Of a stretch of DNA of 64,000 nucleotides, positions 1 through 64,000 are shown one piece after another. The DNA comes from Podarcis vaucheri (lineage: Eukaryota), in assembly GCA_965113315.1 (NCBI GenBank), contig OZ220369.1; one strand, given 5' to 3'. The notes below the pieces were generated by a model. That model had not been told where the DNA came from and did not search any database. It was given only the letters and a program-made list of their open reading frames with translations. The position numbers and the translations under genes were made by a program. Positions within the stretch are counted from its first letter, which is position 1; every line of letters begins with the position of its first letter.

Positions 1-226
1 CACAGGTAAGAAGACCAAAGTTTATTTTACAAAATTCTGTTGTGTGTTGTAACCTCCAGTGTATAATATGCCCAGTGTTCAACAAATTTAAAATATTTCA
101 GCTGTACATTTCATTACTTGAATAATAGAAGAAAGTAATGCAATTGTTATGCTTCATAGTACTTCTCTAATTTCCAGCTTCCCTGACTGAGTACTTTTAG
201 TTACCCTCTTAACAATGAACTTTCAG

Positions 227-408
227 ATATGTTAACTGTGCCCGGAATGAGGAAGAGCAAAATCTTGTTGCCTTCCAGTATCATGGGAAAATCTACTACA
301 GAGCATGTAAAATAATCCTTATTCATTCTGAGCTTCTGGTTTGGTATGGAGAAGAATATGGAAAGGAGCTTGGCATCAAGTGGGGCTCTAGATGGAAATC
401 AAGAAAAG
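227..408 (+). CDS. PRDM9: PRDM9 copy A, third PR/SET exon
   Basis: ttcag|A TAT...AAA G|gtata. Encodes [60 protein letters not shown], matching the mammalian PRDM9 PR/SET C-terminal part. Confidence 0.96.
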
Positions 409-1908
409 GTATAATAATCATGCATTGTTTTAAATCTTCCCTAACACTGAAATCTGTTATTGCTTCTTTTGTTTGTCTTAGGCAGCATTCTCCTGGATAC
501 ATCTAATATATCTTCATATTTCTATGTGTTATATACAGTAAATCTAAAGGACTAGTTCATAGAACCATAGAATTGTAGAGCTAGAAGGGTGGTTGAGGTA
601 AGAGAAATGTAGGACAGCTGGGGGAAAGCTTTCATGTTGCAGAGAAATGCACAAGGATTAGGATCAATTTTGCATGGTGAATATGTGGGCTGAAAAGACT
701 GGTGCTGCGTTTTTGACATAGTGGTAGTGCTTGTATGACTTTTGAACATGACTCCAGTTCTTAAGTCTTCTCATATGTAGAGCATGGGAGTGGTGCCAGC
801 CTTGAGCAGGCTGGCACAAGTCATATTGCTGCCTGCTGCAGGAAAGTGAAGTAACAACACACCTGCCAGTAATATGAGACATAGTCCACCAGGATATTAT
901 TCTGTGCCTGTCTCTTTGAAAGGAATGGAGGCGTCATACAAATATTACTATACCTCTCCTATTTATTTCAGTGGGAACTTGTGCAGTACAACATCCCCGT
1001 GGATTGTCCCACATTTGTTAAATATGGCTTTCCCCCTCAGTCAAAATCCATCAGCTGGGAGGTTGTCACACCTTGGTTCATGGTAGACCCCCTCACATAG
1101 CATGCCAATATATTGTTGAACATCACCCCACTCTCTGAGCGGTGTGAAATTCCAGAGATTCTAGGAATGAGGGACATCAGAGTCTGTGGTGTCTTTAAGA
1201 TTTATTTATTTATTTATTTATACAAATATACAACCTGAGCCTGTGATGGAGGGACTCACAGAATCAACACCCCAAAATATATTGCTTCTTCCATAGTCAC
1301 AGCCTTTGATTCGAATAGAAATCAAGTATGTTTCTCACTTTCTGGCTTCTGCTTTGCTTCTAACCCAGGTGCCACACACAACTGGCTATTGTCCTTCTAA
1401 CTACCAGTCAGGTGAGAGGGGGCACCCATTTGTCCTCTGGCACAGAACAACTTGCTTTGTTATACTATTGACCATACTTAGGGCCATTAACTCGCCAAGG
1501 AATTTGCCTGGCTAGTTAAACAATGGAATTAGAAGAGACTCCAGCATCATACAGGCTGACACACACACACCCCGCCAAGGTCACAACAATACTACAGTTG
1601 TTGTAATATTAGGAAGAATTTCATCATATACAGTAGTTGTCTCTTGTGCAAATATCTAATTTCCTCTGTATGCAGGTGTTATCTTAAAAAATAAGAAATG
1701 CATTTGGCATAGAAGAAATTCTCTCTCAGAACTATTTTAATATAGTTAAAGCACCAAAATTTAGACTTTATTTGCATTCAATAGTATTGCAGTATTTTAA
1801 CACACCTCCAGATTTTGGGTCATTCCACGCCAAATTACCTGGTGCCATGTGCTTTCATGACTCAGATTTTCTTCAATTTTTTAAATGTGTAGATACTTAT
1901 GAGATAAC

Positions 1909-2142
1909 CAAATTAATTTTTAAAGATTTTTTGCTCCAAAATTGGGAGCAGGAGAATTTTTTGAAAATTTCGTTTTTCGCGCAATTTAGGCTTATGCAAT
2001 TTCTGCGTCAGTTTAGAAAAACCCCTCAAATTAATTTGTAAAGATTTTTTTCATCCAAAATTGTGCACAGGAGAATTTTTTGAAAATTTCAATTTCTGCG
2101 CGATTTAGGCTAATGCAATTTCTGCATCAGTTTAGAAAAAAA
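1909..2142. repeat. ~118-bp tandem duplication in the last PRDM9 intron (also in unit 2)
   Basis: caaattaattt...aaagattttt...caggagaattttttgaaaatttc...gtttagaaaaa starts at 1909 and again at 2027. Confidence 0.7.
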
Positions 2143-2897
2143 CTACTGTTTGTTTTTGTTTTTTCAACCAGTTGGGCTTATTTTGGTATCAAAATAAAGC
2201 TAAATGTGGTCTCTTTCGAAATAAGGTATAAAAATGGTATTAAGAAAAGGGTCACTGACTATTCAAAGTGAATTTTTGTCATTTTATTCCTGGTAGGTTC
2301 GATAAGCCATAGCGCGCAAACCACAACTAACACGTGTATCATCCTTTTGTTGTGGAATGGGGTAACTATGTACTTGTTATGTTTTAAAAATAAGGAGGGT
2401 GTTTTTTGTGGTTATAAAATAAATTGATTTTTAAGAATTTTTTTTACAAAAAAATATTACTTTTTTTGGACAGGTTTAAGGTTTCTTTGAGCCTGAAATA
2501 ACTCACACATTTGTGAGAATAGTTAAAATTAAGTTTAATATATTATTTAATAAAAACAAAATATATCTTAGAGCCCTTGTTCATTTTATTGTGTAAAACA
2601 CTTCTGCAATGACATGGTCAAAGCTATTTTGTTTCCCATACATGTAATATAGTCAATGATGCTGTTTTGACCACTGTATGCAATATGACCTTTCTGAATG
2701 CTGTGGCCAGTCTTGGTCTTCTTACTGCTGCTTGCTCCTTCAGGACAACCCTCTGTTTTGGCATGTGTCTTTTTCCTTGGCTCTCAGTGAGCTTGTTGGG
2801 TCCTGTAGTTTCCTAAATAATGTAGTCCCATATGCCCATTTGTCATGCATGGTTGAAAATAGCTACTAAAACTCAAATCTTGTTTGTTCTCAAATAG

Positions 2898-4216
2898 TAC
2901 ACAAGCAGAATTCACGTTTGATACAGGAGCGAGGTATCACCTGCCATCAGTGTCCCTGCTGCAAATTGGCTTTCACTTTCAAAGATTACCTTCACAGACA
3001 TATGAAATGGAGGCATTCAGGATATGGAATACAGCCTGAAGTACCTGAAAATGTCCTAGCAGAGAAATCTCTATTCAAAATCACAAATAGTGCTTCAAAC
3101 AGAACTATGCTGCAGCACCTAGTGCCAAGTTGTGTTTACAAAGACAAAGATGAGGAGACACTGTTTTTAAAAGATATAAACAAAGAGACACAGAGTAGAA
3201 CGCAGGTTTCTAGATGCAATGAAAGTGGGACAACTTTAAAGCAGCTGTCACACCCAGCCCAACAATTATGTATAGGAGAGAGACCATGTTCATTTAGAAA
3301 GTGTGGGAGAAGTTTCAGCTACTCATCAGTGCTAGTCACTCCCATGCAAACACACACAAGAGAGAAGCCATATTCATGTAGGGAGTGTGGGAAAAGCTTT
3401 AGCCAGTCAGGCGTCCTGACCAGGAACAAGCGAATGCACACAGGAGAGAAGCCATATTCATGTGGAGAGTGTGGGAAAAGCTTCAGCTGGTCAGGACACC
3501 TGGCCAGCCACAAGCGAACGCACACAGGAGAGAAGCCATATTCATGTGGAGAGTGTGGGAAAAGCTTCAGCTGGTCAGGACACCTGGCCAGCCACAAGCG
3601 AACGCACACAGGAGAGAAGCCATATTCATGTGGAGAGTGTGGGAAAAGCTTCAGCCGGTCAGGACACCTGGCTGTCCACAAGCGAACGCACACAGGAGAG
3701 AAGCCATATTCATGTGGAGAGTGTGGGAAAAGCTTCATCCAGTCAGGAGACCTGGCCAAGCACAAGCGAATGCACACAGGAGAGAAGCCATATTCATGTG
3801 GAGAGTGTGGGAAAAGCTTCAGCCAGTCAGGAGACCTGGCCAGGCACAAGCGAATGCACACAGGAGAGAAGCCATATTCATGTGAAGAATGTGGGGAAAG
3901 CTTCAGCCAGTCAAGAGACCTGGCCAGCCACAAGCGAATGCACACAGGAGAGAAGCCATATTCATGTGAAGAATGTGGGGAAAGCTTCAGCCAGTCAGGA
4001 AACCTGGCCAGACACAAGCGAACGCACACAGGAGAGAAGCCATATTCATGTGGAGAGTGTGGGAAAAGCTTCAGCCGGTCAGGACACCTGGCCAGACACA
4101 AGCGAATGCACACAGGAGAGAAGCCATATTCATGTGGAGAGTGTGGGGAAAGCTTTAGCCGGTCAGGACACCTGGCCAGACACAAGCGAATGCACACAGG
4201 AGAGAAGCCACCTTAG
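2898..4216 (+). CDS. PRDM9: PRDM9 copy A, final exon: post-SET zinc finger, spacer and 10 C2H2 repeats
   Basis: Acceptor aaatag| is phase-compatible with the previous exon. [22 protein letters not shown] post-SET finger, TGEKPY-linked array, TAG at 4214-4216. Confidence 0.95.
3371..4210 (+). repeat. 84-bp zinc-finger minisatellite, 10 units (copy A)
   Basis: Near-identical 84-bp units. Helix -1/+3/+6 residues: QVR (His->Asn), WHS, WHS, RHV, QDK, QDR, QDS, QNR, RHR, RHR. Confidence 0.97.
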
Positions 4217-6251
4217 TGTAACATAGTGGATAGAGCTACCAGTTCCAGTACAGAGTATGGTGCTGTATTTTGAATGTTTTTAATCATAAAGTAAGCAGCT
4301 CTGCATTTCTGCTCATCTAGCAGTTTTGGTGCATTTCGCCATCTGCTGTAATAAGCAGGGCTCTAATCATTTGCTGTCTACTCTGTAGGAAACTTCATCA
4401 AGTGACTTTTTCTAAAGCCAGCACCACTGCTCATACCACCTCATTGTTTTAGAGCTCTAAAGACACAATTTTGGATATATGACCCTAGAAGTGAGTTTTT
4501 GTGTGGCAAACCCTAGAAGTTTATTTGGTGAACTTTTTTTCACCCTTATGCTTTTTAATGCTCCACAATCTGATTTAAAATGAAAGAAGTGCCTATGTTT
4601 TAAATGCTGAAGTTTTCCCATAAGCATTTCTTCTTGAGGGCCAATGTGAAAAAGCATAGGGTGCTATACTACTTGTGGAGTTACCTGATGTAATTTATAA
4701 AGCTATATTTACATTATTTCCTGCTAGCATCTTTTTATGTTGTGCTGAAACTGTTTTCTGATGCTATAACTGATGAATCTTCACTGATCTTCACTTAAAG
4801 ATTATTTCCAAAATGGGCCAATGTTACAATGAGGTTCAGGAGCTCTGATTTGAAGAAAAAGATTCAACCCTGACTACTAAACTCATTTCCATCTAACAGT
4901 GAAATCCCAAGATTCCATAATTCAGTTGAACAATGCTTACAGCTCTTGGGCTTTATTTCAATGGTCAATCATATTCTGCCCATGTTATCTTAATAAATGG
5001 CTTCTTCAAAAGTGACTGCTGTTACTGTCATAAATTAAGAAATAGTTTTCAATGTAACTGTCATATACTTTTTACATTAATCTGAAACTCTGGTCCAAAT
5101 AACACACTGTATATAAACACATATTATGAAATGGGATGCCTGCTTCTTCTAGCCAAAGTAGTTTTGTGAGGGAAACAGTCAGAAATGGAAGCAGGAGGGG
5201 AGTAAGATGCTTAATTCGTTATTTAGCTTTTCTTTTCTTCCACAGCTTTCCCTCAAGCCACTCTCCTCCAGGGGTGCCTGTTAAACTTGCAAAATACATT
5301 ATTTGGAACCTTGTAAGGAGAAAAGTAGCTTCAGGAGGAGTTGGTTGGGAAATGCCATGCACATTTCTGTGCACAAGGATGAAATGCCTTCCTCTCCCCC
5401 CTCCCCCATTTCAGATTTCAACCACCAAAGCTTCTTTGCCTAAAACAAACAACCACATGGATTTGTATTACACGCTTTTGCATGCCAAGTATGTGTTAGC
5501 CTTGCAACTTCTCAAAACTCTTATATTTTTCCAAATAATATAGTTCCATCTGCAGACAAAAGTAGAGCAAAGTATCAGGACTGAATCCTACTTGTCACAG
5601 GATAGCTATGAATAGGATATCCTGTGGTGTTTTTTGTTGTAAGAGTTAGTAATGGCACTAGAAGAGCTGATGTGGCTTGAGACCCCAGTGCTGTGGAAGG
5701 GAGCATGGCTAACTGGTTAACCCTTCTCTCCATGCTATTTCCCTCTGAGAACTGCCTGCTTCCCTGCTGATGCTATTTATCTTCAAGGCAAACCCATACA
5801 TATACGGTGGTAATATCCGTATGTATTGCTCCACAAGGCAACTAGCTCTAGGGATGCAATTTGGTTTAGGACAAATGACATGGGGGAAGTGTTGAGCCCC
5901 CACTCACGGTGCAGTATCACAAACATTTACCCTTCCTGATCCTGAAGACAGCCACTCCATCCTAAACAGCTTTACCTTGGAAGTCTTATTGACTTTATTA
6001 GGCCTTCTAAGTAAATGAAATGAGGATCACAGGCTCTTTGTGTATGTTATGTGTAGTAAGGGCTGATTCATATCATTCTTTTAAGGTGACTGAGAGAGAT
6101 GCAATAGATATTGCATATTGATGTTCCATGCCATAATGATAACACTTGCATAGGTCGTTCATGCATAAAATGGACAGGGTGGAAAGCCTTCATGAATCCC
6201 CATCCCTTTGCAAGCATATCTTCACATGGTGACCTTATAGTACACCTAGAT

Positions 6252-6572
6252 CAGGGGTCAGCAACCTTTTTCAGCTGTGGGCCGGTCCACCTTCCCTCAG
6301 ACCATGTAGTGGGCCGGACTATATTTTTTGGGGAGATATGAACAAATTCCTATGCCCCACAAATAACTCAGAGATGCATTTTAAATAAAATCACACATTC
6401 TACTCATGTAAAAACACCAGGCAGGCCCTACAAATAACCCAGAGATGCATTTTAAATAAAAGGACACATTCTATTCATGTAAAAATACGCTGATTCCCGG
6501 ACCGTCCGCGGGCTGGATTAAGAAGGCGATTGGGCTGCATCTGGCCTGTGGACCTTAGGTTGCCTACCCCTG
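6252..6572. mobile_element. hAT-like non-autonomous DNA transposon (removed in unit 2 by a larger deletion)
   Basis: Termini caggggtcagcaacc...ggttgcctacccctg. Imperfect 8-bp TSD acctagat/ctctagat. Confidence 0.7.
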
Positions 6573-8697
6573 CTCTAGATGGTGAGTGCTGCTGAAGGGA
6601 GCTAACACTGCTTAAGGGTAGAGAGAACTGCTAAAAGGCCCTATAGAGTATTATCTTAACAGTCTGTGCCACCAACTCTGTTGCCTGCCCATGGTTGTGA
6701 ATTGCTCTGGTTTTGTAAGGATAATACAGACACTTTTTAGAATAATTTAAAAGACATACTGTGTTTCACCAGAAATGGTACCAGACAAAAAACAAATTGT
6801 TCCCAGGCACAGATGGTGCATTAAGGTTTAGGCTACAAGGCATATGGGTTGTAGGAAAGAGCACTGGCTGAAGTACTGTATATAAAACTATCCATCATGA
6901 AGATAGCCAATGCATGTTTCCTTGTGCAAAGCTGGCCAGCTGGCCACCTGTGGTGTGAAAATGTGTACTGTATTGCATCTGATCAGACAAGCATCAAGAC
7001 AGGCCTGACTTTCCTGTACTGCTCGGTATTACAAAAGCACTGATCCAAACTGACCCTGTTATCATGAGGTTAGGGTTAGAAATAAGTTGTTCTCCTAAGT
7101 GAATAATAGAATATATCACTTTGATGTTGTTTTGAATATAAAGCAAGTAGGACATTTTCAAAATAAATGAAACATGTTGTTTCAAAACAATCTCATTTCA
7201 TAATAGTGAAACATTTATTTTATTAACATCCCAGATGCCAAAACTTGAAAAAATAAGGAAATTTAGTCTGTCATTAAATCGAAATAGGATTACAAACCGT
7301 CTCCCATGCTAGGGCTTGGATCAAGAGTATTAATGGGGTCAACTACCCATTTCCCTTATCATTGCTTCGACTCACCCACCTTTGGCAATCTTCTGTAATG
7401 CACAACCAGAGCTTCGTATGTCATGGTAAGAAGAGAGGGTCAGACGCCTATTTAGGGAAATAACCAAACACTGTGAAATGTCTGGTTATTTTTTTCATTG
7501 TCACCATGAAAACCTAAAACTCATTGGTTCTTCTAAGAGAGAGATACTCAATATAGTGTCCTCCATATGTTTTTGGACTATAACTCCAATCAATCCAGCC
7601 AACATAGATAATAGTAGGGGATAATGGGAATCATAGTTCTAAACATTTGGAGAGTATCACATTGGTTAACCCTATTACTTTTAGCCCAAGTCTAGCTCTC
7701 TCCAGCTCTCCTTTGGTCTTTGAAGAAAGCAAGGGAGGTTCATAGTGCAATCTATCAAAAAAACCAAAACCCTACAATATTAACAATGTTACAACTTTTT
7801 CCTATACAAGAGTGGGAAAGCATACAAGTAGCAGATCAAAGATGAAGACAAATATAATATTGAAACAAAAGTTGCATAGGTTTTTCACCCATGATATGAT
7901 TTCAGCCTTTTCCTGGCTTCTACCAAAGCAAATATTGGATAAGCTCTCAGTTTTTTTCTCCTATCTTGTGATTGAGGCAGTCTATGTACTATTTCTTTCT
8001 TGTTCATGTGTGTCTTGAAGCATTGTCCAATCAGCACCATATACAGCTGGATTTTGCTGCAAACCTATAGCCCAATTTCCTTCAGCATTCAACAATGGGG
8101 GAAAAATATACATTTGAACTGAACACAATGAGCACGCTTCCAAATCAGCTGCACTATAAATAGGTCTCTCTTAAATCCCAATTTCAGAAGGGAAAGTAGG
8201 AGCAGGCACAAGTTCTAAATGAATTAATCCTATAAGCTTCTCAGTTGTGCACCATTTGGTGAATATCACTGACGTGTTCTTTACATCTTGGAACAAATTT
8301 TCCTAGAAAAGGGGAGGGAAGCATCTCTTCCCAACAAGACCAAGAATGGAAAAGTGACTAGGAAGATGTCAAGTGAAAATAAAGTTAGTACTTGTCAGAA
8401 TATTTTGTCTGGAAAACGAAAATGCCAGGAAACTTGTGTTGTTTACCCTCCTGCCAAATCTTTCACAAAGCCAGATCTTTCACAAAGAGGAATCAATAAT
8501 TTCTTCTCAGCCTTCTTATTGTAAACCTGACATAGTTATACAAGTGTGAGTATCCTGGAGAGAGGAGAATATAGAATCCTTCCACCCCTGCCCTCAATTC
8601 TCCTCAGCAGGATGAAGTGAGGAAGAATATTCAGGATTCAAAAGGGCTGTTTATACTATGTGCCTGGAAACTGAATGCAAAGTGAAGTCCTTTTCTA

Positions 8698-8820
8698 TCA
8701 CGGTTTCTCTGGCTTCTCCAGCTGCAGATCAATCACTTTCACGTTCCCTATGTCCTGGTAGGTGGCCTGCAGCCCCCGTGAAATGTCCTCGTACATGGAA
8801 CAGTCATCCAGATTCAGTCC
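8698..8820 (-). pseudogene. CD79A: CD79A (Ig-alpha) last coding exon with ITAM, partial gene copy in unit 1
   Basis: Minus strand ttcctag|[40 protein letters not shown], matching human [25 protein letters not shown]...LEKP. Confidence 0.93.
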
Positions 8821-8909
8821 CTAGGAAGGGAAAACCAAAAAAGGTCAATCTCTGAAAGATAAGTCTATAAGTATGAATACTGATATAAAATCACAAAAAG
8901 GGGTTCACA

Positions 8910-9238
8910 GCGGGTGGCGCTGTGGGTTAAACCACGGAGCCTAGGACTTGCTAATCAGATGTTCGGCGGTTCGAATCCCCACAATGGAGTGGGCGCCCGT
9001 TGCTCAGTCCCTGATCCTGCCAGTTCGTGAGCACGTCAAAGTGCAAGTAGATAAATAGGTGGGGAGGTAAAAGGCGTTTCCGTGCGCTGCTCTGGTTCGC
9101 CAGAAGTGGCTTAGTCATTCTGGCCACATGACCCAGAAGCTGTACGCCCGCTCCCTCGGCCAATAAAGTGAGATGAGCGCCATAACCCCAGAGTCGGCCA
9201 CGACTGGACCTAATGGTCAGGAGCCCCTTTACCTTTAC
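8910..9238 (+). mobile_element. Sauria SINE (unit 1 only)
   Basis: tRNA-like head gggtggcgctgtgggttaaacc...ggttcgaatcc and (ACCTTT)n tail. Absent at the paralogous site ~39250. Confidence 0.85.
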
Positions 9239-9475
9239 TATTATTCTGAAGATGCATTGAGTTTTAGGGTGCATTTAAAAACAATGGACATTACAAATTT
9301 TGGTGCATTCATTTCAAAGTGTCTGCTTTGTGGGATGTGACATCACTGTAGCAGTCAAATACAACATTTCCAGTTTGCCCAGAGTGGACACATGGGGTGT
9401 TGCTCCAGCCAGGAGGACTTTCTGTCACTAGGTATAACTTGATACAACCCTTTGGCTGCAACCCTAAACAAGTTT

Positions 9476-9627
9476 AAAGGGACCCCTGACCATTAGGTCC
9501 AGTTGTGGCAGACTCTGGAGTTGCGGCGCTCATCTCGCTTTATTGGCCGAGGGAGCCAGTGTACAGCTTCCGGGACGTGGCCAGCATGACTAATCCGCTT
9601 CTGGCAAACCAGAGCAGTGCATGGAAA
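9476..9627 (-). mobile_element. Sauria SINE 3' fragment
   Basis: Reverse complement of the 3' half of the SINEs at 8910 and 12923. Confidence 0.75.
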
Positions 9628-10507
9628 CTTCACACACACTCACACACTACATACACCACATTTCTGTTATAAAATTCATAGAAAAATCAACCATACATTG
9701 GATTTGCACTGTTCCATTTTTATTTTACTCCATATGACAAGGACTATCAAAGGGGGGTGACCAGGGGTGTGGCTTGGTTCTGGTCAGCCATAATCCCTTC
9801 ACCATCCCAGCACATCCACAGGAGCCCTGCCCAGTTGCTATGCCAACCCTGATGATCCCAGACAGAAGACAATCAAGATCACAAAGAACTTGCATATGGG
9901 AGTGGATTCAGCATGGACTGAAACAAAGGACAATGATCAGATCTTCCCTCTGGGGCAGGAAACTGCCAACTCCTCTTTGTCTCCTGGAAGTGACTCATGG
10001 GAGGGGGAAAGGAGGAACCAGCCAGGTGACAGGACACTCAGGTTACCACCACAACTCCTCCCTCAACCCCTCCTTTCTGTAATGTATGCATGATGTTTCT
10101 GGGGGTGGGCTTGACCTAGAGGAGGGGAATTTCAAAAGTTTTTATAAGACCTTGCACACTATTTTTCTTTGTCTTTCCTCTCTTTTGCAAGTGAGGGGAA
10201 CACCCTGTTGCAACAGTTCAATAAAGGCCAAGCCTACAGGCTGCTGTTTTGCTCCAAGTTATCCTGGTTGGTGTCTTTGTTTTGTCCAAGGGAGCCCTCG
10301 GATTTTTCCGATAACAAGAATACTGGCTGGGCTTCCTATTTCCAGTATCATATGAATACACCATGGTGTCTATCTCCTTCAGCTTTGGAATTTTCCCACA
10401 TTCTGCTGCACAGAAGCATGGGCGTAGCCAGGATTTTTCTTAACATGTTTATTTATGGGGGGGGCAGTGCCCCCCCACGCCCATGTACAGAAGTCTCCCA
10501 GAATTAC

Positions 10508-10576
10508 CACATATATGTTCTCCTCTTCATAAGCCTTCTTCTTGGCTTGTAAAAGGCGCTCGTTTTCCCATCTCTT
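10508..10576 (-). pseudogene. CD79A: CD79A cytoplasmic exon, unit 1
   Basis: 69-nt exon cag|KRWENERLLQAKKKAYEEENIYV|gtaatt; human counterpart [23 protein letters not shown]. Confidence 0.9.
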
Positions 10577-11677
10577 CTGCAAAAAGAGAGAGAGAGAGAG
10601 AGAGAGAGAAGAGAAGAGAAGGAAAACACTATGAAAACAAATGTGGTACATCGGGTAGGCATCACTGGGCCTGCCAAAGCCCACAGCCCAGTAGTGAGCC
10701 CAATGCCATTCTCTGGAGCTGCTCCTCAGTGATGCTGTCTGTTCATCTGCCCTCTAAGTGTGCAAACATAAGAATGAGATAATGGAGACATAGTCTCTAT
10801 GTGCTTTTCCTTCAAGTGCCTGGGCTTCCTGGGCTCCACCAAATTGGAGATGGTTCTTTGCTTAGCTGCATCAGTTTTCGGTGCATTTTACATGCTTTTA
10901 GGCCACAAACTCAGGCCACACACACACACACCACACATTTAAAGCACTCTTCTGTCACTTTAACAGCCATGGCTTCTCCCAAACACTCATGGGAACTGTA
11001 GTTAAGTGTGCCAAGAGTTGTTAGGAGACCCCTCACAGAGCTGCAATTCCCAGCACCCTTAACAAACTACAGTTCCCAGGATTCTTTGAGGGAAGCCATG
11101 ACTGTTAAAATGGTACAATAATGGCTTTATTTTTTTTAAGTATGTTGTGGATATAACCCTAAACCAGTTTAACTGTCCTTCCCCCATTCACAGTTGGGAT
11201 TCTCTGAGGAAGTGAGAGGTGAGTTATAGCGAATTGTTGATCACCACTTCTTGCTAAATGACAATTACCAGTATTGAGAGGCTCATAATCTTGGTAGCCA
11301 TTTACTGCTTAGATTTCACAGGTTCTCAATACATTGGTCACAGTTAATGGTAACTAAAGAGTTGATCACAGAAGAGCATAACAATTAAATCAATTTTAGT
11401 TTAAGGGCCATTTCATACAAACAAAAACTGGTCCTCAGCTGATCAGCAGAAGATAAAACTGAACACATGTTACGACATTCTGTCTGGCCATATGGAAAAG
11501 TAGTTGCATGAACTTTCTGTCATGCGTGATTGGGGTGCATAGGTGAAACCCTACATCCTGGGTAGCTGTGTGTGACAGAGAAATAAAGAGGCCATTTCAC
11601 CAAATTCCTAGTTGTACTTCACACAGCATTTGTAGATGGACAATTCTAGCTTATGTGAACTAGTCTTCAGTTAGCTG

Positions 11678-12153
11678 TGTAGCTAAAACAACAAGTTTCA
11701 GATAAGTACCAGGGGCCAGGACATAGTCTAAAGGTGCATGATGTCATGGAAATGACGGAGAACAAAGGGGAAGAGGAGAGACCAGTAGAGGAAGGGGGGC
11801 AGGAAGTGGCAATGGAGGAAAGGAGGGAAACTCAGGAAGAGGGAAGGCTCTCTGATGTTGGAGCAGAGCCTCAACACTGCACAGGAAGCTCTGGCACGGA
11901 GGGCGAGGCAGTGCCGGTTCCATCTGCTCAGGAAAGGAGAGTGTTAAAGAGGAGGAGGCAGAGACATCAAATGAGAATGCCTCGCCTCTTCTGCTGGAAA
12001 AGGAGCAGATGTAAGTCACTCCGAGAATCTGACCCAGAGGATTCGGATGCATGATTATGTGTGCTGCTTGTACATATGTAAAATAAAGGATGTATATATG
12101 TATCTCTGAGTGAGCAGAGGCATTTCTTGCGGAGAGCATTCATAAGCCATCAC
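11678..12153. mobile_element. Possible solo LTR or other interspersed repeat (also ~41880-42356)
   Basis: TG...CA ends, internal AATAAA and a purine-rich pseudo-ORF. No clear TSD. Confidence 0.3.
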
Positions 12154-12625
12154 ACATGACACAGCCATCTTGTTCTTGTCAGTGCTTGGATGGGAACCTA
12201 CCTGAGACCCTTCTGTGTGCTTCCTTAAGTTCCATGACAGTGGAGAAGTGGGATATTAATGTGATAAACACATCACAAACATCTTTTACTAAAGGAACAC
12301 AGCAAACATCATTTTGTATTTCAGAGCCATCCAATTATTGTTCTCAGACAATACCCTTGACCCATGTGATTCCAGTGAAGTGCCATTTGGGGGAAAACTC
12401 TTGTATTAGGCAATTATCTAGATGTTGTGCCTGTTGCTGGTGTACATGCTGATAAAAGGACAGTTTGCCCCTTTGGGGTAACAATCTACTCTTTAAAAAT
12501 AGGGGAAAAAAGCAGAACAAGATCTGGTGACTGGAAACTGTAGGCTGACAGATTCATTATGCACCATGCTCTCCCTGTCTGTCACCATGCGTACAAAGAA
12601 TAGTCAGAGGGAAATAACAGCTCAC

Positions 12626-12744
12626 CCTGAAGAGCAAAAAAAGACCAGGACCAATGGCACAGATGAGTAGCAGGAAACCCTCAGCTGTGATGATCTTATT
12701 TTTGACGCCTTCTGTCATGTTCAGGAAAGAGGCTGGTCGAGGCC
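12626..12744 (-). pseudogene. CD79A: CD79A transmembrane exon, unit 1
   Basis: 119-nt exon ctag|[40 protein letters not shown]|gtgag; human counterpart [37 protein letters not shown]. Confidence 0.92.
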
Positions 12745-12922
12745 CTAGAAGACAGCAAGCAGGAGAGTGTTTGATCCAGAAACCCCACAGCATCCCTAAC
12801 TATTTTATCACTCTCTTGCAATCCCAGGTAAAACTACAAGTATACAAAGAAAAATATGCACCCCAGGTATTATTGCATTAAGTGTCTTTGTTTGTATTGA
12901 TTTACACTGCCTGCCCTGCCAC

Positions 12923-13270
12923 GGGTGGCGCTGTGGGTTAAACCACAGAGCCTAGGGCTTGCCAATCAGAAGGTCAGCGGTTCGAATCCCCATGACGGGG
13001 TGAGTTCCCATTGCTCGGTCCCTGCTCCTGCCAACCTAGCAGTTCGAAAGCACTAAGTGCAAGTAGATAAATAGGTACCATTCCGGTGGGAAGGTAAATG
13101 GTGTTTCTGTGCGCTGCTCTGGTTCACCAGTAGTGGCTTCGTCATGCTGGCCACATGACCCAGAAGCTGCATGCCGGCTCCCTTGGCCAATAAAGCAAGA
13201 TGAGTGCCACAACCCCAGAGTTGTCTGCGACTGGACCTAATGGTCAGGGGTCCCTTACCTTTACCTTACT
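12923..13270 (+). mobile_element. Sauria SINE with 16-bp TSD
   Basis: Full head-to-tail SINE flanked by ctgcctgccctgccac at 12907-12922 and 13271-13286. Confidence 0.88.
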
Positions 13271-14498
13271 CTGCCTGCCCTGCCACCTCTGCCACTGGCA
13301 CTGATTTTGGGCAACTACTCACTATGAAATTGGCACCGATGCCAGCGCTGCTTCTCCACAATGGTTCAGTTTGTACATTGCAGTGCCAAACCTACTCTCT
13401 GGATTTCTCCTTAAGATAAAATTTTTGGTGGCGGCTTCTGTGCCCCTGCACACATTCTGCAGAAAACCTTTCCCCATTCTGAAGCTTCAGGTTAAATGTT
13501 GTGTTGTGCGGGCTGACAATACGTCATTTCACAGGCCAGTGGCAATTTCAGAAAGGAAATGAAAGTTCTTATTGACAAAACAAGGTTGTGGAGCATATTT
13601 ACAAAAACTCTGATCAAGATACTGTCTGGCAGAAGTATGAATTCTGCTCTGACTTATAACTCACTGGGTGTTTGGGAGCAAAGCTAGTTGTAACACCTAG
13701 TTTACTTCTCAGTGAAACCTACCTAACAAAGTTGTTGTAATGATAAAATGTGGTTTAGGCTCCTTGGAAGAAGCCAGGGAGATAAACAATATCAATAGTC
13801 TCATAACCCAGAACTCACCTGTATCAGTCCCTATTCCCTCTGAGCTTCTCCCTGGCACTACTCTAGCTACACTCCCATCTCTCTGGAAGAACCATTAGCT
13901 TTAAGAATTCAATGCAGGAATCCTGTATAGATATTACCAGCCTGGCTCAGGTCCCTAGAAAATTCCAGGTCCAAAAATCGAAGCTGCTTCACTATAACCC
14001 ATGAGTACAGCGACTCAGAGCACACCCACTGAAATTAATGGGGATGACTAACTTAGGTCCATTAATTTCGGTGGAGCTACAATGGCACCCAGTGGCCTTT
14101 TGAGATAATGCTAAAGGTTTCCATCTCACCCTTCTGGAAATATGTGCCTTTAAGAGTTGTCTGATGGAGAGGAATTTCAGCTGGTCCAGATGGTCACTTT
14201 GTGATGCCGCAGGCTTGAGCAGCCTTGCACCTGCTGAAGCTTTTCCTTCTACCTAACTATTAAAGACAGAAGAGCCATGTCTTTTTATTGGCCTCCTATC
14301 GAAGAGTGCTTCAGTCTTTACAACTCCTTGCTCCTGTTCTGAAAAAAGGCGGGGAAAGCAAAGCACATGGGTCGTAGCTTCAATCTAGGCTTGTCATACG
14401 TCAGGAAAATTCCTGACATGTCCTGGTTTCCAGGTGTAAAAATGGCGTCGGATGTATGGCAACGCAATGGAAAAAGCAGCACAACCTTTTTTTTTTCC

Positions 14499-16110
14499 TC
14501 AAACACTTCCGATTTTGGGAGGAATGAAATGTTTTAAGGAATGGAAAAAGGAGCTAGCCAGATTTGTCTGGAATGGCAATAAGCTGAGAATCAAACACCA
14601 GGTATTAATAGATAAAAGAGAAAGAGGTGGATTTGGATTACCGGATTTAGAATTATACCATGCCGCAGCTGGCTAGTTTGGTTAAAGAAATGGATTACAC
14701 TAAAAGATACAAATGTATTAGATCTTGAGGGGCACGACAACTGGTTTGGGTGGCATGCCTATCTGATATATGAAAAGGTGAAAGTACACAAAGTTTCTTG
14801 GGCCATGAAGTAAGAAGATCACTCTATAAAATGTGGAGTAAATACAGAGGAATTTTGGAACCCAATATATCTTTGTGGACGTCACCAGTAGAAGCGATAG
14901 CAGTCAAAAGGAAAAACATGAAGGGAGACTGGCCCAATTACAGGATGTTATTAGAACCAGACAAAGAAATGCCAATCCTAAAAAAATATGAGGATATTAA
15001 ATATCACCTGTCTGGTTGGCTACAGTAATTCCAACTAAACCAAAAACTGAGCACAGATAAAAGAGAAGGTCTTGCCAAAGAAACTTCCGCCTTTGAAAAA
15101 GAGTTAATATATAACAAGGGAAAATATATATCAAGAATGTATGAACATCTTTTAGAGTGGGAAGTGAAAGAGGAGCAGGTTAAAACATCTGTGATAAAAT
15201 GGGCGCAGGACTTTGGCTACAATATTAATATGGAACAATGGGGAATGCTATGGCAGCAAGACATTAAATTTACATCATGCTATAATTTGAGGGAAAATAC
15301 CATGAAGATGCTTTATCGATGGCACCACACCCCGGCAAAACTCGCCAAAATGTATAAGGGAAGTTCACCAATATGTTGGCGTTGTAAAAAGGAAATAGGA
15401 TCGTACTATTATATGTTGTGGACTTGTATGGTTATAAGCGAGTTTTGCAATAAAATATATGATGAATTTAAGAAATTATTTAAACTTATTTTTTTTAAAA
15501 AGACCAGAGATTTTCCTTCTAGGAATACTGCCAATAGAAATAAAGCAAAATACAAGACCACTGCTCATGTATTCAATTACAGCTGCAAAAATACTGATAG
15601 CCAGAAGTTGGAAATGTGAAACAACAACTACAATAATAGATTGGCAATCACTCATGCTAGAGTACTTTCAATTAGCAAAGCTGACCGCAAAAGTCAGAGG
15701 AGCCCCAAATCAAAAAAAAAAATCAGAGAATAGAGACTATTTAAAGAATATATAAGATTATATTGTAATAATGATGTTATCCTAGCAGAACTGAATGATA
15801 CTTGTATATAATAAACAAATGGAATAAATATACTAGATGAATATACAGGAAGTTGTAAAACAAACTGTGCGATAAAATTAAGACAATAGAAAAAGTACAA
15901 TGAGAATGATTGGAAGTTTCTTTCAGAAGGCTTTATTAGAAAAGACAGGATGTTATAACCAACATTCATTTATTATTGTTAGCTCTTTTTTGCTTTTTAT
16001 TTTTATTTCCTTCATCTTTCTATTATACTTTTTGTTTAATTTTGATGTAACTATTTGTAATATATACGTAAGATGATATTTTAAATCAATAAAGATGAAT
16101 TTTAAAAAAA
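14499..16110 (+). mobile_element. 5'-truncated, degenerate L1-clade LINE (ORF2 3' part, 3' UTR, A tail)
   Basis: Fragments QTLPI...RFVWNGNKLRIK...ERGGFGLPDLELY and C-terminal CWRC...MLWTC knuckle. Frameshifts present. AATAAA followed by an A tail. Confidence 0.85.
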
Positions 16111-16224
16111 GAGAGGAAAAAACAGCGGAAACGGCTCCAAAAGCTTAAAATCAATCACATCACTGAAGTCCTTTTTCCTGCCCACTTTCCCTCTTCCCCT
16201 CATAGTCAGGGGAATATAGTATTC

Positions 16225-16410
16225 CTGTGGAACACCTTCCCATTAGATGTCAAAGAGATAAACAACCCTGGGACTTCCTGCAGACATCTGGAAAAAGAAG
16301 CCCTGTATGGGGAAGTTTTTAAATGTCTGATGTTTCTATGTGTTTTTATATTTTGTTCGAAGCTGCCCAAAGGGGCTGGGGCAACCCAGTCCGATGGATG
16401 GGGTTCAAGC

Positions 16411-16458
<48 letters not shown>
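16225..16458 (+). mobile_element. LINE 3' end (L2-like) with (TAT)n microsatellite tail
   Basis: ggctggggcaacccagtccgatggatgggg followed by (TAT)n. The same tail motif occurs at ~20747-20805 (+) and ~22474-22578 (-). Confidence 0.55.
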
Positions 16459-16460
<2 letters not shown>

Positions 16461-16831
16461 CAGCTTTTCCTCAGTCCCAGATGTGTGGGGCGCTGCCTGT
16501 GGTGGCTACTTAATGGCAAGGGGGAAAGGTACTTTGCACGTGCTCAGAGGCATGCCATCCTTTGTGACAAGTTCCCTTCAAACTCTGGTTTTCCTCCACC
16601 AGCTCTTTCTGAAGACCACCCTCCTCCTCCAGTACTACTGCGACTGGTATTCATTCCCCATGAAATCGTGGATTCCCTTCCTTGCAAGGAAACATTTTCC
16701 TCAGGATAGAAGATTCCCCGCTTTTCTACACTTGCCCCTCCCCCCACACCCTCTTGCCTGAGATAAAACAAAAAACCCACCACCAACGAACGCAGCACCC
16801 TGGCAGCAACCTGTAAAACGAGAGAGAGAAA

Positions 16832-16906
16832 TTTCCCGCGCTGCCCGATGATTGGCTGCAGCTCACCAGCTCCTGTCGCTCATTGGCTCGCGCGATTTTT
16901 GGCGCC
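16832..16906 (+). promoter_or_regulatory. Putative PRDM9 promoter, copy B: CpG-rich, two E2F-type sites and two inverted CCAAT boxes
   Basis: TTTCCCGC 16832, ATTGG 16851 and 16882 (31-bp spacing), TTTGGCGC 16898. About 300 bp upstream of the ATG. Confidence 0.65.
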
Positions 16907-17201
16907 TTTTCCCTCTCGCTGAGGGAAGGAGGTGGCTCTGTGGGGCTGAGCGAAAAGCCTCGGCTGTGGCGGGGAGGATTTCAGAGAGGGGCGAAGTTTA
17001 AACAGTTCCCTCGCTGCTTGTAGAGCAGGGAAGCCCAAAGTCTAGGGCTGAACCCCCCCCCCCAAGATTAAAGGAGGAAATGCCCAGTTTGGGCTGAGGG
17101 AGGAAAGGGGAGAAAGAAAGTTGACTGGGATGGAAGGAGACTGAGGAGGGAGAGATGATTAAACTGGGCTGAAATTTGGGAACTGAGGGAGGGGGAGAGA
17201 A

Positions 17202-17696
17202 ATGGCATCTGGAGGTGAGATGCCCACTGGGACAGAAGCCCAGGAAAGAGGGCAGAAAATGCCAGCTGGGGCAGGAGCCCAGGGAATGTGGGAAGAAATA
17301 CCTCCTGGGACAGAAGCTCAGGGGTTGGGGCAAGAGATGCTCAGGGATGATGAATGCCAAGGGCTGGAGGGCAGAGGCAGTTCCAGCATGGGAGAAGCGG
17401 GAGGGATGAGGAGAGAGGCATCTGACAAAAACGATACCCCAGGGAAGAGGGCAACTGAGGCTGAATGGCCTGTTCCCAGTGGGGGAGATCTCATGGAGAA
17501 TGATCCCAGGGATCTGAGAGGAGAGCCCCTGGAGAAAGGAGCCACTGGGGCACCACCTCCTTCTGATTCTCTTCTTACAAAAAGTGCTATGGGGGGGAAG
17601 TCGGGGTCAGGTAGCCCCAAAAACAGTTGCTTAGACAGGGGTTCTACAGAGAGGGTCAAAAAGCCAAGCCATAAGAAAAGGGGGCAGAAGCCCAAG
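17202..17696 (+). CDS. PRDM9: PRDM9 copy B exon 1 (165-aa N-terminal low-complexity region)
   Basis: gaaATGG Kozak context, in-frame stop upstream, 495-nt open frame ending AAG|gtgagg in phase 0 with the KRAB exon. Frame conserved in copy C. Confidence 0.7.
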
Positions 17697-18332
17697 GTGA
17701 GGAATTTGGAGTAAGCAAATATCCTGTAAAGAGACCTTCCATCCTAAAATGTGCCAAGCTTCTTCAAGTTGAGACTTGCTGCTTTTAGCAATTTTGAAGG
17801 CTTGGGGAAGTCACACACAAATGTTTTAATTAAATAAAAATAATGGGGAAATAATATATTATTTAAGAGGCGTAAATAATAAGATTTCACATGTAGCTCA
17901 GTTATTGCTGGAGAGGCCCATAAAGATGGGAACCTTGACAATCATGCTACAGTCACATGACACTTTATCTGTAGTTGCCAATGCCTGATAACATGCAGCA
18001 ATCATTCAAAGTTGGCAAAGTAGTGTAGAATTTCCATGCAATTTGGAAACTTTGGGTGCAGACTGGACAGGAAAGCCATAGCTAAATTTTGTTTTAAATA
18101 GATCTGGTTCAGGGACATGGTAAAGTATGGCAGCTGCTCAGCTTGTACAACAACTGGACTTTCAAGAGCAGTCCCAGCAACTTAGCTTGTTGTTAGACCC
18201 ATCAATTAATTGGTGTGCAAATTTAAAAGTGTGTAATTTCACTGATTGATTTCACTTTACTTGTAAAGTGCTTGTTTCTAAGTAAAACGCATGATATTAT
18301 GTGTCTGTACCCACTTTCTTCCTGTGTACTAG

Positions 18333-18456
18333 GCTGAAGATACTTTTAAAGGGCTGGTAATCTACTTCCCTAAAGAGCAATGGGCTGAAATGGGAGAATG
18401 GGAAAAAATTCGTTATAAGAATATGAAAGAGAACTATGAGTTTATGACTCAATTAG
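18333..18456 (+). CDS. PRDM9: PRDM9 copy B KRAB exon
   Basis: tag|AEDTFKGLVIYFPKEQWAEMGEWEKIRYKNMKENYEFMTQL G|gtgag; matches the PRDM9/SSX-type ancestral KRAB. Confidence 0.95.
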
Positions 18457-19358
18457 GTGAGAAAAATTACTGAAAATTAAGGAAGGAGTATGGATTATTT
18501 AGCTGCAATAAGATCTCTGATTTGAAAAACAATTGAAGAATTGTTCACTCTTGCACCTTATTTTACCTTTATCAAATAGTAACATTCAAAGGGTTCATCT
18601 ATGTGACATGTTAAAAGCAAAGCATATATTTTAGTGTGTATTTAAAAGTATAACTGTCAGGCTTCCAAGGGCTCTCAATGATTACAGCCTGAAGCTCAGC
18701 TCAATTACACCATATATTAACTATGTTTGTAAAAAGGTTAAAATTTAGAACTCTGTAGGCAGAATTAGGACCAGTAGAGAAGGCAAAGAGAGATTAATGA
18801 AAGAAGTATGGAACTAGAAATAATGCTGAAATTGTACCTGGGAGGTCTGGATTCAAATTCTTTTCCAAGCATGACTTCACTTTATATGCTTGGTTAAGTT
18901 ACTGGGTTGAATCAGTGAAGTTGCACATTGGCTGCAATCTAATCCACTTTCCTGGTTGTAGACCCCAATTGAAAGCAATAGGGCTTACTTTTGAGTTTCT
19001 TAGAATTGCTCTGTAAGATACCATTGAAACATTTGTCTCCTTTTCCCACACCTCTCCCATGTTGTGGACTGCAGAGGATAGATTGGTCTTTCACTGATAC
19101 AGTACTTTTTCTTTTTAACAAAACCTTTTGGCTAGGTATACTATGTGGCAAGTGATCTGAAGCCTTTCACATTGGATACAGATTCTGGGGGGTGGGAAGG
19201 GCCTGGTTTTCCCATAGCACAATATTGATTATTTTGTCTTTTATTGGCATTTGACATCAGTTGAACAGAGACAAATTTCTGGAAGCATTCTTTCAATAAG
19301 ATGTTTGCAGACAACAACTTTTATAGTATCTTATACCTGATTTTTTTTTTTTTTTTAG

Positions 19359-19463
19359 GTCTTCCTACACCTAAACCAACATTTATGTATCATGCACGGC
19401 AACCTCCCAAAACTACAAATGAGTCCTCTGAGTCTGATGAGGAATGGACACCAAAATCTATAG
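19359..19463 (+). CDS. PRDM9: PRDM9 copy B exon 3 (end of KRAB region, DEEWTP)
   Basis: Poly-T acceptor; GLPTPKPTFMYHARQPPKTTNESSESDEEWTPKSI; gt donor; phase-compatible. Confidence 0.93.
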   Translation, partial: VFLHLNQHLCIMHGNLPKLQMSPLSLMRNGHQNL

Positions 19464-20323
19464 GTAAATGATTGGTATAGTCATTCCTGAATACATGCAA
19501 CCCTCCAGGCTTCTGTATACGGGCCATAGAACTCTTTGCAGGCCATACCCCTCACCAGCAGTAAAGTCTAAGAAAAATTCTGCTGGAACAGACCATCCTG
19601 TTTCCCACAGTGCCTAGCCAGATACTTCTGGGAAGCCCATAAGCAGGGCATGAAGGCAATGCTCCCCCTTTCTGTTGTCCCTTCAATCAACTTAGCATAT
19701 ATCTGAACATGGGCATTCCATTTAGCCATCACAGCTAATTGAAAGATAAATGCTCTATGATTGACTGCATTTGTCTCTTTCTGGTGAATGACATATCTAT
19801 TACTTTAGTTACATTAATTTTGTGAGATGCAGCTGATGAATGTAACAAAATGTAGTTTATGTGATGTGACCCAACTCATCTACATTGGTTCATTTTGCTC
19901 GTCACTACTAATAGCCCTTATGTCTCATACTTGATTTTCCTTTGCTCTACCTATATGAATATTCTGTTGCAATGATGGGGAATGAGTGGCCCTCCAGATA
20001 TGACTCCTGTAATCCTTCACCATTAGCCATGCTGGCTGGGACTAATGGGAGATGGAGTTCAACAACAATTGGAGGGGCACTGGTTCCCCACCTCCGTTCT
20101 GTTGCTATACTGTGTACTCTGGTGCATAGATCAGGTTGCAATTTTGCTGTATTCTTTTTATTGAATATTAATCTTTTGCATTAGAATGGCTTTATATTCA
20201 TTCTAAAGCTGAGCATCTAATAGTGTTTCATTAATTCAATACTGTATCAGCAATGAGGTTATTGTCATATTGTCCCTATATTCCCATTCATTCCATGTAT
20301 ATACAATCATATAAGGAAAGTCT

Positions 20324-20508
20324 GGAGCTCAGTGGTACAGCATGTGTTTTGCACAGAAAAACTCTCAGGTTTAGTCACTGGCATTTCCAGGTAGAGCTGG
20401 GAAAGACTTGTGTCAGGACCCCTGGAGGGCCACTGCTGGACCGTGTCAACAATACTGAGATGGATGGACCAATGGTCTGACTTAGTATATAGCAGTTTCC
20501 TATGTTCA
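20324..20508 (+). mobile_element. Old tRNA-derived SINE (also ~52072-52256)
   Basis: gagctcagtggtacagcat head and tail ...gatggaccaatggtctgacttagtatatagcagtttcctatgttc. Confidence 0.5.
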
Positions 20509-21045
20509 TTCCTTTTTCTTGGCAACACAATGTGTAATATCATGGGATGCATTCCTGTGATGATGCATTCATAGTCATAATAAAAGTGAAGATGCAGAGA
20601 AAATATTCGAAACATCAATCAATCAAGAGACATTTATTGAGGCATTATTGTTTTTATCATTCCATAAACTGAAGGAGAACCACCTGCCTGTTCAGTTTCT
20701 ATTTATTTAAATTCATGCTACCAAATGTCTTTCTACTGGTGAAACAGTGGCTGGGGAAACCCAGCCAGATGGGCAGGGTATAAATAATATTTTATTATTA
20801 TTATAACAACACATTTTTGCAAATATACTCCTGGAAATTACCATGGAGAACTGGCTGGCAGGTACTGGAGAAATTTAGTGGATGGTTTGGAGCTATAGCT
20901 TTCTCCAAATGATTGACTGGTATAAATACCAAAGTTTGTGTATATATTGCACAATACACCCTTTATCCCCCCCCTCTCTCTTGGGTTTATATGTTCAGTG
21001 ATAATATTTTAATTTCTAAAATATTAGTTTGCTTCTTATTTCCAG

Positions 21046-21119
21046 TAAAATCTTTTAGGACACCGTGTAACCTGAATAGCTGGAAAGAGGAAAAGAAAAA
21101 AAAGTACCCTCTTGATCAA
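21046..21119 (+). CDS. PRDM9: PRDM9 copy B exon 4
   Basis: ccag|VKSFRTPCNLNSWKEEKKKKYPLDQ|gtaag; phases 1->0 fit the neighbours. Confidence 0.75.
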
Positions 21120-21817
21120 GTAAGATAGTTTTGGATATTTCAAGTGATTTGCAATTTCTGTTTTTTTTTTTTTGTTTGTCTGATGATTCTAGCAAACATC
21201 GAATCAAAATAGTTTGGAGAAACATTTCATGTGTTTGCCCTGATATGGAAATAAAGATATTAATAAAAGCAGGGTTTGATGGGGCATACGTTTTATTTGA
21301 GTGGAAATTTATTGTTTACAATCATTAGCTTTTAGAGAAACAATTTGACTTTTGTAGTCAGTGATCATAACATTACACTTTCAAACAAAGGAAGAACCCA
21401 GACAAACAACTGAAACAAAGAAACAAACTCTGAAATCAACACAAACTCTGGAATCAAATGTGTAGGAGACTGAGGATAAGCTACCCATCTGACAGGGTGA
21501 CCTGTAGTTCACAAAACCCACACTATTTGCTGACACACTGAAAGACTGTGAAAAATATTTTCTTTCTTTTTTTAAGTATGTGGAAACACTAATTGAGGGA
21601 AGGGGAACAGAACACAGCTGGACACTAGCTTGCACATTATCAGTGTATACAGCCAATATAGTTAGTAGCTGCTGCTTTAGATTATGGTATCACATGAAGG
21701 TGTGTACTGCTGTGCACAAGAAACTGCTATGTACGAAAGCACACTGTGAAATAGTAGCCCATGTGTGTTTCAAAAGCTTCATGTGGACACAGCCTAATAG
21801 ACCAGCCTTCACCAGTC

Positions 21818-21980
21818 AGGGGTAGTCAACCGTTTTATACCTACTGCCCACTAATGCATCTTTCTTAATGGGAAAATTTCCTTACCACCCACCAGTGTTT
21901 GATGGAAGGATGATTCAGCTTGTGCAGTAGAACCCCCTACCGCCCACCTAGAATCCTGAAACGCCCACTAGTGGGCAGTA
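21818..21980. mobile_element. hAT-like MITE (partly deleted in unit 2)
   Basis: caggggtagtcaacc...ggttgagaaccct termini with an internal inverted repeat cctactgcccacta/tagtgggcagtagg. Confidence 0.5.
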
Positions 21981-22474
21981 GGGAGCAGGTTGAGAACCCT
22001 TCTCCAGGTCTTTTGAATTCTAGTCAGCCCCAGACAACACAACCTTTTCGACATGAGGACACTACTGTATGTAGCTATTTCATTGGGTTGAAAGTCAAAT
22101 ATATAATATGTTCATACATTTAAGTCATGATTGCTGCAGCAATTCATTTTCTGTTCATGTTTGAAGGTCTTTCTGGGTGTTAGCAATAATAGTCACATCT
22201 TCAAAGTTATTTCCATGTACCATACTTTTGCTAAACATTGTACTCTATAGCCAAAGGAGAGATTCCTGAGAAAAATAAATAATTAAGTATGGCTTGGGAC
22301 TGTCTCGTAACTGAATATACTAACTGGTAATTTGTCTAAATGATAACTGCCATTGTGGAAATATTTAAGAAGATCTAAATTAATATGATCACGTTTAACA
22401 CCCAGTAAATACACATGATTCACAAGCCCCCTCTTAATTTTTTATGAGTATTATTTGAGATGATGATGATGATG

Positions 22475-22524
<50 letters not shown>

Positions 22525-22630
22525 TTATTTGTACCCCGCCCATCTGGCTGGATTTCCCCAGCCACTCTGGGCAGCTTCCACAAAGACCAAAATATGTTAA
22601 GATTTAATAGAAAACAACTTTTTGTTGCAG

Positions 22631-22748
22631 AATAAGCAAATAAACACTATGGGACTTACTTCCAAAGACCAAGAACATATAAAGAAAACTGACAAAAATA
22701 CATGTGCAGATGTTCATACTACAGACATTGCAGCAGAATCAAAGACTG
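22631..22748 (+). CDS. PRDM9: PRDM9 copy B exon 5
   Basis: ttgcag|NKQINTMGLTSKDQEHIKKTDKNTCADVHTTDIAAESKT+1 nt|gtaag; phases 0->1 fit. Confidence 0.75.
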
Positions 22749-23887
22749 GTAAGTGCTTGGTAGAGAGCCATTTATTTATTTTCTTAATATTTTAAAATAA
22801 TAATTACTCTGCCCACTGTGTTCTTTACAGCTTTTTGACATTTAATTGTAAAGGGCACTCTCCAAAACTGGAACTGGAAGTTTTTCTAATGATCTGATCT
22901 TATGATCTGTGTAAGACAATTTTTTTTAATGTAATTGTATGTAAGAGCAAAAACAATGTTGCATGTTGTTTTCAAGTCCAGTACAGCAAAATGACAGAGA
23001 GCTTACACTGTGCAGCTGCTCAAGCAGTTCAAATCCACCTAGCCAATTACACTGTGAAAGACTTTATATGAGTCAAATATGGAAGGAGATGGGGCATGAA
23101 AGGGACAGGGTGTGTTAATAGTGATGTTTAAGTGTGAGCTTATCCATGTTAACAGGACCAGGCATTCCTGCAACCATGGAATATGAAAATTGACTCAGAA
23201 TTAAATTTCTAACATTGATAAGCTGCACTTAAATGCAGACATGTCCATGTTAAAAGATATTCTTTGTGCTTAATGAAAGTTGGGGATTTTTTAGGTGGTT
23301 TTGTCTCATTCTGAAAAGGGCTATGGTTTAGTATGGTATTTCTAGGTCGGAGCAAGATTGGTTAATATTTTGCTGCCTGTGAGCCACATTGTCACATATC
23401 CAGGCTCTCAGCCAATCTAGGTAATTAAGCATCGCTAGTAAAGAGCATAACTAATTCTGTTTAGATGCCTAGTGAAACGTTTTGGAGCACAGCCAAGCAA
23501 AATCTTCAGGAGGAAATAGGGAACATTTTAATTCTCAGCACACTGTATCTGTCACTTCATGTCCAGTGTGGTATGTTCATCCTATGTTCTTTACCATCTG
23601 CTATTCTTATGTGACTTGTTAGAAATGCTGAAACTATAGAAGATTTTATTATAAGCAGACAATGCCATTTCAGAATAGAATATCCCACAGGGTTCTACAC
23701 ACATCTTGCAGAAACAAAAGTAGATATATTCAGGCATTCTGCTTATATGCAAATCCTACACATGAGCAAGGCAAGCAGGGACTAATGTGAACACCTAAAC
23801 ATACCTAATGTGATTCAAGTTCTTGTATTCCATGTACTTTTGCTTTCCATGAGTTTATGCGTTACAAAATTAGATTATATACTTCAG

Positions 23888-24028
23888 ATATTGAGAAGAA
23901 AGCTTTGTCGGGGAAAGCAAAGAATAAGAAAAGAGATCAGGAGAAAGAAGTTAGTACATACAGTTTGCGGAAGAGGGAGAGAAAAACATATACGGAAATA
24001 AATGAGCCAAATGATGATGATTACTTGT
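23888..24028 (+). CDS. PRDM9: PRDM9 copy B exon 6 (SSXRD)
   Basis: cag|DIEKKALSGKAKNKKRDQEKEVSTYSLRKRERKTYTEINEPNDDDYL|gtaag; matches PRDM9 YSLRERK...Y.E..EP.DDDYL. Confidence 0.93.
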
Positions 24029-25351
24029 GTAAGTTTATAATCAGCATTTTCCATCTTCAATTCTTATGTTGCCTTGGAAAAATATTTATAAAACAGTGCT
24101 TTTAGATATTCTATTACATATTTTTCAGGTTCAGGTTTATTCCTAATTCTAATGCTAATAATGCTAAGAAACTCTCCCTTTATGCTTATATTTTAAAAAG
24201 CGCTTAATCAAAATTATGTTAATTAAAATGCCTGTATCAGGCTTGTAACAATTGTTCAAAATTGGAAAAGGAAGAGCAATTCTATACTGGCACTATTAAA
24301 CTCTCTTTTTGTGACACTACTCCATTTTGTAAGAAAGTACATCAGACTTTCATATAAAAAGTTCCTGAGCTATAATCAGTATCCCCAATCACATTTTAAA
24401 AAGAAAACAAATTTCCTATAAATTTGCCATGGGCCATTTATTCACAATAGACTCGCAATTTGATTATATTCACGGATGATGGGTGATGTACAGAAGGTCT
24501 GCAGTTACCCTAGCCCTTCTCTAAACAGGAGGTGGTCTTAATGTCAGAATCTGTACAAGTAATCTGAGGCAGTTGAACTGAACTAATGCTGTTCTTGATT
24601 TGTCAGAAACTGGCAGATTGTGATAAAGGGTTAAAGCCAATGCTAGGCTTACTCAGTTTAGACCCATTGTAATTAATTTAATATTTAATATTACTAAATT
24701 AGATCATTTGATTTGAAAAGGACTTCTCTGAGTAAGAATTAACTGGACACAACACAGAGGTTTTTGAAAGGACTACGTATGCTATAGAAGTGCCAACAAC
24801 AAACACATATTTCATACTCATAGAAATGAAAGTATCCAAAGACTATGTAGACCAATCCCATAGAATAAGAATAGACTGTCCATCTACCCATAACCACTCC
24901 TAGAGTGCAGCTGTCATCTGTGGACCACAGTGTGCCACACGGAGTTAGCAGATACAGCCAGTAATAGCTTGAGGGAATTTGTGCAATTAAAGTATGGTTA
25001 CACACTATAAGAAAAGGAAACCCAACCAACCAAATGTTAGCGGCTAAACTAGTTTAGAGGGGAAATCCTTCCTTCTTCAAAGAGATTCCAATGGGAAACA
25101 CGTCAATACCACTTAATATTCTGATAGGGAATGCCAAGGTTGCATAGCAGGGGAAATAATCCTTCTTAACATTTATGGGCAACGACAAACATAAGAAATA
25201 ACGAAACATTTCCCTGAATTCATCCAACTGTACCATGAAGCCTTGGAGCACCCTATGGTGCTAGAACTATTGTTAAATGGAACTACCAGGGTTCGTAAAA
25301 CTATCCCACACACCATCACCCCTCCCCTACTTTCCCCATCTTTTCTTCCCA

Positions 25352-25604
25352 GTGTGGTGTAGTGGTTAAGAGCGGTAGTCTCGTAATCTGGGGGACCGGG
25401 TTCGCGTCTCCGCTCCTCCACATGCAGCTGCTGGGTGACCTTGGGCCAGTCACACTTCTTTGAAGTCTCTCAGCCCCACTCACCTCACAGAGTGTTTGTT
25501 GTGGGGGAGGAAGGGCAAGGAGAATGTTAGCCGCTTTGAGACTCCTTCGGGTAGTGATAAAGCGGGATATCAAATCCAAACTCTTCTTCTTCTTCTTCTT
25601 CCCA
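25352..25604 (+). mobile_element. Squam3-like tRNA SINE, unit-1-specific
   Basis: gtgtggtgtagtggttaagagcgg head, (CTT)n tail, TSD ttcttccca. Empty site at ~56605. Confidence 0.85.
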
Positions 25605-26318
25605 ACCTCATACTGTTTGCAACACTAACGTCTCACAACAAATGAAACTGATCTGTAGAATACACAACTTGAAAAAAGAGACAATGCACATATTTTTGTA
25701 TACTGATAAATATTTAATAAATATTATTTTAAAACAACAACTATCAGGCTGACTATGCCTAGAACCAGACAGAATTCTATCTGCTGCAATTAGATTATCT
25801 GCTGATCATATGCTATGTCTAAGGTGGGGCTTAGCAGGCTCATGGAAAAATGTATTCAGTCCTTGGGGAAGTTTCTTGGAACAACTTCCATTAACCAGCT
25901 TCTTGGTGCTCTGTGCTGCCTTGCTGAGAACCTGTGTTCTTTTTGTTTGTGACTTTGGCCTGTGACTGGACTTTGCTTCTCTTATTGACCACCCCCTCAA
26001 TGTGACCTTAGGTTGTGAACCCAACCTTGCTCTCTGGACTGCCCCATAAGTAGACTCCCACCCCTGGCATCCTTATCCCCTGAAGCAGTACAGTAGCCCT
26101 GTCCATATCACCATTCCCCAAGACCAGAGCTTCAGTTGGAGAGCCGACCACAAAATTCATTGTAATAATTATTGCACATTGACACAAATCCCCCACGTTT
26201 TACAACTTTAAATATTTATATAGATTGCCAATCATAACTGTAGCTATTTGAAAAAACTCATTGATGGAAAAAACGTCCTGCAGCATCATGTCTCACTTAT
26301 CTTTCTTTCCCTTCCTAG

Positions 26319-26590
26319 TTTGTGAATACTGCCTGCTATTCTTTATTGATGAATGTTCAGTTCATGGTTCTCCAGTTTTCATCAAGGATACAGCAGTAGA
26401 AATAGGACTGGAAGAGAGGGCCACCCTCACTTTACCTCCAGGTTTGAGAATTGGCCCATCAGGTATCCCCAAAGCTGGCTTTGGAGTCTGGAATGAAGGA
26501 GAAATTCTGCCTCCAGGAATTCATTTTGGGCCCTATGAAGGGAAAATCACAGAGGAAGAAGAAGCAGCCAACAGTGGTTATTCTTGGCTG
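26319..26590 (+). CDS. PRDM9: PRDM9 copy B exon 7 (pre-SET zinc knuckle and PR/SET start)
   Basis: [17 protein letters not shown]...[22 protein letters not shown]...[23 protein letters not shown]|gtatg. Confidence 0.97.
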
Positions 26591-27427
26591 GTATGATTTA
26601 CTCACAGCACTTTTATTTTAAAAAAATTCCATGTAGAGTACCACCTTGCTGAATGAACAAACCCCACCCTCCAGGCAGAGTCAAATGACTTTGTTCAGTG
26701 CTCCTTCCCTTTACAATGTCAAGCTTGTGAGTACAGGAAGTAGAACCTTCTTCCTGATGGAGCCAAAGTGTTGGAACTCCCTCCTTAGAGAAGTCTTGTT
26801 CCTTCATCCTTTTAAGTTTTATGAAAGTGATCAAGAAAGTTTCTGCCTTTTCTGTTTAATAATCCTCTGTTTTTAAGTATGATTTGATGGAATATCAATT
26901 ATGAATAAACTTCCTTGAATGTTGTAGAAGTGGGCTAAAAATTGTATGTTAAAATGCATTTAACGAAAGAAAATTTGAAACAATAACTCAGAATGGTGAA
27001 CTTTTTCATTTTAGTGTATCAGAACTCAAATGTTAATGAATACAAGTAATCCTATTGTTGTCTGTCACCACCCAATGTTGAAACACAATTTGAATTGCAG
27101 CAAGATCATAGATGGTTCAATGCAGAATTGTCAGGGCCTTGCAGGACGTAGACAAATGTGCACTGGGGTAGCGGGGCTGGAGTCGGGAGAGGGGATCTGT
27201 TGTGGCAACCTGTACCAGCCAGGGGGCAAGAGTCAGACAGGGGAAGCTTCAGAGCTGGAGGTTGGAGCACAGGATGTGTTGGAGGCAGAGGGGAAAGAGG
27301 CAGGTCAGGCAAGGGAAGAGTTGGGTTCTTCCCCATACTCTCCTGCACCACTGTCTCCTAAAACCAGGAGGGGATTGAAGAAGGAAGAGCAGAGACAGCT
27401 TCCATGCAGGTGTAGCCACTGTGAGAG

Positions 27428-27720
27428 CCAGTGTGGTGTAGTGGTTAAGAGCGGTAGTCTCGTAATCTGGGGAACCGGGTTTGCGTCTCCGCTCCTCCAC
27501 ATGCAGCTGCTGGGTGACCTTGGGCCAGTCACACTTCTCTGAAGTCTCTCAGCCCCACTCACCTCACAGAGTGTTTGTTGTGGGGGAGGAAGGGAAAGGA
27601 GAATGTTAGCCGCTTTGAGACTCCTGAAGGGGAGTGAAAGGCGGGATATCAAATCCAAACTCCTCCTCCTCCTCCTCTTCTTCTTCTTCTTCTTCTTCTT
27701 CTTCTTCTTCTTCTTCTTCT
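27428..27720 (+). mobile_element. Squam3-like tRNA SINE (shared by both units)
   Basis: Same family as 25352; long (CTT)n tail. Confidence 0.85.
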
Positions 27721-28149
27721 GTGGCCCATCAATGAGAGGTACATAAACTAGTTGAGGGGGTGGCTCCCCTTGTTGCTGCAACTGCTCCACAGAGCACAGG
27801 GCAGAATTAGGCAGTGTGGTTATTTGGAGCTATAGAACTACTTTCTAGATGAAGGCAAGTCCCTTCGACTCTATTCTGCCCCTGCCCTGTTCTGCCCCCT
27901 TGCTGCACCAAAAACGGCATGTGTATGCTGCTGCATGCAACTAGAATGTGCACAAGTGGGCAGTTGTTTGTACTGTAAGTGTTTGCTTGAGACAATAATG
28001 AATTAACTATCTGCTGTGTGCATCCTGGGGAGTATCTTTAACAAAAATGATTATAACTTTAAAAGCAGAAAGTACCCATCTTGACTATGGAGTCTAGCCA
28101 GATAACAGACACGTGCAGATAATATACCTATGCAATGGTGAGACATATA

Positions 28150-28843
28150 CCGTATTTTTCGCTCTATAACACGCACCTGACCATAACACGCACGTAATTT
28201 TTAGAGGAGGAAAACAAGGAAAAAAATATTCTAAACGAAACAGTGGATGTATGATTTTTGTGGTTCATGCAATGGCCACAGACATGTGATCTGACGGTGA
28301 GTTTGGGATAGCCCAATGCAAAAATCCTGAGGATCCATGTGGATCCGTGCTTTGTAACCACGTTTTAAGTGGGGAGGGAAGGAAAAGCACGCAAGGGACA
28401 AGGAGCATGCGTGGGGCGGGTGGAGAAGGATGCTGCTAATAATGCAGAAGAGGGGTATAAGGGGAGAAGGCTCCTCTCCTCTCCCGCTTTGCTCCTTTAA
28501 AACAATCAGGCTCTGCTTCTCTCCCTCCTCCCCGGCTTAGAGAGCTGAAAAGCTTTGCTGCTATTTAGCGAGCTGAGTGGGGAGGAGAGAGGGACAGAGA
28601 GCACGGTTTAAAGCAGCCAACCAGACAGGAGTCGCTTACACTTGTGTAAGCGGCTCCTCTCCCGCTTTGCTGTTTCAAAGCGAGCCACGGAGGAGGGAAG
28701 GAAGGGGAACCATGGATCCTCTGCTCACAACTGCAGCAGACCCCCCCCATGCCACCCATAGGCATTCGCTCCATAACACGCACAGACATTTCCCCTTACT
28801 TTCTAAGAGGGGAAAAGTGAGTGTTATGGTGCAAAAAATACGG
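28150..28843. mobile_element. Tc1/mariner (pogo/Tigger-like) non-autonomous element, unit-1-specific
   Basis: TA|CCGTATTTTTCGCTCTATAACACGCAC...GTGAGTGTTATGGTGCAAAAAATACGG|TA. Clean single-TA empty site at ~59092. Confidence 0.85.
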
Positions 28844-29484
28844 TACCTTAAGCAAAAAAGCCAGGGAAGTTCTTGAAATGTATTTCTCACCCAAACCAAT
28901 ATTTTATTGCTTCTGCTTATTTGTTTATTCAAAGTGAATTGTCTTATTAAAATAAAAAGTACCGTATAGTTCACCACTTAGACTATTCTAAATTATTTAA
29001 ACACCAAGTTTTAAAACTCCAGGAAAACTCCTTGAAAGAAAATGACGAGAATCCAGAAAACAAGCCTGCCAGGAAACAGAGCTACAGAATAGGTGGGGAG
29101 GGTGGCTTCATAATTAGGCAAAAGGTGAAAAGGGTTCTTAGTAGTTGCAATATGTGGGAAGAGGAAGATGCAGGATATTACCATGGAGGGGGTCTTTGTG
29201 CCTGTTGGGGTTGCACAAAAGAAGGGGGAGACATGGAGGTGAAGGTGAAAACGGGTGCAAAGCAGGGCTGCAGAAACGAGAGTTGTGCTTTCGAACATAG
29301 GTTTGAGAGGGTGAAAAGGGTTCTTAGTAGTTGCATTCAGTGGGAAGGGGAAACTCTAAGGGGGTTAATAGGGGGAAAGGGCTGATGACCAAAGCAAGCA
29401 GGGGAGCAGAGCCCCTTAACATCCTACATATTGTTGTAGTGTTACCATATTGATGTGTGTGTTTCGTGTCTATTTTAATTACAG

Positions 29485-29552
29485 ATTACTAGGGGGCAAA
29501 ACTGCTATGTTTACATTGATGGAAAGGATGAAACTAATTCCAACTGGATGAG
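29485..29552 (+). CDS. PRDM9: PRDM9 copy B exon 8 (PR/SET middle)
   Basis: 68-nt exon cag|ITRGQNCYVYIDGKDETNSNWMR|gtaaa. Confidence 0.96.
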
Positions 29553-29688
29553 GTAAACATCCTTGATCAAACTAAATGAAGAGAGACTTTTAAAACAAGG
29601 GTCTTCATACACCTGGAAAGGCCAATAGAACAGAATAACTTAAATGTCATTCTGGGTGCCTACAGGTTACCCATCCGTATTCTTAATA

Positions 29689-29888
29689 CAGTGGTACCTC
29701 GGGTTACATACGCTTCACGTTACAGACTCCGCTAACCCAGAAATAGTGCCTCGGGTTAAGAACTTTGCTTCAGGATGAGAACACAAATTGGGCAGCGGCA
29801 GCGCTGCAGGACCCATTAGTTAAAGTGGTGCTTCAGGTTAAGAACAGACCTCCAGAACGAATTAAGTACGTAACCAGAGGTACCACTG
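29689..29888. mobile_element. Tc1/mariner MITE (shared; 62798-63014 in unit 2)
   Basis: TA|CAGTGGTACCTC...GAGGTACCACTG|TA. Confidence 0.85.
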
Positions 29889-30719
29889 TATCTTTTAACT
29901 GTTGGGAGTAAAGCACAACATTTGCAATAACCTGCTTGAACTGTGGTGAGGAATAGACAGAAATGCAACCTGTTCTTCCTTCTTCACTGATTTCTTCTCT
30001 TTTAGTAAATGCTTGTCAGTAAAGTAGATCACTTCCTTTCAGGCCTTAATTCTTTTCTGCTTCTCCAAGTAGTCAGTATGAGTTAGCTTGTGCTAGTGGC
30101 TGCATCTTGGCTACATGTAAAATCTATACATAGAATGGTTCCTCCTCCAAGACTAATAAATGTTAAGTTTTATTTATCCTTTCAACAGCAGTCTTACCAG
30201 GGTATTTTTTCTGCATACTGCTTTGCAAATTGTGCACTATTTACCAAAGTTCAGTAGTGCCAGTACTAGAGAGAGAAGTGGCACCTTTCAAAGGTAAAAA
30301 GAATATCTTGGTTTGGAAAGAGAGTGGTGGGCCACTAAACTGCTTAGTAGGATCAGTCAAAGCTATGGGTTCATCATTCCTAGTAGAGCAAATGCCTGGT
30401 AGTCTGCATAAGTCTTGCTTCTGAAATGAATGGGAGGAGCAACCCAGACAAATATATTCTTCTACCACCATAAAAAAAAGAAAGTGAAGTTACCACAGGT
30501 AAGAAGACCAAAGTTTATTTTACAAAATTCTGTTGTGTGTTGTAACCTCCAGTGTATAATATGCCCAGTGTTCAACAAATTTAAAATATTTCAGCTGTAC
30601 ATTTCATTACTTGAATAATAGAAGAAAGTAATGCGATTGTTATGCTTCATAGTACTTCTCTAATTTCCAGCTTCCCTGACTGAGTACTTTTAGTTACCCT
30701 CTTAACAATGAACTTTCAG

Positions 30720-30901
30720 ATATGTTAACTGTGCCCGGAATGAGGAAGAGCAAAATCTTGTTGCCTTCCAGTATCATGGGAAAATCTACTACAGAGCATG
30801 TAAAATAATCCTTATTCATTCTGAGCTTCTGGTTTGGTATGGAGAAGAATATGGAAAGGAGCTTGGCATCAAGTGGGGCTCTAGATGGAAATCAAGAAAA
30901 G
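30720..30901 (+). CDS. PRDM9: PRDM9 copy B exon 9 (PR/SET end)
   Basis: Identical to 227-408. Confidence 0.96.
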
Positions 30902-33384
30902 GTATAATAATCATGCATTGTTTTAAATCTTCCCTAACACTGAAATCTGTTATTGCTTCTTTTGTTTGTCTTAGGCAGCATTCTCCTAGATACATCTAAT
31001 ATATCTTCATATTTCTATGTGTTATATACAGTAAATCTAAAGGACTAGTTCATAGAACCATAGAATTGTAGAGCTAGAAGGGTGGTTGAGGTAAGAGAAA
31101 TGTAGGACAGCTGGGGGAAAGCTTTCATGTTGCAGAGAAATGCACAAGGATTAGGATCAATTTTGCATGGTGAATATGTGGGCTGAAAAGACTGGTGCTG
31201 CGTTTTTGACATAGTGGTAGTGCTTGTATGACTTTTGAACATGACTCCAGTTCTTAAGTCTTCTCATATGTAGAGCATGGGAGTGGTGCCAGCCTTGAGC
31301 AGGCTGGCACAAGTCATATTGCTGCCTGCTGCAGGAAAGTGAAGTAACAACACACCTGCCAGTAATATGAGACATAGTCCACCAGGATATTATTCTGTGC
31401 CTGTCTCTTTGAAAGGAATGGAGGCGTCATACAAATATTACTATACCTCTCCTATTTATTTCAGTGGGAACTTGTGCAGTACAACATCCCCGTGGATTGT
31501 CCCACATTTGTTAAATATGGCTTTCCCCCTCAGTCAAAATCCATCAGCTGGGAGGTTGTCACACCTTGGCTCACGGTAGACCCCCTCACATAGCATGCCA
31601 ATATATTGTTGAACATCACCCCACTCTCTGAGCGGTGTGAAATTCCAGAGATTCTAGGAATGAGGGACATCAGAGTCTGTGGTGTCTTTAAGATTGATTT
31701 ATTTATTTATACAAATATACAACCTGAGCCTGTGATGGAGGGACTCACAGAATCAACACCCCAAAATATATTGCTTCTTCCATAGTCACAGCCTTTGATT
31801 CGAATAGAAATCAAGCATGTTTCTCACTTTCTGGCTTCTGCTTTGCTTCTAACCCAGGTGCCACACACAACTGGCTATTGTCCTTCTAACTACCAGTCAG
31901 GTGAGAGGGGGCACCCATTTGTCCTCTGGCACAGAACAACTTGCTTTGTTATACTATTGACCATACTTAGGGCCATTAACTCGCCAAGGAATTTGCCTGG
32001 CTAGTTAAACAATGGAATTAGAAGAGACTCCAGCATCATACAGGCTGACACACACACACCCCGCCAAGGTCACAACAATACTACAGTTGTTGTAATATTA
32101 GGAAGAATTTCATCATATACAGTAGTTGTCTCTTGTGCAAATATCTAATTTCCTCTGTATGCAGGTGTTATCTTAAAAAATGAGAAATGCATTTGGCATA
32201 GAAGAAATTCTCTCTCAGAACTATTTTAATATAGTTAAAGCACCAAAATTTAGACTTTATTTGCATTCAATAGTATTGCAGTATTTTAACACACCTCCAG
32301 ATTTTGGGTCATTCCACGCCAAATTACCTGGTGCCATGTGCTTTCATGACTCAGATTTTCTGCAATTTTTAAAATGTGTAGATACTTATGAGATAACCAA
32401 ATTAATTTTTAAAGATTTTTTGCTCCAAAATTGGGAGCAGGAGAATTTTTTGAAAATTTCGTTTTTCGCGCAATTTAGGCTTATGCAATTTCTGCGTCAG
32501 TTTAGAAAAACCCCTCAAATTAATTTTTAAAGATTTTTTTCATCCAAAATTGTGCACAGGAGAATTTTTTGAAAATTTCAATTTCTGCGCGATTTAGGCT
32601 AATGCAATTTCTGCATCAGTTTAGAAAAAAACTACTGTTTGTTTTTGTTTTTTCAGCCAGTTGGGCTTATTTTGGTATCAAAACAAAGCTAAATGTGGTC
32701 TCTTTCAAAATAAGGTATAAAAATGGTATTAAGAAAAGGGTCACTGACTATTCAAAGTGAATTTTTGTCATTTTATTCCTGGTAGGTTCGATAAGCCATA
32801 GCGCGCAAACCACAACTAACACGTGTATCATCCTTTTGTTGTAGAATGGGGTAACTATGTACTTGTTATGTTTTAAAAATAAGGAGGGTGTTTTTTGTGG
32901 TTATAAAATAAATTGATTTCTAAGAAATTTTTTTACAAAAAATATTACTTTTTTGGACAGGTTTAAGGTTTCTTTGAGCCTGAAATAATTCACACATTTG
33001 TGAGAATAGTTAAAATTAAGTTTAATTTATTATTTAATAAAAACAAAATATATCTTAGAGCCCTTGTTCATTTTATTGTGTAAAACACTTCTGCAATGAC
33101 ATGGTCAAAGCTATTTTGTTTCCCATACATGTAATATAGTCAATGATGCTGTTTTGACCACTGTATGCAATATGACCTTTCTGAATGCTGTGGCCAGTCT
33201 TGGTCTTCTTACTGCTGCTTGCTCCTTCAGGACAACCCTCTGTTTTGGCATGTGTCTTTTTCCTTGGCTCTCAGTGAGCTTGTTGGGTCCTGTAGTTTCC
33301 TAAATAATGTAGTCCCATATGCCCATTTGTCATGCATGGTTGAAAATAGCTACTAAAACTCAAATCTTGTTTGTTCTCAAATAG

Positions 33385-34844
33385 TACACAGGCAGAATTC
33401 ACGTTTGACACAGGAGCGAGGTATCACCTGTCATCAGTGTCCCTGCTGCAAATTGGCTTTCACTTTCAAAGATTACCTTCACAGACATATGAAATGGAGG
33501 CATTCAGGATATGGAATACAGCCTGAAGTACCTGAAAATGTCCTAGCAGAGAAATCTCTATTCAAAATCACAAATAGTGCTTCAAACAGAACTATGCTGC
33601 AGCACCTAGTGCCAAGTTGTGTTTACAAAGACAAAGATGAGGAGACACTGTTTTTAAAAGATATAAACAAAGAGACACAGAGTAGAACTCAGGTTTCTAG
33701 ATGCAATGAAAGTGGGACAACTTTAAAGCAGCTGTCACACCCAGCCCAACAATTATGTATAGGAGAGAGACCATGTTCATTTAGAAAGTGTGGGAGAAGT
33801 TTCAGCTACTCATCAGTGCTAGTCACTCCCATGCAAACACACACAAGAGAGAAGCCATATTCATGTAGGGAGTGTGGGAAAAGCTTCAGCCAGTCAGGAG
33901 ACCTGGCCAGCCACAAGCGAACGCACACAGGAGAGAAGCCATATTCATGTGGACAGTGTGGGAAAAGCTTCAGCCGGTCAGGACACCTGGCCAGGCACAA
34001 GCGAACGCACACAGGAGAGAAGCCATATTCATGTGGACAGTGTGGGAAAAGCTTCAGCCGGTCAGGACACCTGGCCAGCCACAAGCGAACGCACACAGGA
34101 GAGAAGCCATATTCATGTGGAGAGTGTGGGAAAAGCTTCAGCTGGTCAGGACACCTGGCCAGACACAAGCGAACGCATACAAGAGAGAAGCCATATTCAT
34201 GTGGAGAGTGTGGGAAAAGCTTCAGCTGGTCAGGAGACCTGGCTGTCCACAAGCGAATGCACACAGGAGAGAAGCCATATTCATGTGGAGAGTGTGGGAA
34301 AAGCTTTAGCCAGTCAGGACACCTGGCCAGGCACAAGCGAATGCACACAGGAGAGAAGCCATATTCATGTGAAGAATGTGGGGAAAGCTTCAGCCAGTCA
34401 GGAGACCTGGCCAGGCACAAGCGAATGCACACAGGAGAGAAGCCATATTCATGTGGAGAGTGTGGGAAAAGCTTCAGCTGTTCTGGAAACCTGGCTGTCC
34501 ACACGCGAACGCACACAGGAGAGAAGCCATATTCATGTGAAGAATGTGGGGAAAGCTTCAGCCAGTCAGGAAACCTGGCCAGACACAAGCGAACGCACAC
34601 AGGAGAGAAGCCATGTTCATGTGGAGAGTGTGGGAAAAGCTTCAGCCAGTCAGGAGACCTGGCCAGCCACAAGCGAATGCACACAGGAGAGAAGCCATAT
34701 TCATGTGAAGAATGTGGGGAAAGCTTCAGCCAGTCAGGAAACCTGGCCATCCACAAGCGAACGCACACAGGAGAGAAGCCATATTCATGTGGAGAGTGTG
34801 GGAAAAGCTTTAGCCGGTCAGGACACCTGGCCAGACACAAGTGA
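33385..34844 (+). CDS. PRDM9: PRDM9 copy B exon 10: post-SET finger and 12 C2H2 repeats, last truncated by TGA
   Basis: Spliced CDS totals 3039 nt (1012 aa plus stop). TGA at 34842-34844. Confidence 0.95.
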
Positions 34845-34865
34845 ATGCACACAGGAGAGAAGCTA
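33858..34865 (+). repeat. 84-bp zinc-finger minisatellite, 12 units (copy B)
   Basis: -1/+3/+6 residues: QDS, RHR, RHS, WHR, WDV, QHR, QDR, CNV, QNR, QDS, QNI, RHR (truncated). Confidence 0.97.
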
Positions 34866-37085
34866 CCTTAATGTAACATAGTGAATAGAGCTACCAGTTC
34901 CAGTACAGAGTGTGGTGCTGTATTTTGAATGTTTTTAGTCATAAAGTAAGCAACTCTGCATTTCTGCTCATCGAGCAGTTTTGGTGCATTGCTGTCTACT
35001 CTGTAGGAAACTTCATCAAGTGACTTTTTCTAAAGCCAGCACCACTGCTCATACCACCTCATTGTTTTAGAGCTCTTAAAGACACCATTTTGGGTATATG
35101 ACCCTAGAAGTGAGTTTTTGTGTGGCAAACCCTAGAAGTTTATTTGGTGAACTTTTTTTCACCCTTATGCTTTTTAATGCTCCACAATCTGATTAAAAAT
35201 GAAAGAAGTGCCTATGTTTTAAATGTTGAAGTTTTTTAATAAGCATTTCTTCTTGAGGGCCAATATGAAAAAGCATAGGGTGCTATACTACTTGTGGAGT
35301 TACCTGATGTAATTTATAAAGCTACATTTACATTATCTCCTGCTAGCATCTTTTTATGTTTTGCTGAAACTGTTTTCTGATGCTATACCTGATGAATCTT
35401 CACTATCCTCCTTAAATATTATTTCCAAAATGAGCCAATGTTACAATGAGGTTCAGGAGCTCTGATTTGAAGAAAAAGATTCAACCCTGACTACTAGACT
35501 CTGCCACATTTCCATCTAACAATGAAATCCCAAGATTCCATAATTCAGTTGAACAGTGCTTGCAGCTCTTGGGCTTTATTTCAATGGTCAATCATATTAT
35601 CTTAATAAATGGCTTCTTCAAAAGTGACTGCTGTTACTGTCATAAATTAAGAGATAGTTTTCAATGTAACTGTCATATACTTTTTACATTAATCTGAAAC
35701 TCTGGTCCAAATAACATACTGTATGTAAACACATATTATGAAATGTGATGCCTGCTTCTTCTAGCCAAAGTAGTTTTGTGAGGGAAACAGTCAGAAATGG
35801 AAGCAGGAGGGGAGTAAGATGCTTAATTCTTTATTTAGCTTTTCTTTTCTTCCACAGCTTTCCCTCAAGTCACTCTCCTCCAGGGGTGCCTGTTAAACTT
35901 GCATAATACATTATTTGGAACCTTGCAAGGAGAAAAGTAGCTTCAGGAGGAGTTAATTGGGAAATGTCATGCACATGTCTGTGCACAAGGATGAAATGCC
36001 TTCCTCTCCCCCCCTCCCCCATTTCAGATTTCAACCACCAAGGCTTCTTTGCCTAAAATAAACAACCACGTGGATTTGTATTAAAATGCTTTTGCATGCC
36101 ACGTATGCGTTAGCCTTGCAACTTCTCAAAACTCTTATATTTGCCAAATAATATAGTTCCACCTGCAGACAAAAGTAGAGCAAAGTACCAGGACTGAATC
36201 CTACTTGTCACAGGATAGCTGTGAATAGGATATCCTGTTGTGTTTTTGTTGTTGTTGTTGTAAGAGTTAGTAATGGCACTAGAAGAGCTAATGTGGCTTG
36301 AGACCCCAGTGCTGTGGAAGGGAGCATAGTTAATTGGTTAACCCTTCTCTCCATGCTATTTCCCTCTGAGAACTGCCTGCTTCCCTGATGATGCTACTGT
36401 ATTTAACTTCAAGGCAAACCCATACATATAATACCCATATGTGTTGCTCCACAAGGCAAGTACTAGCTGTAGGGATGCAATTTGGTTTAGGAGAAATGAC
36501 ATGGGGCAGTATCAAAAACATTTACCCTTCCTGATCCTGAAGACAGCCACTCCATCCTAAACAGCTTTACCTTGGAAGTCTTACTGACTTTATTAGGCCT
36601 TCTAAGTTAGTGAACTGAGGATCACAGGCTCTTTGCGTCTGTTATGTGTAGTAAGGGCTGATTCATATCATTCTATTAAGGTGACTGAGAGAGATGCAAT
36701 AGATATCAGATCCTGCATATTGATGTTCCATGCCATAAAGATAACACTTATATAGGCCATTCATGCATAAAATGGACAGGGTGGAAAGCCTTCATGCTAA
36801 CACTGCTTAAGTGTAGAGAGAACTACTAAAAGGCCCTTACAGCAACTGCAATATAGAGTATTATCTGAACAGTCTGTGCCACCAACTTTGTTGCCTGCCC
36901 ATGGTTGTGAATTGCTCTGGTTTTGTAAGGATAATACAGATACTTTTAAGAATAATTTAAAAGACATACTCTGTTTCACCAAAGATGGTACCAGACAAAA
37001 AACAAATTGTTCCCAGGCACAGATGGTGCATTAAGGTTTAGGCTACAAGGCATACGGGTTGTAGGAAAGAGCACTGGCTGAAGTA

Positions 37086-37345
37086 CAGTTGTACCTCGGG
37101 ATGCGAACGGGATCTGTTCTGGAGCCGCGTTCGCATCCAGAAGCAAACGTAACTAGCGATAGCTCGTCTGCGCACACGTGCGCCACTTTTTGCCGCTTCT
37201 GCGCATGCATGTGACGTCATTTTGAGCATCTGCACATGCGCGAGCGACGAAACCCGGAAGTAACACACTCTGTTACTTCCAGGTTGCCGCGGAGCGCAAC
37301 TCGAACGCGCTCAACATGAAGCATATTCAACCCGAGATATGACTG
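37086..37345. mobile_element. Tc1/mariner MITE, present only in unit 2
   Basis: TA|CAGTTGTACCTCGGG...CCCGAGATATGACTG|TA. Confidence 0.8.
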
Positions 37346-39064
37346 TATATAAAACTATCCATCATGAAGATAGTCGATGCATGTTTTCTTGTGCAAAGGT
37401 GGCCAGCTGGCCACTTGTAGTGTGAAAATGTGTACTGTATTGCATCTGATCAGACAAGCATCAAGACAGGCCTGACTTTCCTGTACTGCTCGGTATTACA
37501 AAAGCACTGATCCAAACTAACCCTGTTATCATGAGGTTAGGGTTAGAAATGCGTTGTTCTCCTAAGTGAATAATAGAATATATCACTTTGATGTTGTTTT
37601 GAATATAAAGCAAGTAGGACATTTTCAAAATAAATGAAACTTGTTTCAAAACCATCTCATTTCATAATAGTGAAACATTTATTTTATTAACATCCCAGAT
37701 GACAAAACATGAAAAAATAAGGAAATTTAGTCTGTCATTAAATCAAAATAGGATTACAAACCGTCTCCCATGCTAGGGCTTGGATCAAGAGTATTAATGG
37801 GGTCAACTACCCATTTCCCTGGGCACTGCTTCGACTCACCCACCTTTGGCAATCTTCTATAATGCACAACCAGAGCTTTGTATGTCATGGTAAGAAGAGA
37901 GGGTCAGCCTATTACTTTAGGGAAACAACCAAACACTGTGAAATGTCTGGTTATTTTTTTCATTGGCTCCATGAAAACCTAAAACTCACTGGTTCTTCTA
38001 AGAGAGCGTATCACGTTGGTTAACCCTATTACTTGTAGCCACAAGGCAGGCCCAAGTCTCATGAGCTCTTTCCAGCTCTCCTTTGGTCTTTGAAGAAAGC
38101 CGGGGAGGTTCATAGTGCAATCTATCAAAAATAAAAAATAAAAAAAATCCTACAATATTAACAATATTACAACTTTTTCCTATACAAGAGTGGGAAAGCA
38201 TACAAGTAGCAGATCAAAGATGAAGACAAATATAATATTGAAACAAAAGTTGCATAGGTTTTTCACCCATGATATGATTTCAGCCTTTTCCTGGCTTCTA
38301 CCAAAGCAAATGTTGGATAAGCTCTCAGTTTTTTTCTCCTATCTTGTGATTGAGGCAGTCTATGTACTATTTCTTTCTTCTTCATGTGTGTCTTGAAGCA
38401 TTGTCCAATCAGCACCATATACAGCTGGATTTTGCTGCAAACCTATAGCCCAATTTCCTTCAGCATTCAACAATGGGGAAAAATATACTTTTGAACTGAA
38501 CACAATGAGCACGCTTCCAAATCAGCTGCACTATAAATAGGTTTCTCTTAAACCCCAATTTCAGAAGGGAAAGTAGGAGCAGGCACAAGTTCTAAATGAA
38601 TTAATCCTATAAGCTTCTCGGTTGTGCACCATTTGGTCAATATCACTGACGTGTTCTTTACATCTTGGAACAAATTTTCCTAGAAAAGGGGAGGGAAGCA
38701 TCTCTTCCCAACAAGACCAAGAATGGAAAAGTGACTAGGAAGATGTCAAGTGAAAATAAAGTTAGTACTTGTCAGAATATTTTGTCTGGAAAACGAAAAT
38801 GCCAGGAAACCTGTGTTGTTTACCCTCCTGCCAAAGCCAGATCTTTCACAAAGCAGAATCAATAAGTTCCTCTCAGCCTTCTTATTGTAAACCTGACATA
38901 GTTATACAAGTGTGAGTATCCTGGAGAGAGGAGAATATAGAATCCTTCCACCCCTGCCCTCAATTCTCCTCAGCAGGATGAAGTGAGGGAGAATATTCAG
39001 GATTCAAAATGGGCTGTTTATACTATGTGCCTGGAAAGCGAATGCAAAGCGAAGTCCTTTTCTA

Positions 39065-39187
39065 TCACGGTTTCTCTGGCTTCTCCAGCTGCAGATCAAT
39101 CACTTTCACGTTCCCTATGTCCTGGTAGGTGGCCTGCAGCCCCCGTGAAATGTCCTCGTACATGGAACAGTCATCCAGATTCAGTCC
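39065..39187 (-). pseudogene. CD79A: CD79A last exon (ITAM), unit 2
   Basis: Same sequence as 8698-8820. Confidence 0.93.
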
Positions 39188-40010
39188 CTAGGAAGGGAAA
39201 ACCAAAAAAAGGTCAATTTCTGAAAGATAAGTCTATAAGCATAAATACTAATACACTATTATTCTGAAGATGCATTGAGTTTTAGGGTGATAGCCAAGGT
39301 TAGTCTTATTCAGAGCAGACCCGTTAAAAACAATGGACATTACAAACTTCGGTGCATTCATTTCAAAGGGTCTGCTCTGTGGGATGTAACATCACTGTAG
39401 CTGTCAAATACAACATTTCCAGTTTGTCCAGAGTGGGCTCACGGGGATGATGCTCCAGCCAGGAGGACTTCCTGTCACTAGGTATAACTTGATACAACCC
39501 TTTGGCTGCAACCCTAAACAAGTTTATTAGGAAGTAAATCCCACTAAGTAGGATATTGAGATTGAACTGAAGGGGGAGACACTGCTCTTCTTTTTCCACA
39601 GACCTCACCACAGGAAATGAAGATTGGGTCTGGTTTTTTTAGGATAATGACAAAACATACTTTCACAGTAACACAATGAACTCATCTTGAGCAACAGGAA
39701 AATGTACATAAGCATATAAAATACATAAAAATAACAAATAGTAAAGCTTTTGACCACTTTCCTTCCTACTGGAATTATAGCATTCTCATTTTTTAATTCA
39801 CTGATCTCTGGCAGGGATCCTCACTCCTAAATCTGTAGGCAGTGCCTATACTTTGGAACTCCCTGCCTATTGAGATCAAGCTCATGACTTCCCTGTACTC
39901 TTTTCAGCATCTGCTAAAAACATTCCTCTTTAGACAAGTCTGCCCAGAAGCTTAGAACTTTGAGGTGATTTAAATCTGTTTTAGCATTTTAACTTTTGTA
40001 TGCTTTAAAG

Positions 40011-40148
40011 CAGGCTTCCTCAAACTCAGCCCTCCAGATGTTTTTCAGGCTAAAATTCCCATCATCCCTGACCACTGGCCCTGATAGCTAGGGATCATGG
40101 GAGTTGTAGGCCAAAAAACATCTGGAGGGCTGAGTTTGAGGAAGCCTG
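40011..40148. mobile_element. hAT-like MITE
   Basis: ~35-bp perfect TIR (caggcttcctcaaactcagccctccagatgttttt) and 8-bp TSD ctttaaag. Confidence 0.85.
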
Positions 40149-40277
40149 CTTTAAAGTCAGGTTGTATTTTTTCCCCTTGATTTCACTGTTTTATCTCTTT
40201 GTAAACCGCTCTGAGGTTTTGTTTTGTTTTTACAATCAAGCGGTGTATAAATTTTGTGAAATAAAAAAATATATATA

Positions 40278-40516
40278 CGGTGGTACCTCTGGTTGCGAAT
40301 GGGATCCGTTCCAGAGGCCCGTTCACAACATGAGCAGAACGCAACCCGCATCTGCATGGGTCGCGATTCACGCTTTTGCGCATGCACGTGACGTCATTTT
40401 GCGCGTCTGTGCATGTGGCAAAACCCGGAAGTAACCCTTTCTGGTACTTCCGGGTCGCTGCGGGACGCAACCTGAAAACGTGCAACCTGAAGCAAATGTA
40501 ACATGAGGTATGACTG
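40278..40516. mobile_element. Tc1/mariner MITE (same family as 37086)
   Basis: TA|CGGTGGTACCTC...GAGGTATGACTG|TA. Confidence 0.75.
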
Positions 40517-40752
40517 TATTATGCATGAATATGTTTCTTTGCCCGGTGTTAGATTATCTTGCTGCAGAATACTGGCTGGGTTTCCTATTTCCAGTATCAT
40601 ATGAATACACCATGGTGTCCGTCTCCTTCAGCTTTGGAATTTTCACACATTCTGCCGCACAGAAGCATGGGCGTAGCCAGGATTTTTCTTAACATTTTTA
40701 TTGGGGGGGGGAGCTGCCAATCCCTTCCCCATGCCCTGTCTCCTAGAATTAC

Positions 40753-40821
40753 CTCATATATGTTCTCCTCTTCATAAGCCTTCTTCTTGGCTTGTAAAAG
40801 GCGCTCATTTTCCCATCTCTT
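40753..40821 (-). pseudogene. CD79A: CD79A cytoplasmic exon, unit 2
   Basis: KRWENERLLQAKKKAYEEENIYE with intact splice sites. Confidence 0.9.
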
Positions 40822-42845
40822 CTGCAAAAAAAGAGAAGCAAAACACCATGGAAACAAGTGTGGTACATCAGGGTAGGCATCACTGAGCCCTGCCAAAGCC
40901 TGCAGCCCAGAAGAGAGCCCAATGCCATTCTCTGGAGCTGCTCCTCAGTGATGCTGTCTGTTCATCTGCCCTCTAAGTGTGCAAACATAAGAATGAGATA
41001 ATGGAGACATAGTCTCCTCCAAGTGGCTGGGCTTCCTGGGCTCCACCAAATTGGAGATGGATCTTTGCTTAGCTGCCTCAGTTTTCGGTGCATTTTACAG
41101 GCTTTTAGGCCACAAACTCAGCCCCCCCCCCACACCACACATCTAAAGCACTCTTCTGTCACTTTAACAGCCATGGCTTCTCCCAAAGACTCCTGGGAAC
41201 TGTAGTTAAGGGTGCCAAGAGTTGTTAGGAGACCCCTCACAGAGCTGCAATTCCCAGCACTCTTAACAAACTACAGTTCCCAGGATTCTTTGAGGGAAGC
41301 CATGACTGTTAAAATGGTACAATAATGGCTCTTTTTTAAAAAAAAATGCTGTGGATGGAACCTTAAACCAGTTTAACTGTCCTTCCCCCATTCACAGTTG
41401 GGATTCTCTGAGGAAGTGAGAGGTGAGTTATAGCGAATTGTTGATTACCACTTCTTGCTAAATGACAATTACCAGTATTGAGAGGCTCATAATCTTGGTA
41501 GCCATTTACTGCTTAGATTTCATAGGTTCTCAGTACGTTGGTCACAGTTAATGGTAACTAGCGAGCTGATCACAGAAGAGCATAACAATTAAATCAATTT
41601 TAGTTTAAGGGCCATTTCATACAAACAAAAACTGGTCCTCAGCTGATCAGCACATGATAAAACTGAACACATGTTACGACATTCTGTCTGGCCATATGGA
41701 AAAGTAGTTGCATGAACTTTCTGTCATGCGTGATTGGGGTGCATAGGTGAAACCCTACATCCTGGGTAGCTGTGTGTGACAGAGAAATAAAGAGGCCATT
41801 TCACCAAATTCCTAGTTGTACTTCACACAGCATTTGTAGATGGAGAATTCTAGCTTATGTGAACTAGTCTTCAGTTAGCTGTGTAGATAAAACAACAAGT
41901 TTCAGATAAGTACCAGGGGCCAGGACATAGTCTAAAGGTGCATGATGTCATGGAAATGACGGAGAACAAAGGGGAAGAGGAGAGACCAGTAGAGGAAGGG
42001 GGCAGGAAGTGGCAATGGAGGAAAGGAGGGAAAATCAGGAAGAGGGAAGGCTCTCTGATGTTGGAGCAGAGCCTCAACACTGCACAGGAAGCTCTGGCAC
42101 GGAGGGCGAGGCAATGCCGGTTCCATCTGCTCAGGAAAGGAGAGTGTTAAAGAGGAGGGGGCAGAGACATGAAATGAGAATGCCTCGCCTCTTCTGCTGG
42201 AAAAGGGGCAGATGTAAGTCACTCCGAGAATCTGACCCAGAGGATTCGGATGCATGATTATGTGTGCTGCTTGTACATATGTAAAATAAAGGATGTATAT
42301 ATGTATCTCAGAGTGAGCAGAGGCATTTCTTGCGGAGAGCATTCATAAGCCATCACACATGACACAGCCATCTTGTTCTTGTCAGTGCTTGGATGGGAAC
42401 CTACCTGAGACCCCTCTGTGTGCTTCCTTAAGTTCCATGACAGTGGAGAAGTGGGATATTAATGTGATAAACACATCACAAACATCTTTTACTAAAGGAA
42501 CACAGCAAACATCATTTTGTATTTCAGAGCCATCCAATTATTGTTCTCAGACAATACCCTTGGTCCTTTGCATTAACTGACCCATGTGATTCCAGTGAAG
42601 TGCCATTTGGGAGAAAACTCTTGTATTAGGCAATTATCTAGATGTTGTGCCTGTTGCTGGTGTACATGCTGATAAAAGGACAGTTTGCCCCTTTGGGGTA
42701 ACAATCTACTCTTTAAAAATAGGGAAAAAAAGCAGAACAAGATCTGGTGACTGGAAACTGTAGGCTGACAGATTCATTATGCACCATGCTCTCCCTGTCT
42801 GTCACCATGCGTACAAAGAATAGTCAGAGGGAAATAACAGCTCAC

Positions 42846-42913
42846 CCTGAAGAGCAAAAAAAGACCAGGACCAATGGCACAGATGAGTAGCAGGAAACCC
42901 TCAGCTGTGATGA
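42846..42913 (-). pseudogene. CD79A: CD79A TM exon remnant, unit 2 (acceptor and 5' part deleted)
   Basis: Only [22 protein letters not shown]|gtgag remains; the sequence equivalent to 12694-13353 is deleted. Confidence 0.88.
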
Positions 42914-44070
42914 GTAGCAGGAAACCCTCCACAATGGTTCTGTTTGTACATTGCAGTGCCAAACCTACTCTCTGGATTTCTCCTTAAGATAAAATTTTTG
43001 GTGGGGGCTTCTGTGCCCCTTCACACATTCTGCAGAAAACCTTTCCCCATTTTGAAGCTTCAGGTTAAATGTTGTGTTGTGCGGGCTGACAATACGTCAT
43101 TTCACAGGCCAGTGGCAATTTCAGAAAGGAAATGAAAGTTCTTATTGACAAAACAAGGTTGTGGAGCATATTTACAAAAACTCTGATCAAGATACTGTCT
43201 GGCAGAAGTATGAATTCTGCTCTGACTTATAACTCACTGGGTGTTTGGGAGCAACGCTAGTTGTAACACCTAGTTTACTTCTCAGTGAAACCTACCTAAC
43301 AAAGTTGTTGTAATGATAAAATGTGGTTTAGGCTCCTTGGAAGAAGCCAGGGAGATAAACAATATCAATAGTCTCATAACCCAGAACTCACCTGTATCAG
43401 TCCCTATTCCCTCTGAGCTTCTCCCTGGCACTACTCTAGCTACACTCCCATCTCTCTGGAAGAACCATTAGCTTTAAGAATTCAATGCAGGAATCCTCTA
43501 TAGATATTACCAGCCTGGCTCAGGTCCCTAGAAAATTCCAGGTCCAAAAACCGAAGCTGCTTCACTATAACCCATGAGTACAGCTACTCAGAGCACACCC
43601 ACTGAAATTAATGGGGATGACTAACTTAGGTCCATTAATTTCGGTGGAGCTACAATGGCACCCAGTGGCCTGTTGAGATAATGCTAAAGGTTTCCCTCTC
43701 ATGCTTCTGGAAATATGTGCCTTTAAGAGTTGTCTGATGGAGAGGAATTTCAGCTGGTCCAGATGGTCACTTCGTGATGCCGCAGGCTTGAGCAGCCTTG
43801 CACCTGCTGAAGCTTTTCCTTCTACCTAACTATTAAAGACAGAAGAGCCATGTCTTTTTATTGGCCTCCTATCGAAGAGTGCTTCAGTCTTTACAACTCC
43901 TTGCTCCTGTTCTGAAAAAAAGTGGGGAAAGCAAAGCACATGGGTCGTAGCTTCAATCTAGGCTTGTCATACGTCAGGAAAATTCCTGACATGTCCTGGT
44001 TTCCAGGTATAAAAATGGCGTCGGATGTATGGCAACGCAATGGAAAAAGCAGCACAACCTTTTTTTTTTT

Positions 44071-47000
44071 CAAACACTTCCGATTTTGGGAGGAATGAAA
44101 TGTTTTAAGGAATGGAAAAAGGAGCTAGCCAGATTTGTCTGGAATGGCAATAAGCTGAGAATCAAACACCAGGTATGAATGAATGAATGAATGAATGAAT
44201 AATTTATTACGGTCATAGACCAGAAGAAAGGAAAAAAAAAAGAAAAAAAGCAGCAAATAATTTAGAAGGGAATGATGGTGTCAGTTAAAAGTTGTAAAAT
44301 TATACATGAAAACAATGCACATATACACACACACCCACACACATATACATACTCGTATATGCACTACAGTATATGTATGGGCTTAAAAAGAAAAAGGGGG
44401 GGTTTATCCAGGGGTCATATCTTTTACTTCTTTTACAGCTAATGCCCTCCGCTTGATCGCGGCCGCAGAAAACTTGGCCACTTTCAATGTTACTTCTGGG
44501 TTTTTGTCTCCTAGTAGGATTTTCAGCCGCTGAGATTCAGATCAACCTGGAAATTTCTGAACGATAGGGGAGATAAACAGTAACCTGATATCCCCGTAAA
44601 GGTCGCAGTGTAACAGCACATGTGAGGCCGTTTCCACCTCCTTCAGACCACATGGGCAAACTCGTTCAGCATAGGGTGTGCCTTCGTATCTGCCCTTTAG
44701 TAAGGCAGATGGCAATACATCAAATCTAGTAAGGGTAAACGCCCGCCTATATTTTGCGATTTGTAGGTCCATCAAATATGGGGTTAGGTTAAACCCTTTT
44801 CCGTAATCTTGGATAGCTGGATATTTATCTATCTTGCTCACATGGTCCTGAAGCTCTACATCTCCTATTCGCTGGCTCACCATCATTTTAGCTTTTTCAA
44901 AGCCTGAGGCTATAAGTTCTTGTGAGGAAAGCCCCAGGCCCCTCAGTTTTTCATAAAGCGACAATCTCCATTTAGACTGGAACGGGTCTAGTAAAGTCAA
45001 TGGAGCCACTCCCACTGGGAAAAATATGAGTTTTAGCCAGAAGTGAATCTTCAAGATCCATATCCTGGCATTAATAGGGAGTTGGCCAACCTCCAGCCTA
45101 ACGACAGTGTTAGGGACACAGGTAGGTAACCCTAGTAGGGAACGATAAAATTTAGTTTGTACAAATTCCAGGGACTTGAGTTTTTGACAGTTAAATATCT
45201 GGGTGCCATAGGTCAATTGTGGAAGTATTTTTGCAACAAAGACCTGGGAGGCAGCAGGGACATATTGACCTCCTTTTCTGTAAAAGAATCTTATAATAGC
45301 TCTGGAGGATCTTTGCGCATTTACAATGGAATTCTTAATCTGGTGGCACCAAGATCCCTTCTCATCAAAAATTATTCCAAGATATCTAAAGGATGTTACT
45401 TGCTCAATAGGTTGGTTATTAATTTTCCATTTATGTCGGAGTTTTCTCTTGGAGAACACCATAATTTTTGATTTGGTGTAATTTATTATTAGGTGTTCAA
45501 CTTCACAATACTCTGTAAGAGCTCGTAAAAGTTTTCTTAAACCCACACAAGAGAAGGAAATAAGTGCCGCATCATCCGCGTACAAAAGGACCGGGATTGG
45601 TGTATTATTTAGATTTGGGGAATGAATACTTGCTTCCTCCATCTTTCCGACTAAGGAGTTTATATAGAAGTTAAAAAGAATAGGGGCAAGAACACAGCCT
45701 TGCTTAACACCATGGGAGCTTTGGATTTCCTTTGATAAGTTCCCATAGCGGTCGCATCTAACACGGATCCGAGTATTTTCATGTAGTCTACGGATAAGAA
45801 GCAAAAGACGTCTATCGATGTTTGTGACATTTAGTTTTTCCCAGAGTCTGTGCCGGGGTATCGAGTCGAAGGCTGATTTGAAATCTATAAAGGCCACATA
45901 GAGAGAGCCTCCTTTCTTTGAGGTGTATTTCTCCACTAGATGTTGCAATACCAGTCCTTGGTCTAGAGTTGATCTATGTGCCCTGAAACCAGCCTGGGCT
46001 TCCTTTAAGATGTGCTCCTGTTCCAGCCAGTCCGCAAACTTTTCACGTAAGTGAGTTGCATAGAGTTTACTGATGATGCTTAAGAGGCTGATTGGTCTGT
46101 AATTGGCTGGATCAAGTTTACAGCCTTTCTTAAATATGGGAACGATGATTGCCAATCCCCAGTCCTCTGGTATTATTGCTGTTTGATCTATGCTGGTGAA
46201 AAGGGTGGCAAGGACTGGGGCCCACCAGTCAATATTGGCTTTGAGAAGTTCAGGAGAGATGTTATCTGCTCCCGGGGCTTTTCTGTATTTGAGTGCCTGA
46301 ATAAGCCTCCTAATCTCCGCAACCGACACCGGAGGCCACTCATCACCTGCCGCACACTGTATTAGTGGCTGAAACACCAGGTATTAATAGATAAAAGAGA
46401 AAGAGGTGGATTTGGATTACCGGATTTAGAATTATACCATGCCGCAGCTGGCTAGTTTGGTTAAAGAAATGGATTACACTAAAAGATACAAATGTATTAG
46501 ATCTTGAGGGGCACGACAACTGGTTTGGGTGGCATGCCTATCTGATATATGAAAAGGTGAAAGTACACAAAGTTTCTTGGGCCATGAAGTAAGAAGATCA
46601 CTCTATAAAATGTGGAGTAAATACAGAGGAATTTTGGAACCCAATATATCTTTGTGGACGTCACCAGTAGAAGCGATAGCAATCAAAAGGAAAAACATGA
46701 AGGGAGACTAGCCCACTTAGAGGATGTTATTAGAACCAAACAAAGAAATGCCAATCCTAAAAAAAATGAGGATATTAAACATCACCTGTCTGGTTGGCTA
46801 CAGTATTTCCAACTAAACCAAAAACTGAGCACAGATAAAAAGAGAAGGTCTTGCCAAATAAACTTCCGTGTTTGAAAAAGAGTTAATATACAACAAGGGA
46901 AAATATATATAAAGAATGTATGAACATCTTTTAGAGTGGGAAGTGAAAGAGGAGCAGGTTAAAACATCTGTGATAAAATGGGCGCAGGACTTTGGTAACA

Positions 47001-47884
47001 ATATTAATATGGAACAGTGGGGAATGCTATGGCAGCAAGACATTAAATTTACCTCATGTTATAATTTGAGGGAAAATACCATGGAGATGCTTTATCGATG
47101 GCACCACACCCCGGCAAAACTCGCCAAAATGTATAAGGGAAGTTCACCAATATGTTGGCGTTGTAAAAAGGAAATAGGATCGTACTATTATATGTTGTGG
47201 ACTTGTATGGTTATAAGCGAGTTTTGCAATAAAATATATGATGAATTTAAGAAATTATTTAAACTTATTTTTTTTAAAAAGACCAGAGATTTTCCTTCTA
47301 GGAATACTGCCAATAGAAATAAAGCAAAATACAAGACCACTGCTTATGTATTCAATTACAGCTGCAAGAATACTGATAGCCAGAAGTTGGAAATGTGAAA
47401 CAACAACTACAATAATAGATTGGCAATCACTCATGCTAGAGTACTTTCAATTAGCAAAGCTGACCGGAAAAGTCAGAGGAGCCCCAAATAAAAAAAAATT
47501 CAGAGAATAGAGACTATTCAAAGAAGATATAAGATTATATTGTAATAATGATGTTATCCTAGCAGAACTGAATGATACTTGTATATAATAAACAAATGGA
47601 ATAAATATACTAGATGAATATACATGACGTTGTAAAACAAACTGTGCGATAAAATTAAGACAATAGAAAAAGTACAACGAGAACGATTGGAAGTTTTTTT
47701 CAGAAGACTTTATTAGAAAAGACAGGATGTTATAACCAATATTCATTTATTATTGTTAGCTCTTTTTTGCTTTTTATTTTTATTTCCTTCATCTTTCTAT
47801 TATACTTTTTGTTTAATTTTGATGTAACTATTTGTAATATATACGTAAGATATTTTAAATCAATAAAGACGAATTTTAAAAAAA
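44071..47884 (+). mobile_element. L1-clade fragment, unit 2, interrupted by a nested LINE
   Basis: Paralog of 14499-16110, split at 44177-46371. Confidence 0.85.
44177..46371 (-). mobile_element. Young 5'-truncated non-LTR retrotransposon (RTE/RTEX-like), unit-2-specific
   Basis: 611-aa RT ORF 44542-46377 (NYRPISLL, QAGFR, GVKQGCVLAP, YADD, C-terminal CxC...H...C). (ATTC)n tail. 13-bp TSD aaacaccaggtat at 44164-44176 and 46372-46384. Confidence 0.9.
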
Positions 47885-48184
47885 GAGAGGAAAAAACAGC
47901 GGAAACGGCTCCAAAAGCTTAAAATCAATCACATCACTGAAGTCCTTTTTCCTGCCCACTTTCCCTCTTCCCCTCGTAGTCAGGGGAATATAGTATTCCT
48001 GTGGAACACCTTCCCATTAGATGTCAAAGAGATAAACAACCCTGGGACTTCCTGCAGACATCTGGAAAAAGAAGCCTTGTATGGGGAAGTTTTTAAATGT
48101 CTGATGTTTCTATGTGTTTTTATATTTTGTTCGAAGCTGCCCAAAGGAGCTGGGGCAACCCAGTCCGATGGATGGGGTTCAAGC

Positions 48185-48234
<50 letters not shown>

Positions 48235-48605
48235 CAGCTTTTCCTCAGTCCCAGATGTGTGGGGCGCTGCCTATGGTGGCTACTTAATGGCAAGGGGGAA
48301 AGGTACTTTGCACGTGCTCAGAGGCATGCCATCCTTTGTGACAAGTTCCCTTCAAACTCTGGTTTTCCTCCACCAGCTCTTTCTGAAGACCACCCTCCTC
48401 CTCCAGTACTACTGCGACTGGTATTCATTCCCCATGAAATCGTGGATTCCCTTCCTTGCAAGGAAACATTTTCCTCAGGATAGAAGATTCCCCGCTTTTC
48501 TACACTTGCCCCTCCCCCCACCCCCTCTTGCCTGAGGTAAAACAAAAAACCCACCACCAACGAACGCAGCACCCTGGCAGCAACCTGTAAAACGAGAGAG
48601 AGAAA

Positions 48606-48680
48606 TTTCCCGCGCTGCCCGATGATTGGCTGCAGCTCACCAGCTCTTGTCGCTCATTGGCTCGCGCGATTTTTGGCGCC
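48606..48680 (+). promoter_or_regulatory. Putative PRDM9 promoter, copy C (E2F and CCAAT motifs intact)
   Basis: Same motifs as 16832-16906. Confidence 0.65.
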
Positions 48681-48975
48681 TTTTCCCTCTCGCTGAGGGA
48701 AGGAGGTGGCTCTGTGGGGCTGAGCGAAAAGCCTCGGCTGTGGCGGGGAGGATTTCAGAGAGGGGCGAAGTTTAAACAGCTCCCTCGCTGCGTGTAGAGC
48801 AGGGAAGCCCAAAGTCTAGGGCTGAACCCCCCCCCCCAAGATTAAAGGAGGAAATGCCCAGTTTGGGCTGAGGGAGGAAAGGGGAGAAAGAAAGTTGACT
48901 GGGATGGAAGGAGACTGAGGAGGGAGAGATGATTAAACTGGGCTGAAATTTGGGAACTGAGGGAGGGGGAGAGAA

Positions 48976-49470
48976 ATGGCATCTGGAGCTGAGATGCCCA
49001 CTGGGACAGAAGCCCAGGAAAGAGGGCAGAAAATGCCAGCTGGGGCAGGAGCCCAGGGAATGTGGGAAGAAATACCTCCTGGGACAGAAGCTCAGGGGTT
49101 GGGGCAAGAGATGCTCAGGGATGATGAATGCCAAGGGCAGGAGGGCAGAGGCGGTTCCAGCAGGGGAGAAGTGGGAGGGATGAGGAGAGAGGCATCTGAC
49201 AAGAACGATACCCCAGGGAAGAGGGCAACTGAGGCTGATTGGCCTGTTCCCAGTGGGGGAGATCTCATGGAAAATGATCCCAGAGATCTGAGAGGAGAGC
49301 CCTTGGAGAAAGGAGCCACTGGGGCACCGCCTCCTTCTGATTCTCTTCTTACAAAAAGTGCTGAGGGGGGGAAGTCGGGGTCAGGTAGCCCCCAAAATAG
49401 TTGCTTAGACAGGGGTTCTACAGAGAGGGTCAAAAAGCCGAGCCATAAGAAAAGGGGGCAGAAGCCCAAG
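48976..49470 (+). CDS. PRDM9: PRDM9 copy C exon 1
   Basis: Open paralog of 17202-17696 with 8 aa changes. Confidence 0.7.
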
Positions 49471-50094
49471 GTGAGGAATTTGGAGTAAGCAAATATCCCG
49501 TAAAGAGACCTTCCATCCTAAAATGTGGCAAGCTTCTGCAAGTTGAGACTTGCTGCTTTTAGCTTGGGGAAGTCACGCACAAATGTTTTAATTAAAGAAA
49601 AATAATGGGGAAATAATATATAATTTAAGAGGTCTAAATAATAAGATTTCACATGTAGCTCAGTTATTGCTGGAGAGGCCCATAAAGATGGGAACCTTGA
49701 CAATCATGCTACAGTCACATGACACTTTATCTGTAGTTGCCAATGCCTGATAACATGCAGCAATCATTCAAAGTTGGCAAAGTAGTGTAGAATTTCCATG
49801 CAATTTGGAAACTTTGGGTGCAGACTGGACAGGAAAGCCATAGCTAAATTTTGTTTTAAATAGATCTGGTTCAGGGACATGGTAAAGTATGGCAGCTGCT
49901 CAGCTTGTACAACAACTGGACTTTCAAGAGCAGTCCGAGCAACTTAGCTTGTTGTTAGACCCATCAATTAATTGGTGTGCAAATTTAAAAGTGTGTAATT
50001 TCACTGATTGATTTCACTTTACTTGTAAAGTGCTTGTTTCTAAGTAAAACACATGATATTATGTGTCTGTACCCCCTTTCTTCCTGTGTACTAG

Positions 50095-50218
50095 GCTGAA
50101 GATACTTTTAAAGGGCTGGCCATCTACTTCCCTAAAGAGCAATGGGCTGAAATGGGAGAATGGGAAAAAATTCGTTATAAGAATATGAAAGAGAACTATG
50201 AGTTTATGACTCAATTAG
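50095..50218 (+). CDS. PRDM9: PRDM9 copy C KRAB exon
   Basis: Intact; V->A relative to copy B. Confidence 0.95.
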
Positions 50219-51106
50219 GTGAGAGAAATTACTGAAAAGTAAGGAAGGAGTATAGATTATTTAGCTGAGTTGAAGAACAATGGAAGAATTGTTCACTCTT
50301 GCACCTTATTTTACCTTTATCAAATAGTAATATTCAAAGGGTTCATCTATGTGACATGTTAAAGTTAGCAAAGCATATATTTTAGTGTGTATTTAAAAGT
50401 ATAACTGTCAGGCTTCCAAGGGCTCTCAATGATTACAGCCTGAAGCTCAGCTCAATTACACCATATATTAACTATGTTTGTAAAAAGGTTAAAATTTAGA
50501 ACTCTGTAGGCAGAATTAGGACCAGTAGAGAAGGCAAAGAGAGATTAATGAAAGAAGTATGGAACTAGAAATAATGCTGAAATTGTACCTGGGAGGTCTG
50601 GATTCAAATTCTTTTCCAAGCATGACTTCACTTTATATGCTTGGTTAAGTTACTGGGTTGAATCAGTTAAGTTGCACATTGGCTGCAATCTAATCCACTT
50701 TCCTGGTTGTAGACCCCAATTGAAAGCAATAGGGCTTACTTTTGAGTTTCTTAGAATTGCTCTGTAAGATACCATTGAAACATTTGTCTCCTTTTCCCAC
50801 ACCTCTCCCATGTTGCGGACTGCAGAGGATAGATTGGTCTTTCACTGATACAGTACTTTTTTTCTTTTTAACAAAACCTTTTGGCTAGGTATACTATGTG
50901 GCAAGTGATCTGAAGCCTTTCACATTGGATACAGATTCTGGGGGGTGGGAAGGGCCTAGTTTTCCCATAGCACAATATTGATTATTTTGTCTTTTATTGG
51001 CATTTGACATCAGTTGAACAGAGACAAATTTCTGGAAGCATTCTTTCAATAAGATATTTGCAGACAACAACTTTTATAGTATCTTATACCTGATTATTTT
51101 TTTTAG

Positions 51107-51211
51107 GTCTTCCTACACCTAAACCAACATTTATGTATCATGCACGGCAACCTCCCAAAACTACAAATGAGTCCTCTGAGTCTGATGAGGAATGGACACC
51201 AAAATCTATAG
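51107..51211 (+). CDS. PRDM9: PRDM9 copy C exon 3
   Basis: Intact, identical to copy B. Confidence 0.93.
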   Translation, partial: VFLHLNQHLCIMHGNLPKLQMSPLSLMRNGHQNL

Positions 51212-52747
51212 GTAAATGATTACTATAGTCATTCCTGAATACATCCAGCCCTCCAGGCTTCTGTATACGGGCCATAGAACTCTTTGCAGGCCATACCCCT
51301 CACCAGCAGTAAAGTCTAAGAAAAATTCTGCTGGAACAGACCATCCTGTTTCCCACAGTGCCTAGCCAGATTCTTCTGGGAAGCCCATAAGCAGGGCATG
51401 AAGGCAATGCTCCCCCTTTCTGTTGTCCCTTCAATCAACTTAGCATATATCTGAACATGGGCATTCCATTTAGCCATCACAGCTAATTGAAAGATAAATG
51501 CTCTATGATTGACTGCATTTGTCTCTTTCTGGTGAATGACATATCTATTACTTTAGTTACATTAATTTTGTGAGATGCAGCTGATGAATGTAACAAAATG
51601 TAGTTTATGTGATGTGACCCAACTCATCTACATTGGTTCATTTTGCTCGTCACTACTAATAGCCCTTATGTCTCATACTTGATTTTCCTTTGCTCTACCT
51701 ATATGAATATTCTGTTGCAATGATGGGGAATGAGTGGCCCTCCAGATATGACTCCTGTAATCCTTCACCATTAGCCATGCTGGCTGGGACTAATGGGAGA
51801 TGGAGTTCAACAACAATTGGAGGGGCACTGGTTCCCCATCTCCGTTCTGTTGCTATACTGTGTACTCTGGTGCATAGATCAGGTTGCAATTTTGCTGTAT
51901 TCTTTTTATTGAATATTAATCTTTTGCATTAGAATGGTTTTATATTCATTCTAAAGCTGAGCATCTAATGGTGTTTCATTAATTCAATACTGTATCAGCA
52001 ATGAGGTTATTGTCATATTGTCCCTATATTCCCATTCATTCCATGTATATACAATCATATAAGGAAAGTCTGGAGCTCAGTGGTACAGCATGTGTTTTGC
52101 ACAGAAAAACTCTCAGGTTTAGTCACTGGCATTTCCAGGTAGAGCTGGGAAAGACTTGTGTCAGGACCCCTGGAGGGCCACTGCTGGACCGTGTCAACAA
52201 TACTGAGATGGATGGACCAATGGTCTGACTTAGTATATAGCAGTTTCCTATGTTCATTCCTTTTTCTTGGCAACACAATGTGTAATATCATGGGATACAT
52301 TCCTGTGATGATGCATTCATAGTCATAATAAAAGTTAAGATGCAGAGAAAATATTCTAAACATCAATCAATCAATCAAGAGACATTTATTGAGGCATTAT
52401 TGTTTTTATCATTCATGCTACCAAATGTCTTTCTACTGGTGAAACAGTGACTGGGGAAACCCAGCCAGATGGGCGGGGTATAAATAATATTTTTTTATTA
52501 TTATAACAACACATTTTTGCAAATATACTCCTGGAAATTACCATGGAGAACTGGCTGGCAGGTACTGGAGAAATTTAGTGGATGGTTTGGAGCTATAGCT
52601 TTCTCCAAATGATTGACTGGTATAAATACCAAAGTTTGTGTATATATTGCACAATACACCCTTTATCCCCCCCCCCTCTCTCCTGGGTTTATATGTTCAG
52701 TGATAATATTTTAATTTCTAAAATATTAGTTTGCTTCTTATTTCCAG

Positions 52748-52821
52748 TAAAATCTTTTAGGACACCGTGTAACCTGAATAGCTGGAAAGAGGAAAAGAAA
52801 AAAAAGTACCCTCTTGATCAA
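52748..52821 (+). CDS. PRDM9: PRDM9 copy C exon 4
   Basis: Intact, identical to copy B. Confidence 0.75.
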
Positions 52822-53931
52822 GTAAGATAGTTTTGGATATTTCAAGTGATTTGCAATTTCTGTTTTTTTGTTTGTCTGATGATTCTAGCAAACATCGAAT
52901 CAAAATAGTTTGGAGAAACATTTCATGTGTTTGCCCTGATATGGAAATAAAGATATTAATAAAAGCAGGGTTTTTTTATTTGAGTGGAAATTTATTGTTT
53001 ACAATCATTAGCTTTTAGAGAAACAATTTGACGTTTGTAGTAAGTGATCATAACATTACACTTTCAAACAAAGGAAGAACCCAAACAAACAACTGAAACA
53101 AAGAAACAAACTCTGAAATCAACACAAACTCTGGAATCAAGTGTGTAGGAGACTGAGGATAAGCTACCCATCTGACAGGGTGACCTGTAGTTCACAAAAC
53201 CCACACTATTTGCTGACACACTGAAAGACTGTGAAAAATATTTTCTTTCTTTTTTTAAGTATGTGGAAGCACTAATTGAGGGAAGGGGAACAGAACACAG
53301 CTGGACACTAGCTTGCACATTATCAGTGTATACAGCCAATATAGTTAGTAGCTGCTGCTTTAGATTAATGCTGCTTTAGATTAATTAACCCCCTACCGCC
53401 CACCTAGAATCCTGAAACGCCCACTAGTGGGCAGTAGGGAGCAGGTTGACAACCCTTCTCTAGGTGTTTTGAATTCTAGTCAGCCCCAGACAACACAACC
53501 TTTTCAACATGAGGACACTATGTAGCTATTTCATTGGGTTGAAAGTCAAATATATAATATGTTCATACATTTAAGTCATGATTGCTGCAACAATTCATTT
53601 TCTGTTCATGTTTGAAGGTCTTTCTGGGTGTTAGCAATAATAGTCACATCTTCAAAGTTATTTCCATGTACCATACTTTTGCTAAACATTGTACTCTATA
53701 GCCAAAGGAGAGATTCCTGAGAAAAATAAATAATTAAATATGGCTTGGGACTGTCTTGTAACTGAATATACTAACTGGTAATTTGTCTAAATGATAACTG
53801 CCATTGTGGAAATATTTAAGAAGATCTAAATTAATATGATCACTTTTAACACCCAGTAAATACACATGATTCACAAGCCCCCTCTTAATTCTTTATGAGT
53901 GTTATTTGAGATGATGATGATGATGATGATG

Positions 53932-53972
<41 letters not shown>

Positions 53973-54078
53973 TTATTTGTACCCCGCCCATCTGGCTGGG
54001 TTTCCCCAGCCACTCTGGGCAGCTTCCACAAAGACCAAAATATGTTAAGATTTAATAGAAAACAACTTTTTGTTGCAG

Positions 54079-54196
54079 AATAAGCAAATAAACACTATGG
54101 GACTTACTTCCAAAGACCAAGAACATATAAAGAAAACTGACAAAAATACATGTGCAGATGTTCATACTACAGACATTGCAGCAGAATCAAAGACTG
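54079..54196 (+). CDS. PRDM9: PRDM9 copy C exon 5
   Basis: Intact, identical to copy B. Confidence 0.75.
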
Positions 54197-55335
54197 GTAA
54201 GTGCTTGGTAGAGAGCCATTTATTTATTTTCTTAATATTTTAAAATAATAATTACTCTGCCCACTGTGTTCTTTACAGCTTTTTGACATTTAATTGTAAA
54301 GGGCACTCTCCAAAACTGGAACTGGAAGTTTTTCTAATGATCTGATCTTATGATCTGTGTAAGACAAATTTTTTTGATGTAATTGTATGTAAGAGCAAAA
54401 ACAATGTTGCATGTTGTTTTCAAGTCCAGTGCAGCAAAATGACAGAGAGCTTACACTGTGCAGCTGCTCAAGCAGTTCAAATCCACCTAGCCAATTACAC
54501 TGTGAAAGACTTTACATGAGTCAAATATGGAAGGAGATGGGGCATGAAAGGGACAGGGTGTGTTAATAGTGATGTTTAAGTGTGAGCTTATCCATGTTAA
54601 CAGGACCAGGCATTCCTGCAACCATGAAATATGAAAATTGACTCAGAATTAAATTTCTAACATTGATAAGCTGCACTTAAATGCAGACATGTCCATGTTA
54701 AAAGATATTCTTTGTGCTTAATGAAAGTTGGGGATTTTTTAGGTGGTTTTGTCTCATTCTGAAAAGGGCTATGGTTTAGTATGGTATTTCTAGGTCGGAG
54801 CAAGATTGGTTAATATTTTGCTGCCTGTGAGCCACATTGTCACATATCCAGGCTCTCAGCCAATCTAGGTAATTAAGCATCGCTAGTAAAGAGCATAACT
54901 AATTCTGTTTAGATGCCTAGTGAAACGTTTTGGAGCACAGCCAAGCAAAATCTTCAGGAGGAAATAGGGAACATTTTAATTCTCAGCACACTGTATCTGT
55001 CACTTCATGTCCAGTGTGGTATGTTCATCCTATGTTCTTTACCATCTGCTATTCTTATGTGACTTGTTAGAAATGCTGAAACTATAGAAGATTTTATTAT
55101 AAGCAGACAATGCCATTTCAGAATAGAATATCCCACAGGGTTCTACACACATCTTGCAGAAACAAAAGTAGATATATTCAGGCATTCTGCTTATATGCAA
55201 ATCCTACACATGAGCAAGGCAAGCAGGGACTAATGTGAACACCTAAACATACCTAATGTGATTCAAGTTCTTGTATTCCATGTACTTTTGCTTTCCATGA
55301 GTTTATGCGTTACAAAATTAGATTATATACTTCAG

Positions 55336-55476
55336 ATATTGAGAAGAAAGCTTTGTCGGGGAAAGCAAAGAATAAGAAAAGAGATCAGGAGAAAGAAGTT
55401 AGTACATACAGTTTGCGGAAGAGGGAGAGAAAAACATATATGGAAATAAATGAGCCAAATGATGATGATTACTTGT
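55336..55476 (+). CDS. PRDM9: PRDM9 copy C exon 6 (SSXRD)
   Basis: Intact; T->M (acg>atg). Confidence 0.93.
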
Positions 55477-57301
55477 GTAAGTTTATAATCAGCTTTTTCC
55501 ATCTTCAATTCTTATGTTGCCTTGGAAAAATATTTATAAAACAGTGCTTTTAGATATTCTATTACATATTTTTCAGGTTCAGGTTTTTGTAAGAAAGTAC
55601 ATCAGACTTTCATATAAAAAGTTCCTGAGCTATAATCAGTATTCCCAATCGCATTTTAAAAAGAAAATAAATTTCCTATAAATTTGCCATGGGCCATTTA
55701 TTCACAATAGACTCGCAATTTGATTATATTCACGGATGATGGGTGATGTACAGAAGGTCTGCAGTTACCCTAGCCCTTCTCTAAACTGGAGGTGGTCTTA
55801 ATGTCAGAATCTGTACAAGTAATCTGTGGCAGTTGAACTGAACTAATGCTGTTCTTGATTTGTCAGAAACTGGCAGAATGTGATAAAGGGTTAAAGCCAA
55901 TGCTAGGCTTACTCAGTTTAGACCCATTGTAATTAATTTAATATTTAATATTACTAAATTAGATCATTTGATTTGAAAATGACTTCTCTGAGTAAGAATT
56001 AACTGGACACAACACAGAGGTTTTTGAAAGGACTACATATGCTATAGAAGTGCCAACAACAAACACATATTTCATACTCATAGAGATGACAGTATCCAAA
56101 GACTATGTAGACCAATCCCATAGAATAAGAATAGACTGTCCATCTACCCATAACCACTCCTAGGGTGCAGCTGTCATCTGTGGACCACAGTGTGCCACTC
56201 AGAGTTAGCAGATACAGCCAGTAATAGCTTGAGGGAATTTGTGCAATTAAAGTATGGTTACACACTATAAGAAAAGGAAAATCAACCAACCAAATGTTAG
56301 CGGCTAAACTAGTTTAGGGGGGAAATCCTTCCTTCTTCAAAGAGAATCCAATGGGAAACACGTCAATACCACTTAATATTCTGATAGGGAATGCCAAGGT
56401 TGCATAGCAGGGGAAATAATCCTTCTTAACATTTATGGGCAATGACAAACATAAGAAATAATGAAACATTTCCCTGAATTCATCCAACTGTACCATGAAG
56501 CCTTGGAGCACCCTATGGTGCTAGAACTATTGTTAAATGGAACTATCAGGGTTTGTAAAACTATCCTACACACCATCACCCCTCCCCTACTTTCCCCATC
56601 TTTTCTTCCCAACCTCATACTGTTTGCAACACTAACGTCTCACAACAAATGAAACTGATCTGTAGAAAACACAACTTGAAAAAAGAGACAATGCACATAT
56701 TTTTGTATACTGATAAATATTTAATAAATATTATTTTAAAACAACAACTATCAGGCTGACTATGCCTAGAACCAGACAGGATTCTGTCTGCTGCAATTAG
56801 ATTATCTGCTGAATATATATGCTATGTCTAAGGTGGGGCTTAGCAGGCTCATGGAAAAATGTATTCAGTCCTTGGGGAAGTTTCTTGGAACAACTTCCAT
56901 TTCTTGCTGAGAACCTGTGTTCTTTTTGTTTGTGACTTTGGCCTGTGACTGGACTTTGCTTCTCTTATTGACCACCCCCTCAATGTGACCTTAGGTTGTG
57001 AACCCAACCTTGCTCTCTGGACTGCCCCATAAGTAGACTCCCACCCCTGGCATCCTTATCCCCTGAAGCAGTACAGTAGCCCTGTCCATATCACCATTCC
57101 CCAAGACCAGAGCTTCAGTTGGAGAGCCGACCACAAAATTCATTGTAATAATTATTGCACATTGACACAAATCCCCCACGTTTTACAACTTTAAATATTT
57201 ATATAGATTGCCAATCATAACTGTAGCTATTTGAAAAAACTCATTGATGGAAAAAACGTCCTGCAGCATCATGTCTCACTTATCTTTCTTTCCCTTCCTA
57301 G

Positions 57302-57573
57302 TTTGTGAATACTGCCTGCTATTCTTTATTGATGAATGTTCAGTTCATGGTTCTCCAGTTTTCATCAAGGATACAGCAGTAGAAATAGGACTGGAAGAGA
57401 GGGCCACCCTCACTTTACCTCCAGGTTTGAGAATTGGCCCATCAGGTATCCCCAAAGCTGGCTTTGGAGTCTGGAATGAAGGAGAAATTCTGCCTCCAGG
57501 AATTCATTTTGGGCCCTATGAAGGGAAAATCACAGAGGAAGAAGAAGCAGCCAACAGTGGTTATTCTTGGCTG
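57302..57573 (+). CDS. PRDM9: PRDM9 copy C exon 7 (zinc knuckle and PR/SET)
   Basis: Same protein sequence as copy B. Confidence 0.97.
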
Positions 57574-58409
57574 GTATGATTTACTCACAGCACTTTTATT
57601 TTAAAAAAATTCCATGTAGAGTACCACCTTGCTGAATGAACAAACCCCACCCTCCAGGCAGAGTCAAATGACTTTGTTCAGTGCTCCTTCCCTTTACAAT
57701 GTCAAGCTTGTGAGTACAGGAAGTAGAACCTTCTTCCTGATGGAGCCAAAGTGTTGGAACTCCCTCCTTAGAGAAGTCTTGTTCCTTCATCCTTTTAAGT
57801 TTTATGAAAGTGGTCAAGAAAGTTTCTGCCTTTTCTGTTTAATAATCCTCTGTTTTTAAGTATGATTTGATGGAATATCAATTATGAATAAACTTCCTTG
57901 AATGTTGTAGAAGTGGGCTAAAAATTGTATGTTAAAATGCATTTAATGAAAGAAAATTTGAAACAATAACTCAGAATGGTGAACTTTTTCATTTTAGTGT
58001 ATCAGAACTCAAATGTTAATGAATACAAGCAATCCTATTGCTGTCTGTCACCACCCAATGTTGAAACACAATTTGAATTGCAGCAAGATCATAGATGGTT
58101 CAATGCAGAATTGTCAGGGCCTTGCAGGACGTAGACAAATGTGCACTGGGGTAGCGGGGCTGGACTCGGGAGAGGGGATCTGTTGTGGCAACCTGTACCA
58201 GCCAGGGGGCAAGAGTCAGACAGGGGAAGCTTCAGAGCTGGAGGTTGGAGCACAGGATGTGTTGGAGGCAGAGGGGAAAGAGGCAGGTCAGGCAAGGGAA
58301 GAGTTGGGTTCTTCCCCATACTCTCCTGCACCACTGTCTCCTAAAACCAGGAGGGGATTGAAGAAGGAAGAACAGAGACAGCTTCCATGCAGGTGTAGCC
58401 ACTGTGAGA

Positions 58410-58664
58410 GCCAGTGTGGTGTAGTGGTTAAGAGCGGTAGTCTCGTAATCTGGGGAACCGGGTTCGCGTCTCCGCTCCTCCACATGCAGCTGCTGGGTGA
58501 CCTTGGGCCAGTCACACTTCTCTGAAGTCTCTCAGCCCCACTCACCTCACAGAGTGTTTGTTGTGGGGGAGGAAGGGAAAGGAGAATGTTAGCCGCTTTG
58601 AGACTCCTGAAGGGGAGTGAAAGGCGGGATATCAAATCCAAACTCTTCTTCTTCTTCTTCTTCT
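58410..58664 (+). mobile_element. Squam3-like SINE, unit 2
   Basis: Paralog of 27428 with a shorter (CTT)n tail. Confidence 0.85.
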
Positions 58665-59548
58665 GTGGCCCATCAATGAGAGGTACATAAACGAGTGGAG
58701 GGGGTGGCTCCCCTTGTTGCTGCAACTGCTCCACAGAGCACAGGGCAGAATTAGGCAGTGTGGTTATTTGGAGCTATAGAACTACTTTCTAGATGAAGGC
58801 AAGTCCCTTCGACTCTATTCTGCCCCTGCCCTGTTCTGCCCCCTTGCTGCACCAAAAACGGCATGTGTATGCTGCTGCATGCAACTTGAATGTGCACAAG
58901 TGGGCAGTTGCTTGTACTGTAAGTGTTTGCTTGAGACAATAATGAATTAACTATCTGCTGTGTGCATCCTGGGGAGTATCTTTAACAAAAATGATTATAA
59001 CTTTAAAAGCAGAAAGTACCCATCTTGACTATGGAGTCTAGCCAGATAACAGACACGCGCAGATAATATACCTATGCAATGGTGAGACATATACCTTAAG
59101 CAAAAAAGCCAGGGAAGTTCTTGAAATGTATTTCTCACCCAAACCAATATTTTATTGCTTCTGCTTATTTGTTTATTCAAAGTGAATTTTCTTATTAAAA
59201 TAAAAAGTACCGTATAGTTCACCACTTAGACTATTCTAAATAATTTAAACACAAAGTTTTAAAACTCCAGGAAAACTCCTTGAAAGAAAATGATGAGAAT
59301 CCAGAAAACAAGCCTGCCAGGAAACAGAGCTACAGAATAGGTGGGGAGGGTGGCTTCATAATTAGGCAAAAGGTGAAAAGGGTTCTTAGTAGTTGCAATA
59401 TGTGGGAAGAGGAAGATGCAGGATATTACCATGGAGGGGGTCTTTGTGCCTGTTGGGGTTGCACAAAAGAAGGGGAAGACATGGAGGTGAAGGTGAAAAC
59501 GGGTGCAAAGCAGGGCTGCAGAAACGAGAGTTGTGCTTTCGAACATAG

Positions 59549-62401
59549 TTTAATGGACTTCAATGTCTGTACACTAATGCGCAAAGCATGGGAAATAAAC
59601 AAGATGAGCTTGAGCTCTTAGTACAGCAAACTAAATATGACATAATAGGCATCACTGAAACCTGGTGGGATAAGTCCCACGATTGGAATGTAATAATGGG
59701 GGTATACAATCTATTTCAGAGAAACAGACCAGACAAGAAAGGAGGAGGAGTAGCGTTATATGTCAAGGATGTGTATACCTGTGAAGAGATCCAAGATCTA
59801 GATCCTCAAAGCCAAAGTGAGAGCATTTGGGTCAAAATTAAGGGAGAGAAGAATAACAGAGACCTCATTGTGGGAGTTTACTATAGATCCCCAAGCCAAA
59901 CAGAGGACATAGATGATGCCTTCCTGGAACAGATGGCCAAGCATGCAAAAGGAAGGGAGATAGTAGTAATGGGGGACTTCAATTACCCGGATATTTGTTG
60001 GACGTCAAACTCAGCCAAGAGCATAAGGTCAAACAGATTCCTCACTGGCCTTGCAGACAACTTCATTGTCCAGAAAGTGGGAGAAGCAACAAGAGGAACA
60101 GCCATTTTAGATCTGGTCCTAACCAATGTTGATGACCTGGTTAGTGGGGTAGAAGTGGAAGGATCATTAGGCGCGAGTGATCATGCTCTTCTGAAGTTTA
60201 CTATACAGCGGAAAGGAGCAGCCAAGCATACTAGGACTCAATTTCTTGACTTTAAGAAAGCCGACTTCATAAAACTTAGGGAAGTGCTGGGTGAGATCCC
60301 ATGGACAACAATACTAAAAGGAAAGGAAGTTCATGATGGCTGGGAGTTTGTTAAGAGGGAGATAGTAAAAGCACAACGTCAGGCAATACCAATGAGACGG
60401 AAACATGGAAGGTGCCTAAAGAAGCCAGGGTGGCTATCTAAAGAACTTTTAACTGATTTAAGATTAAAAAAGGATGTGTACAAAAAATGGAAAAGGTGGG
60501 AAACCACCAAAGAGGAATTCAAACAAATAGCCAGCACGTGTAGACACAAAGTCAGAAAAGCTAAAGCACAGAATGAACTCAGGCTTGCTAGAGAGGTTAA
60601 AAGCAACAAAAAAGGCTTTTATGGGTATGTTCGTAGCAAAAGGAAGAACAAAGAAACAGTGGGGTCACTCAGAGGAGAAGATGGTGAAATGCAAACAGGG
60701 GACACAGAAAGGGCTGAACTCCTCAATGCCTTCTTTGCCTCAGTCTTCTCCGATAAATAAAACAATGCCCGACCTGAAGAATTTGGAGCAAATGATTCAG
60801 CAAAGGAAACACAGCCCAGAATAACTAAGGAGATAGTACAAGAATATTTGGCTAGTTTAGATGTATTCAAGTCTCCAGGGCCAGATGAACTGCATCCAAG
60901 AGTATTAAAAGAACTGGCAGATGTGATCTCAGAACCACTGGCAGTCATCTTTGAGAATTCCAGGAGAACAGGCGAAGTCCCGGCAGACTGGAGGAGGGCA
61001 AATGTTGTCCCTATTTTCAAAAAGGGGAAAAGAGAGGACCCAAATAATTACCGCCCAGTCAGTCTGACATCAATACCAGGGAAGATTCTGGAGCAGATCA
61101 TTAAGCAAACAGTCTGTGAGCACCTAGAAAGGAATACTGTGATCACCAATAGTCAGCATGGATTTCTGAAAAATAAGTCATGTCAGACTAACCTGATCTC
61201 GTTTTTTGACAGAATTACAAGCCTGGTAGATGAAGGGAACGCAGTGGATGTAGCCTACCTTGATTTCAGCAAGGCATCTGACAAGGTGCCCCATGATATT
61301 CTTGTAAAGAAGCTGGTAAAATGCAGTCTTGACTATGCTACCACTCAGTGGATTTGTAACTGGCTGACTGACCGAACCCAAAGGGTGCTCATCAATGGTT
61401 CCTCTTCATCCTGGAGAAGAGTGACTAGTGGGGTGCCACAGGGTTCTGTCTTGGGCCCGGTCTTATTCAACATCTTTATCAACGACTTGGATGATGGACT
61501 CAAGGGCATCCTGATCAAATTTGCAGATGACACCAAACTGGGAGGGGTGGCTAACACCCCAGAGGACAGGATCACACTTCAAAACGACCTTGACAGATTA
61601 GAGAACTGGGCCAAAACAAACAAGATGAATTTTAACAGGGAGAAATGTAAAGTATTGCACTTGGGCAAAAAAAATGAGAGGCACAAATACAAGATGGGTG
61701 ACACCTGGCTTGAGAGCAGTACATGTGAAAAGGATCTAGGAGTCTTGGTTGACCACAAACTTGACATGAGCCAACAGTGTGACGCGGCAGCTAAAAAAGC
61801 CAATGCAATTCTGGGCTGCATCAATAGGAGTATAGCATCTAGATCAAGGGAAGTAATAGTGCCACTGTATTCTGCTCTGGTCAGACCACACCTGGAGTAC
61901 TGTGTCCAGTTCTGGGCACCACAATTCAAGAAGGACATTGACAAACTGGAACGTGTCCAGAGGAGGGCAACCAAAATGGTCAAAGGCCTGGAAACGATGC
62001 CTTATGAGGAACGGCTAAGGGAGCTGGGCATGTTTAGCCTGGAGAAGAGGAGGTTAAGGGGTGATATGATAGCCATGTACAAATATATAAAAGGATGTCA
62101 CATAGAGGAGGGAGAAAGGTTGTTTTCTGCTGCTCCGGAGAAGTGGACACGGAGCAATGGATCCAAACTACAAGAAAGAAGATTCCACCTAAACATTAGG
62201 AAGAACTTCCTGACAGTAAGAGCCGTTCGACAGTGGAATTTGCTGCCAAGGAGTGTGGTGGAGTCTCCTACTTTGGAGGTCTTTAAGCAGAGGCTTGACA
62301 ACCATATGTCAGGAGTGCTCTGATGGTGTTTCCTGCTTGGCAGGGGGTTGGACTCGATGGCCCTTGTGGTCTCTTCCAACTCTATGATTCTGTGATTCTG
62401 T
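59549..62401 (+). mobile_element. Young CR1 LINE (near-complete ORF2: APE and RT), unit-2-specific
   Basis: ORFs 59588-60760 (ITETWW, GDFN, SDH endonuclease) and 60848-62323 (FADD RT) are in the same frame, split by one TAA. (ATTCTRTG)n tail. 8-bp TSD gaacatag. Empty site at ~29293. Confidence 0.95.
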
Positions 62402-62593
62402 GAACATAGGGTTGAGAGGGTGAAAAGGGTTCTTAGTAGTTGCATTCAGTGGGAAGGGGAAACTCTAAGGGGGTTAATAGGGGGAAAGGGCTGATGACCA
62501 AAGCAAGCAGGGGAGCAGAGCCCCTTAACATCCTACATATTGTTGTAGTGTTACCATATTGATGTGTGTGTTTCGTGTCTATTTTAATTACAG

Positions 62594-62661
62594 ATTACTA
62601 GAGGGCAAAACTGCTATGTTTACATTGATGGAAAGGATGAAACTAATTCCAACTGGATGAG
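62594..62661 (+). CDS. PRDM9: PRDM9 copy C exon 8
   Basis: Intact; one synonymous change. Confidence 0.96.
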
Positions 62662-62797
62662 GTAAACATCCTTGATCAAACTAAATGAAGAGAGACTTTT
62701 AAAACAAGGGTCTTCATACACCTGGAAAGGCCAATAGAACAGAATAACTTAAATGTCATTCTGGGTGCCTACAGGTTACCCATCCGTACTCTTAATA

Positions 62798-63014
62798 CAG
62801 TGGTACCTCGGGTTACATACGCTTCAGGTTACAGACTCCGCTAACCCAGAAATAGTGCCTCGGGTTAAGAATTTTGCTTCAGGATGAGAACACAAATTGG
62901 GCAGCGGCAGCGCTGCAGGACCCATTAGTTAAAGTGGTGCTTCAGGTTAAGAACAGTTTCAGGTTAAGAACAGACCTCCAGAACGAATTAAGTACGTAAC
63001 CAGAGGTACCACTG
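62798..63014. mobile_element. Tc1/mariner MITE, unit 2
   Basis: Paralog of 29689-29888 with an extra 17-bp internal repeat. Confidence 0.85.
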
Positions 63015-63845
63015 TATCTTTTAACTGTTGGGAGTAAAGCACAACATTTGCAATAACCTGCTTGAACTGTGGTGAGGAATAGACAGAAATGCAACCTGTT
63101 CTTCCTTCTTCACTGATTCCTTCTCTTTTAGTAAATGCTTGTCAGTAAAGTAGATCACTTCCTTTCAGGCCTTAATTCTTTTCTGCTTCTCCAAGTAGTC
63201 AGTATGAGTTAGCTTGTGCTAGTGGCTGCATCTTGGCTACATGTAAAATCTATACATAGAATGGTTCCTCCTCCAAGACTAATAAATGTTAAGTTTTCTT
63301 TATCCTTTCAACAGCAGTCTTACCAGGGTATTTTTTCTGCATACTGCTTTGCAAATTGTGCACTATTTACCAAAGTTCAGTAGTGCCAGTACTAGAGAGA
63401 GAAGTGGCACCTTTCAAAGGTAAAAAGAATATCTTGGTTTGGAAAGAGAGTGGTGGGCCACTAAACTGCTTAGTAGGATCAGTCAAAGCTATGGGTTCAT
63501 CATTCCTAGTAGAGCAAATGCCTGGTAGTCTGCATAAGTCTTGCTTCTGAAATGAATGGGAGGAGCAACCCAGACAAATATATTCTTCTACCACCGTAAA
63601 AAAAAGAAAGTGAAGTTACCACAGGTAAGAAGACCAAAGTTTATTTTACAAAATTTTGTTGTGTGTTGTAACCTCCAGTGTATAATATGCCCAGTGTTCA
63701 ACAAATTTAAAATATTTCAGCTGTACATTTCATTACCTGAATAATAGAAGAAAGTAATGCAATTGTTATGCTTCATAGTACTTCTCTAATTTCCAGCTTC
63801 CCTGACTGAGTACTTTTAGTTACCCTCTTAACAATGAACTTTCAG

Positions 63846-64000
63846 ATATGTTAACTGTGCCCGGAATGAGGAAGAGCAAAATCTTGTTGCCTTCCAGTAT
63901 CATGGGAAAATCTACTACAGAGCATGTAAAATAATCCTTATTCATTCTGAGCTTCTGGTTTGGTATGGAGAAGAATATGGAAAGGAGCTTGGCATCAAGT
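63846..64000 (+). CDS. PRDM9: PRDM9 copy C exon 9 (cut by window end)
   Basis: [18 protein letters not shown]...[13 protein letters not shown]. Confidence 0.95.

Follow-up and report, generated by a model that had tools for sequence, protein, structure and literature searches.

The window analysed here, a stretch of 64,000 nucleotides from the lizard Podarcis vaucheri that is gap-free in that it holds not a single N, contains at least three copies of PRDM9 (A, B and C) lying head-to-tail in the same orientation. Comparing the window with itself by blastn gave a period of 30,493 bases for the first unit and of 33,126 bases for the second, with 96–98% identity, in agreement with the preliminary description, which had reported three head-to-tail copies spaced by 30–33 kb. 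Unit 1 (1..30493, forward strand) starts within copy A and ends within copy B, unit 2 (30494..63619, forward strand) comprises 33,126 bases, and of a third unit the window contains the opening 381 bases (63620..64000, forward strand), which are 99.5% identical to positions 1–381. Positions 1–4210 and 30494–34697 share 98.05% identity, and the colinear blocks run on to position 30874. Private insertions at ~44181–46371 and ~59552–62401 account for the greater length of unit 2. The period is regular, orientation and content are preserved in colinear order, and a breakpoint signature, the truncated 3′ part of CD79A, is present in both units. A head-to-tail array with at least three PRDM9 copies in the assembled sequence is confirmed, and it is probably a genuine segmental duplication. 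The nearest named proteins over the SET region are the PRDM9 proteins of the lizards Hemicordylus capensis (88%), Phrynocephalus forsythii (86%) and Pogona vitticeps (85%), which supports the proposal, made from the letters alone, that the genome is squamate-like.

Exon models were obtained by aligning the PRDM9 proteins P0001, P0006 and P0007 to the window and checking the splice sites; Pfam domains, scored exon by exon, passed their cut-offs. Copy B is a complete PRDM9 gene with 10 coding exons on the forward strand, GT-AG introns throughout and an open frame of 1012 residues. Exon 1 (17202..17696, donor AAG/GTGAGG) encodes an N-terminal extension of 165 residues that matches the N-termini of P0006 and P0007; extensions of a similar kind are found in Pogona and Hemicordylus PRDM9. 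Exon 2 (18333..18456) encodes the KRAB domain (25 bits, cut-off 20.4). Exons 3 (19359..19463, tblastn match) and 4 (21046..21119, 100% match to residues 242–266 of P0007) are both bounded by GT-AG sites, exon 5 (22631..22748) was placed by protein alignment and splice-site check, and exon 6 (23888..24028) carries the SSXRD domain (30.8 bits, cut-off 23). The isoform models P0001–P0003 skip exons 4–6 and with them the SSXRD domain. Exon 7 (26319..26590) holds the zinc knuckle, the start of the PR/SET domain and the GPYEG motif; it scores 41.8 bits against the Pfam PR domain and, among solved structures, best matches human and mouse PRDM9 (6nm4, 4ijd) at E ~1e-40, compared with 8e-18 for PRDM11. 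The middle and the end of the PR/SET domain lie in exon 8 (29485..29552; splice sites, 23.2 bits) and exon 9 (30720..30901; 76.8 bits), and exon 10 (33385..34844) encodes the post-SET finger, a spacer, 11 good C2H2 fingers and a truncated twelfth. The full domain set in one open spliced frame with canonical sites, as previously claimed for copy B, is thereby established.

Copies A and C are cut by the edges of the window. Copy A is visible with its last two exons, both on the forward strand and both open: exon 9 (227..408), preceded by AG and followed by GT, encodes the end of the PR/SET domain, and exon 10 (2898..4216) encodes the post-SET finger, the spacer and 10 repeats and remains open to a TAG stop. 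Position 227, where the preliminary description begins, is the exact first base of this exon 9. Copy C shows exons 1–9 on the forward strand. Its exon 1 (48976..49470) is open and aligns to that of copy B without gaps and with 16 differences in 495 bases. Exon 2 (50095..50218, KRAB) differs at 2 of 124 bases and exon 6 (55336..55476, SSXRD) at 1 of 141, while exons 3 (51107..51211), 4 (52748..52821), 5 (54079..54196) and 7 (57302..57573) are identical to their counterparts; exons 8 (62594..62661) and 9 (63846..64000, ending at the window edge) were placed by comparison with copy B. Over these 1552 bases up to position 64000 the frame contains no stop, the alignment shows no indel and the splice sites are intact, and the visible exons of all three copies are free of frameshifts, internal stops and splice-site losses, so that the earlier statement that the visible exons of A and C are intact holds. 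The motifs GPYEG, IYYRA and VWYG, equivalent to human Y276, Y341 and Y357, are kept, as had been noted, in each copy wherever the exon concerned is visible (all three motifs in B and C, IYYRA and VWYG of exon 9 in A). Among the features by which complete orthologs have been recognized (Baker 2017; Cavassim 2022), those that can be read from the sequence are present, namely KRAB and SSXRD (visible in B and C), a PR/SET domain with its tyrosines and a C2H2 array diverse at the contact residues (visible in A and B); complete orthologs are further defined by expression in meiotic germ cells, by hotspots and H3K4me3/H3K36me3 at their binding motifs, and by ZCWPW1 and ZCWPW2 in the same genome. As far as its exons are visible, every copy can encode a complete KRAB-SSXRD-PR/SET-zinc-finger protein.

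Between the genes, each unit carries the 3′ part of CD79A on the reverse strand, comprising the transmembrane and cytoplasmic/ITAM exons (8701..12799 in unit 1). The last exon (8701–8820) was identified by its match to the B-cell receptor alpha chain structure 7xq8_A (E = 4.6e-15) and the others by eye; a pattern search of positions 12800–17250 showed no Ig-like exon upstream. The corresponding part of unit 2 (39068..43000, upper bound approximate) was located by colinear blocks, and its last exon (39068–39187) is identical to that of unit 1 at 120 of 120 bases. Each unit also has private transposon insertions. Unit 2 contains a LINE on the reverse strand (44181..46371) with a reverse-transcriptase open reading frame of 611 residues at 44542–46377, and a CR1-like LINE on the forward strand (59552..62401) with open reading frames of 390 and 491 residues; unit 1 is uninterrupted at the corresponding sites, ~14593–14609 and ~29293–29304.

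These differences bear on whether a single-copy locus might have been written out as a tandem repeat from alleles or mis-joined reads. The best-matching DNA read sets contain only 78–80% of the sampled words, and the related PRDM9 proteins in the database lie on three different large contigs, one per contig, so that a multi-copy annotation is not evident in relatives; both points would fit such an artefact. The window is, however, gap-free, and within the 381 bases common to A, B and C each copy has private bases, which makes all three mutually different, a result that two haplotypes cannot yield. The units are set apart by whole LINEs, by other indels of 0.7–1.4 kb and by different finger arrays, and accurate long reads should be able to resolve ~1% divergence combined with large indels. 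We therefore regard an assembly artefact as improbable.

The finger arrays of A and B differ mainly at the DNA-contact residues, nearly all non-contact codons being the same between repeats. Positions −1, 2, 3 and 6 account for a share P of the finger diversity, a statistic used by Baker et al (2017), and P is 0.525 in copy A (9 fingers) and 0.476 in copy B (11 fingers); the complete orthologs compared here from Table 1 of that paper score 0.35–1.0 and PRDM9-beta ~0.19 (PMC5519329). By this measure both arrays follow the pattern of a working PRDM9. Two small lesions at the ends of the arrays, which the preliminary description had not noted, qualify its account of the copies as intact. In copy B, a CGA>TGA change at 34842–34844 truncates the terminal finger 9 codons ahead of the stop position of copy A. 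In copy A, 9 of the 10 repeats are good C2H2 fingers and the first has lost a zinc ligand through a His>Asn replacement.

How much the open frames say about function depends on the age of the copies. Outside exons, B and C differ at 121 of 10916 bases (~1.1%), and because the divergence is only this large, intact frames are weak evidence of function: from the B/C divergence rates we estimate that a neutral copy would be intact over its visible exons ~15% of the time. Exons 2–9 differ at only 4 of 1057 bases, below the introns (Poisson P ~0.01), for which gene conversion could be an alternative source. All three non-synonymous base changes in conserved exons (two codons) fall on copy B, as does the terminal stop; the replacements are Ala>Val in KRAB and Met>Thr in SSXRD, at sites where C and all relatives agree. 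Together with the stop, they hint at relaxed constraint on B. Mismatches between units amount to 0.7–1.5% in the gene bodies and 2.5–4% in the 3′ flank, which suggests that the array is older than the gene bodies look.

The array could thus be real and still contain one working specifier, inside or beyond the window, with the other copies being young duplicates, recent or patched by gene conversion, that decay like PRDM7 or the salmonid paralogs. The low divergence, the stop and unique replacements of B and the broken finger of A all speak for this reading and against multi-copy function. So do the salmonids, most of which keep a single full-length copy (PMC11703093), and the cnidarians, whose full-length duplicates are short-lived (bioRxiv 10.64898/2026.09.07.749791). 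Against it stand the undamaged visible exons of three copies, the lower divergence of exons 2–9 compared with introns, the contact-residue diversity kept in both arrays and the more diverged 3′ flank. On balance we consider a single working copy unlikely, though a serious contender.

In domain order (KRAB, SSXRD, zinc knuckle, PR/SET, post-SET finger, C2H2 minisatellite) and catalytic tyrosines the genes equal the complete PRDM9 of human, mouse, Pogona vitticeps and Hemicordylus capensis. They differ from these in occurring as at least three full-length tandem copies. The primate paralog PRDM7 has lost its fingers and its function, and most salmonid duplicates are likewise reduced, whereas the decay visible here is limited to the two end-finger lesions. 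In salmonids, full-length Prdm9-alpha, for which the 10 coding exons of copy B are also the quoted "10 expected exons", was duplicated, including by tandem segmental duplication, but the majority of these duplicates have been truncated or turned into pseudogenes, and a single full-length alpha-1 is left in 11 of 12 species (PMC11703093). The premise that PRDM9 is usually single-copy proved too strong, as Baker et al (2017, PMC5519329) report that cattle have six orthologs, of which two evolve rapidly and have been linked to recombination phenotypes. That lineage-specific expansion resembles the present one in having more than one copy with rapidly evolving fingers, and unequal crossing-over has been proposed for it (PMC5519329; preprint 10.64898/2026.09.07.749791). 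Here, in contrast, the host is a squamate and the copies are adjacent, complete wherever visible and ~99% identical over the gene body, the cattle loci being known to us from the literature only. Cnidarians, of a different phylum, also have several recent species-level full-length Prdm9 paralogs that bear the molecular hallmarks of function, and some of these share a scaffold (bioRxiv 10.64898/2026.09.07.749791). In salmonids and cnidarians alike, full-length duplicates are short-lived and usually one persists (PMC11703093; 10.64898/2026.09.07.749791). Theory and mouse data suggest that selection can favour an increased dosage of PRDM9 (PMC11703093). PRDM9 expansions in single lineages are known from cattle, salmonids and cnidarians; in the literature searched we found no report of more than one copy in a squamate.

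We lean towards the explanation that, in a genuine array, several PRDM9 copies are expressed, which would raise dosage and widen the set of motifs. Of the earlier proposal, the structural part is supported, while the idea of a "hotspot-specifier array", whose paralogs jointly enlarge the target repertoire and cushion hotspot erosion, is a functional hypothesis that goes beyond it. Each unit of ~30–33 kb comprises one full-length PRDM9 and a truncated piece of the neighbouring CD79A. Unequal crossing-over between units probably created and reshaped the array, and exchange between them may keep the gene bodies more alike than the 3′ flank. Meiotic cells probably express more than one copy, and each of the proteins would occupy motifs of its own and mark them with H3K4me3 and H3K36me3, much like the two alleles of a PRDM9 heterozygote; higher PRDM9 dosage and a broader set of hotspot motifs would follow. 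None of the read runs listed as containing this stretch is recorded as RNA; in two small runs, which are RNA only by guess, ~10% of the sampled words occur, close to the exon share. More tentatively, we propose that several full-length paralogs with different arrays might be co-expressed from one copy-number-variable lizard locus, at which unequal crossing-over would adjust the dosage and exchange arrays while motifs are being eroded.

The extra copies might alternatively serve a role other than hotspot choice, such as gene regulation of the KRAB-zinc-finger or PRDM type. Truncated PRDM9 paralogs presumed to have other roles are known from teleosts and cnidarians. The copies described here are not truncated, however; KRAB, SSXRD and the catalytic tyrosines are all retained, and the rapid turnover of contact residues is typical of hotspot-specifying PRDM9. 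Such a role is highly improbable.

PRDM9 is the textbook example of a single fast-evolving gene that places meiotic recombination and destroys its own targets. To our knowledge, few vertebrates, namely cattle and three salmonid species, have several complete and seemingly working copies. According to models, a higher dosage can make up for the erosion of targets, and yet duplicates should be short-lived (PMC11703093). A squamate with at least three adjacent complete copies and different arrays would be a natural test of whether paralogs share the job, of the relation between dosage and erosion, and of the effects of unequal crossing-over and gene conversion on the locus. Among squamates, PRDM9 of the corn snake is in a "tug-of-war" with promoter-like sites (preprint 10.1101/2023.07.11.548536) and the gene was lost outright in anoles and fence lizards (PMC8892340), so that a gain in copy number in a lizard adds a third kind of outcome to those seen in this order. 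Should no more than one copy work, the array is simply a young segmental duplication. If several copies are indeed in use, hotspot choice in this lizard would lie with a small gene family instead of one gene, a vertebrate counterpart of the cnidarian multi-copy state.

Self-comparison of the window resolves head-to-tail repeat units, each carrying one PRDM9 gene. Unit 1 (1–30493) and unit 2 (30494–63619) have periods of 30,493 and 33,126 bases, respectively, which bears out the spacing of 30–33 kb proposed in the preliminary description, and a third unit is represented by its opening 381 bases at 63620–64000. Bases 1–4210 match 30494–34697 at 98.05% identity and bases 1–381 match 63620–64000 at 99.5%, with colinear blocks of 92–99% identity in between. 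The greater length of unit 2 is mainly due to two LINE insertions private to it, one on the minus strand (about 44181–46371) with a 611-residue reverse-transcriptase ORF at 44542–46377, the other CR1-like and on the plus strand (about 59552–62401) with ORFs of 390 and 491 residues (59588–62323) that comprise endonuclease and RT parts. Both LINEs retain long ORFs and have the appearance of young insertions. Private to unit 1 are the segments 8886–10316, 12694–13353 and 28155–28843. Both units keep a 160-residue ORF upstream of PRDM9 (15137–15619 and 46916–47398, plus strand), by its appearance a transposon-derived fragment, and, some 0.7 kb ahead of PRDM9 exon 1, a trinucleotide run that ORFs translate as poly-Tyr or poly-Leu (16323–16761 and 48077–48535); intron 7 contains a poly-A/G run of unequal length in the two units (27305–27790 versus 58288–58734).

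The portion of the large finger ORF that precedes the fingers retrieved a near-identical database protein, P0001, whose KRAB–SET part in turn retrieved the related PRDM9 proteins P0006 and P0007. Mapping these two and the Pogona and Hemicordylus proteins to the window, combined with a check of splice sites, yielded ten plus-strand coding exons for copy B, the complete gene: exon 1 (17202–17696, an N-terminal extension), exon 2 (18333–18456, KRAB), exon 3 (19359–19463), exon 4 (21046–21119), exon 5 (22631–22748), exon 6 (23888–24028, SSXRD), exon 7 (26319–26590, zinc knuckle and start of PR/SET), exon 8 (29485–29552, PR/SET), exon 9 (30720–30901, end of PR/SET) and exon 10 (33385–34844, post-SET finger and finger array). 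All introns are GT–AG with consistent phases, and the open frame of 1,012 residues confirms the earlier proposal of one open, canonically spliced frame. The four mapped proteins support this 10-exon model. The P0001 model was not accepted as the actual gene structure, since its first exon would need a donor other than GT and exons 4–6 are missing from it. P0001 and two further database proteins, P0002 and P0003, are isoform models without exons 4–6 and hence without the SSXRD, and their joint between exons 1 and 2 falls where the window has no GT donor; these models are probably annotation artefacts or minor isoforms.

Exons were compared one by one with Pfam and PDB, and joined for frame continuity and alignment with the retrieved proteins. 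In copy B, the KRAB domain of exon 2 (25 bits, cut-off 20.4) and the SSXRD of exon 6 (30.8 bits, cut-off 23) exceed the Pfam cut-offs, the PR domain extends over exons 7–9 (41.8, 23.2 and 76.8 bits, jointly covering profile positions 2–122 of 123) and exon 10 encodes the C2H2 array, so that the full domain set claimed for this copy is present. Exon 7 matches the human and mouse PRDM9 PR/SET structures 6nm4, 4ijd and 4c1q with E about 1e-40, the next-best family being PRDM11 at 8e-18. In the protein search, the nearest named matches are all squamate PRDM9 (Hemicordylus capensis 88%, Phrynocephalus forsythii 86%, Pogona vitticeps 85%, Salvator merianae 81%), followed by turtle and mammalian PRDM9/PRDM7, in keeping with the “squamate-like” label of the preliminary description. 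Judged by sequence, the genes are plainly PRDM9.

P0006, P0007 and a third related protein, P0123, were considered as further members of the array and rejected, as each lies on a separate large contig (85.0, 92.0 and 93.6 Mb) and is farther from copies B and C than these are from one another. Copies B and C differ at 10 of 517 residues, compared with 14–17 differences to P0123, 19 to P0007 and 20 to P0006. The three proteins may be orthologs from close relatives. In P0123, the last ~25 residues correspond to the finger repeat translated in frame +1, indicating a frameshift or sequence error in its final finger.

Copy A is visible from exon 9 (227–408, plus strand), whose first base is the start coordinate chosen in the preliminary description, through exon 10 (2898–4216, plus strand), and both exons are open. 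Copy C aligns to copy B without gaps over exons 1–9, keeps all splice dinucleotides and contains no stop, exon 9 ending with the window. The motifs GPYEG, IYYRA and VWYG, which hold the residues equivalent to the catalytic Y276, Y341 and Y357, are kept in every copy in which the relevant exon is visible, as had been noted before. Visible exons of all copies are free of frameshifts, internal stops and splice losses. The claim that all of them are intact stands for the open frames of A, B and C; two small lesions in end fingers had escaped the preliminary description. In the twelfth repeat of copy B, a CGA to TGA change at 34842–34844 ends the frame nine codons ahead of the stop position of copy A and removes the last zinc-binding histidine, and the first array repeat of copy A carries a His to Asn change at a zinc ligand, leaving 11 good fingers in B and nine in A.

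An array of this kind might be created by misassembly. The window is gap-free (0 N in 64,000 bases), and each of the copies A, B and C shows bases of its own within the 381 bases common to all three, which is impossible from two haplotypes. Each unit contains whole transposon insertions absent from the other, the finger arrays of A and B are unlike, and each unit includes the same shortened neighbour gene, CD79A. We therefore regard an assembly artefact as very improbable, and the PRDM9 array, on the evidence of the assembly itself, as very likely real. DNA contig sets from eight closely related organisms contain 55–80% of the sampled words; for two small runs, tentatively taken as RNA, the figure is about 10%, near the exon share of the query.

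The CD79A part consists of 3′ exons (transmembrane, cytoplasmic, ITAM) on the minus strand at 8701–12799 in unit 1 and at 39068 to about 43000 in unit 2, tail-to-tail with PRDM9 in each. Its last exon (8701–8820, minus strand) matches the B-cell receptor alpha chain 7xq8_A (E = 4.6e-15) and is identical at 120 of 120 bases to the copy at 39068–39187, although the surroundings differ by 2.5–4%. In a pattern search, no Ig-type or leader exon was seen between ~12799 and PRDM9 exon 1. A tandem segmental duplication whose breakpoint fell within CD79A would be expected to leave such a fragment in every unit.

Divergence between the units is uneven. Mismatches amount to 0.7–1.5% in the gene body and to 2.5–4% in the 3′ flank and CD79A region, the PRDM9 3′ flank being three to four times as diverged as the gene body; counting gaps, the 3′ flank (4371–12693 versus 34989–42913) is 92–96% identical and the gene body 98–99%. 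This contrast points to units that are mosaic, or to a homogenisation that affects the gene alone. It also suggests that the array is of greater age than the gene bodies would imply, these having presumably been homogenised through conversion or unequal crossing-over. Between copies A and B, the difference is 0.68% across 1–3250 and 5.6% within the finger array.

At positions −1, 3 and 6, the fingers of copy A read WHS, WHS, RHV, QDK, QDR, QDS, QNR, RHR and RHR, and those of copy B QDS, RHR, RHS, WHR, WDV, QHR, QDR, CNV, QNR, QDS and QNI. Across the 21 repeats compared, the majority of codons are identical including the third base, and positions −1, 3 and 6 show four or five residue types each. 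By the measure that Baker et al (2017; PMC5519329) used, positions −1, 2, 3 and 6 account for a fraction of 0.525 of the amino-acid diversity in A and of 0.476 in B. Both values lie within the range of the complete orthologs taken from Table 1 of that study (0.35–1.0; PRDM9-beta about 0.19), and the visible arrays of A and B hence carry the mark of a working PRDM9.

Whether more than one copy works can be approached by comparing B and C. In favour, besides the open visible exons, they differ over exons 2–9 at 4 of 1,057 bases versus 121 of 10,916 outside exons (Poisson P(≤4) about 0.01), and the 1,552 coding bases contain no indel where the non-coding rate predicts about 2.7. Against this, we estimate from these rates that roughly 15% of neutrally drifting copies at 1.1% divergence would keep these exons intact, and gene conversion could mimic such constraint. 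The non-synonymous changes in exons 2–9, three bases in two codons (Ala to Val in the KRAB domain and Met to Thr in the SSXRD), are all private to B, and at these two sites C, the related database proteins, Pogona and Hemicordylus are all unlike B, which has the terminal stop as well. Exon 1 differs at 16 of 495 bases with nine replacement codons, which is above background divergence. Weighing these sequence comparisons, we would put the chances for and against two or more working copies at about equal.

Baker et al (2017; PMC5519329) describe complete PRDM9 in lizards, snakes and turtles; in cattle they count six orthologs of the gene, of which two evolve rapidly and have a link to recombination phenotypes. 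Loss of PRDM9 is reported for the anole and fence-lizard clade (Cavassim et al, 2022; PMC8892340). Our literature search found no report of PRDM9 duplication in squamates. In salmonids, PRDM9 paralogs are common, including one tandem case, and a single full-length alpha-1 is present in 11 of 12 species; the authors consider that duplication was possibly favoured only transiently, via dosage (PMC11703093). Whereas most salmonid species thus have one full-length alpha-1, the window holds at least three tandem copies with open visible exons. Cnidarians are reported to have multiple recent full-length paralogs, a pattern stated to be unseen elsewhere (2026 preprint, 10.64898/2026.09.07.749791). 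Multi-copy PRDM9 is a known kind of event; here the lineage is new and the form unusually clean.

Follow-up and report, generated by a model that had tools for sequence, protein, structure and literature searches.

Models of PRDM9 evolution, whether they concern hotspot erosion, dosage or hybrid sterility, take each individual to have a single gene and two alleles of it. The PRDM9 genes described from squamates (python, garter snake, habu, corn snake and bearded dragon) have the same KRAB-SSXRD-PR/SET-zinc finger architecture and the same catalytic tyrosines as the genes reported here (Baker 2017, PMC5519329; Cavassim 2022, PMC8892340; Hoge 2023, preprint 10.1101/2023.07.11.548536). One ortholog is listed for each of three snakes in the table of Baker 2017 (PMC5519329), and in complete squamate genes the share of finger diversity that falls on the DNA-contact sites is 0.46–0.57 (Baker et al. 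2017, PMC5519329). In ruminants, variation in recombination rate has been linked to more than one PRDM9 copy (Baker 2017, PMC5519329), and the cattle study (PMC4874674) describes disruptive mutations in the paralog on chromosome 22. Duplicated PRDM9 is already known, from ruminants and salmonids, but tandem complete copies in a squamate are apparently unreported: we found no report of them in the literature on squamates, lizard, Podarcis or Lacertidae.

Here we analyze a window of 64,000 nucleotides from Podarcis vaucheri (contig OZ220369.1), by which we mean the whole stretch of DNA examined. The reading that we consider probable is that it carries tandem PRDM9 copies whose arrays diverge at the contact residues while the gene bodies are homogenized, so that several hotspot sets would be addressed if at least two copies are expressed.

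Duplication units and gene models

The window, as assembled, belongs to a genuine head-to-tail series of three or more segmental-duplication units (30.5–33 kb), each with a PRDM9 gene on the + strand, and it contains no N bases.

1–30493, + strand: unit 1, self-BLAST colinear blocks with 92–99% identity to unit 2
30494–63619, + strand: unit 2, self-BLAST colinear blocks
63620–64000, + strand: start of unit 3, 381 bp with 2 differences from unit 1 and 3 from unit 2, leaving the window

Gene A (3′ end), CD79A (tail) and gene B (5′ part) are all represented in unit 1. Unit 2 has two private LINE insertions with Pfam RVT_1 and endonuclease matches, at 44181–46371 (2191 bp) and 59552–62401 (2850 bp), and intergenic divergence among the units is 2.3–7%.

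Gene B has 10 exons, 3039 nt and 1012 codons, with GT-AG boundaries at all introns and no internal stop, and encodes KRAB, SSXRD and PR/SET domains followed by a C2H2 array. Its exons were searched singly, and the reading phase across the joints was checked arithmetically.

17202–17696, + strand: exon 1, from the ATG to donor AAG/gtgagg (phase 0), 92% match to residues 1–165 of P0004
18333–18456, + strand: exon 2, KRAB (Pfam KRAB 25 bits, cut-off 20.4)
19359–19463, + strand: exon 3, tblastn match to P0001 and P0004, AG/GT
21046–21119, + strand: exon 4, 100% match to P0004 residues 242–266, AG/GT, phases fit
22631–22748, + strand: exon 5, 97.5% match to P0004 residues 266–305, AG/GT
23888–24028, + strand: exon 6, SSXRD (Pfam SSXRD 30.8 bits, cut-off 23), open, AG/GT, phase fits
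26319–26590, + strand: exon 7, pre-SET zinc knuckle and N-terminal part of PR/SET with Y276 (PRDM2_PR positions 2–48)
29485–29552, + strand: exon 8, middle part of PR/SET (PRDM2_PR positions 50–71)
30720–30901, + strand: exon 9, C-terminal part of PR/SET with Y341 and Y357 (PRDM2_PR positions 73–122)
33385–34844, + strand: exon 10, acceptor caaatag

Exon 1 encodes a lineage-specific N-terminal extension containing 13-residue repeats, and exon 10 runs from a post-SET zinc finger through a linker and a decayed finger to the array and a premature stop. Together exons 7, 8 and 9 cover positions 2–122 of the 123 in the PRDM2_PR profile. The best solved relative of exon 7 is PRDM9 (PDB 4ijd/6nm4, E = 1e-40, against 8e-18 for PRDM11), as it is for exon 9 (5e-27 against 6e-9), and the relatives that carry names are called PRDM9 or PRDM9-like. 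The catalytic tyrosines Y276, Y341 and Y357 are all aligned and kept, in a numbering for which we assume that 4IJD starts at residue 195. The sequence thus supports the genes in the window being PRDM9 paralogs with the complete KRAB-SSXRD-PR/SET-ZF architecture.

The gene template was P0004, whose junctions coincide with strong GT-AG sites. P0001 was rejected for this purpose: its model begins from an internal Met that lacks a GT donor close by, omits exons 4–6 and has a weak exon 9/10 junction. Public models P0001–P0003 omit exons 4–6 in frame, whereas the SSXRD exon 6 is present in P0004, P0006 and P0008. Because such models of close relatives omit SSXRD exons, these genes would be misclassified as incomplete, and the skipping is a warning for annotation. 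A protein search with the lineage-specific linker found three clusters.

Gene A is seen in exons 9–10, its exons 1–8 (including the KRAB exon 2) falling outside the window, while gene C is seen from exon 1 into exon 9.

227–408, + strand: gene A exon 9, carrying Y341 and Y357 in the C-terminal part of PR/SET, same sequence as B 30720–30901, AG/GT intact
2898–4216, + strand: gene A exon 10, open frame, acceptor aaatag
48976–49470, 50095–50218, 51107–51211 and 52748–52821, + strand: gene C exons 1–4, open, AG/GT
54079–54196, 55336–55476, 57302–57573 and 62594–62661, + strand: gene C exons 5–8, open, AG/GT
63846–64000, + strand: gene C exon 9, clipped by the window end, 155 bp with 0 differences from B

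Exon 10 of gene A has the order post-SET zinc finger, linker, decayed finger, 10-unit array and stop TAG. Genes B and C differ at 4 of 902 nt in exons 2–8 (0.44%), 2 of these differences lying in the KRAB exon 2, against 0.7–2.1% in the introns; exon 1 differs at 16 of 495 nt (3.2%), 8 of them replacements.

Divergent arrays in near-identical genes

The two finger arrays in the window are 84-bp minisatellites.

3371–4210, + strand: array A, 10 × 84 bp (TRF period 84, 10.2 copies, 94% matches)
33858–34865, + strand: array B, 12 × 84 bp (TRF period 84, 12.2 copies, 90% matches)
34842–34844, + strand: TGA stop in unit B12, where all 21 other units have CGA

The −1/+3/+6 triplets are QVR,WHS,WHS,RHV,QDK,QDR,QDS,QNR,RHR,RHR in array A and QDS,RHR,RHS,WHR,WDV,QHR,QDR,CNV,QNR,QDS,QNI,RHR* in array B, and these recomputed lists match exactly the 10 and 12 fingers given in the original prediction. 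Their order does differ, as had been claimed, but it is also partly colinear: a unit-level alignment gives the pairs A2–B2, A3–B3, A6–B6, A7–B7, A8–B9 and A10–B12 with 0–3 differences each, A8 being identical to B9. In the related full-length proteins P0001, P0004 and P0006 the finger framework is shared and the contact triplets are different again.

Both arrays have a defect in a terminal finger. In A1 an Asn replaces the first zinc-binding His (LTRNKRMH), and in B12 the TGA, which is a CpG transition given the CGA in all 21 other units, ends the frame 9 codons early, so that finger 12 is without its second His; the lost ligand and the nonsense codon could be early decay. Nine canonical fingers remain in A and 11 in B.

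Variation within the arrays sits largely in the contact codons (−1, +3 and +6). These 9 of the 84 unit bases hold 44% of all pairwise base differences, and column entropy at the three positions is 1.66, 1.69 and 1.81 bits. The original prediction proposed comparing diversity at −1, +2, +3 and +6 with that at other sites: the concentration is found at −1, +3 and +6, where 8 of 9 contact-codon bases vary compared with 21 of 75 elsewhere (Fisher p = 7e-4), while +2 is almost invariant (Gly). Some framework columns vary as well, namely column 4 (G/E/R), column 8 (K/E) and column 22 (M/T). Contact codons have a pN/pS of 1.98, the remaining codons one of 0.48. Between aligned units of A and B, the 9 contact-codon bases account for 19 of the 37 differences (binomial p = 1e-9), although 12 of the 26 replacement differences lie outside the contact codons; per base, divergence is 21% in contact codons, 2.4% over the remaining array bases and 0.9% in the flanks. 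Contact sites hold a share of diversity of 0.52 in A and 0.45 in B, for a uniform expectation of 0.14, and both arrays combine contact-residue diversity with concerted evolution of the framework. These shares, set against the squamate range of 0.46–0.57, bear out the earlier claim that the arrays carry the signature of hotspot-directing PRDM9.

Outside the arrays the copies are nearly the same. Exon 9 of A and B shows 0 differences over 182 bp and the pre-array part of exon 10 shows 4 in 473 bp (at 33391, 33409, 33431 and 33689, 2 of them amino-acid changes), much as anticipated from the letters alone (an identical exon 9 and about 4 nt before the array). Identity is ∼99% across exon 9, intron 9 and pre-array exon 10, but divergence jumps at the array, from 0.9% on its 5′ side to about 4–5% (4.8%) on its 3′ side. 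This step suggests that the gene bodies may be nearly identical because gene conversion or unequal exchange, with its end point at the array, took place recently, and not because the arrays changed very fast after a recent duplication. We also compared the fully duplicated 4.2-kb stretch with contigs from four read runs, all contig-based. In a read-derived contig from the same species, G at 33391 is found together with T at 33409, at a distance of 18 bp, a combination that fits neither A nor B, which means that a third sequence type exists.

Predicted binding and competing readings

Under the reading that we favor, unequal exchange in the minisatellite would gain and lose units and thereby change the arrays, diversifying selection on the DNA-contact residues would change them further, and gene conversion or unequal crossing-over between paralogs would keep the rest of the gene homogeneous, the array forming the boundary of the homogenized tract. 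By analogy with the PRDM9 of mammals and snakes, every array would recognize a particular DNA motif during early meiosis and the SET domain would trimethylate H3K4 and H3K36 near the bound motif, where double-strand breaks would then follow. With at least two copies expressed, one haplotype would specify several partly different hotspot sets, and one animal may use multiple hotspot ‘addresses’ simultaneously.

Motifs were predicted with a simple and crude C2H2 recognition code, in which W and C have no defined base at −1, nor do S, V and I at +6; the motif strings proposed earlier were reproduced from it. Damage to the terminal fingers A1 and B12 limits the prediction further. The predicted motifs of both arrays share a triplet vocabulary (GGG, GAA, NCA, GCA). 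None of the A and B registers compared was an agreeing one, with a code too coarse for this to count as different binding, and in the best register 11 specified bases agree and 6 disagree, which on this coarse code is equaled by 1906 of 2000 shuffles of finger order. Distinct hotspot sets for A and B are thus a prediction whose one basis is the crude recognition code. The sole hint of transcription comes from two runs of a related species that we guess to be RNA: their contigs begin at 33383, the predicted exon 10 acceptor, and pre-array exon 10 stands at 6–9 times the intron depth. Neither exon 9 contigs nor the exon 9–10 joint are among the matches listed for these runs, from which conserved stretches may have been filtered out.

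A KRAB box and a fast-evolving tandem C2H2 array in a duplicated cluster are also what ordinary clustered KRAB zinc-finger genes, the transposon repressors, would present. Domain content refutes that identity, since SSXRD and complete PR/SET exons lie between KRAB and fingers, and with PRDM9 as the best solved homologue (E = 1e-40) and PRDM9 or PRDM9-like as the named relatives we give it practically no chance of being right. Very unlikely, too, is an assembly artefact in which alleles or haplotypes of one highly polymorphic PRDM9 locus were joined end to end, so that the array differences would be ordinary allelic variation. PRDM9 arrays are indeed highly polymorphic within species, as in python (Baker 2017, PMC5519329), the 5′ flanks are 99% identical, and copy number is known here from the assembly alone. 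Yet two haplotypes cannot yield three units, and three stand in one gap-free stretch; the intergenic divergence of 2.3–7%, the private LINE insertions (2.2 and 2.9 kb), the third pre-array sequence type in the reads and the 3.2% difference between B and C in exon 1 likewise led us to reject it.

It is also conceivable, though in our judgment unlikely, that real copies are present but that recombination is directed by a single one of them, which need be neither A nor B. The others would be young redundant duplicates on their way to decay, with arrays that drift by minisatellite instability under relaxed constraint, comparable to PRDM7 in primates or to the truncated copies in salmonids. The stop in B12 and the missing His of A1 would fit this, as would the replacements at framework positions, the 8 replacements among 16 differences in 495 nt of exon 1 between B and C, and the retention of only one full-length copy per species in salmonids (PMC11703093). 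Against it, every exon seen in B and C has an open frame and undamaged splice sites, and the catalytic tyrosines are conserved; exons 2–8 differ by 0.44% between B and C while introns differ by 0.7–2.1%; pN/pS outside the contact codons is 0.48; and both defects lie in terminal fingers, leaving 9 and 11 canonical ones. A decayed PRDM7-like duplicate was rejected for B, which loses only its 9 last codons, keeps the tyrosines and has all exons open. The probable reading is still that of tandem copies with arrays diverging at the contacts and homogenized bodies. A more ambitious version, in which a squamate lineage has at least three full-length, catalytically competent PRDM9 genes in tandem, with bodies homogenized, arrays kept different and several expressed per haplotype, is put forward tentatively, as a possibility that we would not yet bet on.

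Comparison with known PRDM9 systems

If several copies are active, double-strand breaks would be spread over several motif sets, the erosion-driven turnover (‘Red Queen’) of any single array would slow, and there would be a buffer against the asymmetric-binding problems through which PRDM9 causes hybrid sterility in mice. A natural system in which intact copies with different arrays lie in cis would let one test whether extra ‘alleles’ per genome affect hotspot usage, the speed of motif erosion and the tug-of-war with the promoter-type hotspots known from snakes.

Tandem duplication and fast change of contact residues are common to these genes and to KRAB zinc-finger clusters, but the latter are without PR/SET, SSXRD and the homogeneity of an 84-bp minisatellite, whose units are here 90–94% identical at the DNA level. 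Within squamates, the contact-residue share of diversity (0.45–0.52 here) is close to the published 0.46–0.57; the published genes, however, were treated as single, whereas the present locus has three or more copies, complete or apparently so, in head-to-tail order, with arrays that differ between A and B. Ruminants (cattle) likewise have multiple PRDM9 copies with different arrays (PMC4874674; Baker 2017), but the cattle paralogs were studied on chromosomes 1 and 22, while the present copies are ∼31 kb apart and 96–99% identical. The salmonid PRDM9-alpha a/b copies also arose by tandem segmental duplication, with gene conversion blurring the copy phylogeny (Raynaud et al. 2025, PMC11703093); salmonids have one full-length copy per species (PMC11703093), whereas here B is full length and C is intact over the eight exons seen. 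Primate PRDM7 is, like these copies, a recent PRDM9 duplicate, but the PRDM7 genes of primates have a Y357 substitution in common and for the most part no zinc-finger array (Baker 2017, PMC5519329), whereas copy B keeps both Y357 and 11 canonical fingers.

Tandem organization and identity of the PRDM9 copies

Self-comparison of the window, which contains no N, reveals a head-to-tail segmental duplication: unit 1 (1-30493), unit 2 (30494-63619) and unit 3 (from 63620). Substitution divergence between units is 0.7-2.1% in the gene body and 2.3-7% in intergenic sequence. A 692-bp segment is private to unit 1, and LINE insertions occur only in unit 2, at 44181-46371 (2191 bp) and 59552-62401 (2850 bp). 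The latter lies within intron 7 of gene C, the third PRDM9 copy, and is probably young, since its endonuclease (390 aa) and reverse-transcriptase (491 aa) frames are open. CD79A was partly co-duplicated, because both units carry its last coding exon tail to tail with PRDM9, encoding the second half of the ITAM and directly preceded by AG. The units also share an open frame of 170 codons that probably does not represent a gene: a Pfam search finds no match to it, and a poly-purine tract gives its opposite strand a long run of Lys/Arg.

Features of the duplicated units outside the zinc-finger arrays
8698-8820 and 39065-39187, - strand: CD79A-like last coding exon, one per unit
17202-17696 (gene B) and 48976-49470 (gene C), + strand: PRDM9 exon 1, a 165-residue N-terminal extension
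21046-21119, 22631-22748 and 23888-24028, + strand: exons 4-6 of gene B, skipped by the models P0001-P0003
27030-27542 and 58013-58525, + strand: 170-codon open frame in PRDM9 intron 7

Two long + strand frames, 2918-4216 in gene A and 33405-34844 in gene B, have C2H2 arrays at their ends. The related full-length proteins P0001 (756 aa) and, later, P0004 (937 aa), the better of the two, served as templates for the gene models; homology searches were run exon by exon, and the phase of gene B was checked by arithmetic. Gene B has 10 coding exons, with AG/GT at all of them, consistent phases and no internal stop, giving a coding length of 3039 nt (1012 codons plus the stop), and under this model the SET exon is correctly numbered exon 9, as the original prediction had it. 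Exons 1-8 of gene C are as intact as those of gene B, as is its part of exon 9 up to the window end, while of gene A the window contains exons 9 and 10 only.

Exon 1 is the fastest-changing exon between genes B and C, with 16 differences in 495 nt and 8 replacements compared with 4 differences in 902 nt for exons 2-8. The extension it encodes contains 13-residue repeats (MPTGTEAQERGQK / MPAGAGAQGMWEE / IPPGTEAQGLGQE) and has no match in a Pfam search; the Hemicordylus PRDM9 model P0018 opens with a similar repeat. Separately, the closest relative has three public isoform models, P0001-P0003, with a weak exon 9/10 junction; they omit exons 4-6, and SSXRD with them, yet stay in frame (phase 1 to phase 1). 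Either faulty annotation or a genuine SSXRD-less isoform may account for the skip.

On all features that could be examined in the sequence, the genes are PRDM9. The exon-wise Pfam search detects KRAB (25 bits, cut-off 20.4), SSXRD (30.8 bits, cut-off 23), the post-SET finger and the finger arrays, and exons 7, 8 and 9 cover positions 2-48, 50-71 and 73-122, respectively, of the 123 in the PR domain profile. Among solved structures, exons 7 and 9 match those of PRDM9 best (4IJD, 6NM4, 4C1Q; E = 1e-40 and 5e-27), with clearly better scores than for PRDM11. Relatives that carry a name are called PRDM9 or PRDM9-like; the nearest of them comes from the lacertid Zootoca vivipara, so the genome is probably that of a lacertid-like lizard. 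If chain position i of 4IJD is residue i+194, as we take it to be for a 195-415 construct (in agreement with its 221 residues), then Y276, Y341 and Y357 are all conserved. These tyrosines serve to mark catalytic competence (Baker et al., 2017; PMC5519329).

Composition and predicted motifs of the finger arrays

Cutting the arrays into 84-bp units gives 10 units for gene A and 12 for gene B, and the residues at helix positions -1, +3 and +6 match the predicted lists exactly. Tandem Repeats Finder likewise finds a period of 84, at 10.2 and 12.2 copies.

Zinc-finger arrays
3371-4210, + strand: array A, 10 units of 84 bp
33858-34865, + strand: array B, 12 units of 84 bp

Variation is indeed concentrated at the contact positions, as had been claimed. 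Over the 22 units, 20 of which are distinct, column entropy is 1.66 (-1), 1.69 (+3) and 1.81 (+6) bits and at most 0.27 bits in most framework columns; the variable framework columns are 4 (G/E/R, 1.18), 8 (K/E, 0.85), 22 (M/T, 1.0) and 5 (E/Q, 0.44), and helix +2 is Gly in 21 units. Of all pairwise base differences, 44% fall in the nine contact-codon bases (10.7% expected), and pN/pS is 1.98 for the three contact codons and 0.48 for the other 25. The statistic of Baker et al. (2017), amino-acid diversity at -1, 2, 3 and 6 as a share of the total, is 0.52 for array A, 0.45 for array B and 0.65 for the relative P0001.

Each array has one defective terminal finger. Finger A1 reads LTRNKRMH, its first zinc-binding His being replaced by Asn, and in unit B12 a CpG transition has turned the CGA shared by the other 21 units into TGA (34842), which deletes the final nine codons, second His included. 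Probably each defect disables only that finger, leaving 9 canonical fingers in array A and 11 in array B; alternatively, the defects could be first signs of decay.

A minimal C2H2 recognition code, in which residues +6, +3 and -1 specify the 5', middle and 3' bases of a triplet, regenerates the motif strings proposed earlier: GGG GGG GAA NCA GCA GCA NGG NGN NGN GTA for array A, and GGG NAA NCA GAA NAN GCA GGA NCN GGN NGG GGG NCA for array B. No register between the two predicted motifs beats shuffled finger orders (1906 of 2000 shuffles score at least as high). This is compatible with different full-length motifs, but as weak evidence, because many positions are undefined and the triplet vocabulary is common to both arrays. 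We infer from the sequences that both copies could be active and might direct distinct hotspot sets.

A divergence step at the array

Genes A and B are nearly identical before the arrays: as predicted, exon 9 has no difference in 182 bp, and the roughly 4 nt expected over some 470 bp of exon 10 prove to be 4 sites in 473 bp (33391, 33409, 33431 and 33689), of which two are nonsynonymous (K/R, I/T). Intron 9 has 23 differences over 2483 positions, and divergence over the entire 5' side (1-3370 vs 30494-33857) is 0.9%. On the 3' side (4211-8885 vs 34866-39253) it is about 3.4-4.8%, with 4.8% (6/125) directly after the array and 3.4-4.1% over the following 3 kb.

The claim that the arrays differ in length and order holds for the 10 and 12 units, but the arrays are not unrelated: several units align at 0-3 differences (A2-B2 3, A3-B3 2, A6-B6 2, A7-B7 2, A8-B9 0, A10-B12 3), with B8 and B11 as the extra units. 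The ten aligned pairs differ at 37 of 840 bp (4.4%). The 90 bases of the contact codons hold 19 of these differences (21% per base; binomial p = 1e-9), and the 750 framework bases the other 18 (2.4%, compared with 0.9% in the flanks). We read the step at the array as the end of a gene-conversion or unequal-exchange tract: either process would have homogenized the gene body, with the tract ending in the minisatellite. The near-identity outside the arrays probably overstates how recent their common ancestor is. Overall, the sequence facts of the original prediction are correct, far beyond chance.

Related species and known systems

A 4201-nt stretch is covered by DNA contigs from two samples of the top-matching organism. 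One contig combines G at 33391 with T at 33409, 18 bp apart, unlike A or B and like P0004, which indicates a third sequence type in that species. In two small runs from a related organism, X17 and X18, whose RNA nature is a guess, contigs start at 33383 with depths of 42.6 and 22.9 (intron 4.7 and 3.7); such a start would be the outcome of a de Bruijn graph if exon 9 (...AAAAG) were spliced to 33385. The two runs differ from each other at no fewer than 17 positions of exon 10 before the array (33499-33842; covered 33383-33941), and it looks as though that species, too, has more than one PRDM9 sequence type.

Duplicated PRDM9 with diverged arrays is already known. Recent duplications are given for fishes and mammals, and none for reptiles, by Baker et al. 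(2017; PMC5519329), and for salmonids, ruminants and cnidarians a 2026 preprint refers to tandem duplication of the gene. Among lizards, the bearded dragon has a complete PRDM9, and anoles and fence lizards have lost the gene (Cavassim 2022; PMC8892340). We found no account of tandem copies in a squamate in the literature on PRDM9 in squamates, lizards, Podarcis or Lacertidae. What is unusual here is the organization, with at least three copies in tandem, complete as far as the window shows (exons 9-10 of gene A; exons 1-8 and part of 9 of gene C). Salmonid copies are also in tandem, with gene conversion, but only one per species is full-length (Raynaud 2025; PMC11703093), whereas here gene B is full-length and gene C is intact over the exons seen. 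In contact diversity the arrays, at 0.45-0.52, resemble those of python, garter snake and habu, which score 0.46-0.57 and rank first to fifth among the approximately 180-200 C2H2 genes of each genome (Baker et al., 2017; PMC5519329).
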